64,000 nucleotides of DNA from an uncultured Verrucomicrobiae bacterium (GCA_963726745.1 CAVSDR010000004.1:288001-352000); one strand, 5' to 3'. Shown: positions 1 to 64,000, numbered from the stretch's first letter. Numbers and translations: made by a program. The notes: generated by a model from the letters alone, not told the origin.

Positions 1-2121
1 CGGGTCGGCCAGCGGCGCGGAAATTCCCGCGCCCGCGAGCGACGGCCCCAGCGCGCGCACCAGCAACCGCGCGCTTCCGTTTCCGCGCACGATGAATCCG
101 CCGATGAGAACCGCGTCGCCTTCACCGACAAACCCGCGCGCGCTCAGGTTTACGATCCGTGTCGCCGGGTCGCCATCGACGTCGAAAATCTCCAGCAAGC
201 CGACGCCCTGCCCGCCACCCATGATCGCGGTGTAGGCACCGGGCGCGAGCACTTGCCGCAGGGCCGCCTCGCGCTCATCCGCCGGCGTGAGCGTGCCTAA
301 CGAGTCCGGCGGGAGATCGCGCCAATCATCGTTTGCCGCGAAGACTGCGCCAGCCGCGTTGTGCAGCGCGATCGCAGGATTAGCCAGCACCTTGGCCAGG
401 CCGGCCACGCTGAGCGACGGCCCCAGGCCGCGCACGATGATGCTCTTCGCCCCCTCGCCCGCGATGATGAAACCGCCAATCGCCCCCTGCTCGCCTTCCC
501 CCACGCGCAAGCGCACGGAGATGTTCGCCAGCTCCGCGGTCGCCGCCGTCAGCGCCGCGAAAATAGGCAGCGCGATGGGCGCGAACCGGGTTACGCCATT
601 CGGGTCGCGCGGGAATTTCGCATACGGCAGCCGCAGATCCTCGAAAGAGAATTGATCCGCGCGGACTGCTTCCGGCGCCGGGAAAAGCGCCGCCCCGGAG
701 GCGCCCACGATATCGTCCTGGTCGACGCCGTCGCCGCTGATCCCGATCGCGCCGATGAGTTCGCCGTTGCGATAAAGCGGGAAGCCGCCAGGGAAAATCG
801 TGATCCCGTTCGGGAACGTCGTGCTCGGCGGGAAGAACGGAGGAGTCGTTAGGCTGGCTGTGGGCACGAGCGCAGGCAGGGAGGCGCGGACGAAACCGGA
901 AAGCTCTTCCTGCATCCCGAAGAACGGCCCCGGACCTTCCGGGTCGATCCCGGGCGGGTAGTGCAATTGCGCCAGAAACCCGACCGTGCGCGTGCTGTAA
1001 GCCGCGGGGTTGCGCGAGAAGCCAAGCGCGGTCCGCGCCTTTTGCACGGCGACGTCCCAGCTGAACATGGTCGCGTCGCCCGTGCGAAAAGTAGCCAGCA
1101 CTTTCGGCGGCACGCCAGGGATGCCTGGGTTGTTGACCACGCTGATGAAGGCTTCCATCCGCAGCCCGATGGGCAGCCGGATGGCCGCGCGCGTAGTCCG
1201 CACGCGGTCAGCCGCGGCCTCGATGATCGCGGCCACCTCGGCACTCGTTAGGCGCGGCTGGCCGTTGATCGTGCCCGGGAGCGGGTCGCCCATGATCGGC
1301 TGGCGGATTTGCCCGGTGACCCCGCCGAAGGTCGCGACCGGATAGGGAAAGGCGGGCGGCGACGCGAGCACCGGATAGCCGGCCGCGGCCTTGCCCGGCA
1401 CGCCCGCGCCGCTGGTCGCGCCGGTCGTGCTTTGCACATAAGGCAGCGAGATGCCGGCGATGAAAACATTGCTCGCGCGGATCGACTCCGGCGGCTCGAA
1501 ACCTTTTTGCCCTGCGAGCGCGATGTCTTCGTCTTTCGTGTAGCCGTCGATAAACGTGGTCGGCGGAAACTCCACGCCCGATCCGGTGACGCCGAGGCCG
1601 CCGACGAGCACGCCGTTTTTATAGAGCGGGACGCCGCCGGGGATGCCATTGAGCGAGGTGAGCGGAACGGCGGAGCCGAGCGTGCCGGGCGAGGCGCTGC
1701 CCGGCAGGAAGTCGGGCTTCTTGAAGCGGTTCACATCGGAGAACGGCAGGCTGGAAAAGCCGACGCCGACGAGCGGGCCGGGCGGCTGATTCCGCACCTG
1801 CGGAGGAAAATGCGGTTGGATGATGAAGCCCGCGGTGCGGCTGGTGAAGGCGTTCGAGTTGCTGCTTAAAAACGCAGCCGTGCCCGCTTTCCCGACCGCG
1901 CTGGCGATCTCGAGCGCGTCCGGCTCGCCGCCGCGCACGCTCCAGACGCCGAGGACGTAGCCTTCGCGATCGGTTACCGCGATCACGCTCTGCGGCGCGA
2001 GCTGGCCCGCGCGCCGTGCGGCTTGATCGATCGCGCGCTGCACGTCGCCCGTGGTCAGCTGCGCCCGCACCGGGCCCACGCCGAGGAGGCACGCGAAAAA
2101 AACCAGAAACCATGGCCGCAT
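1..2121 (-). CDS. Secreted tandem heme-binding (GlcG/HbpS-like) protein with C-terminal Verrucomicrobia-type tandem domains; 3' end runs off the window
   Basis: Not in the ORF track (no stop in window). Manual translation from ATG 2121 gives signal peptide MRPWFLVFFACLLGVGPVRA then QLTTGDVQRAIDQAA..VIAVTDREGYVLGVW. Later come PNGITIFPGGFPLYRNGELIGAIGISGDGVDQDD, LANISVRLRVGEGEQGAIGGFIIAGEGAKSIIVRGLGPSL and ..VRALGPSLAGAGISAPLADP at the window edge. Confidence 0.8.
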   Translation of the reverse strand, partial: MRPWFLVFFACLLGVGPVRAQLTTGDVQRAIDQAARRAGQLAPQSVIAVTDREGYVLGVWSVRGGEPDALEIASAVGKAGTAAFLSSNSNAFTSRTAGFIIQPHFPPQVRNQPPGPLVGVGFSSLPFSDVNRFKKPDFLPGSASPGTLGSAVPLTSLNGIPGGVPLYKNGVLVGGLGVTGSGVEFPPTTFIDGYTKDEDIALAGQKGFEPPESIRASNVFIAGISLPYVQSTTGATSGAGVPGKAAAGYPVLASPPAFPYPVATFGGVTGQIRQPIMGDPLPGTINGQPRLTSAEVAAIIEAAADRVRTTRAAIRLPIGLRMEAFISVVNNPGIPGVPPKVLATFRTGDATMFSWDVAVQKARTALGFSRNPAAYSTRTVGFLAQLHYPPGIDPEGPGPFFGMQEELSGFVRASLPALVPTASLTTPPFFPPSTTFPNGITIFPGGFPLYRNGELIGAIGISGDGVDQDDIVGASGAALFPAPEAVRADQFSFEDLRLPYAKFPRDPNGVTRFAPIALPIFAALTAATAELANISVRLRVGEGEQGAIGGFIIAGEGAKSIIVRGLGPSLSVAGLAKVLANPAIALHNAAGAVFAANDDWRDLPPDSLGTLTPADEREAALRQVLAPGAYTAIMGGGQGVGLLEIFDVDGDPATRIVNLSARGFVGEGDAVLIGGFIVRGNGSARLLVRALGPSLAGAGISAPLADP

Positions 2122-2210
2122 CTCCTGCTTTTTAAACGCGGGGCCGCGTCGACACCAGTCCGCGATGAGCTTGCAGATCGCGCCGCGCCTCGCGCATTCT
2201 CCCCGCCGGA

Positions 2211-4211
2211 ATGCGACGCCTCATCCTGCTGGCTATTTTCCTCGCCGGAGCCGCGCTCGCCTTCGCGCAGGACGAGCGCCCGCGCATCGCCTGGATGACC
2301 TCGGAGGAAAACGTCGAGCCGCTCGAGCCGCCCCTGCCGCCTAACGAGTTCAATCCCGATCCCGGCGGCCGCGAACCGGCCGAGCCGGTGCCGCCGCCCG
2401 ATCTCTTCCCGCCGATCCTCCCCCAGCTCCCCGATTACGGGACCGAGGACGTGCCGCGCTCGCTCGAGTTGCCGCGCCGCGGCGTGCGCGAAGTGGTGCC
2501 GCGCCGGCGGAAGCTGGAATACCCGGAGTATCCGGAGCCGGCCGATGGCCGTGGCCTGCCGCCGGGCGCGCAGGCGGTGCCGAACCGCTGGTTCATCGGC
2601 TTCGGCCGCTGGCAACGCTACGCCGATCCGACCGCGGAGACGCCTTACCAAGGCGGCCCGCTGCACCTGTGGCATCCCTACTTGCAGAGCCTGCTCAAGG
2701 GCGACGCGCCGGTGATCGGGCAGGATATTTTCCTCAACCTCACCGTGAGCGATTTCGCGCAATTCGAGGCGCGGCGGCTGCCGGTCCCGAGCGGGGTGAG
2801 CACAGTGCGGCCGAACAGCTCCGAGTTCTTCGGGCGGAGCGAACAGCTTTTTGCCTCCAACGATTTCCAGATCGGCATCGATCTTTTCCGCGGCGAGACC
2901 GCTTTCAAGCCGGTCGAGTGGGCCGTGCGCTTTCTCGGCGTCTACAACACGAACTATCTCGCGGTGCAGGAAGCGAACGTGCTCGATCCCGATCCGCGCG
3001 GGCCGGAGCGGCAGCGAACGGTGCGGCAGAAAGATTTCTTCGCGCTCCAGGAAGCGTTCGTCGAGCTGCACCTGCGCGACCTCTCGCAGAACTACGACTT
3101 CATCTCCTCGCGCCTGGGGATTCAGCCGTTCGTGAGCGATTTCCGAGGCTTTATCTTCAACGATTCCAACCTGGGCGTGCGCGTCTTCGGGAACTACGAC
3201 AACAATCGGCTGCAATATAACCTGGCCGCCTTCGACATGCGCGAGAAGGACACCTACTCGGACCTGAATGAGTTCGGCTCGCGCGAGCAGGTCGTGCTCG
3301 TGGCCAACATTTACCGGCAGGATTTCTTCGTGAAGGGCTACACCGCGCAGTTGAGTTTTCACGCCAACTTCGACCAGGCCAGCCGGCATTATGACGAGAA
3401 CGGTTTCCTCGTTAGACCGGCGCTCCTGGGCGACGTGCGCGATCACTATCTGCAGGCCTACTACCTCGGCTGGAGCGGCGACGGGCACATCGGCCGGCTG
3501 AACATTTCGCACGCGGCCTACCAGGTTTTCGGCGAGGACAGCCATAACGGGATCGCCGGGCGGCGGGTGGACATCTTCGCGCAGATGGCCGCGCTCGAGC
3601 TCTCGATCGACCAGGACTGGCTGCGCCATAAGCTCTCCTTCTTCTACGCCAGCGGCGACGACGATCCGAAGAACGGCCAGGCCTCCGGCTTCGATACCAT
3701 CCTCGACCGGCCGTTCTTCGTCGGCGGCCCGTTTAGCTACTACGTGCACCAGGGCTTCAACCTCGCCGGCACGGCGGTGAACTTTAAGCAGCGCGACAGC
3801 CTGGTGATCGATTTCCGCAGCAGCAAGACCGAGGGACAGGCGAACTTCGTCAATCCCGGCGCGGTCATCCTCGGTTACGGCGCCGACGCGGAGATCACGC
3901 CGAAGCTGCGCGCTTTCCTGAACGTGAACTACATCTGGATGGTCACGACCGAGCCCGTGCGGCAGGTGCTCTTCACGAACAACGCCAGCCACGAAGTCGG
4001 GCTCGATTGCTCGTTAGGCGTCCAATGGCGCCCGTTGCTCACGGACAACATCGTCGTCTCCGCCGGCGCCGGCTTCCTCGTCCCGGGCGCAGGCTACGAG
4101 GACATCTACCGCGCCAACACGCGCCCCGTGCCCGGCTTTCGGCAGGAGCACGTGGGAAAGGTGGACGACTTCTTGTTCAGCGGGATTCTGACGGTAACGC
4201 TGGTTTACTGA
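2211..4211 (+). CDS. Putative outer-membrane beta-barrel protein (porin/alginate-export-like)
   Basis: Signal peptide, Pro-rich N-terminus, alternating aromatic beta strands and C-terminal ..LTVTLVY (terminal aromatic typical of OM barrels). Stop overlaps the next start (TGATG). Confidence 0.7.
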   Translation: MRRLILLAIFLAGAALAFAQDERPRIAWMTSEENVEPLEPPLPPNEFNPDPGGREPAEPVPPPDLFPPILPQLPDYGTEDVPRSLELPRRGVREVVPRRRKLEYPEYPEPADGRGLPPGAQAVPNRWFIGFGRWQRYADPTAETPYQGGPLHLWHPYLQSLLKGDAPVIGQDIFLNLTVSDFAQFEARRLPVPSGVSTVRPNSSEFFGRSEQLFASNDFQIGIDLFRGETAFKPVEWAVRFLGVYNTNYLAVQEANVLDPDPRGPERQRTVRQKDFFALQEAFVELHLRDLSQNYDFISSRLGIQPFVSDFRGFIFNDSNLGVRVFGNYDNNRLQYNLAAFDMREKDTYSDLNEFGSREQVVLVANIYRQDFFVKGYTAQLSFHANFDQASRHYDENGFLVRPALLGDVRDHYLQAYYLGWSGDGHIGRLNISHAAYQVFGEDSHNGIAGRRVDIFAQMAALELSIDQDWLRHKLSFFYASGDDDPKNGQASGFDTILDRPFFVGGPFSYYVHQGFNLAGTAVNFKQRDSLVIDFRSSKTEGQANFVNPGAVILGYGADAEITPKLRAFLNVNYIWMVTTEPVRQVLFTNNASHEVGLDCSLGVQWRPLLTDNIVVSAGAGFLVPGAGYEDIYRANTRPVPGFRQEHVGKVDDFLFSGILTVTLVY

Positions 4212-7200
4212 TGAAGAAGCGGCTGGCTACTAATTCGCTTCGTCACGGGCATCCGAAGCGCGGCGGGAGACTTTGGATCACGGCAGCTTCCCTGCTCCTA
4301 GCGACCGCCACCGTCGCCAGCGCCCAGGATCTCCCGCCGACCTCCGTTTCGCCAGATGCCGACGTGACCCACCCGGCGCCGGCTCCGCGCCGCAACTGGA
4401 TCGACCAGACCCAAGCCCAAGCCGACGGCAAAAGCAGCGGCTGCCTCCAATGCCACGCGGGCGTGGAGCCGATGCACGCCTCGCCCGCGGTTGTGCTCGG
4501 CTGCGTCGATTGCCATGGCGGCAATCCCGCGCGTGGCCTGGCGAAAGAGCAGGCGCATGTCCTCCCGAAGAACGCCGAGTTTTGGAAGTCGTCGGCTAAT
4601 CCGCCGAACTCGCACGCCTGGTTGAACCACGAATCGCCCGAGTTCATCCGTTTCATCAATCCCGGCGACCTGCGTGTCGCCGACAAATCCTGCGGCCTGT
4701 GCCACGGCGAGATCATCCGCAACGTCCATCACAGCATGATGCGCCACGGCGCGATGCTTTGGGGCGCAGCGCTCTATAACAACGGCGGCTACAACCAAAA
4801 GAATTACCGCTTTGGCCAAGCCTACGGCGCGAGCGGGGTGCCGCTGCGCCTCGAGAGTTACGAGCCGGTCACGGCCAACGAAACGAGGACGCGCGGGCTG
4901 CTGCCGTTCCTCGATCCGCTCCCGCGCTTCAACCTGAGCAATCCCGGGAACATCCTGCGCATCTTCGAGAAGGGCGGCGAGAAGCCGCTCTCGTTAGGCA
5001 ACCCGACGATCAACGAGCCGCCCGGCCGGCCGGCGCGCCGCCTTTCCGAGCGCGGCCTCGGCACCTCGAACCGCACCGACCCGGTCTTCCTCGGCCTGCA
5101 GAAAACGCGGCTGCACGATCCGTTGCTCGACTTCCTCGGCTCGAACGATCACCCCGGCGATTACCGCTCGAGCGGCTGCTCCGCCTGCCACGTGGTCTAC
5201 GCGAACGATCGCTCACCGAGCAACTCCGGCTGGTGGAGCAAATATGGGCACCAAGGGCTGAGCTTCACCGCGGACAAAACGATCCCGAAGAACGAGCCGG
5301 GACACCCGGTGCTGCACCAATTCACCCGCTCGATCCCCTCGAGCCAGTGCATGAACTGCCACATGCACCAGGGCAACCTCTTCGTGAACCCGTTCCTCGG
5401 TTACACCTGGTGGGACCAGGAAACAGACGGCGAGTTCATGTATCCAAAGGAACAGCGGGACCCGACCGACGCAGAGCTCGCGCAGGCGGTGCAGAAGAAT
5501 CCCGAGGCCGCAGCGGCGCGCGGACTTTGGGGCGACCCGGATTTCGTGGCGAAAGTCGCGGAGTTAAATCCGCAACTGAAGCACACGCAATTTGCCGATT
5601 ACCATGGGCACGGCTGGGTCTTTCGCGCGGTCTTCAAGAAGGACCGGAAGGGCAACCTGCGGGATTTAGCCGACAACTTGATCGCGCACGACGACCCGGA
5701 AAAGTTCAAGAAGGCGGTGCACTTGAAGGATGTCCACCTCGCGAAAGGGATGCAGTGCGTCGACTGCCATTTCGACCTCGACGTGCACGGCAACGGCAAC
5801 CTCTACGGCGAGGCGCGCAACGCCACCAGCATCACCTGCGTGGATTGCCACGGGACGATCCGGCAACGGCCCACGCTGGTCACGAGCGGCAACGCGGGCG
5901 CGATCGACCTCGCCCAAACCAGCAACACGCCCTTCGGTCCGCGCTTCCGCTGGGAGGGGACGCGGCTCTGGCAGCAATCGACCATGTCGCCGGATGTCCG
6001 CTGGGAAATCCCGCAAACGATCGACACGGTTGATCCGCTCTCGGCGCACTACAACGCGAAGTCGGCCTATGCCAAGACGCTCCAGCGCGACGGCCAAAGC
6101 TGGGGCGGCAGCCGCGCGCGCGATGCGAACGGCGGCCCGCACCTGGCGCACGACAACGAGAAGATGGATTGCCAGATCTGCCACACCTCCTGGGCGACCA
6201 GTTGTTTTGGCTGCCACCTGCCGATGAAGGCAAACGTGCGCGCGGCGCAGAACAAGTTCGAAGGCGTGACCGACCGCAACTTCACCACCTACAACCCGCA
6301 GGTGGTGCGCGACGACGTCTTCATGCTCGGGATCGATGGGACGGTGAAGGGCAACCGGATGGCGGTGATCCGTTCCTCCAGCGCGGTCGTGGTCAGCTCG
6401 CAAAACGCCAACCGCGAGTGGGTCTACTCACAGGCGCAGACGATCTCGGCCGAGGGCTACAGCGGGCAGGCGTTCAACCCGCACTTCGCGCATACCACCA
6501 GCGGCGTCGGGACAACCAAAGGCTGCACCGATTGCCACCTCTCACAGGCGAACGACAACAACGCCTGGATGACGCAGCTCCTCGGGTTCGGCACCGGGCT
6601 GATGAACTTCTTCGGCCGCTACGCCTACGTCGGCGAAGGACCGGATGGCTTCCACGCGGTCGCCTGGACGGAAGCGGAGGAGCCGCAGGCGGCGCTCGGC
6701 AGCCACCTTCATCGTCTCGCCTACCCGGCCAATTTTAAGCAGCACCTTGAGCGCGGCGGAAGACTGGAAGAGGCGCACGAACATTCCGGGAAAAACATCC
6801 AGGACCTCGTGCTCCGCGGCGAATACCTCTACACCGCAAACGGGCCCGGCGGGCTGGAGGTGTTCGACGTGGCGAACATCGACCAGAAAGGTTTCTCCGA
6901 GCGGATCGTGACCTCGCCGGTTTCGCCGCTCGGGCAACGGACTTACGTGCCCACGAAGTTCGCCACCAGCGTGGCGCTGCCGGCGACCGTGGCGCTCGAT
7001 CCCGCGCGGGTCCGCCGGCCCGAAAACGAAGAGCAACCGATCGACCCATTCTACGGCTACGTCTTTGTCTCCGATCTCGAGGAAGGCCTGGTGATCGTGA
7101 ACGTGGCGTCGCTGGTCGATGGCGATCCGAACAATAATTTCCTGAAGAAGGATGCGGTCTTCAATCCCGACGGCCTTCTCGCGCGGCGCCAGCTTCGTGG

Positions 7201-8039
7201 CCGCGGCCGGCCATCGTCTTTACCTGACCACGCCGCGCGGACTCTTCGTGGTCAACGTGGCCGACCCGCTCCATCCGCGCCTGGAGGGAAGCCTCACGAA
7301 CGGTTTCCTGCGCAATCCACGCTGCGTTTCCATCCAGTTCCGCTACGCCTTCGTGACCGACGACGAAGGCCTGAAAGTGCTGGATATTTCCGAACCGGCG
7401 CGACCGGTGCCGGTGCGTGGCGGCGTGGTGCGCTTGAAGCAAGCCGGCCGGCTCTACGTCGCGCGCACGTATGCCTACGTGGCCAATGGCGCGGAGGGCC
7501 TTGCGATTGTCGACGTCGAGAACCCGGAGCAACCGCGGCTGGAGCAGATGTTCAATGCCGGCGGCGCGCTTAATGACACGCGCGCGGTGCAGGTAGGCGC
7601 AGTGAGCGCGTCGATGTTCGCGCTGGTCGCCGATGGGAAGAACGGCCTGCGGGTGGTGCAGTTGATCTCGCCGGATACGGTCCCGGGCGCGCAAGGTTTC
7701 AGTCCGCGCCCGAACCCCAAGTTGATCGCCACCTTTCCCACGCACGGCGAAGCGATCGCCGTCTCGCGCGGGCTCGATCGCGACCGGGTGGTCGACGAGA
7801 CCGGCGGGCAGACGGTGGTCTTCGGCCGGCGCGGCGCGCGGCCTTTCCATCTCAGCGAGCTCTCGCGTTTTTTCCGCAAGAGCGATGGGAGCGGCGCACT
7901 TTTCCGGGTGGAAGACGTCGAGGCGCGCGAGGGAAAACTACGCACGCGCAGCGGTGTTTTGCTCGCCCCCCTGCCGACTCCCACGCCCTCACCCACTCCG
8001 CCGCCAGTGGAGCCGACGCCTTTGCCGGATTTGCGGTAG
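4211..8039 (+). CDS. Multiheme (10x CxxCH) c-type cytochrome with C-terminal LVIVD repeats; +1 frameshift near 7181-7184
   Basis: Heme motifs CLQCH, CVDCH, CGLCH, CSACH, CMNCH, CVDCH, CVDCH, CQICH, CFGCH, CTDCH. LVIVD-type repeats YLYTANGPGGLEVFDV, YAFVTDDEGLKVLDIS and YAYVANGAEGLAIVDV continue in ORF 7152..8039. Confidence 0.85.
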
Positions 8040-8075
8040 GCGTAAAGGGCGGGGCGCGCCCGAATCCATTGCGAG

Positions 8076-9210
8076 ATGGAACCGACTCCTGCCGACGAAG
8101 CACCGCCAGCCGCCGCATCCGAGGAGATGATCGCCGTGCCGCGGAGGCGCATGCCGGACCTGCTCCAGCGGCCCTTCGACATCCGGTCGTTCGCGCTCAG
8201 CGGGCTGTTTATTCTCGCGCTCTTTTACACCTTCTACTTCACCCGCGCGCTGCTCCTCCCGATCGTGCTCGCCTTGCTCCTGAGTTTCTCTGCTCGCGCC
8301 TTTCGTACGCGGCCTGGCCAAGGTGCGCATCCCGGCGCCGGTCAGCGCAGTAGTGCTCCTGGTCGCGATTATCGGCACGCTCGGCTACGGGGTTTCCTTC
8401 CTTGCGGCGCCCGCGGCTGGCTGGCTGGAGAATGCGCCCTACGGGATGCAGCAACTGCAGCAGCGCCTGGTGCCGTTGCGCAAACCGATGGAGAAAGTCG
8501 CCCAGGCCAGCGGGGAGATCGAAAACCTGACTGCGCCCACAGCCAAGCAGCCGGTCCCGACGGTGGAGGTGAAACAGCATCACATGAGCGAGATGATCCT
8601 CGGCCGGACGCCGGAGTTTATCGCCAGTGTGGTCTTGCTCCTGATCCTGCTCTACTTCCTCCTGGCTTACGACGGCGTCTTTCTCGGCAAGGTGATCAAA
8701 ATGATGCCGCGCCTGAAGGACAAGAAGCGCGCGGTCTCGATCGCGCATGACATCGAGCGCCACGTCTCGCGCTATCTGCTCACGGTCACCTTGATTAACG
8801 TCTCGTTAGGAGCGGCGGTCGGCTTGAGCGTGGGCCTGCTGGGTTTGAAGAACCCGGTGATGTGGGGAGTGCTCGTGGCGGTGTTAAACTTCGTGCCCTA
8901 CCTCGGCCCGCTCGTGGGCATTGCTTGCATGACCATTGGCGCGGTCCTGAGTTATCCCAGCCTCGGCTACGCCATGATCTTTCCCGGGATTTACCTCGCG
9001 ATTGCCACGATCGAGGGGAACTTCATCACCCCAATGGTCATGGGCCGGTCGCTGACGCTCAATCCCGTGCTCATCCTGCTCTCGATCACCTTCTGGGGGT
9101 GGCTCTGGGGAATCGTCGGGATCATCGTCGCGGTGCCGATCCTGGCCTCGTTTAAGATCTTCTGTGAGCACATCGAACCGATGGAGCCGATCGCGGAATT
9201 TCTCAGTTGA
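8076..9210 (+). CDS. AI-2E family (PerM/YhhT-like) transporter; +1 frameshift near 8289
   Basis: Hydrophobic helices, LNFVPYLGP, EGNFITPMVMGRSLTLNP and FWGWLWGIVG motifs; ORFs 8076 and 8323 join into one protein. Confidence 0.85.
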
Positions 9211-9254
9211 GCTCGTGGCCTTGCCTGCGGCAGGCAATTTGCTGAAGGTGAAGC

Positions 9255-9488
9255 ATGGCCGATAGAAACAGCAAACAGCCCGAAAATGTCCCGGGGCCCT
9301 GGTATGTCGATACCACTTGCTCGCCTTGCCGTGTCTGCCTGGACGAGGCGCCGACTCTCCTGAAGTACAACGACGACGAGACCTACGTTTACTTCCACAA
9401 GCAGCCCGAAGGCGATGAAGAGACCCAGGCGGCCCAACGCGCGCTCGAAGTTTGCCCCACGCTCGCGATCGGGAACGATGGGGAATAA
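9255..9488 (+). CDS. Small single-cluster ferredoxin
   Basis: YVDTTCSPCRVC...CPTLAI cysteine pattern, 77 aa. Confidence 0.8.
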   Translation: MADRNSKQPENVPGPWYVDTTCSPCRVCLDEAPTLLKYNDDETYVYFHKQPEGDEETQAAQRALEVCPTLAIGNDGE

Positions 9489-9495
9489 CCGGCAG

Positions 9496-10032
9496 CTACC
9501 TGGCGGTCAAGACGTGCTCCGCATAGCGCGCCAGGAGCCAGCAGAGATCGGAAAGCCGATTCAGGTAGCGGAGGACTTCCCCGTTCGTCATCTCGCCGCC
9601 TAACGAGGCCACGCGCCGCTCGGCCCGCCGGCAGGTGGTGCGGCAGACGTCGAGGGTCGCGGAAACCATGGTGTTTCCGGGAATGGCCCAGCCCTTGTAA
9701 TGGAGCAGCTTGTCCTTCTCCAAGTCGTCGACTAATTCCGTGAGCCGGTCGACCATCGCCGTGGTCGTTAGGGAATAGCCATCGCCTTGGTAGCGGGCGA
9801 GGTCCTCGGGCGCGGTCGCGAGCTCGCCCATGACCGTGATCAGTTCCTTTTGGATCGCGAGCAGCGTCTCGGCGATGAAGCCGACACCAGCGGTGACGCG
9901 CGCTACGCCGAGCGCAGCATTGAGTTCATCTACCGAACCGTAAGCCTCGACCCGCGGGTGGCTCTTCGGCACCCGGCGGCCATACATCAACGCGGTCTCG
10001 CCGGCGTCGCCGGTCTTGGTGGCAATAGACAT
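9496..10032 (-). CDS. PduO-type cob(I)alamin adenosyltransferase
   Basis: IATKTGDAGET, RVEAYGSVDELN, CRRAERR and YLNRLSD motifs. Confidence 0.9.
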   Translation of the reverse strand: MSIATKTGDAGETALMYGRRVPKSHPRVEAYGSVDELNAALGVARVTAGVGFIAETLLAIQKELITVMGELATAPEDLARYQGDGYSLTTTAMVDRLTELVDDLEKDKLLHYKGWAIPGNTMVSATLDVCRTTCRRAERRVASLGGEMTNGEVLRYLNRLSDLCWLLARYAEHVLTAR

Positions 10033-10046
10033 CAATCTCTCCCGGA

Positions 10047-10089
10047 GAAAACACGAACGCCGGACTTCCTTGCGGGAGCCCGGCGTTCG
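10047..10089 (-). terminator. Intrinsic terminator after rpoC
   Basis: CGAACGCCGG..CCGGCGTTCG stem followed by TGTTTT on the minus strand. Confidence 0.7.
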
Positions 10090-10116
10090 GTTGTTACAAG
10101 TCTTCTAAGCCTCTCG

Positions 10117-14241
<4,125 letters not shown>

Positions 14242-14265
14242 TTAGATAATCTTTCGTTCCGAAAC

Positions 14266-17200
14266 TTAGGCAATGTTCTCCAACAGCGCCGCCGGGGCCT
14301 GGCCGCCAACTTTGACGTCGAGACCTAACGACTGCATTTCCTTGATGAGCACGTTGAAGCTTTCAGGCGTGCCCGCCTCGAGCGAGTTATCGCCCTTCAC
14401 AATCGACTCGTAGATGCGCGTGCGTCCTTGCACGTCATCCGATTTCACGGTCAGCAATTCCTGCAAGGTATAGGCTGCGCCATAGGCCTCGAGCGCCCAG
14501 ACCTCCATCTCGCCGAAGCGTTGGCCGCCATACTGCGCTTTACCGCCCAGCGGCTGCTGGGTCACGAGCGAGTAAGGTCCAACCGCGCGGGCGTGAATCT
14601 TGTCGGCCACCAAGTGGCCGAGCTTAAGCATGTAGATGTAACCGACTACGACTTCCTGGTCGAAGGTGTCACCGGTGCGACCGTCGTAGAGTCGGGCCTT
14701 GCCGGTTTCCTGCACCCAGGTAAAGCCGTCCACCTTCTTCGCCTCCTTGAGGTATTCGCGAATCTTGGTTTCGGGAATGCCGTCAAACACAGGCGTCGCC
14801 ACCTTGAAGCCGAGCGCTTTCGCGGCCACGCCAAGGTGAGTCTCGAGAACCTGGCCGACGTTCATGCGGCTGGGCACGCCCAGCGGGTTAAGCACGATTT
14901 CCACCGGCGTTCCATCCGCGAGGAAAGGCATGTCTTCTTCCGGCACAATCCGGGCGACGACGCCCTTGTTGCCGTGACGGCCGGCCATCTTGTCACCTAC
15001 CGACAGCTTGCGCTTCGAGGCGATGTAAACCTTCACCTGCTTGATAATGCCGGGGTCAATGTCGTCGCCGCTTTCGACGCGATCCATCGAGCGTTCCCGC
15101 TCGAGTTCGAGCTCGGCGAACTTGTGTTCGTAGGAGGCAATGATCTCGCGGATCTTGTTGCGGATCGGAGACGGATCGATCTCGATGTGATCGTAAACGT
15201 TGGCCAGCTTGCGCAGGAGCGTCTTGGTGATCTTGCGATTCGCCGGGATGATGATCTCGCCGGTCTCGGCGTTGACCACGTCGAGCGGGATTTTTTCACC
15301 CAGCAAGATGTTGGAGAGCGAGTCAGTCAGTTGCTCGGTCAGCTCTTCCTTCTTCTTCTTGTTGTCTTCCGTGATCGTCTTGAGCTGACGCTTCGTCTCC
15401 GTCGGCGTGAGCTTTTCGCGCGAACCGACTTCACGGCGCGACGAAACTTTCACGTCCATCACGATGCCGTAAGTGCCCGAGGGAACCGTGAGCGAGGTGT
15501 CCTTCACGTCGGCGGCTTTTTCGCCGAAAATGGCGCGCAGGAGGCGCTCTTCCGGCGCGAGTTCGGTCTCGCTCTTCGGTGTGATCTTGCCGACTAAAAT
15601 ATCGCCGGGCTTCACTTCCGCACCGACGCGCACAACGCCGTCCGTGCCGAGGTTGCGCAGCGCTTCTTCGGAAACGTTCGGGATGTCACGCGTGATCTCT
15701 TCCGGCCCCAGCTTGGTGTCACGGGCGCCGATCTCGAACTCGTCGATGTGGATCGAAGTGTAGATATCTTCCTTCACGACCTTCTCGGAGATCATGATGG
15801 CGTCCTCGAAGTTGTAGCCGTTCCACGGCATGAAGGCGACGAGGACATTCCGGCCAAGCGCGAGCTCGCCCTTGTCGGTGTTCGGGCCGTCCGCGATGAC
15901 TTGACCTTTCTTCACGTGCTGGCCTTTCTTCACGATCGGCTTCTGGTTCACACAGGTGCCGGCGTTCGAGCGCATGAACTTTCGCAGCTCATAGACGTGA
16001 ATGCCCGCTTCGTGGTCAGTCTTAAGCTTCTTCCGACTTTCCGGGAGGTGGCCGTCCTTCGTGACCACGATCTGGTCGGCGGTCACAGAAGCGACCTTGC
16101 CGGCTTCGATTGAAACCACGACTGCGTGCGAATCGCGCGCGACTTTGCCTTCAAGACCAGTGCCGACAAGCGGTGACTCGCTGACGATCAGCGGCACGCC
16201 CTGGCGCTGCATGTTCGAACCCATGAGCGCGCGGTTGGCGTCATCGTGTTCGAGGAACGGAATCAAGCCGGCGGCGACGGAGACAAGCTGCTTTGGCGAA
16301 ACGTCCATGTAGTGGACCTTGGAAGGTTCCACTTCGAGGAAGTCGCCCCGGTAACGCACCGAGACTTTCTCCTGCGTGAGATGACCCTTCGCGTCCATGG
16401 TCGCGTTCGCCTGCGCCACGAGGAAGTTTTCCTCGCGATCGCCAGTGAGGTAATCGACTTCGTCGGTCACGCGGCCGTTGGTTACCTTGCGGTAAGGCGT
16501 TTCGATGAAGCCGAATTCGTTGATCCGGGCAAAAGTAGACATCGAGCTGATGAGACCGATGTTCGGACCTTCCGGCGTCTCGATCGGACAAATGCGACCG
16601 TAGTGCGACGGATGCACGTCGCGGACTTCAAAGCCGGCGCGATCGCGCGAGAGGCCGCCCGGCCCGAGGGCCGAGAGACGACGCTTGTGCGTCAACTCCG
16701 CGAGCGGATTCGTCTGATCCATGAACTGCGACAGCTGCGAGCGGCCGAAGAAATCGCGAATGACGGCGCTGAGCGCTTTCGGATTGATCAACTTCTGCGG
16801 CGTCATGCCATCGATGTTGATGTCAAACAAGGTCATGCGCTCCTTCACCAGACGCTCGGTGCGGGCAAGGCCTACGCGGCACTGGTTAGCCAGCAACTCG
16901 CCGACGGTGCGGACGCGACGGCTGCCAAGGTGATCGATGTCGTCCAGCGTGCCTTCGCCGCGGCGGAGACTAATGAGATACTTGATCGCGCCGATGAAAT
17001 CCTTGTCGGTCACGATGCGCTCGCCGAGATCGACGTCGATGCTCAGTTTCTGGTTGATCTTGTAACGACCCACGCGCCCGAGATCGTATTTCTTCGGATC
17101 GAAGAAGAGCCGCTTTGAGGAGCGCCTTGGCATTCGCCACCGTAGGCGGATCGCCAGGGCGGAGCTTGCGGTAAATATCCTTGAGCGCTTCTTCCTGGTC

Positions 17201-18079
17201 GTGCGCCGGGTCTTTCTTCAGCGCCTTGACCACGGTGTCGTCGTTCGAGATGTCGATCACCTTCACCTCTTTTTGCCCAAGGGTCATGATTTGGCGCACG
17301 GTCGCGGCAGTCAGCGGCTCAAAGGCGCGCGCCACGGTCGCCTCGCCGTCGAGCACGTCGGCAATCAGCACTTTGGTGGCGAGCTCTTCCTCACCGAGCT
17401 TCTCGCTCAGCTTGAGCGTCTCGATGTTATAGAAAAGTTTGATCACCTCTTCATCCGAACCGTAGCCGAGAGCGCGGAGGAAAGTGGTGGCGAGGAATTT
17501 CCGCCGGCGTTTGCGCCGATCGAGATAGATGTAAAGCAAATCACTGGTGTCGAACTGCACTTCGATCCAGGAGCCGCGATCCGGAATGATCCGGAAGCTG
17601 TAGAGCACCTTGCCGTTTAAGTGAATGCTCGACTCAAAAGCGATGCCTGGGGACCGATGGAGCTGCGAAACGACGACGCGCTCGGCGCCGTTGATCACAA
17701 AAGTGCCCTGCGGCGTCATGAGCGGGATTTCGCCCATGTAAACTTTCTCTTCCTTGGTTCCCTTCTCCTCGCGGAGCTGGAAAGTGACGTGCAGCGGCGC
17801 GCTAAAGGTCTGGCCTTCGCGCTGGGCCTCGAGCGCGCTCAGCTTCGGCTCGCCGATTTCGTAATGGCTGAAATCGAGCGTGGCCTTCTCGTCGTAGCTC
17901 TCGATCGGGAAAACTTCCTTGAACACGGCTTGCAGGCCGGACATTTTCCGCTTCGAAGCGGGCACGTCCTTCTGGAGGAAATCGACGTAGGAATTGAGCT
18001 GGACCTCGATGAGGTTCGGCGGCTCGATCGCCTCTTTGATGGTGCCGAAGTGGATACGTTCTGCGTTGCGTTCTGACAT
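14266..18079 (-). CDS. rpoB: RNA polymerase beta subunit; +1 frameshift at ~17114-17116 (probable sequencing error)
   Basis: [21 protein letters not shown] in the 5' [26 protein letters not shown] and GGQRFGEME in the 3' ORF. CTC AAAG CGG CTC restores ..[11 protein letters not shown] if one A is removed. Confidence 0.97.
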
Positions 18080-18298
18080 AAACGTGGGACCTGCAATCGT
18101 GAATCCGTCGGCAGGAGAGCCGCGGACTCTGGGGTTTATCGCATCGACCGGATGCGAAGACGACAAAACTGGCAGCGAAACAGCAGGGTGTCAAATTGAC
18201 CACCGCTGTCCCGTTGCCAGTTCTGATTTAAACCGTCTTGGAGAGTGCTAAAAATAGCGATTCGCTGACTTCTAACGAAGACAACCTTGGGCCAGACG

Positions 18299-18331
18299 CA
18301 AACGGCGCGCAAGGATTTTCTTGCGCGCCGC
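18299..18331 (-). terminator. Hairpin terminator/attenuator between rplL and rpoB
   Basis: CGGCGCGCAAG..CTTGCGCGCCG stem followed by TTT on the minus strand. Confidence 0.6.
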
Positions 18332-18349
18332 TGTGTCTGAAAGCGTTTG

Positions 18350-18733
18350 TTACTTGATCTCGACCTTGGCGCCGGCAGCCTCGATCTTCTTCTTGATCTC
18401 GTCGGCTTCGGCCTTGGTAACACCTTCCTTGATCGTCTTGGGAGCGCCCTCGACCAAAGCCTTCGCTTCGGCCAACCCGAGCCCGGGAACTGCGCCACGC
18501 ACTTCCTTGATGACTCCGATTTTGTTCGAGCCCATGTCGGTCAGGATGACGTCAAAAGCTGTCTTCTCTTCAGCTGCGGGAGCCGCAGCGCCACCGCCGC
18601 CAGCAGGTGCGGCCATCGCGACCGGAGCCGCGGCGCTCACGCCCCATTTTTCCTCGAGCTGTTTCACCAGGCCCGCGATTTCCAAAACGGTCAATCCGCT
18701 GAGCTGGTCCACCAATGCGTTTGTATCTGCCAT
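18350..18733 (-). CDS. rplL: 50S ribosomal protein L7/L12
   Basis: [46 protein letters not shown]. Confidence 0.98.
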
Positions 18734-18859
18734 GTTCTTGTTTTTCCTCAGTTTGCCGCCTCCGGAAGCCTCCGGAGAATTGAACCCGGTAGCCACCGGG
18801 TCGGACAGTTGTTCTTGGTTGCTCGCCCCGCATCGGCAGGACGAAAGTCATTAAAGTCG

Positions 18860-19402
18860 TTAGGCTGCAGCCGCGGCTTCGGCGGGCTGGCCGCCACCCT
18901 GGTCGGCCTTGGCCTGCAGGACGCGGGCAAGCGCGGAAGCAGGTTCGTTCAAGACGCGCACAAGCTGCGTTGCCGGCATCTGGAAAAGTCCCAAGAGCTG
19001 GCCCAGGAGCACGTCTCGCGCGGGCAATTCTGCCAGCGCTTCCACGTCTGCGGTTGAGAGCACCTCTTTGTCAACCACGCCCACCTTGAGCGCCGCGATC
19101 TTAAATTCAGCGGCGAAGGTCTTGAGGATCTTTGCCACCGGCGCGACGTCGTTCTCGCCGATCACGACCGCCGTCTGGCCGGTCAATTGCCCGGCGACAT
19201 CCGGCATTCCGCTGTCGGCCATGGCGCGCTTCAGGAAGCTGTTCTTGACCACGCGCAGTTCGGCACCGGCCGGCATCAGGCGGCTGCGAAGTTCGCCAAA
19301 TTGGGTCACCTTCATCTTCTGGTAGTCGGTCACCAGCATAAACGGCGACTTCGCCAGTTTCTCGGAAAGGTCCGCGACGATGTTTGCTTTTTCAGGTCTC
19401 AT
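18860..19402 (-). CDS. rplJ: 50S ribosomal protein L10
   Basis: MRPEKANIV..TDY..ELRSRL..VVKNS; position between rplA and rplL. Confidence 0.95.
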   Translation of the reverse strand: MRPEKANIVADLSEKLAKSPFMLVTDYQKMKVTQFGELRSRLMPAGAELRVVKNSFLKRAMADSGMPDVAGQLTGQTAVVIGENDVAPVAKILKTFAAEFKIAALKVGVVDKEVLSTADVEALAELPARDVLLGQLLGLFQMPATQLVRVLNEPASALARVLQAKADQGGGQPAEAAAAA

Positions 19403-19417
19403 GTTTGCTCTCTCCGA

Positions 19418-20119
19418 TTAAATGCTGAGGTAAGGCGAAGGATCCACCGCGAGGCCGGGCGACATCGTCGCGCTGAGCGACATGCCCTCGACGAAGCGGC
19501 CCTTGGCTGTTGCTGGACGGGCGCGCACCACGGCTTCGATCACCGCGGTGCCGTTCTCGACCAGTTGGTCTTCCGCGAAAGAAAATTTACCCAGCGGGAC
19601 GGCGATATTGCCGTTCTTGTCGAGCTTAAATTCCACGCGGCCAGCCTTCACTTCGCGCACCGCGGTCGCGGTATCGTCGGTCACCGTGCCCGTCTTCGGG
19701 TTGGGCATCAGACCACGAGGACCGAGCACTTTGCCGAGCTTGCGCACTTCCGCCATCGCAGCCGGGGTCGCCACGGCGACGTCAAAATCTTGGAAGCCTT
19801 CCTGGCATTTCGCGATCATGTCCTTATAGCCGACATATTCAGCGCCGGCGTTCCGGGCCGCGGTCGCCGCGTCGCCTTCGGCGAAAACCAGCACTCGGAC
19901 CTGTTTGCCGCTGCCGTGTGGGAGCGGGCAAGTGCCGCGCACCATCTGGTCGGACTGCTTCGGATCCACCCCGAGGCGGAAAGACATGGTCACAGTCTGG
20001 TCGAACTTCGGCGCCGGAAGTTTCTTCAGCGTAGAGATGGCTTCCGGAAGATTGTAAGCCTTGGTGCGGTCGACTTGCTCGGCGGCCGCGCGATAACGTT
20101 TGCTGCGATTGTTTTGCAT
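19418..20119 (-). CDS. rplA: 50S ribosomal protein L1
   Basis: KFDQTV, LGVDPKQSDQMVRG, LGPRGLMPNPKTGTVT. Confidence 0.98.
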   Translation of the reverse strand: MQNNRSKRYRAAAEQVDRTKAYNLPEAISTLKKLPAPKFDQTVTMSFRLGVDPKQSDQMVRGTCPLPHGSGKQVRVLVFAEGDAATAARNAGAEYVGYKDMIAKCQEGFQDFDVAVATPAAMAEVRKLGKVLGPRGLMPNPKTGTVTDDTATAVREVKAGRVEFKLDKNGNIAVPLGKFSFAEDQLVENGTAVIEAVVRARPATAKGRFVEGMSLSATMSPGLAVDPSPYLSI

Positions 20120-20188
20120 AATGAAATCAGTCCGAACGAGCGGGATTGCTCTCCTGAAAAGGCCTGCTCCGGGAGGAGCGGGACGTGG

Positions 20189-20216
20189 AAAGTAGCGGGC
20201 CCTCCCTGATTGTCAA
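20189..20216 (-). promoter_or_regulatory. Sigma70-type promoter for rplA-rplJ-rplL
   Basis: Minus strand TTGACA-N16-TACTTT, about 70 nt upstream of the rplA ATG. Confidence 0.65.
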
Positions 20217-20305
20217 AACCGTTTTATGTCCCGGAGCGGGAAAGAAGAGAACCCGCGCGAAAGCATTGCCAAGGACGATCTGACTTTATAAAAACTGGAC
20301 ACACT

Positions 20306-21139
20306 ATGAACTCCCAGATCAAAACCCTCCTTGCCATAGCCGCGACTTCCGCCGGACTCACCTTCCCCTCCTTTGCGGCGCCGATCGATTTCGGCGAAGT
20401 CTCCCTGCTGGTGCGCGCCGGCGAGAGCCAGCCAGCCATCGCCCGCGAAGTTTCCCGTCGGAAACTCACCCATCCGCTCACCACCCAGGAAGAAACCAAG
20501 CTGAAAGCCCAAGGCGCGAGCGACTCGTTAGTCCAGCAGCTGCGGCAACCGGAAAACGCTCTCCCATCCGCAGAGGCTGCGGCCTACGACGCGCAACGCG
20601 AGCAACGCCGCGAAGCCGCGCGCACAAACGCGAACGACGAAAACGCCTCCACCCGGGGACCCCAGGTGCACGTCTTCAACGTTGCCTTCGGCCACCCGAT
20701 TAATCTCAGCCAATGGGGCGGCTACGACTACGAGATCGCCTTCCAATCCTTCCGCTACGCGGGCGAAACCCAGATCATCCCGGTGATGCTCGATCCCTAT
20801 CGCAGCATCACGGAAATTAGCCGACCAGTTCGCTTCACCAGCGAAGACGAAGCCTTCGCGAGCGATTACTTCCTCACCAACAGCGTGCGCAACAAGCGCT
20901 TCACTCCCTACAGTGCGCAGGGCGATTTCCGCGACCCGCGTCTGCAAAACAGCGACACCGTTTCGGTCAGCTCCACCAGCGCCTCGCGACCGCTCCCGAT
21001 CGATTGGCAAAACCCTACCTTCATCAAAGGCCAACCCTATGCCTTCTATCCGGTCTACGGCGCCGGCCAGGTCGCGCTCTATTACATCGGGCAGGCTAAC
21101 GACCGCACCGCGCGCGTGGCTATTGTCACGCGGCGGTGA
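20306..21139 (+). CDS. Hypothetical exported protein
   Basis: Signal peptide MNSQIKTLLAIAATSAGLTFPSFA; coding-like codon usage; no recognised family. Confidence 0.7.
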   Translation: MNSQIKTLLAIAATSAGLTFPSFAAPIDFGEVSLLVRAGESQPAIAREVSRRKLTHPLTTQEETKLKAQGASDSLVQQLRQPENALPSAEAAAYDAQREQRREAARTNANDENASTRGPQVHVFNVAFGHPINLSQWGGYDYEIAFQSFRYAGETQIIPVMLDPYRSITEISRPVRFTSEDEAFASDYFLTNSVRNKRFTPYSAQGDFRDPRLQNSDTVSVSSTSASRPLPIDWQNPTFIKGQPYAFYPVYGAGQVALYYIGQANDRTARVAIVTRR

Positions 21140-21154
21140 GGTCGCACCTTCGAG

Positions 21155-24100
21155 CTACGGCCGGACGATCGCAGTCGGCGGTGTGCTTGCACTCGTTAGG
21201 GCGAAGACCTCTACGATGCCCACCCCGGTGCCTCCGTTTTTCCCGCGCACGATTGCAGTCGAGGGGCCAGGCATGAAGTTGAAGATCAGCGCCGACTCGC
21301 GGTCGTCGGTTGGCGCCAGTCCGGTGCCTTCAATGTCTGCCTGCGCGACATCCTTCCAGTCGTCGTTCGAGGCGATGACGTCGCCAGCCGCGTTGTAGAC
21401 TTGCATCGTGGGATCTGCCAGGAGGCCGGTGAGCCCTGAGCTGGCGAGTGATGGGCCGCGCGCACGCAGGATTACCTTGGAAACGCCGCTACCGCCGGGC
21501 CCCACGATCAACCCAGCGATCAGCACTTCATCGCCGCTGCCGACGAAGCAACGTGTGCTGATGTTGCTCAAGCGGGCGCTGCTCGCCGTGCCCAGGTCGA
21601 AGACCTCCACCAGCCCGATGCCGGTAGTGTTGTGCGCCCCGGAAAGCACCGCGGTGTAAGCGCCAGGATCGAGCGTGGCCACGATCGCCGACTCGGAGTC
21701 GTGCGTCGGCGCGAGCATCGAATTTTCGATCTCAAGTTGCTGGCTGTCTTTCCAGTTATCGTTCATCGCCACGAGGGTGCCGCCGGCGTAGAGCTTGAGC
21801 AGCGGATCGGCCAGCACCGTGGAAAGGCCGCGTCCGCTCAGGGTCTGGCCCAGGCCGCGGATGATCACCTTCTTCGGTTCGCCGCCGGTGATGATGAAGC
21901 CGCCGATGCCCACCTTGTCTGCCGTGAGCACGCACAGGCGGCTGGAGAGATTAAGCAACGGCGCGCCCTGCACGATGGTGGCCTCGGCGACAAAAAAGCC
22001 GTCGATCAAGGTGGCGACCTCGCCGCCGGTGGTGAGCAGGATGCTGCGGAAGCCAATGGCTGCGCCGGAAGCGATCGAGATGCGCACCTTCGCATGCGTC
22101 GCATCCGTCACCGTGACCGAGAGCACCGTGATCCCATCGCCGAACGAGGCGGTGGTGGTGCCGTTGACGAAGCTCGTGTTCGAGCCGGTCACATCGACGT
22201 CGAGCACCTGGCCGCGCTCGCCGGCATTCGGAAGCGCGCCGATTAACTGCGGCACGACCGCCACGCTGCTATTCACAAAGAGCGCCCGCTGCTTGTCCTC
22301 CGTGGCGCCGTCGGTGGTCACATCCGCAGCGCGGAAACCGATTCGCGCCGACGGGTCCACTTCCACCATCGCCTCGATCAAGGTGGGCGAGAGGACCGTG
22401 CGTGACGTAATCGTGATCCCGTCGCCTAACGAGAGCATGGAAGTGTCCTTCCAGGCGGTGTTGATCCCGCGGACGGTGACTTTTTGCGCGGTGTTTTGGC
22501 TAACCGCGTTTGGTTCCACGCTTAATAGCGTGGGCGCGGTGATCTCCGGCACGATCTCGACCAGGTCGCGGCCCGCAGCAGTTTCGGTGGCGGAGCCGAG
22601 CGGAGTCTGCACGGTCACGTCGCGGAAGCCGAGCGTGGCGCTGGCATCGACATTCACCAAAACGGTAAGCCGCGTGGCGGTGGAGACCGTGACCGAGACG
22701 ACATCGATGCCCGTCCCGGCAAAGCTCACGGTGCTGCCCGTCCGCCAGTTCGTCCCGCGGCCGACGAGCTCGATCGCGAGCATCGTGCCCTGCGGCAGAT
22801 TATCGGAATCTGCCTGCAGCACGCTCGGTCCGAGGGTGCTCGACATGATGTTGAAGAGAGCGGCTTCGTATTCCGTGCGCGCGCCGGTATTCACGTCGTC
22901 GCGCACGATGAAAGCGCCGCCTGTTTCCGCCGACATGGTCGAGAAGAGCTGCACCGCCGAGGTCAGGAAAGCGAAGGCATCCTCCGCGACCTTGAGCCGA
23001 TAAGCCGAGGGTGTGCTGCTCGTGGAGCGCGTAACCGCGACGAAATAATCTCCCGAAACCGTCGGCCGGAAGGTCAATTGCGCCGGCCGGCTGCTAAATG
23101 GAGATCCACTTGTAATGAAGGTCGTCCCGTCGGTGTCGTAGAGCGTCACCAGCGGAGTCGTTCCGCCCTCGAGGAAAGCGGTCACAGCGTAGGGCCGGCC
23201 AGCTTCCAGATGCACCTGGAAATAGTCCGCCGCATCCGGTGCCAGGCCCACTAACCCGCGCACTTCCTCCTGGTTCACCAGCAGGGTGGTGGCAGTCGCC
23301 GGCGTGTCGCCGCCTTCATCCGGCGGCGGCTGGCCGGGGTCCACGATCGGGTCCTGGCCCGGGTCGTCATCGCCTGGTTTCGAGGGATAGATCCCGAAGC
23401 GCGTGGCGCCGGCGCCGCTAACGAACTGGATCTGCGGCGTGGCCGGGGCTGCATCCTCCGCCTGTGGCGGGTTCAGCGTGGCGCCGGCCATGATGCCAAC
23501 GCAATCGCCGGAAAGCACCGTGTTCATGGTCACGCGCTTGGCCCGCAATTGCGCCACGACCGCGCCATTATCCACGCCTGGCTGCGAGGAGGCGTCGGTC
23601 GCGAAAAGGATCGTGCCTCCCGGAGAGATGTTGCCGGCTGCCACCTGCAGCGCCTGCGCGCCCGCTTCCGGGCAATCGCCGCCGCCCGAGGCAAAGAGCG
23701 CGGCCACCGCGGAGCGCACGGCATCGAGGTTGTTCGAGGTGATCCGGGTGGTCACGTTATCCTTGAAGGTGATCAACTGAATCGTCGGCGGCGTGCCACC
23801 ACGCGCCGCGACCGCATCGATGAAGCTTTGCAGCGCACTCCGGACGCCGGCGATTTCTTCGCCCATGCTGCCGGTATCATCGATCACGAAGATGATCGAG
23901 ATGCCGCCGATGCTCCGCGCCCGGCTCCAATAATGGTCGAGCGTGCCGCCCGGCGTCACCGGCGCGCTGGTGTTCTTCCCTTCCACGACCCACTTCACCA
24001 CGCTGTCGCCTCCCACGATCGTGGCCCATTCAGCCATCGAAGGCGTGAAGGTGGTGACGTTCCCGAGTTCCTTCTCGAAGATGATCGAGCTGAAGTCGTT

Positions 24101-26074
24101 TTTGTAGAATCGGATCCGGAAATCATTCAACGGATTGGGCGGGCCGCCGCCATTGCGCGTCCACGTGAAGGCGGGCGGCGTCGCGCCCGCGTTGAAATTA
24201 TCCGCCGGCGCCGTCAACTCCGGCGCGATCATCGCCTGGCCGAAGAGCCCGCCCACGACGGTTTTTTGCTGCGTGCTCAAGGTGGCGGCGATCGCTTCCC
24301 AGGCTGCGCCGATCGTCTTCACGGCCGCGCTCTTGAAAGCGTTAAAGAGGAACTTGTCGCCAAAAGTCGACTGGTCGGCGCCGTCGCCGGCTGCGTCGAA
24401 CAAATCCCAAAGCGACGACATCGTGGAGACCTCGTCGTCCTCGCCGACGCCCGCGTTCGTCTCGAGGTCGATGTTGTTCGTCGAATCTTCCGTGTCGGTG
24501 TATCTTGTGTCGCCCACGTTCGGCACCATCAAGCCGGCTGCGCCCGAGACGTTCTGCCCCGAGGTCCCGAAAAATGTCGGCCAGCCTTCGCCCCAGGCGA
24601 GGCGAACGCCCACGTCTTTGCTCCCGCGGGTCTGCGCGAGGTGGGTATTGAAGGAGTGCCGGCCGCCGGGATTCGCCTGGAAGCCGTGGATGTTTTGGAA
24701 GTAATGCCCGTACTCGTGGTGGATCACATCCCAGTCGAAGCGATCGAGCTTCAGGATGTGGAGCTGCTTTACCCCGGAATCGAAGAGCGAGGTCGAGCGC
24801 GTCGTCGGGAAACGCACGTCCACCTGCGATGGCGCCGTGCCTGCGAGGCCGCCGGCGTAGCTCCCGATCATCACCAGCGCGTGGTGCACCCCGAAGACGG
24901 TCTCGTTATCGGCCGCGTTCCCCGCGGTCAGATTGATCGTTAGGCTGGAGCCGTCCGCGACTTCGTTTGTCGTCGGCGAAGTCATCGCGTAGGTCTCGGC
25001 CCCGGCCGCGTCGGGCTTGATGTCGCCGATCGGCGAACGCGCGAGCACGCGCACGAAGATGTCCGGATTGCCCTGCAGGGGGCCGTCGTCGTGGGTGAAG
25101 GTTGCTGTGTAATTGCCCGCCGCATTCGTCATCACCGTAGTGATCAACTCCGAGCCGACGACGTCTTCATCGCGGATCTCGACCGTCGCCATCGGCACGC
25201 CGTGAGTCTTCCCGCCCTTGTCGGTCCAGAGCACTTTGCCGCTCACCGTGATCGTGACCGGCGCCGCGGGCGAGGCGCTGGTTTTTGGCGGCGCCACCGC
25301 GCTCGCCGGCAAAGCCGAGGGGATCACGGCGATCGCCTGCTGCAGGCGTTCTTCGGCCACGGTCATCCGTTCGCGGCTCAAGGGCCGCGCGTCCGCCGGC
25401 ACCGCCGCGGTCACCACCGCCTCCATCGCTGCGCGCGCGCCCACGGCATCGAGTTCGCCAGTCGCGGCCAGCGTTTGCGCGCGCCAGAGAAGCAGGTCGG
25501 TGTAGCTCGAGTAGCTCCCCCACAGACGCCGGCCCTCGGCCAGCGCGTAAAGATCCACCCGCCGCAAGTGCAGCACGTTGCCTTTCACATCCAGCGCCTC
25601 GGCAATGATCTGCGCGCGGCCGTTGCCTGCACCGCGTATCGGCAAGGCGGCCTGCACCGTGCGCGTGGCCCCGGCGGTCCAGGGTCCGCCTAACGAGAGG
25701 ACGCGCTCGCCATTGGCCAGCACCCCTTCGCCGCTGGTCCGGATGCGCACCGAAGCGGCGTCGGCGTCCAACGCCACGGTCAAGGAGGCCGGCAATTCCC
25801 CCCTCTCCACCGCCCCGTCCCACGAGGCTTCCACCTGAAGCGAGAGCGGGCCCTTGGCCGAGCAATCGATCGATTCGTTAGGCAAATGCGGCCGTGCACT
25901 CGTTAGGCCTGGACCCGGCGGACGCGGCGGCGGCGGGGCGGCAGCAGCTGATGGCAGCGTGGCGAGAACGAGACCCAATGGGAGCAGTGCTACCAGGCAG
26001 CGCTGCGCGCGAGTTGACCGACGGGCGCGAAACAGGAAGAGACCCAACGCCCACGAAACCGGGGGGAGTTTCAT
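21155..26074 (-). CDS. Large secreted multidomain protein: zinc metallopeptidase, vWA, PPC-like, Ig/IPT-like repeats and C-terminal Verrucomicrobia-type tandem domains
   Basis: HHEYGH plus AWGEGW (gluzincin-like); IIFVIDDTGSMGEEI (vWA MIDAS); DYFQVHLEAG..LYDTDG..GDYFVAV; three 'G.N.....S.G.GI.V' repeats; NLSSR..GGFII.G and NISTRCFVGSGDEVLIAG domains. Confidence 0.8.
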   Translation of the reverse strand: MKLPPVSWALGLFLFRARRSTRAQRCLVALLPLGLVLATLPSAAAAPPPPRPPGPGLTSARPHLPNESIDCSAKGPLSLQVEASWDGAVERGELPASLTVALDADAASVRIRTSGEGVLANGERVLSLGGPWTAGATRTVQAALPIRGAGNGRAQIIAEALDVKGNVLHLRRVDLYALAEGRRLWGSYSSYTDLLLWRAQTLAATGELDAVGARAAMEAVVTAAVPADARPLSRERMTVAEERLQQAIAVIPSALPASAVAPPKTSASPAAPVTITVSGKVLWTDKGGKTHGVPMATVEIRDEDVVGSELITTVMTNAAGNYTATFTHDDGPLQGNPDIFVRVLARSPIGDIKPDAAGAETYAMTSPTTNEVADGSSLTINLTAGNAADNETVFGVHHALVMIGSYAGGLAGTAPSQVDVRFPTTRSTSLFDSGVKQLHILKLDRFDWDVIHHEYGHYFQNIHGFQANPGGRHSFNTHLAQTRGSKDVGVRLAWGEGWPTFFGTSGQNVSGAAGLMVPNVGDTRYTDTEDSTNNIDLETNAGVGEDDEVSTMSSLWDLFDAAGDGADQSTFGDKFLFNAFKSAAVKTIGAAWEAIAATLSTQQKTVVGGLFGQAMIAPELTAPADNFNAGATPPAFTWTRNGGGPPNPLNDFRIRFYKNDFSSIIFEKELGNVTTFTPSMAEWATIVGGDSVVKWVVEGKNTSAPVTPGGTLDHYWSRARSIGGISIIFVIDDTGSMGEEIAGVRSALQSFIDAVAARGGTPPTIQLITFKDNVTTRITSNNLDAVRSAVAALFASGGGDCPEAGAQALQVAAGNISPGGTILFATDASSQPGVDNGAVVAQLRAKRVTMNTVLSGDCVGIMAGATLNPPQAEDAAPATPQIQFVSGAGATRFGIYPSKPGDDDPGQDPIVDPGQPPPDEGGDTPATATTLLVNQEEVRGLVGLAPDAADYFQVHLEAGRPYAVTAFLEGGTTPLVTLYDTDGTTFITSGSPFSSRPAQLTFRPTVSGDYFVAVTRSTSSTPSAYRLKVAEDAFAFLTSAVQLFSTMSAETGGAFIVRDDVNTGARTEYEAALFNIMSSTLGPSVLQADSDNLPQGTMLAIELVGRGTNWRTGSTVSFAGTGIDVVSVTVSTATRLTVLVNVDASATLGFRDVTVQTPLGSATETAAGRDLVEIVPEITAPTLLSVEPNAVSQNTAQKVTVRGINTAWKDTSMLSLGDGITITSRTVLSPTLIEAMVEVDPSARIGFRAADVTTDGATEDKQRALFVNSSVAVVPQLIGALPNAGERGQVLDVDVTGSNTSFVNGTTTASFGDGITVLSVTVTDATHAKVRISIASGAAIGFRSILLTTGGEVATLIDGFFVAEATIVQGAPLLNLSSRLCVLTADKVGIGGFIITGGEPKKVIIRGLGQTLSGRGLSTVLADPLLKLYAGGTLVAMNDNWKDSQQLEIENSMLAPTHDSESAIVATLDPGAYTAVLSGAHNTTGIGLVEVFDLGTASSARLSNISTRCFVGSGDEVLIAGLIVGPGGSGVSKVILRARGPSLASSGLTGLLADPTMQVYNAAGDVIASNDDWKDVAQADIEGTGLAPTDDRESALIFNFMPGPSTAIVRGKNGGTGVGIVEVFALTSASTPPTAIVRP

Positions 26075-26188
26075 AGCCCCGCCATGTTGCAGCCGAGGCC
26101 CCTTCACCTGACAAGCTAATTTTTCGCGCCGCCGCCGCGCGGTCCATGCTTAGCGGGAGAAGCTAGAAATTTCCGCAAAGAACTCCGC

Positions 26189-26707
26189 CTAGGGCCGCGG
26201 AAAATACGCCAGCGAGACCGACGCCGCCTTTTGACCCGCCAGCCGGCTCAGTTCCCGCAGGAGCGGGTCCACCTTGCTCTCGTTAGTCAAAGGCGTCTCC
26301 CACTGCACCGCGGTGCGCGCAGCCGCCCCGCCCGCGACGATCTCCAGCCGCCGCTCGCCAAAATCGAAGACCTGTCCCTCGCGTTTTGCGGGCTGGAAAT
26401 GTTGCAGGTTATTTGCCCGCACGATCTCCCAAAGCTTCCGATATTCCGCTTCCGAAAGCATCGCCTGCGCTTCCTCCGCGACGGCGCCTTCGCTCCCCCG
26501 CCGGACCGCGAGGGTGCCGCTCTTGCCATCCCAACTCGCTTTCACCGTCTCCGTCGGTGCCCCGGGTTTGCCCGGCGTAATGCTGGCCACGATCTCCGCC
26601 GGCACCGGCAACGCCGCGTCGTCGCCAAATCCACAGGAAGGCAGCAACAAAAGCGCGGCGGCCAGCGCAGCGAGCCGACAATCAGCGCGACGTGTGGTGT
26701 GATGCAT
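26189..26707 (-). CDS. Hypothetical exported/lipoprotein-like protein
   Basis: Hydrophobic stretch ending LLLPSC; start codon uncertain. Confidence 0.55.
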   Translation of the reverse strand: MHHTTRRADCRLAALAAALLLLPSCGFGDDAALPVPAEIVASITPGKPGAPTETVKASWDGKSGTLAVRRGSEGAVAEEAQAMLSEAEYRKLWEIVRANNLQHFQPAKREGQVFDFGERRLEIVAGGAAARTAVQWETPLTNESKVDPLLRELSRLAGQKAASVSLAYFPRP

Positions 26708-26788
26708 CGGAGCCTCCCCGATCCTGCCTCTTCCCGCGCCCCGTGGTAAAGGACAGACTTCGGCGGCCTCGCGCACCGCCCTGTCGGC

Positions 26789-28087
26789 TCAGCGCGCTGT
26801 CTGTTTTTCCACTCGGCCCGCTTTCATGACAAAGGCGACGCGCTCGGTCACGGTGATGTCGCTCGTGGGATCGCCCGGGAGCGCGATGATGTCGGCTGTT
26901 TTTCCTTTCTCAAGCGTGCCGGTGGTGGCGGCGATGCCTAACAAGTCAGCGGCGACGGAGGTGGCCGCGCGGAGGGCATCGATCGGCGTCATCCCAAAGC
27001 TGGTCATGAGCGCGAATTCCTTCGCGTTTTCTCCATGCGGGAAGACGCCGGCATCCGTCCCGAAAGCAATCTTCACCCCCAGCTGGACCGCGTTGCGAAA
27101 CATCTCGCTGCGCGCGGCCGCGGCGGCTTTCGCCTTTTCCTGGATCGCGGGCGGATAGGCAGCAATCTTGCCCATGATGTATTCCGTCGCCTCGAGCGTG
27201 GCCACGAGGTAGGTCCCTTTCGCTTTCATTAGGGCGAGCGTGTCCTTCTTCAAAAACGAGCCGTGCTCGATCGAGTCCACGCCGGCGTTGATCGCTTCCT
27301 TGGCCGCGCTGTCGCCGTGGCAATGCACCGCCACCTTCTTCCGCAGCCGGTGCGTCTCGCTCACCAACATCGCGATTTCATCCGGCGCAAGCTGCGGCAC
27401 GTCGACCTCGTCCTTCATCGAGAGGACGCCGCCAGAGACCGCCGCCTTGATCACATCCGCGCCGTTCTTGATCTGGTAGCGCACGGCCTTGCGGATCGCC
27501 TCGGGGCCGTCGGCAATGCCATCGAGCTCATTCGGCTCGCGGCCGAAGAGCGCGTCGCGGAAGCCGTTGGTGTCGTCAAAGTGGCCGCCGGTGGCGCCGA
27601 TCCCCTTGGTCGCGGCGAGCATGCGCGGTCCGCGCACGAGGCCCTTCTCAATCGCGTCGCGCAGGGCCACGTCGAGGAACGCCTTGCTTCCGACATCGCG
27701 CACGGTGGTGAAGCCGGCCTCCAGCGTTTTCGCCGCGTTCGGGATCGCCTCAAACGCGGAGAGCGGCACGCTCGTCTCGAGCTCGTTCAGGCGGCGCTCG
27801 TTGTAGGGGCGCGAGAAGTCGGAAGTGAGATGCGTGTGCGCATCGATGAAGCCAGGCGAAAGCGTGGCGTCGCCGAGGTCGATCACTTGCGCGCCCGGCG
27901 GAATGGCGAGATTCGCGCCGGCGTCCACGATCTTGCCGTTCTCCACCAGGACAACCGCGTTCTGCACCAGCCCGGGCGATTTGCCGTCAAACATCCGCGC
28001 CGCTTTCAGCGCAATCACGTCGGCTGCGCGAGCCGTTGGAAGCTGGAGGAGCAAAGTGAGAGCGACGAGGCTGGTGGCGATTTTCAT
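26789..28087 (-). CDS. Exported amidohydrolase family protein (Xaa-Pro dipeptidase-like)
   Basis: PGFIDAHTH, GFTTVRDVG, GADVIK, HCHG, DSIEHG, FGTDAG. Confidence 0.9.
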   Translation of the reverse strand: MKIATSLVALTLLLQLPTARAADVIALKAARMFDGKSPGLVQNAVVLVENGKIVDAGANLAIPPGAQVIDLGDATLSPGFIDAHTHLTSDFSRPYNERRLNELETSVPLSAFEAIPNAAKTLEAGFTTVRDVGSKAFLDVALRDAIEKGLVRGPRMLAATKGIGATGGHFDDTNGFRDALFGREPNELDGIADGPEAIRKAVRYQIKNGADVIKAAVSGGVLSMKDEVDVPQLAPDEIAMLVSETHRLRKKVAVHCHGDSAAKEAINAGVDSIEHGSFLKKDTLALMKAKGTYLVATLEATEYIMGKIAAYPPAIQEKAKAAAAARSEMFRNAVQLGVKIAFGTDAGVFPHGENAKEFALMTSFGMTPIDALRAATSVAADLLGIAATTGTLEKGKTADIIALPGDPTSDITVTERVAFVMKAGRVEKQTAR

Positions 28088-28179
28088 GTGCGCAATACAA
28101 TCGGGCGCCAACGGGACGGCGCGTGGATTTTGTCGCTCGCCATTTCCGGCCGGAAGCAGTTCGATGCCTCCTTTCGTCC

Positions 28180-29835
28180 ATGAAAACCTTCCTCTGTTCT
28201 CTCCTCCTGGCGCTTTCCTTGGTCTCGTTAGGGCAGGCGACGCCGGACAAAGCGCTGGCTAAATTAGCCGACGACTTCTGGACCTGGCGCGTGGCGACCG
28301 CGCCCTTCAGCGGCGACGACGTTAACCGCATGGAGCGCCCCGGCGGCCCGCGCGATTGGTCGGCCGCGGCGATCGCGCAACGGAAGGCGAAGCTGGCGGA
28401 ATTTGACGCGCGCTGGAAGCAGCTCGAGCCCGCCAGCTGGCCCATCCCTGAGCAGGTCGACTATCGCCTGATCGGCTCGGCCCTCGCGCGGGTGCGCTGG
28501 GAACTGGAGATCAATCCGCGCTGGCAGCGCGACCCGCTGTTCTATCTCGACCAGACACTGACCGCGCTGGCCGAGGCGCTCACGGTCCCGGCGCCGTTCG
28601 ATGAAACCCGCAGCCGCGAGGTGCTTGCACGTCTGGAGAACATCCCCGCGATCCTGGCGGATGGGAGGGCGAACTTGCAGGATCCGCCCGCGCCTTTCGC
28701 CCGCTCCGCAATCGCCGCGCTCGAGGGCGTGACCGCGCGCCTGACCGAAGGAGTGCGCGCGCTGCAGCCTGCAACCACGCTCTCAGGCGATCGGCTAACG
28801 AGTGCTGCTGCCAAAGCGGCCGACGCGCTCGAGCAATACCGCGCCCACCTGCAGGAGCTGCTGCCGTCGTTGCCCGAAAGAACCGCAGTTGGCCGCGAGG
28901 CCTACCTGTTCTTCCTGCGCAACGTCGCGCTCTATCCATTCACCCCGGAGGAGATCCTGGCGATGGGCCGGCAGGAATGGAATCGCGCGGTCGCTTTCGA
29001 AACCTACGAGCGCGAGCGCAACCGCGCCGTCCCGCCGCTGAAAATAGCCGACAACCTGGAGAAGTGGATCAAGGAAACGGCCGCCCGCGAAGAGCAGATC
29101 CGCGCATTCCTCCCGGCGCACAACCTTCTCACGGTGCCGGAGTGGATGCAGCACTACACCCTGCGCCCGATGCCCGCCTATCTGCGCCTCCTGAACCAGA
29201 CGGAAGCGGACGACTTCACCGGGCCGACGCGGCTCTCGGAAAATTGCGTGCGCTACGTCGAGCCGCCCTCGGGGAAGATGGGCTACTTCATGCGCGCGAC
29301 CGCGCAGGATCCGCGGCCGTTGATCGTGCACGAGGGCATTCCCGGGCACTACTTCCAGCTCGCGCTCTCGTGGAAACACGAGGACCCGATTCGTCGCCAT
29401 TATTACGACTCCGGCGCGAACGAAGGGATCGGCTTCTACGCCGAGGAGATGATGCTGCAGGCGGGGCTCTTCGACGACAGCCCGCACACGCGCGAGATCA
29501 TCTACAACTTCGCCCGGCTGCGCGCGCTCCGGGTGGAAATAGACGTCAAGCTGGCGCTCGGCGAGTTCACGCTCGAGCAGGCGGCAAAGTATCTCGAGGA
29601 GAAGGTGCCGATGGATCCTGCGACCGCCCGCAGCGAGGCGATTGCCTTTGCCTCCGGTCCCGGCCAGGCGCTCACCTACCAGATCGGGAAGCTGCAGATC
29701 ATCGGCTTCCTGGCGGACGCGAAGCTAAAGGAAGGCGAGAAGTTCAACCTGCGCGCCTTCCACGATTTCGTGTGGAAGAATGGGAACGTCCCAATCCAGC
29801 TGCAGCGCTGGGAATACCTCGGCGAAAAGCCCTGA
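28180..29835 (+). CDS. DUF885 family protein (putative metallopeptidase)
   Basis: VHEGIPGHYFQ, NEGIGFYAE, PGQALTYQIG, FNLRAFHD; signal peptide. Confidence 0.85.
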   Translation: MKTFLCSLLLALSLVSLGQATPDKALAKLADDFWTWRVATAPFSGDDVNRMERPGGPRDWSAAAIAQRKAKLAEFDARWKQLEPASWPIPEQVDYRLIGSALARVRWELEINPRWQRDPLFYLDQTLTALAEALTVPAPFDETRSREVLARLENIPAILADGRANLQDPPAPFARSAIAALEGVTARLTEGVRALQPATTLSGDRLTSAAAKAADALEQYRAHLQELLPSLPERTAVGREAYLFFLRNVALYPFTPEEILAMGRQEWNRAVAFETYERERNRAVPPLKIADNLEKWIKETAAREEQIRAFLPAHNLLTVPEWMQHYTLRPMPAYLRLLNQTEADDFTGPTRLSENCVRYVEPPSGKMGYFMRATAQDPRPLIVHEGIPGHYFQLALSWKHEDPIRRHYYDSGANEGIGFYAEEMMLQAGLFDDSPHTREIIYNFARLRALRVEIDVKLALGEFTLEQAAKYLEEKVPMDPATARSEAIAFASGPGQALTYQIGKLQIIGFLADAKLKEGEKFNLRAFHDFVWKNGNVPIQLQRWEYLGEKP

Positions 29836-29853
29836 GCTTGCTGTCTAAAAACG

Positions 29854-29887
29854 AAAAAGCCGGTCAGGCTTGCGCGTGACCGGCTTT
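29854..29887. terminator. Bidirectional intrinsic terminator between the DUF885 gene and rplK
   Basis: AAAAAGCCGGTCA..TGACCGGCTTT stem with an A tract on the left and a T tract on the right. Confidence 0.75.
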
Positions 29888-29912
29888 CGAAAATTTTGGT
29901 GTGACCCGCAGT

Positions 29913-30338
29913 TTAGTCGACGACTTCGAGGCCCATCTGCCGGGCGGTGCCGGCGATGATCCGGAAGCCCGCTTCGTCGGAACGCGAGTTCAGGTCTTTG
30001 CCCTTGGTCTTGACGATCTCCATGATCTGCTTGCGCGTGACTTTGCCGACCTTGGTCTTGTTCGGCTCTTTCGAACCGGCGGCAATATTCGCAGCCTTCT
30101 TCAAGAGGATCGCGGCGGGCGGGCTCTTGGTGATGAAGGTGAAGCTCTTGTCCTTGAAGACGGTGATCACGACCGGGAGGATGTCGCCGGCCTGCTTCTG
30201 GGTAGCGGCGTTAAATTCCTTGCAGAACGCCATGATGTTGACGCCCCGAGGCCCGAGCGCGGTGCCGACGGGAGGCGCCGGGTTGGCTTGGCCTGCAGGG
30301 ATCTGCAGTTTGATGTGAGCTACGATTTCTTTGGCCAT
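29913..30338 (-). CDS. rplK: 50S ribosomal protein L11
   Basis: [37 protein letters not shown]. Confidence 0.98.
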
Positions 30339-30378
30339 TTTCTTAGAAGTTGCTGGTTAAAATTTGTCCCGCGGAGTT

Positions 30379-30948
30379 CTAGCCGCGTTCGACCTGCCAA
30401 TACTCCAGCTCCACCGGGGTGGCGCGGCCGAAGATGGTCACGGACACCCGCAGCTTGCCGCGGGTCGGGTCGATTTCCTCGACGATGCCGTTCTGATTCT
30501 GGAAGGGGCCATCGGCCACTTTGACCGTCTCGCCCACTTCGAAGCTGACCTTCGGCTTGACGTTCTCTTCCCGCTCCCGCATTTGCGCGAGCATGCTCTC
30601 GACTTCCGAGGTGCGCATCGGGATCGGCTTGTCCTTGGTCCCGGCGAAACCGATCACGCCCGGGGTGTCGCGGACGAAATACCAGGTGCGGCCGACGAGC
30701 TGGTTGTCCTCGTCGAGCAGGTGCATGTTCGCGATCAGGTAGCCGGGAAAAAACTTCCGCGTGGTCTCGCTCTTCTTGCCGCGCTTAATCTCGGAGACGC
30801 GCTCCGTGGGCACGAGGACCTCGAAGACGACGTCGCTCATCTCCTCGGTCTTGACGCGCTTGACCAGGTTGTCGCGCACCTTGTTCTCCTGTCCGGAGAG
30901 CACGTGGATGACGTACCACTGATCTTTGGGGGCAAGGACGTTGGCCAT
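30379..30948 (-). CDS. nusG: Transcription termination/antitermination factor NusG
   Basis: WYVIHVLSGQENKV, KFFPGY, KOW motif GETVKVADGPF, IFGRATPVEL. Confidence 0.97.
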   Translation of the reverse strand: MANVLAPKDQWYVIHVLSGQENKVRDNLVKRVKTEEMSDVVFEVLVPTERVSEIKRGKKSETTRKFFPGYLIANMHLLDEDNQLVGRTWYFVRDTPGVIGFAGTKDKPIPMRTSEVESMLAQMREREENVKPKVSFEVGETVKVADGPFQNQNGIVEEIDPTRGKLRVSVTIFGRATPVELEYWQVERG

Positions 30949-30951
30949 GGG

Positions 30952-31170
30952 TCAGCTCAGGCGGGTGAAAAAGTGAATGACGTTCACGAGCACGAAGTCG
31001 AACAAGGCCACGTAGCCGCCGAGCAGGAGCATCGCGATGATGACGACGAGGGTGGAATCAGTCAGCTCCTTGTAGCGCTTCATCCCTTTTTCCTTGGGAT
31101 CCCACGGCCAGGAAGCTTTCTGCAGCTCCACCTTCACTTCGTTGAAGAAGTTTTTCGATTTGGTGATCAT
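30952..31170 (-). CDS. secE: Preprotein translocase SecE
   Basis: FFNEVKVELQKASWP plus a C-terminal TM helix; lies between tRNA-Trp and nusG. Confidence 0.93.
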   Translation of the reverse strand: MITKSKNFFNEVKVELQKASWPWDPKEKGMKRYKELTDSTLVVIIAMLLLGGYVALFDFVLVNVIHFFTRLS

Positions 31171-31203
31171 CTGCTGTGTTTTGCGAAAAGTGGGGAGGAA
31201 GCA

Positions 31204-31276
31204 CACGCCAGGAGGGACTCGAACCCCCAACCGACGGTTTTGGAGACCGCTACTCTACCAATTGAGCTACTGGCGT
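31204..31276 (-). tRNA. tRNA-Trp (CCA)
   Basis: ACGCCAGTAGCTCAATTGGTAGAGTAGCGGTCTCCAAAACCGTCGGTTGGGGGTTCGAGTCCCTCCTGGCGTG. Confidence 0.95.
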
Positions 31277-31344
31277 AAAACTTTGGCTCCGAATGGTAAC
31301 GCGCTCCTGCCCGCTTGGCGAACAGGAGCGCGCACCAAATTAAA

Positions 31345-32529
<1,185 letters not shown>

Positions 32530-32604
32530 CTGGATTCTCCTTGTGTGTTAAACTTCCTACTAAACTGCGTCTGTTGTTTGTTACTGGCGGCCCTGGGCTC
32601 GACT

Positions 32605-32680
<76 letters not shown>

Positions 32681-32835
32681 CGCGTTTCAAATCTCGCTGT
32701 CTGCCGTCGTCCCGCCTAACGAGTCCACCGACAAACCGGTCGCTTCCCGCCAGAGAGGCAAAAGTCCCAAAGCCGCATCAAACTTCGCAGGTTGAACGAC
32801 CGTGGGACCTTTTCGTTCCAGCAAAAAGCGTCGGC

Positions 32836-32863
32836 AAGCTAGCAGCCGACCTCGGGGTGTCAA
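32836..32863 (-). promoter_or_regulatory. Sigma70-type promoter for the tRNA-Thr-tuf operon
   Basis: Minus strand TTGACA-N16-TAGCTT; same architecture as the rplA promoter. Confidence 0.6.
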
Positions 32864-32931
32864 AGAAATTTCTCCCCCGGGCGCAGGGGAATTTCCCCCA
32901 GCCGCGCAGGAACTTTGCCGCCCCGCTTTTG

Positions 32932-33774
32932 CTAGCGCGGCGAACTCGCAGGCCCGGCCGGTTTCGGCACCGGCGGCTGCTTTGCCGGAGTCGCACCGGG
33001 CACATTGTTGCCTGCCTTGGCGGCGTCGCCCGGCCGCTTGCCCTCCTCGAATTTGATCCGGTTTTGCGCGTCGACATCGCCGGGTTTGAGCTCGAGCACT
33101 TTCTTGTAATCCGCCAGCGCCTCCGCGTCTTTCCCAGCCTGGCTATAGGCGTAGCCGCGGCGGCGATACGCCTCCGGATCCTTCGGCGATTTCTTCACCA
33201 GCGCAGTGAAATCCGCGATGGCTTCGTCATACTTTTTCGCGCTTCGGTAGGCGAAACCGCGACGCTCCAGCGCCGGCGCATCCTCGGGCTTCTCCGCCAG
33301 CACCTTGGTGTAATCCTCGATCGCCTTCTCGAATTCATTCTTCGAGATGTAGGCGAAACCACGGAAGCGATAGCTGTCGATATCGCTCTCATCGATCTCG
33401 ACCGCCTTCGAGAGATCCTCAATCGCGCCGTCGTAGTTTTTCTCCGCCACACGCACCTTGCCGCGTTCGCTCAAGCCGTTGGCTGATTCCGGTTCCATCT
33501 CGATCAGCTTCGTGAAGTCATCGGCGGCTTCCTTGAGTTTCCCGGCCGCCTTGTAGGCGCGACCCCGGTTCAGGTAGTGCTTCGAATCTTTCGGGTCGGC
33601 TTTAAGCGCGAGCCCGAATTCCTCCGCCGCCTTCTCGTATTGCTTCGCCTTCGCGAGCTCGATTCCCTTCTTCGTGTGCTCCGCGGAATCACCCTGCGCC
33701 CATCCGCGCGGGGTGCTGCTGGCCAAGGCCATCGCGGCTAATCCAATAATCCATCCTGTCTTTCCCTGTTTCAT
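32932..33774 (-). CDS. Exported tetratricopeptide repeat protein
   Basis: Signal peptide and repeated 'RG.AY....Y..AI.D....L' TPR units. Confidence 0.85.
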   Translation of the reverse strand: MKQGKTGWIIGLAAMALASSTPRGWAQGDSAEHTKKGIELAKAKQYEKAAEEFGLALKADPKDSKHYLNRGRAYKAAGKLKEAADDFTKLIEMEPESANGLSERGKVRVAEKNYDGAIEDLSKAVEIDESDIDSYRFRGFAYISKNEFEKAIEDYTKVLAEKPEDAPALERRGFAYRSAKKYDEAIADFTALVKKSPKDPEAYRRRGYAYSQAGKDAEALADYKKVLELKPGDVDAQNRIKFEEGKRPGDAAKAGNNVPGATPAKQPPVPKPAGPASSPR

Positions 33775-33836
33775 AGTGTGTGCAGTAAAAATCGCGCCCT
33801 CGCCTGCGCCAGGACGCGACCAAGTTGCTGTTTAAA

Positions 33837-34673
33837 TTAGTAATCCTGCCGGCGGTTCATCGCGGCCTTGGCGATGAGGACGCCGATGATGACCAGGACA
33901 AAGAGTCCGCCGATGGAAATGAGAATATTCTCGCGCGTGAGCAGAGATTCTCGCGGCGTGGGCGCCGGGGGCGGAGTCGCCTGCGGAGCGGCGGGCTGCG
34001 CGGCCTGCGGCGGCGGGGCCGAAGCCGCGGCCATCTGCGCGCGGACGAACATCAGTCGGTCCTGCGCGGTGAAGTCGTCCGGCTTCAGCTTCGTTGCCAG
34101 TTCGAGATCAGGCAGCGCTTTGTCGAATTGCCGCAGGGCCACATAAGCGTCCGCCCGGCGGTTGAGCGCCAGCGTGCTGTTGGGATTCTGCGCCAGGGCG
34201 GCATTGTAATCCTCCAGCGCGGCGTTGTAATTTTTTTGCCGGTAATAGGCCAGGCCGCGCCGCTCGAGCGTGCGGGGATCGTTCGGCTTCAACTCCAGCG
34301 CCTTGGTAAAATCCTCCATCGCGAGGTCGAGTTTCCCGAGCTCGCTGCGGGCCGCGGCCCGGTTGGAATAGGCCGCGTAATCCTTCGGCAGCAGCTCGAC
34401 CGCCTTGGAAAAATCGGCTTCCGCCTCCGTAAATTTGCTCATCGCGAGGTAGATCCCGCCGCGCTGGTTGTAGAGCCGCACATCCTTCGGGCTCGCCTCG
34501 ATTGCGGCGGAAAATTCCGCGATCGCCGGCTCAAAGGCGCCTTGTTGCGCCAGCTCCGTGCCCTTCTTCGCATGTTCCGCAGCGCCGCCTTTTTTCTGCG
34601 CCTGCAACGGCAGCGCAAGAGCGCAGCTGAAGAGCGCCACCGCGCCGAACGTGATCAATCGATTGTGTGCCAT
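33837..34673 (-). CDS. Exported TPR protein with C-terminal membrane anchor
   Basis: Signal peptide, TPR units, Pro/Ala linker and C-terminal TM helix; paralogous to the neighbouring TPR gene. Confidence 0.85.
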   Translation of the reverse strand: MAHNRLITFGAVALFSCALALPLQAQKKGGAAEHAKKGTELAQQGAFEPAIAEFSAAIEASPKDVRLYNQRGGIYLAMSKFTEAEADFSKAVELLPKDYAAYSNRAAARSELGKLDLAMEDFTKALELKPNDPRTLERRGLAYYRQKNYNAALEDYNAALAQNPNSTLALNRRADAYVALRQFDKALPDLELATKLKPDDFTAQDRLMFVRAQMAAASAPPPQAAQPAAPQATPPPAPTPRESLLTRENILISIGGLFVLVIIGVLIAKAAMNRRQDY

Positions 34674-35124
34674 AGATTTTTGTCTCCTCGTGTCTCTTCG
34701 TTTTTCGGCGACGAAGCGTTTGCAGACCAGCAAAATTAAACTGCCCCCTTGCCCACGACGACGCCCTTGCCGCCACCGCACCCCGCCGACGCGTCCGGTT
34801 TTTCCAAGGGGCACGCTGCCATCCTCGCGACCAATTTCATGGCCTTCCTCCAGCTTCTCGCCCTCGGCCTTTCGGCGAGCACCTCACGAGCGCACAGAGC
34901 CATGCGGCTGAAGCCGCGGCAGCCCGCCGCGGCGCGAGGTCCGCGCAAAACCTCGCGCGCGACTGGCCGCCCAGCGCCCGCGTCCTCCATCATTGATCCA
35001 TAAAGGTTGCTGCCTAACGAGTCTCGACGGCCACCGCAGGCTTGACCAAGGCGCCCATTTTTTGGTATCCGGGGCGTCTCCCCGAAAGTGCATTTCGAGG
35101 ATCACCGTAGAAAGGAATCCAGCC

Positions 35125-36391
35125 ATGAAAGCAAACTCCCTCTCGCGGCGCGGTCACATTCTCCGCGCGCGCGGCTTCACCCTGATCGAACTCCTGGTGG
35201 TGATCGCGATCATCGCCATTCTTATCGGCCTGCTGCTCCCCGCGGTGCAGAAGGTGCGCGAAGCGGCCAATCGCGCGGCCGCAGCAAACAACCTGCGCTT
35301 TATCGCCGCCGCCGAGCGCGCCTACTTCCAGGAGCACGGCGAGTATGCGCGCTCGCTCGAGCAGCTCGGCGTGAGCCAGCAATTCCCGAACGGAAAGCGC
35401 GACGGCTACATGTTCATGTTGGCGCCCAACCGCGAGCTTGGTTTCCAGGCGATCGCGAATCCCGCGGTGCCGGGCATCACTGGCGGGGCCGATTGCCGGA
35501 TCGACCAGACGAGCGAGCTCACCTGCGGCCCGAATCCCTCCGCCGACGCCAACCGCCGCGCGATGTTTGCCAACATCCACCGGCGCGCCGCCGCGACCAT
35601 GGCCGGGCTGCTTGTGCAAATGCCGGAGTCGCTCCATCGCATCGTGCAGACGCTGCAATCGCGGAAAACTTTTCCCGATGTCTTCGCGCGACTCGACGCC
35701 AACGGCGACCGGCGATTGAGCTTCGCGGAAATGCTTCATCCGCCGAGCGACCCGACCGGCGCGCTGAATGCCCTGCTGCCTTACATCGAGCAACAGCTCA
35801 TGCTCGGCGCCGGCGGCGAGGACACGAACGCGCTCCCGGCGGTGCAATTCCAGGCTTTCGGGAACACCGGTGCCCACGCGCTCCCCGGTGGACCTGCGCA
35901 CGGAAGTCGTCGACGGCACCTCGAACACCGTCTTCCTCGCCGGCTCGCAATTGCCCGCGGTGCAGTTAGCCGGTTTCGGCGATGGGAGCGTGCGCCCGAG
36001 CGCCGGCTCGCCGCAGCGCGCAGCCACCGAAGGGCGCGCCGATCCCGAGAGCCAATCGGCGCCCGGCCTGCGCTTCACCGACGCCGCCTTCGGCGCTCTT
36101 CTCGAACAGGTCGTGTGGGGCGATACCGAGACCGCCGGCCGGTTTGGTTCCTTGACTCTGGTTGACCAGGAGGGCAACGGAATCATCGCGATCCTCATCG
36201 GCCTGCTCCAGCCCGCGAGCACAAAGCAGGGCGCGTCGCTGCAAGGCTTCGCGGTGGTCGGCGACGGCAGCGGCCTGATGGCGGGCGCGGCCGGGGCGGG
36301 CTCGGTCGCGATCGATTGGACGAGGGATTTAGACAGCGGCTTCAACGCCAAGGCCGACTTGCGCGCCTTCGAAATCGATAAAAGTCGTTAG
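35125..36391 (+). CDS. Prepilin-type N-terminal cleavage/methylation protein (DUF1559-like motifs, EF-hand-like loop); +1 frameshift ~35855-35890
   Basis: [58 protein letters not shown] in the downstream frame (ORF 35768..36391). Confidence 0.75.
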
Positions 36392-36804
36392 GCTTCCCCA
36401 GCACCAGCAGGCGGACGCGGCAGGCAGAAAACCGTGCGCGCCAAGTCGCTGGCTAATTCCTCCGGCGCATACCACCGGAGGAGCACATCCTTGTCGAGCA
36501 GGTCGGCATTCGCCGCAATAAAGGCGCCCCAGTTTGGCGCCGGACGCTCGGCCCGGCGCTGCGCGACTAACGAGAGGAAAGCCACCGTGATCGTCTGGTG
36601 GTAGAGCTGCGGTTTCCCTGCCCGGGCCGCGAGGTGTTGCAAGCCGCGCTCGAAGTGCTGGAGCGTCTCGCCAAAGGAAAAGCGCGCGAGCAACTCGTAG
36701 GCAAACCGGAGATGCTCCCGATGCGGGAAATCGGCCGGCGCGATCTCGCCCGCGGCGAAGGCCGCGAGCTCCGCTTCCACTCGCATTCCCTCCGTCGTGC
36801 TCAT
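36388..36804 (-). CDS. Conserved hypothetical protein
   Basis: FPHREHLR..YHQTIT..LLRWY..ARTVFCLP pattern resembles a widespread small uncharacterised family. Confidence 0.65.
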   Translation of the reverse strand: MSTTEGMRVEAELAAFAAGEIAPADFPHREHLRFAYELLARFSFGETLQHFERGLQHLAARAGKPQLYHQTITVAFLSLVAQRRAERPAPNWGAFIAANADLLDKDVLLRWYAPEELASDLARTVFCLPRPPAGAGEA

Positions 36805-36869
36805 GCGAGGTCGTCGGCTCTTTTTTTGAGATTGCAACTTTGCCCGGACTTTCCAGAGTGCCGCCTCGG

Positions 36870-37751
36870 ATGGAACTCAAGGCCTACCTCGCCGCGCGCC
36901 AAAAAGAAATCGACCGCGCGCTCGATCGTCTCCTGCCGAAAGCGTCGGCTAAACCCGCGACGATCCACCGGGCGATGCGCTACAGTTTGTTCGCCGGCGG
37001 GAAGCGCCTCCGCCCGATCCTTTGCCTGGCCGCGGCGGAAGCGTGCGGTGGAAAAATCGCGCCCGCGCTGCCGCTGGCCGGCGCGGTCGAGTGCATCCAC
37101 ACCTACTCGCTGATCCACGACGATCTCCCGAGCATGGACAACGATGATCTCCGCCGCGGCCGCCCGACTTCGCACAAGGTTTACGGCGAAGGCATCGCAG
37201 TCCTCGCGGGCGACGCGCTCCTCACGGCCGCGTTCGAAATGCTGACGCACGCGGACCTGCCGCGGCGTTACCCGATGGCCGCGGTCGTGCGCGAGCTCGC
37301 GCAGGGCGCCGGGAGCCAGCGCTTGATCGCCGGGCAGGTGGCCGACCTCGAGGGCGAAGGGAAAAAGATCAACCGCGCGGGCCTGCGTTACATTCACGAG
37401 AACAAAACCGCCGCGATGCTCGCCACCTCCGTGCGGCTGGGCGCGATGAGCGCCGACGCCAGCGGCCGGCAACTCGCCGCGGTCACGAAGTTCGGCAACT
37501 CGTTAGGCCTGGCCTTCCAGGTGATCGACGACATTCTCGACGTCACCCAGACGAGCGAGAAGCTCGGCAAAAGCGCCGGTAAAGATGTGGCCGCGGCCAA
37601 GGCGACCTACCCGGCGATCATCGGACTGCAGAAGTCGCGCAAGGAAGCGCAGCGCCTCACGCAGGAAGCCGATGCCGCGCTCAGCCCGCTCGGCTCGCGC
37701 GCGGAAACGCTGCGCGCGATCGCGCGCCATCTGCTGGATCGGGAGTATTGA
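36870..37751 (+). CDS. ispA: Polyprenyl (farnesyl/geranylgeranyl) diphosphate synthase
   Basis: GGKRLRP, SLIHDDLPSMDNDDLRRG, FQVIDDILD, KATYP. Confidence 0.9.
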   Translation: MELKAYLAARQKEIDRALDRLLPKASAKPATIHRAMRYSLFAGGKRLRPILCLAAAEACGGKIAPALPLAGAVECIHTYSLIHDDLPSMDNDDLRRGRPTSHKVYGEGIAVLAGDALLTAAFEMLTHADLPRRYPMAAVVRELAQGAGSQRLIAGQVADLEGEGKKINRAGLRYIHENKTAAMLATSVRLGAMSADASGRQLAAVTKFGNSLGLAFQVIDDILDVTQTSEKLGKSAGKDVAAAKATYPAIIGLQKSRKEAQRLTQEADAALSPLGSRAETLRAIARHLLDREY

Positions 37752-37763
37752 TTTCCCGAAACG

Positions 37764-38765
37764 CTAAGCCAGCGCGAGGTTGGGATCGATTTCCTCGGCG
37801 ACGGAATCGGTGGCGCCGTTGAGCAGGCGCCAGCGCGCGGCAAAGGCGATCATCGCGGCGTTATCGGTCGTGAGCGCGCGCGGGGCGGAGAGGCAACGCA
37901 GGCCGGCCGCGGCGCAGGCGCGCTCGAGCTCCGTGCGGAGGTAGTGATTGCAGCTGACGCCGCCGCTCAAGGTCACCAGGTCGCTGCCTGTTTCCTGCGC
38001 GGCGCGGACGGTTTTTTTTACCAGCACTTCCACCACCGCGGCCTGGAAAGAGGCGCAGAGATCGGCCAGCGTCTGCGGTTCGCCTAACGAGGGAATCTTC
38101 GGCAGGAGATAACGCACCGCCGTTTTCAGTCCGCTGAAGCTGAACTGGTGATCGCGCGAGTCGAGCATGCTTCGCGGGAAGGCGAAACGCGCGGGATCGC
38201 CGGTGCGCGCCTGCCGCTCGATCTCCGGGCCGCCGGGGTAAGGCAGGCCGAGAAGTTTGGCCACCTTGTCGAAAGCTTCGCCGGCAGCGTCGTCGAGCGT
38301 GCGGCCGAGAATCGCGTAATCGCCGACCGCGCGCACCCGCACCAAGAGCGTGTGCCCGCCGCTCACGACTAACGAGACATTCGGCGTGATCTCGCTGGCT
38401 GTTTCGAAGAACGGGGAAAGCAGGTGGCCTTCGAGATGGTTGATCGCGAGATACGGTTTGCCGGTGCCAAGCGCGAGGCCCTTGGCGATGGAGGCGCCGA
38501 TCATGAGCGAGGTCGCGAGGCCCGGTCCGCTGGTCGCGGCAAAGGCATCGATCCCGGCGATGGCGACGCCGGCGGTGGCGAGCGCAGTCTCAAGCAGGCG
38601 CGGCGCGTGCAGGAGATGATTGCGCGACGCGACCTCCGGCACGACGCCGCCGTATTGCTCATGCAGCGCCGTCTGCGACGCGACCTCGCTCGCGAGCAGC
38701 TCGCGGCCGCGCAGGATCGCGACGGCGGTTTCGTCGCAGGAAGTTTCTAGAGCGAGGATTTGCAC
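37764..38765 (-). CDS. tsaD: tRNA N6-adenosine threonylcarbamoyltransferase
   Basis: ILALETSCDET, GGVVPEVASRNH, NHLEGH, VSGGHT, DDAAGEAFDKVAK, TDNAAMIA; GTG start at 38765. Confidence 0.95.
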   Translation of the reverse strand: MQILALETSCDETAVAILRGRELLASEVASQTALHEQYGGVVPEVASRNHLLHAPRLLETALATAGVAIAGIDAFAATSGPGLATSLMIGASIAKGLALGTGKPYLAINHLEGHLLSPFFETASEITPNVSLVVSGGHTLLVRVRAVGDYAILGRTLDDAAGEAFDKVAKLLGLPYPGGPEIERQARTGDPARFAFPRSMLDSRDHQFSFSGLKTAVRYLLPKIPSLGEPQTLADLCASFQAAVVEVLVKKTVRAAQETGSDLVTLSGGVSCNHYLRTELERACAAAGLRCLSAPRALTTDNAAMIAFAARWRLLNGATDSVAEEIDPNLALA

Positions 38766-38830
38766 CGCAGAAGCGCGGAGAGCGCAGAGAAGGAATGAAA
38801 AATACTCAGCGTCCTCGGCGTCTCTGCGGT
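38764..38830. repeat. REP-like imperfect inverted-repeat element
   Basis: ACCGCAGAAGCGCGGAGAGCGCAGAG .. CTCAGCGTCCTCGGCGTCTCTGCGGT arms around an A-rich spacer. Confidence 0.65.
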
Positions 38831-38833
38831 TAA

Positions 38834-40138
38834 CTACTTCTTCACCGAGTCGACCTTTGGTCCCGCTTCCTGGGCGTAGATCATGACGCCTTTGAGCGCG
38901 TCGATTGCGCGGAGCATTTGCGTGTCCTTCGACTTGATCAGGTCCTTTTCGTCCTCCGGCTTGAGGGAATCGCTGCTGCGGGCGGTGAAGAGCGCGCGTT
39001 CCTGCTCGCTCGTGAGCGGGACGCGGATGTTCGGCGTGACGCCGTTCGCATGGATGACCTGCTTGCTGGGAGTGTAATATTTCGCGGTGGTGAAGCGGAG
39101 CGCGGAGCCATCGGGCAGCTGCATGACGTTTTGCACCGAGCCTTTGCCGAAGGTGGTTTCGCCGACGACGATCGCGCGCTTCAAGTCCTTGAGCGCGCCG
39201 GCCACGATCTCTGCGCCGCTGGCGCTGCCTTCGTTCACCAGCACGGTCATGGGAAAGCGCGGCCGCGCCTTGCCCGCGCCGCTGGTGGCATACTCCGTCT
39301 GCTGCGAGGGCACGCGGCCTTGCGTGGAGACGACCTTGGTGCCGGACGGGAGAAATTGTCCGCAAACATCGACCGCGCTGTTGAGCAAGCCGCCGGGATT
39401 ATTTCGCAGGTCGAGCACGAGCGCCTGCATCCCCTGCTTCTGCAATTCGTCGAGGGTCTTCCCGAGTTCCTCCGCGGTCGGCTCGTTGAACTGGATCAAG
39501 CGCACGTAGCCGATCTTGAAGTTGCCGGTTAATTCCGGGTCGAGCAGGCGTCCGCCCTTGACGCTCTGAACCTTAATCTCCGCCCGCTCCAGGGCGTAAT
39601 CCTTGATCTCCTTGGTCGCCGGCCGGAGGACGGTGAGGGTAACTTTCTGGCCGGGGTTTCCGCGGAGCACGGTGACCGCATCTTGTAGTTCCATCTTCTC
39701 GGTCGAGTTCCCGTTGATCCGCAGAATCTGGTCGCCCGAGAGAATCCCGGCCTTGGCCGCGGGCGTGTCTTCCATCGGGGTGATCACCGTGAGCATGCCG
39801 TTCTTAACCGAGACTTCGATCCCGAGACCGTTGAAGCGGCTGCGGGTGTCGTCCTGCATGTCCTTGAAGTCATCCGGGTCCATGAACTGCGAATGCGGAT
39901 CGAGCGAGGCGAGCATGCCCTTCATGGCTGCGTAGATCAGGTCGTGGTAGCTGGTCTTTTTGCTGTCGACGTAATCCTGCCGGATGAGCTGGACCGCGCG
40001 GGCGAAGACAGAGATCTGCGCATAACCGGTATCTTCCTCGGTCTCGGCCGCGCGCAGCGAAAAGAAGCGGAAGCCGAGCAGCCCGACGAGAAAGAGCAGG
40101 CAGGCGCAGGTGCTGAAGAAGAGGCGACGTTGCATCAT
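38834..40138 (-). CDS. S41 family carboxyl-terminal processing protease (PDZ)
   Basis: LDPHSQF, FNGLGIEV, LDLRNNPGGLL, GSASGAEIVAGAL, TFGKGSVQ. Confidence 0.93.
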   Translation of the reverse strand: MMQRRLFFSTCACLLFLVGLLGFRFFSLRAAETEEDTGYAQISVFARAVQLIRQDYVDSKKTSYHDLIYAAMKGMLASLDPHSQFMDPDDFKDMQDDTRSRFNGLGIEVSVKNGMLTVITPMEDTPAAKAGILSGDQILRINGNSTEKMELQDAVTVLRGNPGQKVTLTVLRPATKEIKDYALERAEIKVQSVKGGRLLDPELTGNFKIGYVRLIQFNEPTAEELGKTLDELQKQGMQALVLDLRNNPGGLLNSAVDVCGQFLPSGTKVVSTQGRVPSQQTEYATSGAGKARPRFPMTVLVNEGSASGAEIVAGALKDLKRAIVVGETTFGKGSVQNVMQLPDGSALRFTTAKYYTPSKQVIHANGVTPNIRVPLTSEQERALFTARSSDSLKPEDEKDLIKSKDTQMLRAIDALKGVMIYAQEAGPKVDSVKK

Positions 40139-40246
40139 GGGGAAGGGTGAAACACCGCCGGAGATACTCCGGCATCGAGAAATTTTTGGCAACGTGCAAA
40201 CCGTGGCTAAAGTTCGCCCCCGCGCCCGGCGCGCGCGCAAATTTCC

Positions 40247-42043
40247 ATGAAACGACTCCTTCTGCTCCTGTCGCTCGCGCTTGCCGTGACCACTTTCGCC
40301 GCCAAACCCACGCCCACGCCGAAGCCCACCCCGACCCCGGCGCCGCTGACCCCGGACGCCGAATTCGAGAAGGTCGCGGAGGAATACATCAAAGGCTGGC
40401 TGGGGGCGCATCCGCTCACCGCGACCTCGCTCGGCTTCCATGAATACGACGGCCGAATCAACGATTTCACCCGCCTGGCGATCGACGCCGAACAGGCGCG
40501 CTTGAAGCGTTTCGAGAAAAAGCTGGTGGAGACGGACGCGAGCAAGCTGAGCGCGCGCAACCACATCGACCTGCGGATTCTGCTCGCGGCCATCCGGAAG
40601 GATTTGTTCGAGCTTCAGGAGATGGGCGCGTTTGAGCTGAACCCCATGACCTACGCGCAGGCGATCGATGTGAACGTCTACATCAAGCGGAAGTTTGCCC
40701 CGCTGGAAGAGCGTCTGCGCCACATCATCGCGATCCAAAACCAGACGCCGAACGTGATCATCGCGGCCAAGACCAACCTCGCTCCGGTGTTGCCGAAACC
40801 TTACGTGGAGTTGGCGATCGAGATCGCGCGCGGCCAGGCCGAGTTCATGAAGAAGGATTTGGTCGAGGCGCTCAAGGAAGTAAAAGACGAGAAGCTTCAA
40901 ACCAGCTTCGCAATGTCCAATCGCAAGGCCTCGATGGCGCTGCTGGATTTCGCAAACTGGCTCGAGAAAGAGAAGCTGTCCAAGGCGAGCGCGCCCTGGG
41001 CGCTGGGCGCGGAGAAATTCCAGCGCCTCCTCGCGCAAACCGAGCTGGTCGATCTGCCCCCGGAGAAGCTGCTCGCGCTCGGGCTCGAGGAATTGAAGCG
41101 CGAGCAAGCCGCCTTCGCCGAAGCGGCGCGCATCATCGACCCGGAAAAGCCGCCGATCGAAGTCTTCAAGGAAATCCAAAAAGAACATCCGACAGCCGAC
41201 AAGCTCATCGCCGAGACGGCCAAAAACCTCGAAGCCATCCGGCAATTTGTCGCCGACCGCGACCTGGTGAGCTTGCCGTCTAAAGTGCGCGCGGAGGTCA
41301 AGGAGACGCCGCAGTTTGCCCGCGCCACTTCCTTCGCCTCAATGGACACGCCCGGGCCGTTCGAGAAGAAGGCCACGGAAGCATATTACTACGTCACCCC
41401 GGTGGAGCCGGAGTGGAGCGACACGCAAAAGGAAGAGTGGCTCACTGCCTTCAATTACTACACCACCGACGATGTCTCGATCCACGAGTGCTACCCCGGG
41501 CATTACACGCAATTCCTTCATCTCAACGCCTCCTCGGCAACGAAGCTGGAGAAGATTTTCGGGAGCTACGCCTTCATCGAAGGCTGGGCGCATTACGCGG
41601 AGAAGATGATGCTCGACGAAGGTTTTGGCCGGAGCAAAGCGGAGAATCCGAGCGAGGAGGAGATCAAGAAAGCGGCCAAGTATCGGCTGGCGCAATCCGA
41701 CGAAGCGCTCCTGCGGCTTTGCCGGCTGTGCGTCTCGATCATGATGCACACCGAGGGGATGACGGTGGAGGACGGGGCAAAATTCTTCCAGGCAAACTGT
41801 TACTACGAAGCGAAGCCCTCGATGTCGGAAGCGATGCGCGGGACCTTCGATCCGGGCTACCTAAACTACACGTTAGGCAAGCTCCAGCTCCTGAAGCTGC
41901 GCGAAGATTACAAAACGCAGGAAGGCGAGAAATATTCGCTCAAGAAATTTCACGATGAAGCTCTCGACCACGGGATGCCGCCGATCCGTCTCCTGCGCGA
42001 GATTCTGCTGAAGGACGAGGCGCTTTGGGACCAGGTGCTCTAG
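40247..42043 (+). CDS. DUF885 family protein
   Basis: Signal peptide, IHECYPGHY, FIEGWAHYAE, YLNYTLGK, LKKFHD. Confidence 0.87.
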   Translation: MKRLLLLLSLALAVTTFAAKPTPTPKPTPTPAPLTPDAEFEKVAEEYIKGWLGAHPLTATSLGFHEYDGRINDFTRLAIDAEQARLKRFEKKLVETDASKLSARNHIDLRILLAAIRKDLFELQEMGAFELNPMTYAQAIDVNVYIKRKFAPLEERLRHIIAIQNQTPNVIIAAKTNLAPVLPKPYVELAIEIARGQAEFMKKDLVEALKEVKDEKLQTSFAMSNRKASMALLDFANWLEKEKLSKASAPWALGAEKFQRLLAQTELVDLPPEKLLALGLEELKREQAAFAEAARIIDPEKPPIEVFKEIQKEHPTADKLIAETAKNLEAIRQFVADRDLVSLPSKVRAEVKETPQFARATSFASMDTPGPFEKKATEAYYYVTPVEPEWSDTQKEEWLTAFNYYTTDDVSIHECYPGHYTQFLHLNASSATKLEKIFGSYAFIEGWAHYAEKMMLDEGFGRSKAENPSEEEIKKAAKYRLAQSDEALLRLCRLCVSIMMHTEGMTVEDGAKFFQANCYYEAKPSMSEAMRGTFDPGYLNYTLGKLQLLKLREDYKTQEGEKYSLKKFHDEALDHGMPPIRLLREILLKDEALWDQVL

Positions 42044-43008
42044 CTCCCGGCGCGGAGGGTAAAAAGCGTGATCTCCGGCGGGCAATTGAGCCGCACCGGG
42101 AAGAGGCTGAAGCCGATCCCGCGGTTGATGTAAAGGCGGTTGCCCACCTGCTCGTAATCGTGGATCCAGCCGTCGACGCCGAGCTCATTGTCATCCACCC
42201 AATTCCAGATCGACCAGCGCGGAAAGAACGGGATCTGCATTTGCCCGCCATGCGTGTGGCCGGCCAGGATCAGTGGCCCCGCGCCCGGCGGCACGTGCGG
42301 GGCGCTCGCCGGATTATGCAGCAAGATCAACCGCGCCGCGTCGCCCGGCACGCCGCGTAGCGCCGCGGCGACGTCGTCGCGTTTCGCCATATAGGAATCG
42401 ACGCCCACGAGGTACAGCCGCGCCTCGTCCTCGCCGCCGCCGCCGCCAAGTGAGAGCGGGACGAAGTCGTTCCGCAGCACGCGCACGCCCACGCTTTCCA
42501 AACCGGACGCCACGCGGTTAGCCAGCGCTTCCAGCGCCGGCGTTCGCCCGCTTTTGATCCCGTAGTCGTGATTCCCCAGGACCGCATAGGTCGGGATGTT
42601 CGCGTGCCGCAACGGGCGGAGGAGATCGGTCACATGGCGCACTTCCTCGAGCGTCTCGGCCTTGAACTCCGCCGGCTCGTGCTCTTCGCGCACTTCCTCC
42701 GGCTCGTCCTCCAGCGGATGGTAAATGAAATCGCCGGCGATCAAGACTGCGTCCGGTTTCAATTCCACCAGGCGGGCCACCACGCGCCGGATGGTGTCCG
42801 TATTCCCCAGCCACATGCCGACCTGGAGATCGGCGATGAGCGCGATCTCCTTTCCCTCCCAAGCCGCCGGCAATTTAGGCAGCGAGACGGTCTCGCGCCG
42901 GAGCGTGTAGAGACGCGGCTCAATCCCGACGCCCCAGATCAGGAGGAGCAGCACCAGAACGAGGAGCGCGAGCGCGATTCGCCCGAGCCAAAGTGCTGTC
43001 CGTTTCAT
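42040..43008 (-). CDS. Metallophosphoesterase (YkuE-like)
   Basis: IADLQ, IAGDF, VLGNHD, LLHNP, AGHTHGGQ, PVRLNCPPEI; N-terminal TM helix. Confidence 0.88.
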   Translation of the reverse strand: MKRTALWLGRIALALLVLVLLLLIWGVGIEPRLYTLRRETVSLPKLPAAWEGKEIALIADLQVGMWLGNTDTIRRVVARLVELKPDAVLIAGDFIYHPLEDEPEEVREEHEPAEFKAETLEEVRHVTDLLRPLRHANIPTYAVLGNHDYGIKSGRTPALEALANRVASGLESVGVRVLRNDFVPLSLGGGGGEDEARLYLVGVDSYMAKRDDVAAALRGVPGDAARLILLHNPASAPHVPPGAGPLILAGHTHGGQMQIPFFPRWSIWNWVDDNELGVDGWIHDYEQVGNRLYINRGIGFSLFPVRLNCPPEITLFTLRAGS

Positions 43009-43050
43009 GCCTAAGTGTCGTCCAATCCCCTGTTTACTGGCGTATCCTAG

Positions 43051-43350
43051 ATGATGAATGCCACCAGACAAACGCTCGATCGCTGGAACGATGATGTCTT
43101 CAATCGCGAGAACGCCTGGACTGTTTTCGCCTTCCTCGCCGCCGTCGCCGGCGCCTCTCTCGGCCGCAAACTGATGAGGACTGGCTGGCAAAAGTCCACC
43201 GGGCGCTCCGCGCCGATGAATCCCGACGCGGACGACGCCAGCTGGCCCGAGGCGCTCAGTTGGGGCATCGCCACGGGCGCGCTCGTCGGCATCCTGCGCA
43301 TGTTCTCCCGGCGCGGCGCCAGCGCGGCCTGGAAAAACTGGATTCGTTAG
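43051..43350 (+). CDS. DUF4235-like small membrane protein
   Basis: ..GWQKSTGRSAPMNP..SWPEALSWGIATGALVG pattern. Confidence 0.7.
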   Translation: MMNATRQTLDRWNDDVFNRENAWTVFAFLAAVAGASLGRKLMRTGWQKSTGRSAPMNPDADDASWPEALSWGIATGALVGILRMFSRRGASAAWKNWIR

Positions 43351-44453
43351 GCCGCAGCCAGGATCGCCTCGATCTGCTGCAGCTCCTCGGCGTTGAAGTC
43401 GAGTTTCTCGAAAGCGTGCGCGTTCTCTTCCAATTGATCGATATCGGACGCGCCCACGAGCGCGCTGGTTACTCCCGGGTTGCGCAACGTCCAAGCGATC
43501 GCCATCTGTGGGAGCGTTTGCCCACGACTTTGCGCGAGCTCGTTCAATTGTCGCGTCCGCGTGCGCATCGTGTCGGTGATTTTCGCCCGCTGCTCCGGCG
43601 ACCAGCGCTTGGCCGCGCGCGAGCCTTCGGGAATTTCCTCGAGATATTTCGTGCTTAACATCCCCTGCGCGAGCACGGAGAAAGCGACCACGCCGAGCCC
43701 GTGCTCCCGGGCCACAGGCAGGAGATCGTTTTCGATTCCGCGCGTGAGCAGGTTGTAACGCACCTGGTTGACGATCAAGGGTGCGAGATTCTGCTCGCGC
43801 ACGATCCGGCAAGCCTCTGCCACCTGCGCGCCGCTGTAATTACTCAGCCCCACGTAGAGTGCCTTCCCTTGCCGCACGATCTGGTCGAGCGCGCGCAGCG
43901 TTTCCTCCAGCGGCGTCACCGGGTCGGGCCGGTGCGAATAGAAAATGTCCACGTGCTCCAGGCCCAGGCGCTGGAGCGATTGGTCGATGCTCGCGAGGAG
44001 CGACTTCCGCGAGCTGTTGTCGCCGTAAGGCCCAGGCCACATGACGAAGCCCGCCTTGGTCGCGACGATCATTTCCTCGCGCGGCATTTCCCGCAGGCTC
44101 CGGCCGACGATGATCTCCGCGCGCCCCGGCGGCGTGCCGTAATTGTTCGCCAGGTCGAAGTAGGTAATCCCGAGATTGAAGGCGCGAAAGATGCAACCGC
44201 GCGCCTGCTCCGGGCCCACGTAACCGCCGAAGGTTTCCCAAGCGCCTAACGAAATAGCCGGCAACTTCAGCCCGCTGCGCCCGCAGGTGCGGTAGGGCAT
44301 TTTCTCATAACGCGCCGGGTCGGCCTGGAATTGGTGCCAGCTCAACCGGTCGCGCTGGACCGGGCGGCCAGTCGGTTTCCCGGGCGCCGGCGTGCTGCGG
44401 AGGACCGGCTTGATCCCGGGTGGAGTGCGCTTGTGGAATTCGGGCTGGCTCAT
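43347..44453 (-). CDS. Aldo/keto reductase (YghZ/Gpr-like)
   Basis: GRSGLKLPAISLG, FDLANNYG, WPGPYG, VDIFYSHRPDP. Confidence 0.9.
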   Translation of the reverse strand: MSQPEFHKRTPPGIKPVLRSTPAPGKPTGRPVQRDRLSWHQFQADPARYEKMPYRTCGRSGLKLPAISLGAWETFGGYVGPEQARGCIFRAFNLGITYFDLANNYGTPPGRAEIIVGRSLREMPREEMIVATKAGFVMWPGPYGDNSSRKSLLASIDQSLQRLGLEHVDIFYSHRPDPVTPLEETLRALDQIVRQGKALYVGLSNYSGAQVAEACRIVREQNLAPLIVNQVRYNLLTRGIENDLLPVAREHGLGVVAFSVLAQGMLSTKYLEEIPEGSRAAKRWSPEQRAKITDTMRTRTRQLNELAQSRGQTLPQMAIAWTLRNPGVTSALVGASDIDQLEENAHAFEKLDFNAEELQQIEAILAAA

Positions 44454-44464
44454 GAAAGGATTCG

Positions 44465-45885
44465 TTAGGCGGAGGCGCCGGCAGGGCGGGTGGCCGCCTT
44501 CTTCGAGCGCAGCGCATGGCGCACGAAGTTGTTGCCAATTTCCCACATCGGCCCCGGGAATTTGCGGCATTCCGTAAGCACGGCGTCGAGCGCCGTGACG
44601 AAGCGGTCGACTTCCTTTTCGCCAATCATGAGCGGCGGGAGAATCTTGACCACGTCCATCGCATGCCCGGCCACCTGGGTGAGGATGCGATGCTGGCTGA
44701 GCATCTGCGTGACCACCATTTGCGCGAAGAGCACTTTGTCGACCTTATGCAGAAGCTTCCAGCCCATGCGCAGCTTCAACTCGTTAGGCTCCTGGAATTC
44801 GATTGCGATGATCAAGCCCTTCCCGCGCACCTCCTTGATGAAGGAATGCTTCGCGCGCAGCGCATCGATCCGCTGCCTGAGCAGCTCGCCCATGCGCGCG
44901 GAGTTCTCGACCAACTTCTCGTTCTCGAGCACTTCGAGCGCGGCCAGGCCGCAGGCCATCGCCAGATTGTTCCGGCCAAAGGTGGTCGAGTGGACCACGC
45001 AACGGTCCATCCGGCTGAAGGTCTTTTGGTAAATCTCGCGCCGGGTGACAATCGCGCCGCAAGGGCACGTAACCGCCGCTCAGGCTCTTCGCGATTGTGA
45101 TGATGTCCGGCTCGAGATTCCAATGCTGGAAGCCGAACATTTTCCCGGTGCGTCCAAGACCAGTCTGCACTTCGTCGCTGATGAGCAGCGTCCCGTATTT
45201 CCGGCAAAGCGCCTGCGCGCTTCGGGAAGAAATCCGGCCCCGGAGTTTTGCAACCTTTGCCTTGGACCGGCTCGATCACGAACGCGGCCACGTCGCCTTT
45301 TTTCAGCTCCTGCTCGAGCGCCGCGAGATCATCCAGCGCGATCCGCGTGTCCCAGCCATCCATCAACTGCCCGAAGCCTTCGGTGAAACTTTCGCAACCC
45401 ATGAGCGAGAGCGACCCGAAACTGAGCCCATGCCAGCTCCCGGCGAGCGCAAGCATCCGCTTCCGGCCGGTCGCGGCGCGGGCAAACTTGAGCGCGCCTT
45501 CGACGGCTTCCGTGCCGCTGTTGCAAAAGAAAACGGCGTCGAGATGCGGCGGCGTGCGCTTGGTCAGCGCTTCCGCGAGCAGCCCGCTCAGGAGCGAGCA
45601 ATCCATCTGCACCATGTTCGGCAGGTCGAGCTCGAGCACGTCGCGGATCGCCTGCTGCACCGCAGGATGGTTGCGGCCGATGTTGAACACGGAATAGCCG
45701 CTCAGGAAGTCGAGGTAATCCCGCCCATCCATGTCGTAAAGATAGGCGCCTTCCGCGCGCGCATAGACCTTGTCAAAACCGATCACCCGCTGCGCTGCCA
45801 CCAGCGTGCGATTGAGGTGCTGCTCGTGCAGATCGTAGTTCTCGCCCAGCCGCGCGGCGACGATCTCCTTCAAGTCGAATGCCAT
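44465..45885 (-). CDS. Class III aminotransferase, HpnO-like; two +1 frameshifts (~45220, ~45061)
   Basis: [65 protein letters not shown] spread over three frames. Confidence 0.8.
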
Positions 45886-45957
45886 GGCCTCGTGTAGGCG
45901 ATTTACCCGGCAAAAGCAACTCGCGCGCCCCCGGGAGAAAGCTAAGGTGCGCAGCAC

Positions 45958-48214
45958 ATGCCTGCCGTTTCCGACCCGCCGATCACCGCTGAAGTTGTCG
46001 CCAAACATGGCCTCACGCCGGAGGAGTTTGAGCGGATCAAAAAGATCCTCGGCCGTGCGCCGAACTTCACCGAGCTGGGCGTCTTCTCGGTCATGTGGAG
46101 CGAGCATTGTTCCTACAAAAACTCGCGGCCGGAGCTGAAGAAATTTCCCACCAGCGGCCCGAACATTCTCGTGAAAGCGGGCGAGGAAAACGCCGGCGTG
46201 GTCGACATCGGCGACGGCTGGGCGGTTGCGTTCAAGATCGAGTCGCACAATCACCCGAGCGCGATTGAGCCTTTCCAAGGCGCGGCCACCGGCGTGGGCG
46301 GAATCATTCGCGACATCTTCACCATGGGGGCGCGTCCGGAGTTTTCGCTCAACTCGCTCCGCTTCGGTCCGATCACCGGCGCTGGGCCGAACGTGCGCAC
46401 AAATCGCCGGCTCTTTTCCGGCGTGGTCGCGGGCATTTCGCACTACGGAAATTGCATCGGCGTGCCCACGATTGGCGGCGAGATCTACTTCGACGAAAGC
46501 TTCGAGGGCAATCCACTGGTGAACGTTTTTTGCCTCGGCGTGCTCCGGCACGAACAGCTCGCGCGCGGCGCCGCCAGCGGCGTGGGCAATCCGGTCTTCT
46601 ACGTCGGCGCGGAGACGGGTCGCGATGGACTCGCAGGCGCGGCCTTCGCCTCGCGCGAGCTTACAGAAGAGTCGCGCGAAGACCGGCCCGGCCGTGCAGG
46701 TAGGCGACCCTTTCAAGGAGAAGCTCCTGCTCGAGGCGTGCCTGGAATTGCTCGCGACCGACGCCGTCGCCGGCATCCAGGACATGGGCGCGGCCGGTCT
46801 CACCTGCTCGACCTGCGAGACCGCCAGCCGCGGCGGCACCGGCGTGGAGATCGACCTCGCGAAGGTGCCGAAGCGCGAGACCGGGATGACGCCCTACGAA
46901 ACGCTCCTGAGCGAGTCGCAGGAGCGGATGCTGATCATTGCGCACAAGGGCAAGGAACAGGTCGTTAGGCAGATTTTTGAAAAGTGGGACGTGCCTTGCG
47001 CGGAGATCGGGCGCGTGACCGATGACGGGATGATGCGCGTGCTCGACCACGGCGTGACCGCGGTGGAAATCCCGGCAAAGCCGCTCGCGGATGAGGCGCC
47101 GATTTATCATCGCGAAGTGGCCGCCCCGGAACCCGAGCCGGTGCTCGACCTCGCGAGTGTCCCGGAGCTCAATCCGCAAGAGGCGCTGCCGCAGTTGCTG
47201 GCTGATCCGACGATCGCTTCGAAGAACTGGGTCTACCGGCAATACGACCACATGGTTCGCACTGGCACGGTCGTGCCGCCGGGCTCGGACGCAGCGGTTT
47301 TTCACGTGCGCGCGGCGGATAAATTCCTCGCGGCCACGAGCGATTGCAATTCGCTCTACTGCTCGTTAGACCCACGTGAAGGTGGACGCATCGCGGTGGC
47401 CGAGGCCGCGCGCAATCTCGCCTGTTCCGGAGCCACCCCGCTGGCAGTGACCGACAATCTCAACTTCGGAAATCCCTACAAGCCGGCGAACTTCTGGCAG
47501 CTCCGCGAGAGCGTTGAAGGCATCTCCGAAACCTGCCGCGCCTTCGGCACGCCGGTTATCGGCGGGAACGTCTCGCTCTATAATGAAAGCCCCGCGGGCG
47601 TAGTCGACCCGACGCCGACGGTGGCGATGGTGGGCTTGATTGCAAAGGAAGCGCACATCACCACGCAATTCTTCAAGCAGGCGGGCGACGCGATCCTGCT
47701 CCTTGGCTCGTTAGGCAGCGACTTGGGCGCCTCGCGTTACCTGAAAGTTTGCCATGGGCGCAAGGCCGGGCGGCCGCCGCGCCTCGACGTCGAGCGCGAG
47801 CTCGCGGTGCAGAAAGCGGTGCGCGACCTGATCCACGCCGGGCTCGTGCGAAGCGCGCACGATTGTTCCGAAGGCGGCCTCGCGGTTGCGCTCGCGGAAA
47901 GCTGCTTCAGTCCCGAGGGCTTGCTCGGCGCTGAAGTGGAATTAGACAGCGAACTGCGCGCCGACGAGCTCCTCTTCAATGAAGCGCAAGCACGCATTGT
48001 GATCTCGGTCGCAGCCGACAACCTGGAGAAAGCGCACGCAATTCTCGAAGCGGCCGGCATTCCTCAGCAGCGCCTCGGAACTGTCGGCGGCGAGCATTTA
48101 GCCATCGAGATCAGCGGCACCGAACGGCGCTGGCCGATCGCGCAGCTGCATGACGAATGGTATTTTGCGATCGCGCGCGCCATCGGCACCGCGGCCGAGG
48201 AACTCGAACATTGA
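45958..48214 (+). CDS. purL: Phosphoribosylformylglycinamidine synthase subunit PurL; +1 frameshift ~46688-46691
   Basis: [56 protein letters not shown]. Confidence 0.95.
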
Positions 48215-48246
48215 ACGGCCAAACCTTTGGTGGAAGGTAGCGCTGG

Positions 48247-49740
48247 ATGTCGTTTGAATTAGCCAGGCAGAGCGCGGCGGAAGAGTCTCCGCACCCGCAG
48301 CACGAGTGCGGGATTTTCGCGGTCTTCGGCCATCCGAACGCTGCCGTCCTGACCTACTACGGGCTTTTCGCGCTGCAACATCGCGGGCAGGAAAGCGCCG
48401 GCATCGTGACCAGCAACGGACCCGGGCACAACTTCCAGGTGCATCGGGACATGGGCCTGGTCTCACAGGTTTTTGGCGCCGGGGACCTCGAGCGGATCAA
48501 AGGCACGCGCGCGGTCGGCCATGCGCGCTATTCCACCACCGGTTCGAGCACGCTCAAGAACGCGCAGCCGTTTGTGGTCGATTGCTTCCGCGGCCAGATC
48601 GCGGTGGCGCACAACGGCAACCTGATCAACGCCGCCGTCCTGCGCGACGAACTCGAGCGCAAAGGTTCCATTTTCCAAAGCACCGCAGACAGCGAGATCA
48701 TCCCGCATCTGCTCGCGCAGCCGCAGCAAAATGGCGGCAACGCCCTGAGCGTCCTCCGCCGGCTCGAGGGCGCCTTTTCGCTCGTGATCATGAGCGAGCG
48801 CGAGATCATCGCGGTGCGCGATCCCTTCGGCTTCCGTCCGCTGGTCATGGGCAAGCTCGATGGCGCCTACGTTTTTGCTTCGGAGACCTGCGCCTTCGAC
48901 CTGGTTCACGCCGAGTTCATCCGCGAGGTGGAGCCGGGCGAGGTCATCATTGTGAACGAGGAGGGCATTCGCTCGGAGTGGCCCTTCCGCGACGAGAAGC
49001 AGGCCTTCTGCATGTTTGAGTACGTCTACTTCGCGCGGCCGGACAGCATCGTCGGCGGGGTCAACGTGGCCAAGGTCCGCACCGAGATGGGTCGCGAGCT
49101 CGCGCGGCGTTTTCCGGTGGAGGCTGACATCGTCGTGCCGGTGCCCGACTCCGGGAACTATGCGGCGCTGGGCTTTGCCCAGGAGCTCAAAATTCCTTAC
49201 GAGCACGCCTTTGTCCGCAATCACTACATCGGCCGCACCTTCCTCCAGCCGAGCCAGCTGATCCGTGACTTCGACGTGCGGGTAAAACTGAATTTGATCA
49301 AGGAAGCGGTGGAAGGAAAACGCGTGGTCGTGATCGACGATTCCATCGTGCGCGGCACGACCGCGCGCGCCCGCGTGGTCAATCTGCGCGAAGCCGGCGC
49401 CAAGGAAGTGCACATGCGCGTGAGCTGTCCGCCGCATCGTTTTGCCTGCCATTACGGGATCGATTTCCCCGACCCGGAGAAGCTGATCGCGAACCAGCTT
49501 TCGATGGAGCAAATCTGCGAATACCTCGGCGTGGACAGTCTGGGTTACCTCGACCTCGATGGCATGGTGCGCGCCACCGGCAAGGCTACCGACACCTTCT
49601 GCCTCGCCTGCTTCACCGGCAGCTATCCGCTCCCGGTCGACCCAGAGCTGGACAAGTTCATCATGGAAAAACGCGAAAGCCGCTCGAAGGCTCTCGCCGA
49701 AAGCGAAGCGCATCCGAGTTTGTTTGCCGACTTGAAGTAA
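48247..49740 (+). CDS. purF: Amidophosphoribosyltransferase
   Basis: ECGIF, LQHRGQESAG, GHARYST, HNGNL, FEYVYFARPDS, DDSIVRGTT. Confidence 0.97.
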   Translation: MSFELARQSAAEESPHPQHECGIFAVFGHPNAAVLTYYGLFALQHRGQESAGIVTSNGPGHNFQVHRDMGLVSQVFGAGDLERIKGTRAVGHARYSTTGSSTLKNAQPFVVDCFRGQIAVAHNGNLINAAVLRDELERKGSIFQSTADSEIIPHLLAQPQQNGGNALSVLRRLEGAFSLVIMSEREIIAVRDPFGFRPLVMGKLDGAYVFASETCAFDLVHAEFIREVEPGEVIIVNEEGIRSEWPFRDEKQAFCMFEYVYFARPDSIVGGVNVAKVRTEMGRELARRFPVEADIVVPVPDSGNYAALGFAQELKIPYEHAFVRNHYIGRTFLQPSQLIRDFDVRVKLNLIKEAVEGKRVVVIDDSIVRGTTARARVVNLREAGAKEVHMRVSCPPHRFACHYGIDFPDPEKLIANQLSMEQICEYLGVDSLGYLDLDGMVRATGKATDTFCLACFTGSYPLPVDPELDKFIMEKRESRSKALAESEAHPSLFADLK

Positions 49741-49746
49741 CTCGCG

Positions 49747-50764
49747 ATGCCGCGGAAAGCCTACGCCCGCGCCGGGGTCGATGTGGACCTGGGCAACCTG
49801 GTCAAGAAGCGCATCCAGGCGCGGGTGAAAAGCACCCACGGCCCGGAAGTGCTGGGTAAAATCGGCGGCTTCGGCGGCTTGTTCGCGCCGAACTTCAAAG
49901 GCCTGCGCGAACCCGTCCTCGTGGCCAGCGTCGACGGCGTCGGCACGAAGTTAAAAATAGCCTTCGCGATGAAGCGGCACGACACCGTCGGCGCCGACCT
50001 GGTGAACCATTGCATCAACGACATCGCGGTCCTCGGCGCGCGCCCCTTGTTCTTTCTCGACTACATCGGCGCGGAGCGACTGGAACCTAAAGTCTTCGAT
50101 CAAATCCTGGCGGGCTTCACCATGGCTTGCCGCACTGGCGGCTGCGCGCTGATCGGTGGCGAGACCGCGCAAATGCCCGGGATGTATCAAAGGGGCGAGT
50201 ATGATCTTGCTGGCTGTATTGTCGGCGTGGTCGATCGCAAGATGATGCTCGATGGCCGCCGGATTCGCGCAGGCGATGTCATTCTCGGCCTGCCCTCGAA
50301 TGGCCTGCACACCAATGGCTACTCGCTCGCGCGAAAGATTTTCCTCGAGCAGATGGGACTCAAACTGACCGCGCGTCTGCCGGGGCTCAAGCAGTCGTTA
50401 GGCAGCGAATTGCTCCGCACGCACAAGAATTACCAGCCGCTCCTGGCCAAGGTGCCACTGGCAAAATTACGCGGCCTGGCCCACATCACCGGCGGCGGAT
50501 TAGTCGACAATCTGCCGCGCGTGCTTCCCCGGGATTGCGACGCGCTGATCGAGACCGGCAGCTGGAAAGTGCCGGCTATTTTCCAGCTTCTGGCCGACGC
50601 ACGGTAAGGTGCCGCGCGAGGAAATGTATCAAGTCTTCAACATGGGCATCGGCATGGCCGCGATCGTCGCCCGCAAGGATGCGGCGGAACTCGCGCGGGC
50701 TTTACGGGCGCGCCCGATTGGCCGCATCGCGCCCGGCACCGGCCAGACGCGCTTGCTCTTCTAG
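49747..50764 (+). CDS. purM: Phosphoribosylformylglycinamidine cyclo-ligase; +1 frameshift ~50598
   Basis: DGVGTK, GGETAQMPG, GLHTNGYSL, HITGGG; EEMYQVFNMGIG continues in the shifted frame to TAG 50764. Confidence 0.95.
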
Positions 50765-50788
50765 TTCCCCCGGTCCTACCTTCAATCG

Positions 50789-51688
50789 ATGGAGAAACGT
50801 CCTTTCGGCAAAACCGACATGCAGGTTTCCGTGCTCGGCTTTGGCGGCTCGGAAATCGGCTTCGAGCAAGCCAGCAAGGAGACCGTGGGACAACTCCTGA
50901 ATAGCGCGCTCGACGCCGGCTTAAACGTAATCGACACCGCGGAATGCTACGAAGGCAGCGAGGAGTTAATCGGCCAGACAGTGAGCCATCGGCGCGCGGA
51001 ATTTTACCTCTTCACCAAGGTAGGTCACCCGCGCGGCGTCGGCAGCGAAGATTGGTCGGCCGCCTCGATTCTCGAAAGCATTGAGCGCAGCTTGCGCCTT
51101 CTAAAGACCGAGGTGCTCGACCTGGTGCAACTGCATAGCTGCTCGGAAGCGGTCTTGCGCAAAGGTGAAGTCATCACCGCCCTGCAGACGGCCCGCGAGC
51201 GCGGCTACACCCGCTATCTCGGTTACAGCGGCGACAACCGCGCGGCACGGTACGCGGTGGAAACTGATGCCTTCGATACCCTCCAGACTTCGCTCAATAT
51301 CGCCGACCAGGAAGCGATCGAGTTAACCTTGCCGCTGGCCCGCGAAAAAAACCTCGGCGTAATCGCGAAACGCCCGATCGCCAATGCCGCCTGGAAAACC
51401 GGGCACAAGCCGATCGATTCCTACCAGCACGTTTACTGGGATCGGCTGCGGAAATTAAACTACGACTTCCTTCGCTCGAAGCCGCTCGAGCAATCCATCG
51501 GGCACGCGCTGCGTTTTACCCTCTCGGTTCCCGGGGTGCACACGGCGATCGTCGGCACCGGCAAACCCGAACGCTGGCAGGAAAATGCCCGCCTGCTCGA
51601 AGCCGGGGCCTTGAGCGAGGAAGAATTCCGCGCCATCCGCGAACGCTGGGACGATCTCGCGGCGGCCACCTGGGTTGGGCAAACATGA
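50789..51688 (+). CDS. Aldo/keto reductase
   Basis: [28 protein letters not shown]. Confidence 0.9.
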
Positions 51689-52674
51689 GACAACGAAAAC
51701 TGGGACGCGGCGGACCTTGCGTGTCCGCGCTGGGACTGGGTTGCATGGGCATGTCGGATTTCTATGCCGGCCGCGATGAAGCCGAGTCCGTGGCTACGCT
51801 CGAGCGCGCGCTGGAATTAGGCATCACTTTCTTCGACACCGCGGACATGTATGGCCCGCACACGAACGAGCAACTCGTCGGGCGCGTGCTCAAAAACCGG
51901 CGCGAGCAAGTGGTGTTGGCGACCAAGTTTGGGATCGTGCGCGACCCGGCCAATCCCAAGACACGCGGCGTAAGCGGGAAACCGGACTATGTGCGCCAGG
52001 CCTGCGAAGCAAGCCTGCGTCGGCTCGGTTTCGAATGCCTCGACCTTTACTACCAACACCGGGTCGACCCGGAAACGCCGATCGAGGAAACAGTCGGCGC
52101 GATGGCGGAATTGGTCGTCGCGGGCAAGGTGCGTTACCTTGGCCTTTCGGAAGCGAGCGCGGAAACCATCCGGCGCGCGCATGCCGTCCACCCGATCACC
52201 GCGGTGCAATCGGAGTATTCGCTCTGGACGCGCGACCCGGAAGAAAACGTGCTCCAGACTTGCCGGGAATTAGGCATCGGTTTCGTGCCCTACAGCCCGC
52301 TCGGCCGCGGATTCCTGACTGGGCAGATCAAGCGTTATGAGGACCTGGCGGAAGACGATTACCGCCGGCAATCGCCAAGGTTCCAGGGAGCTAATTTCCA
52401 GCGCAACCTCGACCTGGTGCAGCGGGTCGGCCAGCTCGCGCGCGAGAAGCATTGCACCCCGGGACAGCTGGCGCTTGCCTGGGTGCTGGCGCAAGGCGAT
52501 GACATCGTCCCGATTCCTGGAACCAAGCGCCGGAAATACCTCGGGGAAAACGTGGGCGCACTGGAGGTGAACCTAACGAGTGCCGACCTCGCGCGGATCG
52601 AGGAGCTGGCGCCGCGGGATGCTTTTGCGGGCGAGCGTTACCCTGCGGAAATGATGAAGACGGTGAATCGCTAA
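51685..52674 (+). CDS. Aldo/keto reductase
   Basis: [44 protein letters not shown]. Confidence 0.93.
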
Positions 52675-52714
52675 GCGACCCACCGTCTTCGTTTCAATTC
52701 CGAAATTGCGGAAA

Positions 52715-53182
52715 TTACTTCCCGGCGCGGCGCGCGGCCCAACGGGCCTTCATCGACTCGGCCAGGCGGCGGCGACCCTCCGGCGTAATGCCTCCGCGGC
52801 GCTTGCGTCCTTGGCCGGCGCTTTTGCTGGCTGACTTCCCGGCGCGCTTTGCGGAATTGGAGCTCTCACTCGCTCCGCTTCCCTGGTTTTGCTTCGCCCA
52901 GCGACGGCGGGCGGCCGCGGCTAGCTTGGCCTTGGTCGCGGCGGACATGGGACGGCGACGCCGGCGACCGTTGCTGGATTTGGAGCCCGTGCTTTCCGCA
53001 CCGCTGCTGCTTTCTTCGCTGCTGCTGGCAGCCGAGCGAGGCGGGCGACCCGGCCGACGGCGGGTGGTCGTGCTGCCAGTGCTCCCGCTACCACCAAACA
53101 GGTTCCCCAGCTTCTCTTCCAAAGCTTGAATCTGTTCGCGCAGAGAAACTGCTTGTCTTAACTTATCGAGGGATAGGTCCAT
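52715..53182 (-). CDS. Small, highly basic hypothetical protein (possible nucleic-acid binding)
   Basis: N-terminal coiled coil, RRRPGRPPR, and two repeats MSAATKAKLAAAARRRWAK / ITPEGRRRLAESMKARWAA. Confidence 0.7.
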   Translation of the reverse strand: MDLSLDKLRQAVSLREQIQALEEKLGNLFGGSGSTGSTTTRRRPGRPPRSAASSSEESSSGAESTGSKSSNGRRRRRPMSAATKAKLAAAARRRWAKQNQGSGASESSNSAKRAGKSASKSAGQGRKRRGGITPEGRRRLAESMKARWAARRAGK

Positions 53183-53338
53183 GTGCCTAACGATGAACTA
53201 ATGCTAAGTGGAAGCAAGCTTAGTTTTCCGAACAACTAGTTGAAGGCCAAGGCGATCCATCTCCCGGGTGACCCTGGAGGAAGCGAAGCGCGGACTTGCG
53301 CGGCTTCCTTTTCTCTGTCACCTCCCAGTCGACGCACC

Positions 53339-53410
53339 GGGCAGTTAGCTCAGCGGTAGAGCGGCTCGTTTACACCGAGTTGGTCGGGGGTTCGATCCCC
53401 TCACTGCCCA
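53339..53410 (+). tRNA. tRNA-Val (TAC)
   Basis: GGGCAGTTAGCTCAGCGGTAGAGCGGCTCGTTTACACCGAGTTGGTCGGGGGTTCGATCCCCTCACTGCCCA. Confidence 0.95.
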
Positions 53411-53804
53411 CGCCTTTCGCCAGCGGAGGCTCCCATAACTCCACCCGGTTTCCTTCCGGGTCCATCACCCAGGCGAACCGGCCAAACTCCGATGCTTCCG
53501 GGTTTTCCTCCACGGTCACGCCGGCGGCGCGCAAGAGCTTCACTAGTTCGTCGAGCTCGGCCACGCGGAAGTTAATCATGAAAGGCTGCGCGCTCGGCGC
53601 GAAGTATTCCGTGTCTGCCGGAAAGGGCGACCAGGTAAGGTAAGATTCGCGGCGCGGCTCTGTCGCCGCTTCCGCTTCCGGACGAAAGACTACCCCGCCC
53701 CAGTCTTCCACCTCCAGGCCGAGGTGGCGCGCATACCAGGCCGCGAGGGCTTCCGGGTCGCGTGCCTTGAAGAAAATGCCGCCTATTCCGAGAACACGTT
53801 TCAT
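53370..53804 (-). CDS. VOC/glyoxalase family protein
   Basis: MKRVLGIGGIFFKARDPEAL..WY, FMINFRV, WVMDPEGNRVELWEP. Confidence 0.88.
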   Translation of the reverse strand: MKRVLGIGGIFFKARDPEALAAWYARHLGLEVEDWGGVVFRPEAEAATEPRRESYLTWSPFPADTEYFAPSAQPFMINFRVAELDELVKLLRAAGVTVEENPEASEFGRFAWVMDPEGNRVELWEPPLAKGVGSEGIEPPTNSV

Positions 53805-53884
53805 GGTGCGAGTCTGTGCCCTCCGGCCCCTCGGAAACAATCCGCAATTCGCCGCCCTGCGCGAGACGCGCTACTTTGCCAGCG

Positions 53885-54673
53885 ATGGAAAATGGAGAAG
53901 CTGCCGAAGGGTTGGAAGTGCGCAGTTACTTTGTCCGGGGCCGGAACGCGCTCGTGGCCCGGGCGGATTTTGGCGAGCTGTATGTCGATTACTACCTGCA
54001 CCAGGGCCAATACGGTTACCACCACGCGCCGCAGCATGATGGCATGCTGAAGGAAGCACTCGCGGCCTTGACCCTGCACTGTGCCTCGCGGCCTTGGAAC
54101 GAGGCCTGGGCCTGGACGATTCACTTCCAGGAGCCTTTGCTGAACTTGTTTGTCACCGGCGATAACCGCCGCGGGATTATCGTCGGTCAGATTTTTACCG
54201 AGAATGTGAAGGACGACGGGCGCAATCTTTTCTCGGCCGACTTTGTGAAGGAGCGCGAAGGTTCCCGCCGCAGCGCGATCGAATTCCAGGGAGCCTCGCC
54301 TTTCGCGATCGTGGAGGAATACTACGCGCGCAGCGAGCAACGGCCGGCGCGCTACTTCCAGCATGGCCCGGAGGATTTCGTGATGGTTTCCGCGCAGCCC
54401 GGCTGCGATCTGGAATGGTTCGAGCAACTCGACGACGAGAAAGTGCGCGCGCTCGACGCCACCGAAACCCTGAGCCTGCTCGAGCAACGCAGCTATCGCT
54501 GGGGCTGCGGCTGCTCGCAGGAGCGAATGTTCTCCATCCTCGCGCCGATGATGCGGAACGATCCCGCGGCGCTCTTCGGCGACGAGGCGGTCCTGCGCGT
54601 CAGTTGCCCGCGCTGCGGCGCGTTGCATCTGGTCACGCGCGAAGCCCTGGAAGCTTTCGTGACCCAAAGCTGA
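53885..54673 (+). CDS. hslO: Hsp33 redox-regulated chaperone
   Basis: C-terminal CGCS ... CPRC zinc motif; family-typical length. Confidence 0.75.
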   Translation: MENGEAAEGLEVRSYFVRGRNALVARADFGELYVDYYLHQGQYGYHHAPQHDGMLKEALAALTLHCASRPWNEAWAWTIHFQEPLLNLFVTGDNRRGIIVGQIFTENVKDDGRNLFSADFVKEREGSRRSAIEFQGASPFAIVEEYYARSEQRPARYFQHGPEDFVMVSAQPGCDLEWFEQLDDEKVRALDATETLSLLEQRSYRWGCGCSQERMFSILAPMMRNDPAALFGDEAVLRVSCPRCGALHLVTREALEAFVTQS

Positions 54674-54686
54674 CGCGCCGCCGGCC

Positions 54687-55412
54687 ATGAACAATCTTTA
54701 CCTTTACCTGAACGGCGTCCGCCGCGGACCCATCGAGGAAAGGCGCGTGCGCGCCCTGCTCGAGGAGCAACTCCTGCGACCGGAGGACCTGGCCAGCGCC
54801 GAGGTCCAGGGCGAGTTGAAACCGCTGGCTCATTTCCTCGCGCCGGCTCCAGCCGTGCCACCACTCGTTAGGCCCACCGCTGTTCCCTTGCCGGCTACGG
54901 CGCTTGGCTCGTATTCCCGCGCCACCCTCGGTGCGGACGAGGTGCCATTCTTCCAAACGAACCTGCACTGGATCGTTTTCCTCCGCTTCGGCCTTGCCGG
55001 GCTGGTGCTCTTTCTCTTCGCGGCCTTGCCCCTGGCGGTGGGCGTGCAGGCCCTGCTCGGCTCGCAGCTCGGCTGGTTTCTCCTCCCCCTGCCCGCCTTT
55101 GTGATGGTCCCGCCGGCGCTGGCCTACGCCAGCAGCGAGCTCGTGATTACGAACATGCGCGTCTTGATCAAGACCGGCGTCATCCGACGCCAATCGCTCG
55201 AGATGTTTGTCCCGCGGATCGAGTCGATCGCGGTCGAGCAGGGATTTCTCGGCCGCCTCTTCGATTACGGCACGGTCTTGATTCGCGGCACCGGCGGTTT
55301 CCAGGAACCCTTCGAGTCCATCGCGCGGCCGCTGGAGTTTCGGAACTGCGTGCAGCGCCTGCAAAACGGCAGCCCGGAAGGGAGCGCAGGCCTGCGCCAA
55401 AGGGCTGGCTAA
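54687..55412 (+). CDS. Membrane protein with N-terminal GYF_2-like and C-terminal bacterial PH domain
   Basis: YLYLNGVRRGP; two TM helices; ITNMRVLIKTG..IESIAVEQGFLGRLFDYGTVLI. Confidence 0.75.
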   Translation: MNNLYLYLNGVRRGPIEERRVRALLEEQLLRPEDLASAEVQGELKPLAHFLAPAPAVPPLVRPTAVPLPATALGSYSRATLGADEVPFFQTNLHWIVFLRFGLAGLVLFLFAALPLAVGVQALLGSQLGWFLLPLPAFVMVPPALAYASSELVITNMRVLIKTGVIRRQSLEMFVPRIESIAVEQGFLGRLFDYGTVLIRGTGGFQEPFESIARPLEFRNCVQRLQNGSPEGSAGLRQRAG

Positions 55413-56461
55413 TTCTTCGGCTCGTCGGCCACGCGCAGGACGATCTTCCCCCGCGTGTGCCCGGTCTCGATCGCTTCCTGCGCTTTCGCGGCTTCGGCTA
55501 ACGAGAAAGTTTTCGTGACCACCGGCCGCAGCTTTTTCGCCTCCACCAGGCCGGTTAATTCCGCGAGCACATTGGTATCGGGCGAGGCCATCAAGGCCAG
55601 GCCGCGAATCTTGTGCGCGTCCAGCTGCGCCTGGTCCGGCGGTTCCACCAGGCTCACGAGGATGCCGCCTTCCTGCACCACCGCATAGGAACGCTGGAGC
55701 GTCTCGCCGCCCACGGAATCGAGCACCACATCGACGTCTTTCGCCACTTCCTCGAAGCGCGCCGCGTTGTAATCGATCGTCTGGTCGGCTCCCAGTTCCT
55801 TGAGGAATTGCTGGTTCCCCGCAGAAGCGGTCGCGATCACTTTCGCTCCGCGCGCCTTCGCGATCTGGATGGCAAAACTGCCCACGCCGCCGGAGCCGCC
55901 GTGAATCAAGACCGTCTGGCCCGCCCCCAAATGGGCCTCGTCCACCAGCGCCTGCCACGCCGTCCCCGCCGCCACCGGCATGGCCGCAGCCTCGGCGAAG
56001 CTGAGCGCCTTTGGCTTGGGCGAGGCTTCGCTTTCTTTCGCGAGCGCGAACTCCGCGTAGCCGCCCGGCCGGCGCAGATTCAGCCCCGCATAGACCGCGT
56101 CGCCCGCCTTGAATTGCGTCACCTTCGCGCCCGCGCTTTCCACGATGCCGGCGACGTCCAGACCGGGCGTAAGCGGAAGCGTGGTCCCGAGCAGGCGCGC
56201 ATAACGGCCCGCGCGCATCTGCGCGTCCACCGGGTTCACCCCCGCGGCGATCACCCGGATGAGCACCTCGTCCGCCGCCGGCTCGGGGCGGGGCGCTTCC
56301 TCCAGCTGTAAAACTTCCGGCCCGCCAAAGGACTGCAGACGCACCGCCTGCATCGTCGACGGGGTGGGCGCCGGAGCCGGGGTGGCCTCCTCCGCCGCGG
56401 CCGTCGCCAGGCGCACGCCGACGGCCAGCGCAGCGCAGAGGCGGAGCGGCATTCTCATCAT
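55409..56461 (-). CDS. NADP-dependent (quinone) oxidoreductase, MDR family
   Basis: AGVNPVD, GGYAEF, LIHGGSGGVGSFAIQIAK, GHTRGKIVL. Confidence 0.9.
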   Translation of the reverse strand: MMRMPLRLCAALAVGVRLATAAAEEATPAPAPTPSTMQAVRLQSFGGPEVLQLEEAPRPEPAADEVLIRVIAAGVNPVDAQMRAGRYARLLGTTLPLTPGLDVAGIVESAGAKVTQFKAGDAVYAGLNLRRPGGYAEFALAKESEASPKPKALSFAEAAAMPVAAGTAWQALVDEAHLGAGQTVLIHGGSGGVGSFAIQIAKARGAKVIATASAGNQQFLKELGADQTIDYNAARFEEVAKDVDVVLDSVGGETLQRSYAVVQEGGILVSLVEPPDQAQLDAHKIRGLALMASPDTNVLAELTGLVEAKKLRPVVTKTFSLAEAAKAQEAIETGHTRGKIVLRVADEPKN

Positions 56462-56535
56462 GCCGGCTAATTTGGCTGCGGATTGGCCGATGAAAAGCGC
56501 GTGCTCTCCGCGCGCCCGCCTGCTTTCCTGCTCGC

Positions 56536-58215
56536 ATGCGCACCCTCCTGCTCGCGGCCGCCATCTCGCTGTCTCTTTCCGCGTCCGCTCGCGCCGCCGA
56601 TCCGCAATTCGACCTGGTCATCGCCGGTGGCGACGTCTTCGACGGGACGGGCAGCCCGCCGGTGCGCGCGGATGTCGGGATCAAGGGCGACCGCATCGTG
56701 GCCCTGGGCGACCTGCGGGAACGCGCGGCCGCGGAACGGATCGACGCCACCGGCCTGGCGGTCGCACCCGGCTTCATCAACATGCTCTCCTGGTCTAACG
56801 AGTCGTTGATTGCCGATGGCCGTTCGCAAAGCGAAATCCGCCAGGGCGTGACCACCGAGATCATGGGCGAAGGCGAATCCATGGGCCCGGTGAATGACCG
56901 GGTGCGCGCGCACATGCTCCGCGGGCAAAAAGACATCAAATACCGGATCGCGTGGACCACGCTCGCGGAAGCGCTCCGTTTCCTCCAGGAACGCGGCATC
57001 TCCTGCAACGTCGCCTCCTTCGTCGGCGCGACCACCATTCGCGAGCACGTGATCGGTTTTGACGACCAGGCGCCCACGCCGGCGCAGCTCGAGGAGATGC
57101 GCGCGCTCGTGCGGCAGGCGATGCGGGAAGGCGCGCTCGGCGTGGGCACGTCGCTGATTTATCCGCCGGCCTTCTACGCGCAGACCGAGGAGTTGATCGA
57201 ACTCTGCAAGGTGGCCGCGGAGTTCCAGGGGAAATACATCTCGCACATGCGCAGCGAAGGAAACCACCTCCTGGAGGCCTTCGATGAACTCAAGCGGATC
57301 GCGCGCGAAGCGAAGATCCCCGCGGAGATTTATCACCTCAAAGCCGCGGGCGAAAAGAATTGGGGCAAGCTCGACGAACTGCTCGCGCGCATCGAGGCCG
57401 CGCGCGCGGAAGGGCTCAAGATTACCGCCGATATCTATACCTACCCGGCCGCGGGCACCGGGCTCGATGCCTGCCTCCCGCCGTGGACGCAGGACGGCGG
57501 CTATCCCGCGCTCTTCCGCCGCCTGCGCGATCCCGCGACGCGCAAAAAGATCGCCGGGCAAGTGGCGCAGCCGAGCGACGACTGGGAGAATTTCTACCTC
57601 GCCGCCGGTTCCCCCGAGCGCATCCTCCTGGTCGGCTTCAAGTCGGAAAAGCTCAAGCCGCTCACCGGGAAAACTCTCGCCGAGGTCGCGCAGCTGCGCG
57701 GCGTGGACCCGATCACCACGCTGATGGATTTGATCGCCGAGGACGAGTCGCGCATCGACACGGTTTACTTCGTCATGTCGGAGGAAAACGTGCGCAAAAA
57801 AGTGGCGCAACCATGGATCACCTTCGGCTCCGACGAAGCCTCGCAACCGAACGAGGGCGTCTTCCTGAAGTCGCATCCGCATCCGCGCGCCTATGGGAAT
57901 TTCGCGCGCCTTCTCGGCAAATACGTGCGCGAAGAAAAAGTGATCTCGCTGCCTGAAGCAATCCACCGGCTGAGCGGGCTGCCCGCGACCAACCTCGGCC
58001 TGGATCATCGCGGCTTCCTCCAGGAAGGGATGTTCGCCGACGTCGTCGTGTTCGACCCGGCGACGATCGCCGACCGCGCGACCTTCGCCGAGCCGCAGCA
58101 ATACGCCGTGGGCATGCGGCACGTCTTCGTCAACGGAAAGCAGGTGCTGCGAGATGGCGAGCATACCGGCGCGAAGCCCGGCCGGGCCTTGCGCGGCCCG
58201 GGCGCGACTCGTTAG
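56536..58215 (+). CDS. Exported N-acyl-D-amino-acid deacylase-like amidohydrolase
   Basis: FDGTG..ADVGIKGDRI, VAPGFI, SHMRSEG, HPRAYGNFAR, ADVVVFDP. Confidence 0.88.
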   Translation: MRTLLLAAAISLSLSASARAADPQFDLVIAGGDVFDGTGSPPVRADVGIKGDRIVALGDLRERAAAERIDATGLAVAPGFINMLSWSNESLIADGRSQSEIRQGVTTEIMGEGESMGPVNDRVRAHMLRGQKDIKYRIAWTTLAEALRFLQERGISCNVASFVGATTIREHVIGFDDQAPTPAQLEEMRALVRQAMREGALGVGTSLIYPPAFYAQTEELIELCKVAAEFQGKYISHMRSEGNHLLEAFDELKRIAREAKIPAEIYHLKAAGEKNWGKLDELLARIEAARAEGLKITADIYTYPAAGTGLDACLPPWTQDGGYPALFRRLRDPATRKKIAGQVAQPSDDWENFYLAAGSPERILLVGFKSEKLKPLTGKTLAEVAQLRGVDPITTLMDLIAEDESRIDTVYFVMSEENVRKKVAQPWITFGSDEASQPNEGVFLKSHPHPRAYGNFARLLGKYVREEKVISLPEAIHRLSGLPATNLGLDHRGFLQEGMFADVVVFDPATIADRATFAEPQQYAVGMRHVFVNGKQVLRDGEHTGAKPGRALRGPGATR

Positions 58216-58228
58216 GCGAAAAGGTCGT

Positions 58229-59431
58229 ATGGAAAATTCCCTGGCGCGGGCCGTCCGGGCGATCTATCAACGCCGGCCTTACCCCGATCCCGCGCGCACC
58301 CGGCGCAAGATTACCTGGCAACTTCCCCCGCCCGAATGGATCCAGGCGATCGCGGACGTGGCCGCGCCGCCGCGAATCCTCGTGGCCGGTTGCGGGACAG
58401 GGAACGAGGCCTTCGCCTTGCGACGTCGCTTCCCCGAGGCTGAGATCGTCGCGCTCGATTTCTCGACGCGCGCGCTTGCCCTGGCCAGGACACTGGAGCG
58501 CTCGCTCCTCCGACGTGCGCGACCGATCGCTTTCCAGCAAGCCGACCTGAGCGAGCCCGGCTGGACGCGGCCCTGGCGGGAAACGTTCGACTTCATCAGC
58601 GCTCACGGCGTCTTCTCCTACATTCCCGCGCCGGCCCGGGCGCTGCGCCATCTGGCCGCCTGCCTAACGAGTGAAGGCGCGGTCTATTTGGGCGTAAATG
58701 GGGCGCCGCATTACAGCACTCGCTGGCGCCCGGCGTTGCGCGCGCTGGGATTCGATCCCGCCCGCTTCCCGGACAACGCGCGCGCCCTCCGCGGGGTGCT
58801 CGGCCTGTGCGATGCGCTCGCCGGACACGCGCCGGATGAAATTGCCGGCAAACCGGCGGACTACCTCGCGGGCGATCTCTTCGGGCCGTTGATCACGACG
58901 CAATCCCTCGACGAATGGAGCGCCCTCGCGGCCGGCGCCGGGCTCGAGTTTCACGGCAGCTACCCCGCGCACCGCAAACTCCGCCGCGCCTTCGCCGATC
59001 GGCGCTACCGCCTGCTCTTCCCCCGTGGCCGGGCCGAGGCGCAACGACTCGCGGAGCAGCTCGCGCCCTCCTCGTTCCACCAGCTTCTCTTTCGGCGCAC
59101 GCCGCCGCCGGTGGTGCCTTGGAAAAATCGCGCGCGCCTCCTGCGCTGGCGCCCAGAGCGCACTGGCCTTTATCGGCTCGTTAGACCAAAAGCCGCTGCC
59201 GCCGGCGCGGACCGGGAGCGTCTGGTCTTTGAAAGCGAAGGAAGCAACACCCGCGTGGAACTCCAGGCCGCGCGGTGGGTTCGCCGCCTCCTGCGCGCGG
59301 CGGATGGCACCAAGTCGCTGGCTAGTTGCCTCGCCGACGAACGGCCGCGCCCGTCCGCCGCCGAGATTGCCGAGGAACTTTACCCGCTCGAATTGCTCGC
59401 GGTCTTGAATTTCCGGCCGCCCCTCCCCTAA
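58229..59431 (+). CDS. Class I SAM-dependent methyltransferase
   Basis: YQRRPYP, ILVAGCGTG, ALDFS, FDFISAHGV. Confidence 0.8.
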   Translation: MENSLARAVRAIYQRRPYPDPARTRRKITWQLPPPEWIQAIADVAAPPRILVAGCGTGNEAFALRRRFPEAEIVALDFSTRALALARTLERSLLRRARPIAFQQADLSEPGWTRPWRETFDFISAHGVFSYIPAPARALRHLAACLTSEGAVYLGVNGAPHYSTRWRPALRALGFDPARFPDNARALRGVLGLCDALAGHAPDEIAGKPADYLAGDLFGPLITTQSLDEWSALAAGAGLEFHGSYPAHRKLRRAFADRRYRLLFPRGRAEAQRLAEQLAPSSFHQLLFRRTPPPVVPWKNRARLLRWRPERTGLYRLVRPKAAAAGADRERLVFESEGSNTRVELQAARWVRRLLRAADGTKSLASCLADERPRPSAAEIAEELYPLELLAVLNFRPPLP

Positions 59432-59484
59432 CGAGCGCGGCTTTTGATTTGCCGGCCGAGGCGCGCTCCTCCTAACCTCGCGAC

Positions 59485-61233
59485 GTGAAAGCCTTCGCTC
59501 TCCTCGCCCTTCTGCCCACCCTCCTCGCCGCCCAATCCGTGCAGGAAACGCCGCCCGACCTCTCCGGCAAAGCGCTCCTGACCAAATCCGCGCCGGTCGC
59601 CGGCGCGACCGTGCTGCGCAATCTCGCGCGCGAATATTACGCCTGGCGCAACGAGAACTTTCCCGTCTGGAGCAGCGATGCCGGGCTGCATCGCTGGGAC
59701 GATCGGCTGACCGATTACGCCCCCGCGAAAATCGCGGAGCGCCAGGAGCACGTCCGCGCGCTCCTGGAGAAAGTGCGCACGATGAAGACGGAAGGCTGGT
59801 CGAAGGACGACCGGATTGATTGGCTCCTTTTCCGCGCACAGCTCGAGCAGGCCGCCTTCGGCGATCGCGTGCTCGAATCGACCCGCAAGAATCCGCAGGT
59901 CTATCTCGGCGAGTGCACCGGCGGCATCTTTTCGCTCCTGAAAAAGGAGTATGCCCCGCCGCGCGAACGCGCCCTCGCCGCCACCGCGCGTTTGCGCCAG
60001 ATGCCGGCCCTGCTGAAGCAAGGCCTCGGCAACCTGCAGAATCCGGTGAAGCTCTACGCGCAGCTCGCGATCGCCTCGGCGCGCGCGATTGATCCGCTCT
60101 TTACCGGCAGCCTGATGGCGCTCGACCAGGGGCTTTCGCCGGAAGAACACCAGAACCTGGTGGAGGCGCGCGACGCCGCCCTCGCGGCCACCCACAGTTT
60201 TGCCGACGAACTGGAGAAACGACTGCCCGCGATGCCGGACTTCGCACCCATGGGCGAGGCGAACTACAACTACTACCTCAAGCACGTCCTTCTGCTCCCG
60301 CTCGATGCCGCCCAGGTCGAGATGCTTGGCCGGGTCGAGCTCGGGCGTTATCGTGCGCTCGAGGCGATGCTGCGCGATCCCTCGTTAGCCGATCCGAACC
60401 CCGCGCGGAGCAAAAACATCCCGCCCGACCAGGCCTCGTTCCTCCAGGCCTACGAGAGCCGCGAGGCGGAGATGATCGCCTTTTTGAAGGACAACAAACT
60501 GGTTACCGTGCCGGAATATCTCGGGCGTTTCGAGATCCGGCAATTACCCGACGCCTTCAAGCCGACTAGCCCGGGAGGTTTCATGAACCCGCCCGGCCTT
60601 TACGATAAGGACCCGACCGGCTTCTACTTCATCCCGACCTACAACCCGGAGTCGAAGAACTTTTACATCCGCGCGGCGATCGAGGACCCGCGCCCGATCC
60701 TCGGGCACGAGGGCATCCCCGGCCACTTCATGCAGCTCTCGATTGCGAATCATTTGCCGAACGAAATTAGACGGCAACATGGCGACAACGTCTTCGTCGA
60801 AGGCTGGGCGCTTTATGGCGAGGAGATGCTCCTGCGCCGCGGCCTTTACCCGGAGAATTCCCCCGCGCACGGCCAGATCCTGCGCCTCTCGCGCTATCGC
60901 TCCGCCCGCATCGGGGTGGACGTGAACCTGCACACCGGCCGCTGGAGCTTCGAGGAAGCGGTCAAGTATTTCCAGGAAGCTGGCGGGCTCGACCGCGAAG
61001 CCGCCGAAGGCGAAGCCGCCGGCGCCGCCTCCGATCCCACGCAGAAAATCAGCTACATCACCGGCAAATGGCAGATCATGAATCTGCTCGGGAAATACCG
61101 CGACCAGAAAGGCCCCGACTTCTCGTTAGGCAAATTCCACGACGACCTGATCAAGCACGGCAGCCTCCCCTTATCGATCATCCAATGGATCCTGCTGGAC
61201 GACCCGAGCGCGCTCGAACAAGCGCTGAAGTAA
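59485..61233 (+). CDS. DUF885 family protein
   Basis: GHEGIPGHFMQ, FVEGWALYGE, VDVNLH, FSLGKFHD; signal peptide. Confidence 0.87.
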   Translation: MKAFALLALLPTLLAAQSVQETPPDLSGKALLTKSAPVAGATVLRNLAREYYAWRNENFPVWSSDAGLHRWDDRLTDYAPAKIAERQEHVRALLEKVRTMKTEGWSKDDRIDWLLFRAQLEQAAFGDRVLESTRKNPQVYLGECTGGIFSLLKKEYAPPRERALAATARLRQMPALLKQGLGNLQNPVKLYAQLAIASARAIDPLFTGSLMALDQGLSPEEHQNLVEARDAALAATHSFADELEKRLPAMPDFAPMGEANYNYYLKHVLLLPLDAAQVEMLGRVELGRYRALEAMLRDPSLADPNPARSKNIPPDQASFLQAYESREAEMIAFLKDNKLVTVPEYLGRFEIRQLPDAFKPTSPGGFMNPPGLYDKDPTGFYFIPTYNPESKNFYIRAAIEDPRPILGHEGIPGHFMQLSIANHLPNEIRRQHGDNVFVEGWALYGEEMLLRRGLYPENSPAHGQILRLSRYRSARIGVDVNLHTGRWSFEEAVKYFQEAGGLDREAAEGEAAGAASDPTQKISYITGKWQIMNLLGKYRDQKGPDFSLGKFHDDLIKHGSLPLSIIQWILLDDPSALEQALK

Positions 61234-61255
61234 GCCTTGGCCACCTCCCTCGACG

Positions 61256-61437
61256 CGCCCGCTGCCCGCACTAGATCATACAATGCGCGGTGAGGTAAAC
61301 GTGGGTGGAGGTGAGGACGAACCGCAACGCACCGCCTCTGCCGGAGGCCTCCCTTGGAGAGCGGCAGAAGACACGAAGTGACCGGGCGGCACTTTGCCTC
61401 ACCGCCCATTGTATGATTCTCGTGCAAGCAGCGGGCG
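61256..61437. repeat. ~180-bp long imperfect palindrome (MITE/REPIN-like element or structured RNA)
   Basis: Left arm CGCCCGCTGCCCGCACTAGATCATACAATGCGCGGTGAGGTAAACGTG versus reverse complement of right arm CGCCCGCTGCTTGCACGAGAATCATACAATGGGCGGTGAGGCAAAGTG. Confidence 0.75.
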
Positions 61438-61683
61438 TGACAGACGGCGGAGGGGGCTTGGGTAGCACGCAGCGTGACGGCAGAGGACTCGTTAGGGTGT
61501 TCTTGGGACGAGTGCTCTGCCGGCGCGATGCGTGCCGGGTCTCGTTGCCCAAGGCGGTGGCCGCGATGCCGTTTCGTTTGATGCAGCGCAGCTGCCGCTA
61601 ATCTTCTACTACTCGTTAGGCGTGATCGCCGACTTTGGCGATGACGCCGGTCGCGAGCGCAGTATCCTTTGGCGATTGTGGGT

Positions 61684-62172
61684 CTAACCGTGATTCACTT
61701 TCGCTTTGACCTTGGAAAATGATGTCCCGTCGCCGAACACAATCTCTTTGCTGTCGATCTTTACGATCTTCCGCCTTTCCACCTTCGTCTCGAACGGAGG
61801 CGGATTGGCTGGATTTAACTTTTTGATGATGTCCTTCAGCGGCTTGTTATTCATCTCCATGATAAGGGCGTCTCCCTCAACTCGCCATGTTCCCGCGCGG
61901 ACGAACTGGAATTCATTATCCGCGATTGCTCGCCCGTCTTTATCGTCGGGAGGAAACCCCTCTCTAACCGTTCGGTCCGCATCGAAGATAATCCGGCCGG
62001 TTCCTTCGATATAGGTCCATGACCACGAACCGACGATTTGCTGCTCCATCGAAGACAATGGCGCACCGCACGCCAAAAGGAGCAGCGATAGCGAGGCAGC
62101 CACACAAATTCGCGTGGGTAATGGTCCACGCAGAGCCTGACGTGCGGGCGAAGTAGGCGGATTCATTACCAA
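61684..62172 (-). CDS. Hypothetical lipoprotein-like protein, candidate Rhs immunity protein
   Basis: Immediately downstream of the Rhs C-terminus; lower GC; LLLLAC lipobox-like motif; start uncertain. Confidence 0.55.
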   Translation of the reverse strand: MVMNPPTSPARQALRGPLPTRICVAASLSLLLLACGAPLSSMEQQIVGSWSWTYIEGTGRIIFDADRTVREGFPPDDKDGRAIADNEFQFVRAGTWRVEGDALIMEMNNKPLKDIIKKLNPANPPPFETKVERRKIVKIDSKEIVFGDGTSFSKVKAKVNHG

Positions 62173-62221
62173 TGCGTTGGATCCTGCTCCGGCACTGAGG
62201 TCGGAACCGCGGGATATTTTT

Positions 62222-63226
62222 CTAAGTTATGGGTGCCACTTGATGATCGTATTTGAGTTTCTGCTGAATATTGAAACCGCTGACGATCCCGGAAAAATTG
62301 CGTAGATTATCGAGGCTGGCCGCAGCAGCACCGCTCCAATACCTCACCCCAAGATCACGTGCGTCTTGCACATGCTGTAGTTCGCGAGTGATGACATTCG
62401 TTCCCACAAACTGCTGATCATAGTACCAGTTCACGTGGAGCGTAAGATCCACGTTGTTGCCGCTACCACTAGACGAACCACTGGCCTTCGTCAGGCCACC
62501 TTTGCCAGTCTCCTGATACAAGTTGGAAGACGAGTGATTCGCGACAGTTCGGTCATTCCAATTTCCTGAGCTAAAGACGCGGACATGCGCCGGAATATTG
62601 CTGCCAAGCACCGGACGGTAGGTATCTTTGACGAGAACCGGTTTTGCCTTCTCTGGATCGTCCTTTGAAGTATCGAAGAGTCCCGTCGGATCACTTCTGT
62701 TAACTGGATCATTGTGGCAGTAGCGATAGAGATTGTAATCCCCGGCTTCGAATTGCTTGGGATCGGGCTGGAGGAAGCGGCCTAGCTCCGGTTGATACCA
62801 GCGGTTCCGGTAGTCGTAGAGCCGCAGCTCGCTGAGCCATTCCCGCCCGGTGAAGAGGAAGCGGTTGCCAAAGCCCGAGCCGGCCGTCGGGTTGCCCGCC
62901 GGGTTGTAGAAGTAGGGCTTCCCGAAGGCGTCGTAGTCATACTGCTCGATCATGTTCCCCGTAACCCAGTCGCTCAAGAAGACGCAATGCCCCCGCGCGT
63001 CGTAATGGTGGAGCGCCAGTTGCCCGGTGGTTAGGTTACGGCTCGCGATCATTTCATCGGGCCCGGCGCCAAAACAATTCCGCCGCACCGATTGTCCCGC
63101 GCCCGGGCCCTCATCGATCAGCCGCCAGCCGTCGTAATAAAAATAGGTCGCCGGATAAGGCGAAGTCGGCACCGGATCGTAGCCCGGATGAGGCTGGGCC
63201 GGAGTGAACTTCAACGATAGATCCAA
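62222..63226 (-). CDS. Orphan Rhs fragment: Rhs-associated core plus variable C-terminal putative toxin
   Basis: EQYDYDAFG, NRFLFTGREW, LYDYRNRWYQPELGRFLQPDP, YRYCHNDPVNRSDPTG; the long N-terminal YD region is absent. Confidence 0.85.
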   Translation of the reverse strand: MDLSLKFTPAQPHPGYDPVPTSPYPATYFYYDGWRLIDEGPGAGQSVRRNCFGAGPDEMIASRNLTTGQLALHHYDARGHCVFLSDWVTGNMIEQYDYDAFGKPYFYNPAGNPTAGSGFGNRFLFTGREWLSELRLYDYRNRWYQPELGRFLQPDPKQFEAGDYNLYRYCHNDPVNRSDPTGLFDTSKDDPEKAKPVLVKDTYRPVLGSNIPAHVRVFSSGNWNDRTVANHSSSNLYQETGKGGLTKASGSSSGSGNNVDLTLHVNWYYDQQFVGTNVITRELQHVQDARDLGVRYWSGAAAASLDNLRNFSGIVSGFNIQQKLKYDHQVAPIT

Positions 63227-63579
63227 AGCAGAACCCCGGGCACGGCCACGCCGAGGAGCAGGCTCAGGGTGGCGGCCAGAGGTTGCCGGCTAAATCGGTA
63301 GGCCATGACCACGCCGAGCACGCTCGTGCTGACCAGCCCGGCCGCGGCCAGGACCATGAAGTAGCGCAGCGGCGTGGGCTGGCGCGCGGGGGTTGGCGGG
63401 ACGTGCGCCTCGGTGTGAATCTCCGAAAGCACGGAGAGCGCGCGCGGGGCCAGGTAGCTCCGGTCCTTGGTGCTCTTGTGATAGTTAAAAAGCTGCCAGG
63501 CGCCGGTGACGGCGAAGAAGATCAACATCGGCGCGAAGAAGCAGCCGAGATAAAGATGGAGGCGGCGGAGGAGTTTCAT
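63211..63579 (-). CDS. PepSY-associated TM helix-like small membrane protein
   Basis: LRRLHLYLGCFFAPMLIFFAVTG motif plus further TM helices. Confidence 0.7.
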   Translation of the reverse strand: MKLLRRLHLYLGCFFAPMLIFFAVTGAWQLFNYHKSTKDRSYLAPRALSVLSEIHTEAHVPPTPARQPTPLRYFMVLAAAGLVSTSVLGVVMAYRFSRQPLAATLSLLLGVAVPGVLLWIYR

Positions 63580-64000
63580 CGAGAAGCGTCGAGGGCCGCG
63601 CCCAGGCGCTCCAGCCCGGCGCGAAGTTCTGCCGCCTCGCCGCCGATGCCAAGACGGAAATGGTCCGGCCGCTCAAAGAAGTGTCCGGGGACGACGGTGG
63701 TCTCGAAGTCGTCGCGTAACCGCTGGAAAAAACGCTCCGGATCGCCGCTCGTTAGGCGCGGGAAGAAGACCGAGCCGGCCGGCGGGCGGAAGCAGTCGAG
63801 ATCCGTGCGCGCATCGAGGAATTTCTCCATGATCGGGCGATTAGCCGACAAGATGGCCTGGCTGCGCGCGCGGAATTGCGCGAGCCGATCGAAGGCCAGG
63901 ACGGAGAGCCGCTCCGGGACGTGCGGCGCGGTCGCGCCGAAAAGATCGTTCAAACGCCAGATGCGCTCAGCTAGATTCGGCGCGGCCAGGATCCAGCCGC
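63576..64000 (-). CDS. PLP-dependent aminotransferase class I/II, C-terminal part (5' end outside the window)
   Basis: GWILAAPNLAERIW.., TVVPGHFF, HFRLGIG. Confidence 0.75.
   Translation of the reverse strand, partial: GWILAAPNLAERIWRLNDLFGATAPHVPERLSVLAFDRLAQFRARSQAILSANRPIMEKFLDARTDLDCFRPPAGSVFFPRLTSGDPERFFQRLRDDFETTVVPGHFFERPDHFRLGIGGEAAELRAGLERLGAALDASR

What the first reader, a model, noticed from the sequence alone, without database searches (positions are those of the whole stretch)
296..63756. Window-wide iterated motif CTCGTTAGG(C): candidate DNA-uptake or self-recognition signature
Seen: exact CTCGTTAGG on the plus strand at 1244, 4010, 4990, 8802, 21192, 25899, 28224, 37499, 44780, 47707, 54864, 58208, 61122, 61488, 61612 and 63748. 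Its reverse complement CCTAACGAG is at 296, 2340, 9599, 22425, 25689, 32715, 35013, 38083, 52572, 58663 and 59427. 21 of these 27 extend to the 10-mer CTCGTTAGGC. About 28 more sites keep the TCGTTAG core (e.g. 845, 3408, 9764, 14324, 20524, 25874, 46961, 50394, 60381), roughly one core per 1.2 kb. A rough zero-order estimate at an assumed ~65% GC gives under one 9-mer and about 4 cores per window. Most copies lie inside genes, in several frames (TCG-TTA-GGC = SLG, CTC-GTT-AGG = LVR, CCT-AAC-GAG = PNE, CTA-ACG-AGT = LTS). They force TTA/CTA codons that are otherwise scarce here, even in the conserved rpoB MQSLGL, so the constraint is on DNA rather than protein. Established: Neisseria DUS (10-mer) and Pasteurellaceae USS (9-mer core) are non-palindromic, occur on both strands at about one per kb and sit inside genes; Chi and KOPS are strand-polarised; HIP1 is palindromic. 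Inference: this may be an uptake-sequence-like system, or a site for a methylase, recombinase or nucleoid protein. I know of none described for this lineage.
Basis: partly seen in the sequence, partly recalled or inferred. Interest (0 to 1): 0.92.

Follow-up and report, generated by a model that had tools for sequence, protein, structure and literature searches.

The report
Uptake-signal-like DNA word in Udaeobacter relatives
A short DNA word, (C)TCGTTAGGC, is written by silent mutations about 1,300 times through the genes of this uncultured soil bacterium and of most of its bacterial family, much as Neisseria and Haemophilus tag their own DNA for uptake, but what reads the word here has not been tested.

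Summary
Genome-wide, TCGTTAGGC occurs 1,312 times in 3.41 Mb (about 20 expected), and CTCGTTAGGC is the commonest 10-mer.

The word stands alone, with no repeat-element flanks. It lies on both strands equally, with no replication polarity. Its density is the same in genes and between them.

The word is imposed at the DNA level. 444 of 757 Ser-Leu-Gly tripeptides are spelt TCG-TTA-GGC (4 expected). Relatives gained sites in rpoB, rpoC and L1 by synonymous changes to rare codons.

It is enriched in most genera of one family, whose closest named relative is Candidatus Udaeobacter. It is not enriched in 16 genomes of sister families or 59 genomes elsewhere in the phylum. One genus uses a shifted dialect. 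This genome also carries a second, nearly species-specific word (TTAGCC-RR-C, about 1,100 copies).

Sites are over-evenly spaced and depleted in low-GC DNA. Competence genes are present.

Best reading (about 0.5): an uptake-sequence-like self-recognition signal spread by biased uptake and recombination. The function is untested. It differs from DUS and USS in lacking terminator pairs. Earlier notes of this scan report similar words in other Verrucomicrobia; my literature searches found no paper.

The parts
296..304 (-). motif 1 (CTCGTTAGGC); sense strand of gene ..2121(-), TCG TTA GGC = SLG
1244..1252 (+). motif 1 (10-mer); antisense in gene ..2121(-), read there as CTA ACG AGT = LTS
2340..2348 (-). 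motif 1 (10-mer); antisense in gene 2211-4211(+), CCT AAC GAG = PNE
4010..4018 (+). motif 1 (10-mer); sense in gene 2211-4211(+), SLG
4990..4998 (+). motif 1 (10-mer); sense in gene 4211-7573(+, cytochrome c3-like), SLG
8802..8810 (+). motif 1 (CTCGTTAGGA); sense in AI-2E transporter gene 8323-9210(+), SLG
9599..9607 (-). motif 1 (10-mer); sense in cobalamin adenosyltransferase gene 9496-10035(-), SLG
21192..21200 (+). motif 1 (CTCGTTAGGG); antisense in VWA-domain gene 21155-25885(-), LTS
   Evidence: covered by an error-free public soil-metagenome contig
22425..22433 (-). motif 1 (10-mer); sense in gene 21155-25885(-), SLG
25689..25697 (-). motif 1 (10-mer); sense in gene 21155-25885(-), SLG
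   Evidence: covered by an error-free public contig
25899..25907 (+). motif 1 (10-mer); intergenic
28224..28232 (+). motif 1 (CTCGTTAGGG); sense in DUF885 gene 28180-29835(+), SLG
32715..32723 (-). motif 1 (10-mer); intergenic, 35 nt from the tRNA at 32608-32680
35013..35021 (-). motif 1 (10-mer); intergenic
37499..37507 (+). motif 1 (10-mer); sense in polyprenyl synthetase gene 36858-37751(+), SLG
38083..38091 (-). motif 1 (10-mer); sense in tsaD 37764-38765(-), SLG
44780..44788 (+). motif 1 (10-mer); antisense in aminotransferase ORF 44465-45010(-), PNE
47707..47715 (+). motif 1 (10-mer); sense in AIR-synthase-related gene 46625-48214(+), SLG
52572..52580 (-). motif 1 (CTCGTTAGGT); antisense in aldo/keto reductase gene 51721-52674(+), LTS
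54864..54872 (+). motif 1 (10-mer); sense in gene 54687-55412(+), CTC GTT AGG = LVR
58208..58216 (+). motif 1 (10-mer); holds the TAG stop codon of amidohydrolase gene 56536-58215(+): ACT CGT TAG
58663..58671 (-). motif 1 (10-mer); antisense in methyltransferase-domain gene 58229-59431(+), LTS
59427..59435 (-). motif 1 (CTCGTTAGGG); its reverse complement holds the TAA stop of gene 58229-59431(+): CCC TAA CGA
61122..61130 (+). motif 1 (10-mer); sense in DUF885 gene 59485-61233(+), SLG
61488..61496 (+). motif 1 (CTCGTTAGGG); intergenic
61612..61620 (+). motif 1 (10-mer); intergenic
63748..63756 (+). motif 1 (10-mer); antisense in gene 63576-64637(-), LTS
846..60388 (.). The 28 further sites with the core TCGTTAG only. 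Core starts on +: 846, 3409, 9765, 10114, 18857, 20525, 24937, 25875, 26280, 36385, 43344, 44462, 46962, 47363, 50395, 59178, 60382. Core starts on -: 14325, 18272, 21096, 23418, 28795, 36567, 38369, 44246, 53187, 55498, 56795. Site 14325 is the rpoB EMQSLGL site. Sites 10114 (rpoC), 18857 (L10), 44462, 36385 and 43344 hold stop codons. Sites 36385 and 43344 supply the stops of two convergent genes at once.
380..63849 (.). Second word TTAGCC(AG|GA|GG)C, 14 sites of 9 nt. Starts on +: 380, 5666, 16886 (rpoB), 20817, 28264, 42518, 63841. Starts on -: 4591, 28254, 36448, 36944, 55404, 56462, 63285.

Best explanation
Motif 1 has the consensus W-N-N-A-C-TCGTTAG-G-C. GTTAG is invariant and the outer positions are graded. 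It is a lineage-specific self-DNA word of the Udaeobacter-like family, of the same kind as the DNA uptake sequences of Neisseriaceae and Pasteurellaceae.

Proposed mechanism (inferred, not shown): a surface DNA receptor of the type IV pilus / ComEC uptake route prefers fragments that carry the word. Fragments taken up replace the homologous allele by recombination. Any mutation that creates or improves a word is therefore transmitted more often than one that destroys it (molecular drive). Over time the word is written by point substitution wherever it costs little. Such places are synonymous positions, C-terminal codons and stop codons, and spacers.

Receptor specificity drifts, which gives dialects such as TCTCGTTAG in one genus. 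In this species a second word (RAW-TTAGCC-RR-C-RMNWTS) has arisen.

Shown here: the abundance, the DNA-level origin of sites, the lack of polarity, the even spacing, the depletion in atypical DNA, the family-level distribution with dialects, and the presence of the uptake machinery. Not shown: uptake bias, the receptor, or any transformation in this lineage.
For: (1) Abundance. TCGTTAGGC occurs 1,312 times against 19.7 expected under an order-3 Markov model, and CTCGTTAGGC 820 times against 6.1. These are the top-ranked over-represented words at k = 7-10.

(2) It is a stand-alone word. Flanks beyond -5 and +1 carry no information, so it is not part of a longer repeat. Single-base variants show an all-or-none core and tolerant edges, as for a protein recognition site.

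(3) Both strands are used equally: 631 on + and 681 on -. Windows with positive GC skew hold 154+/166- and windows with negative skew 474+/511-, with Spearman 0.045. Contig C6 (1.03 Mb) has a negative skew in 20 of its 21 50-kb windows and holds 198+/210-.

(4) Density is 0.381 per kb in coding DNA and 0.406 per kb between genes. Orientation within genes is 579 sense and 529 antisense, and all four open frames are used.

(5) Codon-aware test. 444 of 757 SLG tripeptides are spelt by the word (4.2 expected) and 153 of 246 PNE (7.1 expected). The proteome is bent towards it: SLG is at 1.63x and PNE at 2.47x the composition expectation. The abstract of PMC2817400 reports about a doubling of such tripeptides for USS/DUS.

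(6) In a 12-genome alignment of rpoC, rpoB and L1, proteins are invariant at the sites. Sites arise by 1-4 synonymous changes to rare codons. Examples are CTC ACN CGN to CTA ACG AGG in two sister genomes, and TCG CTC GTC to TCG TTA GTT. One rpoB site is kept in 11 of 12 genomes.

(7) Distribution. All 24 other genomes of the genus hold 138-2,412 copies against 30-118 of the reversed control. By my hand count of the table, 89 of 121 family genomes hold at least 3x the control and 35 of 121 at least 10x. The highest is 4,336 copies in 3.2 Mb. All 16 genomes of 15 sister families hold 1-19 copies, each below its control. All 59 genomes elsewhere in the phylum draw hold 0-12, each below its control.

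(8) Dialect. In 9 of 11 genomes of genus g21 the left-shifted TCTCGTTAG outnumbers TCGTTAGGC. In 12 of 12 genomes of the window's genus the reverse holds.

(9) Even spacing. Gaps under 200 bp number 108 against 227 expected, and gaps under 100 bp number 44 against 117. A passage of PMC7811141 calls an even USS distribution an expected consequence of molecular drive.

(10) Depletion in atypical DNA. Density is 0.088 per kb in the lowest-GC 5% of 5-kb windows and 0.551 per kb in the top quartile. The longest word-free gap (C7:60030-85007, 25 kb, GC 58%) is an O-antigen/polysaccharide cluster.

(11) Machinery in the genome. Found: ComEC, DprA, ComM, six PilT-family matches over the cut-off, three PilB/GspE-type ATPases, PilC/GspF, three secretins, at least seven prepilins, and a weak ComEA-like ORF.
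Against: No experiment or read-out of uptake exists for this lineage, and the literature searches found no report of natural transformation in it.

The competence genes do not discriminate. ComEC is found in 114 of 121 family genomes, including 11 of 11 in g21 and the word-less G059 and G068. Such genes also occur in many non-transformable bacteria (control genomes).

Inverted pairs in terminators are absent. They hold about half of DUS/USS according to the abstract of preprint 10.1101/2025.10.24.684340. Here only 11 pairs lie within 100 bp, and only 3 of them are convergent.

No receptor candidate emerged. The minor pilins are hypervariable, and this genome's 248-aa pilin is closest (46% identity, full length) to that of a genome without any abundant word.

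The ComEA-like ORF is weak and perhaps frameshifted.

Two unrelated abundant words in one genome need an extra assumption, either two receptors or a shifting one. Copy number varies 15-fold within one genus. That fits a drive, but equally fits any fast-evolving recogniser.
Confidence: 0.5

Rival explanations
1. A HIP1-like signal. The word would be maintained for an unknown role in cis in genome maintenance, for example as the target of a conserved orphan DNA methyltransferase or of a repair or recombination factor. DNA uptake would play no part.
For: HIP1 of cyanobacteria is a precedent for a hyper-abundant word inside genes whose function is unknown and which overlaps methylation sites (recalled, not from a call). 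An N6/N4 methyltransferase (PF01555) is present in 41 of 41 family genomes searched, usually as a single ORF of about 280-320 aa. This genome also has N6_Mtase and C5 methylase genes.
Against: The N6/N4 methylase is also present in word-poor genomes (G045, G073, G068), so it does not track the word. C5 methylases are found in only 14 of 41 genomes and are missing from word-rich G072, G061, G071, G062 and G090. The word is non-palindromic and 9-10 nt long with no gap, which is unusual for methylase targets (established knowledge). A role in cis does not predict the 15-fold range of density within one genus, nor the deficit of close pairs.
Confidence: 0.18
2. A binding site of an abundant nucleoid-organising or chromosome-segregation protein, that is, an architecture-imparting sequence.
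For: The all-or-none core with graded edges looks like a protein recognition site. Sites are spread over all contigs and evenly spaced.
Against: Known architectural words (KOPS, SRS, Chi) are strand-polarised with replication, and this one is not. An essential architectural role fits poorly with 138 to 2,412 copies among congeners and with whole genera near background. It also fits poorly with a second, species-specific word appearing.
Confidence: 0.1
3. A self-marker read by a nuclease, recombinase or defence system. This would be a non-polar analogue of Chi, or a protective tag. Its specificity would turn over quickly, as defence systems do.
For: Specificity is limited to lineages and even to one species, and motif 2 has a patchy distribution: 479 copies here, 127 in G015 and 136 in G045, with the other 118 genomes of that draw holding 3-49 copies, no more than about their reversed control. 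This resembles the patchiness of defence and restriction genes. The reverse complement of motif 2 begins GCTGG, like E. coli Chi (a recalled resemblance, and weak).
Against: Neither word has orientation bias. Enrichment of about 65-fold for a 9-mer far exceeds that of any known Chi (recalled). No candidate system was identified.
Confidence: 0.1
4. A dispersed mobile element (MITE/REP-like), a repeated protein motif, off-frame stop 'ambush' selection, or an assembly or binning artefact.
For: The word contains TAG on one strand and TAA on the other, so every copy adds an off-frame stop. 180 of 2,871 called genes end inside it.
Against: There are no conserved flanks or inverted repeats. Sites in rpoB, rpoC and L1 arise by substitution without any length change. 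All four open frames, both strands and the spacers are used. An off-frame stop needs 3 nt, not a fixed 9-10-mer. The word recurs in more than 100 separate assemblies and in error-free public short-read contigs.
Confidence: 0.02

Closest known systems
USS of Pasteurellaceae (9-nt core with flanking preferences; predicted receptor the minor pilin ComN/PpdA, PMC12616744 abstract)
   Same: Both are short, non-palindromic words present in about a thousand copies on both strands. Most copies lie inside genes: 65% of H. influenzae USS are in ORFs (table heading of PMC2817400), and 1,108 of 1,312 (84%) here. Encoded tripeptides are roughly doubled. The word is missing from genes without homologues or from atypical DNA. 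Spacing is even. Types differ between clades.
   Different: The sequence is unrelated and the phylum is different (Verrucomicrobiota). There is no AT-rich flanking tract beyond a single W at -5. There are no terminator pairs. The word forces rare codons in every frame, whereas USS frames correlate with preferred codons (PMC2817400 abstract). Uptake bias and receptor are unknown.
DUS of Neisseriaceae (10-12 nt, at least 8 dialects, receptor ComP; PMC3630211 seen as a search listing, PMC3868556 seen as a search listing)
   Same: Restriction to one family, with dialects that keep a core and vary the flanks. An invariant inner core. Depletion in recently acquired DNA. A type IV pilus machinery is present.
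   Different: DUS lie mostly outside ORFs (34.5% in ORFs, PMC2817400) and often form inverted terminator pairs. Here density is equal inside and outside genes and there are no pairs. No ComP orthologue was established.
HIP1 (highly iterated palindrome) of cyanobacteria
   Same: A hyper-abundant word written into coding sequence across a whole lineage, with unknown function.
   Different: HIP1 is palindromic and this word is not. The comparison rests on recall, not on a call.
Chi and KOPS/SRS (polar, over-represented octamers)
   Same: Over-represented and lineage-specific.
   Different: Those are co-oriented with replication and only a few-fold enriched. This word shows no polarity and is about 65-fold enriched.

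Membership tests
DNA uptake enhancing sequences (DUS/USS) | Short (9-12 nt) non-palindromic word in hundreds to thousands of copies, far above expectation | tested here: met
   1,312 copies against 19.7 expected for the 9-mer; the 10-mer is the commonest in the genome
DNA uptake enhancing sequences (DUS/USS) | Both strands, no replication polarity, spread over the whole genome | tested here: met
   631+/681-; no link with GC skew; all 7 contigs carry 0.32-0.53 per kb
DNA uptake enhancing sequences (DUS/USS) | Present inside genes in several frames; shifts peptide frequencies; constraint at the DNA level | tested here: met
   59% of SLG and 62% of PNE are spelt by the word; sites in rpoB, rpoC and L1 were gained by synonymous changes
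DNA uptake enhancing sequences (DUS/USS) | Restricted to one lineage, with dialects among its branches | tested here: met
   Enriched in the family only; a left-shifted dialect in 9 of 11 g21 genomes
DNA uptake enhancing sequences (DUS/USS) | Depleted in recently acquired or atypical DNA | tested here: met
   A six-fold density gradient with local GC; a 25-kb word-free O-antigen cluster at 58% GC. Recent acquisition is inferred from composition and gene content, and was not shown by phylogeny
DNA uptake enhancing sequences (DUS/USS) | Frequent inverted pairs forming transcription terminators | tested here: not met
   Only 11 pairs within 100 bp, 3 of them convergent, among 1,312 sites. This trait is common in DUS/USS but does not define them
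DNA uptake enhancing sequences (DUS/USS) | Host encodes the DNA-uptake machinery (type IV pilus with retraction ATPase, secretin, ComEA, ComEC, DprA) | tested here: met
   ComEA is only weakly supported. The evidence is permissive only, because ComEC is equally present in word-poor relatives
DNA uptake enhancing sequences (DUS/USS) | A cognate receptor (minor pilin ComP or ComN) that binds the word | tested here: inconclusive
   At least seven prepilins, including a minor-pilin cluster at C3:1033-1035 kb. They are hypervariable and none tracks the word
DNA uptake enhancing sequences (DUS/USS) | Experimentally shown preference for uptake of DNA carrying the word | not testable with these tools
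   The lineage is uncultured. No report was found
Chi / KOPS-type polar words | Strong co-orientation with the leading strand | tested here: not met
   for motif 2
REP / MITE-type dispersed repeats | Longer conserved unit with inverted repeats, inserted between genes | tested here: not met
   No information in the flanks; equal density in genes; sites arise by substitution
HIP1-type iterated palindrome | Palindromic word | tested here: not met
   TCGTTAGGC differs from its reverse complement GCCTAACGA (directly visible in the sequence)

The most novel reading that the evidence does not exclude
The globally abundant, uncultured soil family around Candidatus Udaeobacter would use a DNA self-recognition code for natural transformation. 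This would be the first uptake-sequence system outside the Proteobacteria. Its specificity would be evolving in plain view: an old family-wide core (TCGTTAG), genus-level dialects that shift the reading window, lineages that have lost the word, and in this species the birth of a second, unrelated 18-nt word that shares only TTAG. If so, the words give a ready marker for binning, for finding foreign DNA, and for identifying the receptor by co-evolution.
Probability: 0.4. Interest if true: 0.9.

Novelty: new variant of a known kind. Interest (0 to 1): 0.8.

Why it matters
Sequence-specific self-DNA uptake is documented only in two families of Proteobacteria (introduction of preprint 10.1101/2025.10.24.684340). 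A third, unrelated system in Verrucomicrobiota would show that such codes evolve repeatedly. It would also imply frequent homologous recombination by transformation in one of the most abundant soil bacterial lineages, which cannot yet be grown.

The family offers a natural series for finding the reader protein by co-evolution and for testing the molecular-drive model. The series runs from more than 4,000 copies down to none, and includes dialects and a new species-specific word.

Whatever its function, the word is a strong taxon-specific signature. It is useful for checking metagenome bins and for flagging horizontally acquired DNA in these genomes. It also shows a DNA-level force strong enough to override codon preference in rpoB, rpoC and ribosomal protein genes.

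Tried and rejected
Chi/KOPS-like polarity: tested by GC skew in 50-kb windows and rejected.

Terminator pairs: sought and not found.

MITE/REP: rejected by the flank logo and by orthologue alignment.

Ambush (off-frame stop) selection and regulation by the rare TTA codon: considered and rejected, because the word is a fixed 9-10-mer used on both strands and between genes.

Mosaic ancestry of the two words: rejected. Their densities co-vary weakly and positively (rho 0.22-0.28).

Competence genes as a discriminator: ComEC is in 114 of 121 family genomes regardless of the word, so this is uninformative.

Methylases as a discriminator: C5 is sporadic (14 of 41) and N6/N4 universal (41 of 41). Neither tracks the word.

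Receptor hunt: two minor pilins were searched in five chosen genomes. They are hypervariable and gave no candidate.

An alternative abundant word in a low-copy congener: a 254-kb sample of G002 gave only moderately enriched words (CGGACGGCAA 29 against 1.2 expected). I did not follow this up.

EF-Tu was a poor query for naming the lineage. Only 1 of 80 loci was a close relative.

Public reads: only two soil-metagenome runs of one study held small shares (0.18 and 0.10) of a 10-kb stretch. Laying them gave short contigs, some error-free over three sites. They may come from the source sample and are not independent support.

Earlier-notes look-ups by sequence and by 'relatives' found nothing relevant.

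Complex prediction, structure prediction and the large protein searches were not used, because no protein candidate justified them.

Full report
**Observation.** The 9-mer CTCGTTAGG occurs 27 times in the window, at exactly the coordinates given (16 on +, 11 on -). Dinucleotide-preserving shuffles give 0.17. Of the 27, 21 extend to CTCGTTAGGC. The core TCGTTAG occurs 55 times against 3.4 expected. The window is G000:C4:288001-352000 of a 3,406,779-bp assembly in 7 contigs with 62-64% GC.

**Genome-wide anatomy.**
- TCGTTAGGC occurs 1,312 times, CTCGTTAGG 960, CTCGTTAGGC 820 and TCGTTAG 2,025.
- The 10-mer is the commonest in the genome. The 9-mer is second only to CGCGCGCGC.
- Order-3 Markov expectations are 19.7 for the 9-mer and 6.1 for the 10-mer. 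Order 4 gives 84 and 24. The word and its sub-words head the over-representation lists for k = 7 to 10.
- A logo of all 1,312 sites shows information only from -5 to +8: W at -5 (70% A/T), A preferred at -2, C (62%) and almost never A at -1, then TCGTTAGGC. Further flanks carry only a weak 3-nt periodicity, so the word is not part of a longer repeat.
- Single-base variants define the tolerance. GTTAG is essentially invariant. T is tolerated for the C of TCG (93 copies, 39x expectation). The last two positions and the first are graded.

**Strand and position.**
- Sites are 631 on + and 681 on -. Every contig carries 0.32-0.53 per kb.
- In 50-kb windows, both orientations are mixed. Windows with positive GC skew hold 154+/166- and windows with negative skew 474+/511-. 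The Spearman correlation with skew is 0.045.
- Contig C6 (1.03 Mb) has a negative skew in 20 of its 21 windows and holds 198+/210-. This rules out Chi/KOPS-type polarity.
- For gene context I used my own crude gene calls: 2,872 genes, 85% coding, trained on codon bias. Density is 0.381 per kb in genes and 0.406 per kb between them. Within genes, 579 sites are sense and 529 antisense.
- All four open frames are used: TCG TTA GGC = SLG 442, xLTx 224, PN(E/D) 218, xVRx 71.
- The two frames that contain a stop are used at gene ends. 180 of 2,871 genes have their stop codon inside the word: 77 of 1,018 TAG stops and 103 of 862 TAA stops.
- 103 of 189 genes ending Ala-TAA read GCC TAA CGA, and 77 of 198 ending Arg-TAG read T CGT TAG GC.
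- Only 11 site pairs lie within 100 bp, and 3 of them are convergent, so there are no terminator-type inverted pairs.
- Spacing is more even than random. For the 2,025 core sites, gaps under 200 bp number 108 against 227 expected, and gaps under 100 bp number 44 against 117.

**The constraint is on DNA.**
- TTA is 2.8% and CTA 1.3% of Leu codons. 444 of the 2,894 TTA codons (15%) sit in TCG-TTA-GGC.
- 444 of 757 SLG tripeptides are spelt by the word, against 4.2 expected from codon usage. The figures are 153 of 246 for PNE (7.1 expected) and 55 of 142 for PND (4.0 expected).
- The proteome is bent. SLG is at 1.63x its composition expectation, while its five permutations lie at 0.91-1.23x. PNE is at 2.47x, with permutations at 0.64-1.82x.
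- I aligned the rpoC-rpoB-L7/L12-L10-L1 region of 12 genomes of the genus, which are 82-86% identical. The proteins are invariant at the sites. Sites appear through synonymous changes to rare codons.
- Examples: LTR is CTA ACG AGG in G013 and G024, and CTC/CTG ACN CGN in the other ten. SLV is TCG TTA GTT in the same two genomes and TCN CTN GTN in the rest. VR is GTT AGG in G024 alone. VVR is GTC GTT AGG in G013 alone.
- The rpoB EMQSLGL site is TCG TTA GGN in 11 of 12 genomes and TCG CTC GGC in G002. So some sites are old and kept, and others are recent gains by substitution, never by insertion.

**Distribution among relatives.**
- EF-Tu of the window is 90% identical to that of a MAG titled Candidatus Udaeobacter sp.; the next hit, a MAG titled only Verrucomicrobiota bacterium, is at 81%. 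Earlier notes of this scan also call the genome a soil Verrucomicrobium.
- All 24 other genomes of the genus hold 138-2,412 copies, against 30-118 of the reversed control word.
- I searched 121 genomes from 30 genera of the family, G000 included. By my hand count of the table, 89 hold at least 3x and 35 at least 10x their control. The maximum is 4,336 copies in 3.2 Mb (G083).
- Genomes at background include G059 (13 against 29), G068 (60 against 79) and several of genus g21.
- All 16 genomes of 15 other families of the order hold 1-19 copies, each below its control.
- All 59 genomes outside the family in a phylum-wide draw hold 0-12 copies, each below its control.
- An unbiased k-mer scan of 325 kb of G059 found no hyper-abundant word; its top 9-mers are 4-8x expectation. 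This serves as a negative control for the method.
- The same scan of 387 kb of G129 (g21) found a shifted dialect: CTAACGAGA 35 against 1.3 expected, while GCCTAACGA had only 16.
- Family-wide counts confirm the dialect. TCTCGTTAG outnumbers TCGTTAGGC in 9 of 11 g21 genomes. The reverse holds in 12 of 12 genomes of the window's genus.
- Claims that include unpublished genomes: G001 and G008 are among the 24 congeners, G001 is one row of the alignment, and G045 is one of the g21 genomes. No conclusion depends on them alone.

**A second word.**
- The same genome holds TTAGCCAGC 479 times against 15.7 expected.
- With its variants TTAGCCGAC (315) and TTAGCCGGC (318) it shares flanks: RAW before, and RMNWTS after, with T at +13 in about 80% of copies. 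This makes one motif of about 18 nt and 1,112 copies.
- It behaves like motif 1. It is found in genes (0.130 per kb) and spacers (0.203 per kb), in several frames, on both strands and without polarity.
- Its rpoB site at 16886 is unique to this genome and is made by two synonymous changes, CTC GCC to CTG GCT.
- Among the 121 family genomes, TTAGCCAGC is enriched only here, in G015 (127, same genus) and in G045 (136, genus g21, unpublished). The other 118 hold 3-49 copies, no more than about their reversed control, mostly well below it.
- The two words share only TTAG. Their densities co-vary weakly and positively (rho 0.22-0.28), so the genome is not a mosaic of two ancestries.

**Relation to native and foreign DNA.**
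- Motif 1 density rises from 0.088 per kb in the lowest-GC 5% of 5-kb windows to 0.551 per kb in the top quartile, although the word itself is less GC-rich than the genome.
- The longest core-free gap (C7:60030-85007, 25 kb, GC 58%; chance times number of gaps 0.0007) is a polysaccharide/O-antigen cluster. It encodes DegT aminotransferases, an epimerase, Wzt, Wzy_C and glycosyltransferases.
- Several other long gaps also have low GC.

**Machinery.** The genome encodes:
- ComEC, as an 849-aa open frame;
- DprA and ComM;
- six PilT-family matches above the curated cut-off;
- three PilB/GspE-type ATPases, a PilC/GspF, a GspD-type and two further secretins;
- at least seven prepilins, including three tandem paralogues and a minor-pilin cluster;
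- a weak ComEA-like helix-hairpin-helix ORF whose C-terminal part looks frameshifted.

This evidence is permissive only. ComEC is present in 114 of 121 family genomes, including word-poor ones.

**Methylases.** C5 methylases are sporadic: 14 of 41 genomes, and absent from several word-rich ones. N6/N4 methylases are universal (41 of 41), including in word-poor genomes. Neither tracks the word.

**Minor pilins.** They are hypervariable and gave no receptor candidate.

**Interpretation.** The features match what is described for DUS/USS:
- They are 9-10-nt words in hundreds to thousands of copies, restricted to a family, with dialects. They are depleted in recently acquired genes, and some frames encode stops (introduction of preprint 10.1101/2025.10.24.684340, read in full).
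- The encoded tripeptides are about doubled, and genes without homologues lack the word (abstract of PMC2817400).
- Their even distribution is an expected result of molecular drive (passage of PMC7811141).
- Their receptors are type IV minor pilins (abstract of PMC12616744; search listing of PMC3868556).

The differences are these. There are no terminator pairs, whereas about half of DUES lie in terminators (abstract of the same preprint). Rare codons are forced in every frame. Two unrelated words coexist. The phylum is different. I therefore file it as working like an uptake sequence, with membership unproven. The defining feature, biased uptake, cannot be tested here.

**Rivals.** The rivals are a HIP1-like signal acting in cis or tied to a methylase, a nucleoid-protein site, and a non-polar self-marker for a nuclease. 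None predicts the even spacing together with the wide range of density among congeners, but none is excluded.

**Literature.** Searches for uptake sequences or natural transformation in Verrucomicrobia, Udaeobacter or Chthoniobacterales returned no relevant paper. Subscription journals are not covered.

**Earlier notes of this scan.** These AI notes are unchecked and their motif letters are withheld. They report uptake-signal-like words in other soil and gut Verrucomicrobia (e1-2962804, e1-7068112, e1-7723080, e1-7723161). So the scan has met this kind of signal before on other DNA. I could not tell whether any of them is the same word.

Noticed in passing
whole genome; window sites 380, 4591, 5666, 16886, 20817, 28254, 28264, 36448, 36944, 42518, 55404, 56462, 63285, 63841: There is a second hyper-abundant word, RAW-TTAGCC-(AG|GA|GG)-C-RMNWTS, with 1,112 copies. 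It is also written by synonymous change. In the family draw it is enriched only in this genome, G015 and G045.
   Followed up: yes
window 36385-36391 and 43344-43350; genome-wide: One copy of the word supplies both stop codons of two convergent genes that overlap by 4 nt (TAG on one strand, TAA on the other). 105 of 462 convergent gene pairs in my gene calls overlap by exactly 4 nt at their stops.
   Followed up: partly
whole genome: Stop-codon usage is TAG 35%, TGA 35% and TAA 30%. This is unusual for a 64% GC genome and only partly due to the words (on my own crude gene calls).
   Followed up: no
window 14266-18166 (rpoB); 44465-46839 (aminotransferase): rpoB is split into two overlapping ORFs (14266-17133 and 16970-18166), and an aminotransferase is also in two pieces. 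These are probably frameshift errors of the assembly.
   Followed up: no
G000 C1:5032-5258, C3:82903-83070, C3:731566-731832, C4:146656-146855, C6:313569-313929, C6:1027519-1027668: Tandem hexamer arrays (GCCAAC)n and (CCGACT)n, read as Ala-Asn and Pro-Thr repeats, lie near the 3' ends of several large genes.
   Followed up: partly
G000 C7:60030-85007: A 25-kb low-GC (58%) O-antigen/polysaccharide gene cluster has no copy of the motif 1 core. It is probably exchanged horizontally.
   Followed up: partly
G002 (same genus), 254-kb sample: A congener poor in motif 1 shows other moderately enriched words: CGGACGGCAA 29 against 1.2 expected, and GGAATGCGGA 20 against 0.8. These may be its own words.
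   Followed up: no
G000 C3:1032975-1035000 compared with G013 and G059: Minor-pilin genes are hypervariable. This genome's 248-aa prepilin is 34% identical over half its length to that of a congener, but 46% identical over full length to that of another genus. This hints at exchange of pilin cassettes.
   Followed up: partly
G028 (another family of the order), e.g. C7:94047-96651: The few copies of the word in this genome lie in same-strand series spaced 0.4-0.9 kb apart. They are probably repeats inside a large repetitive gene.
   Followed up: no
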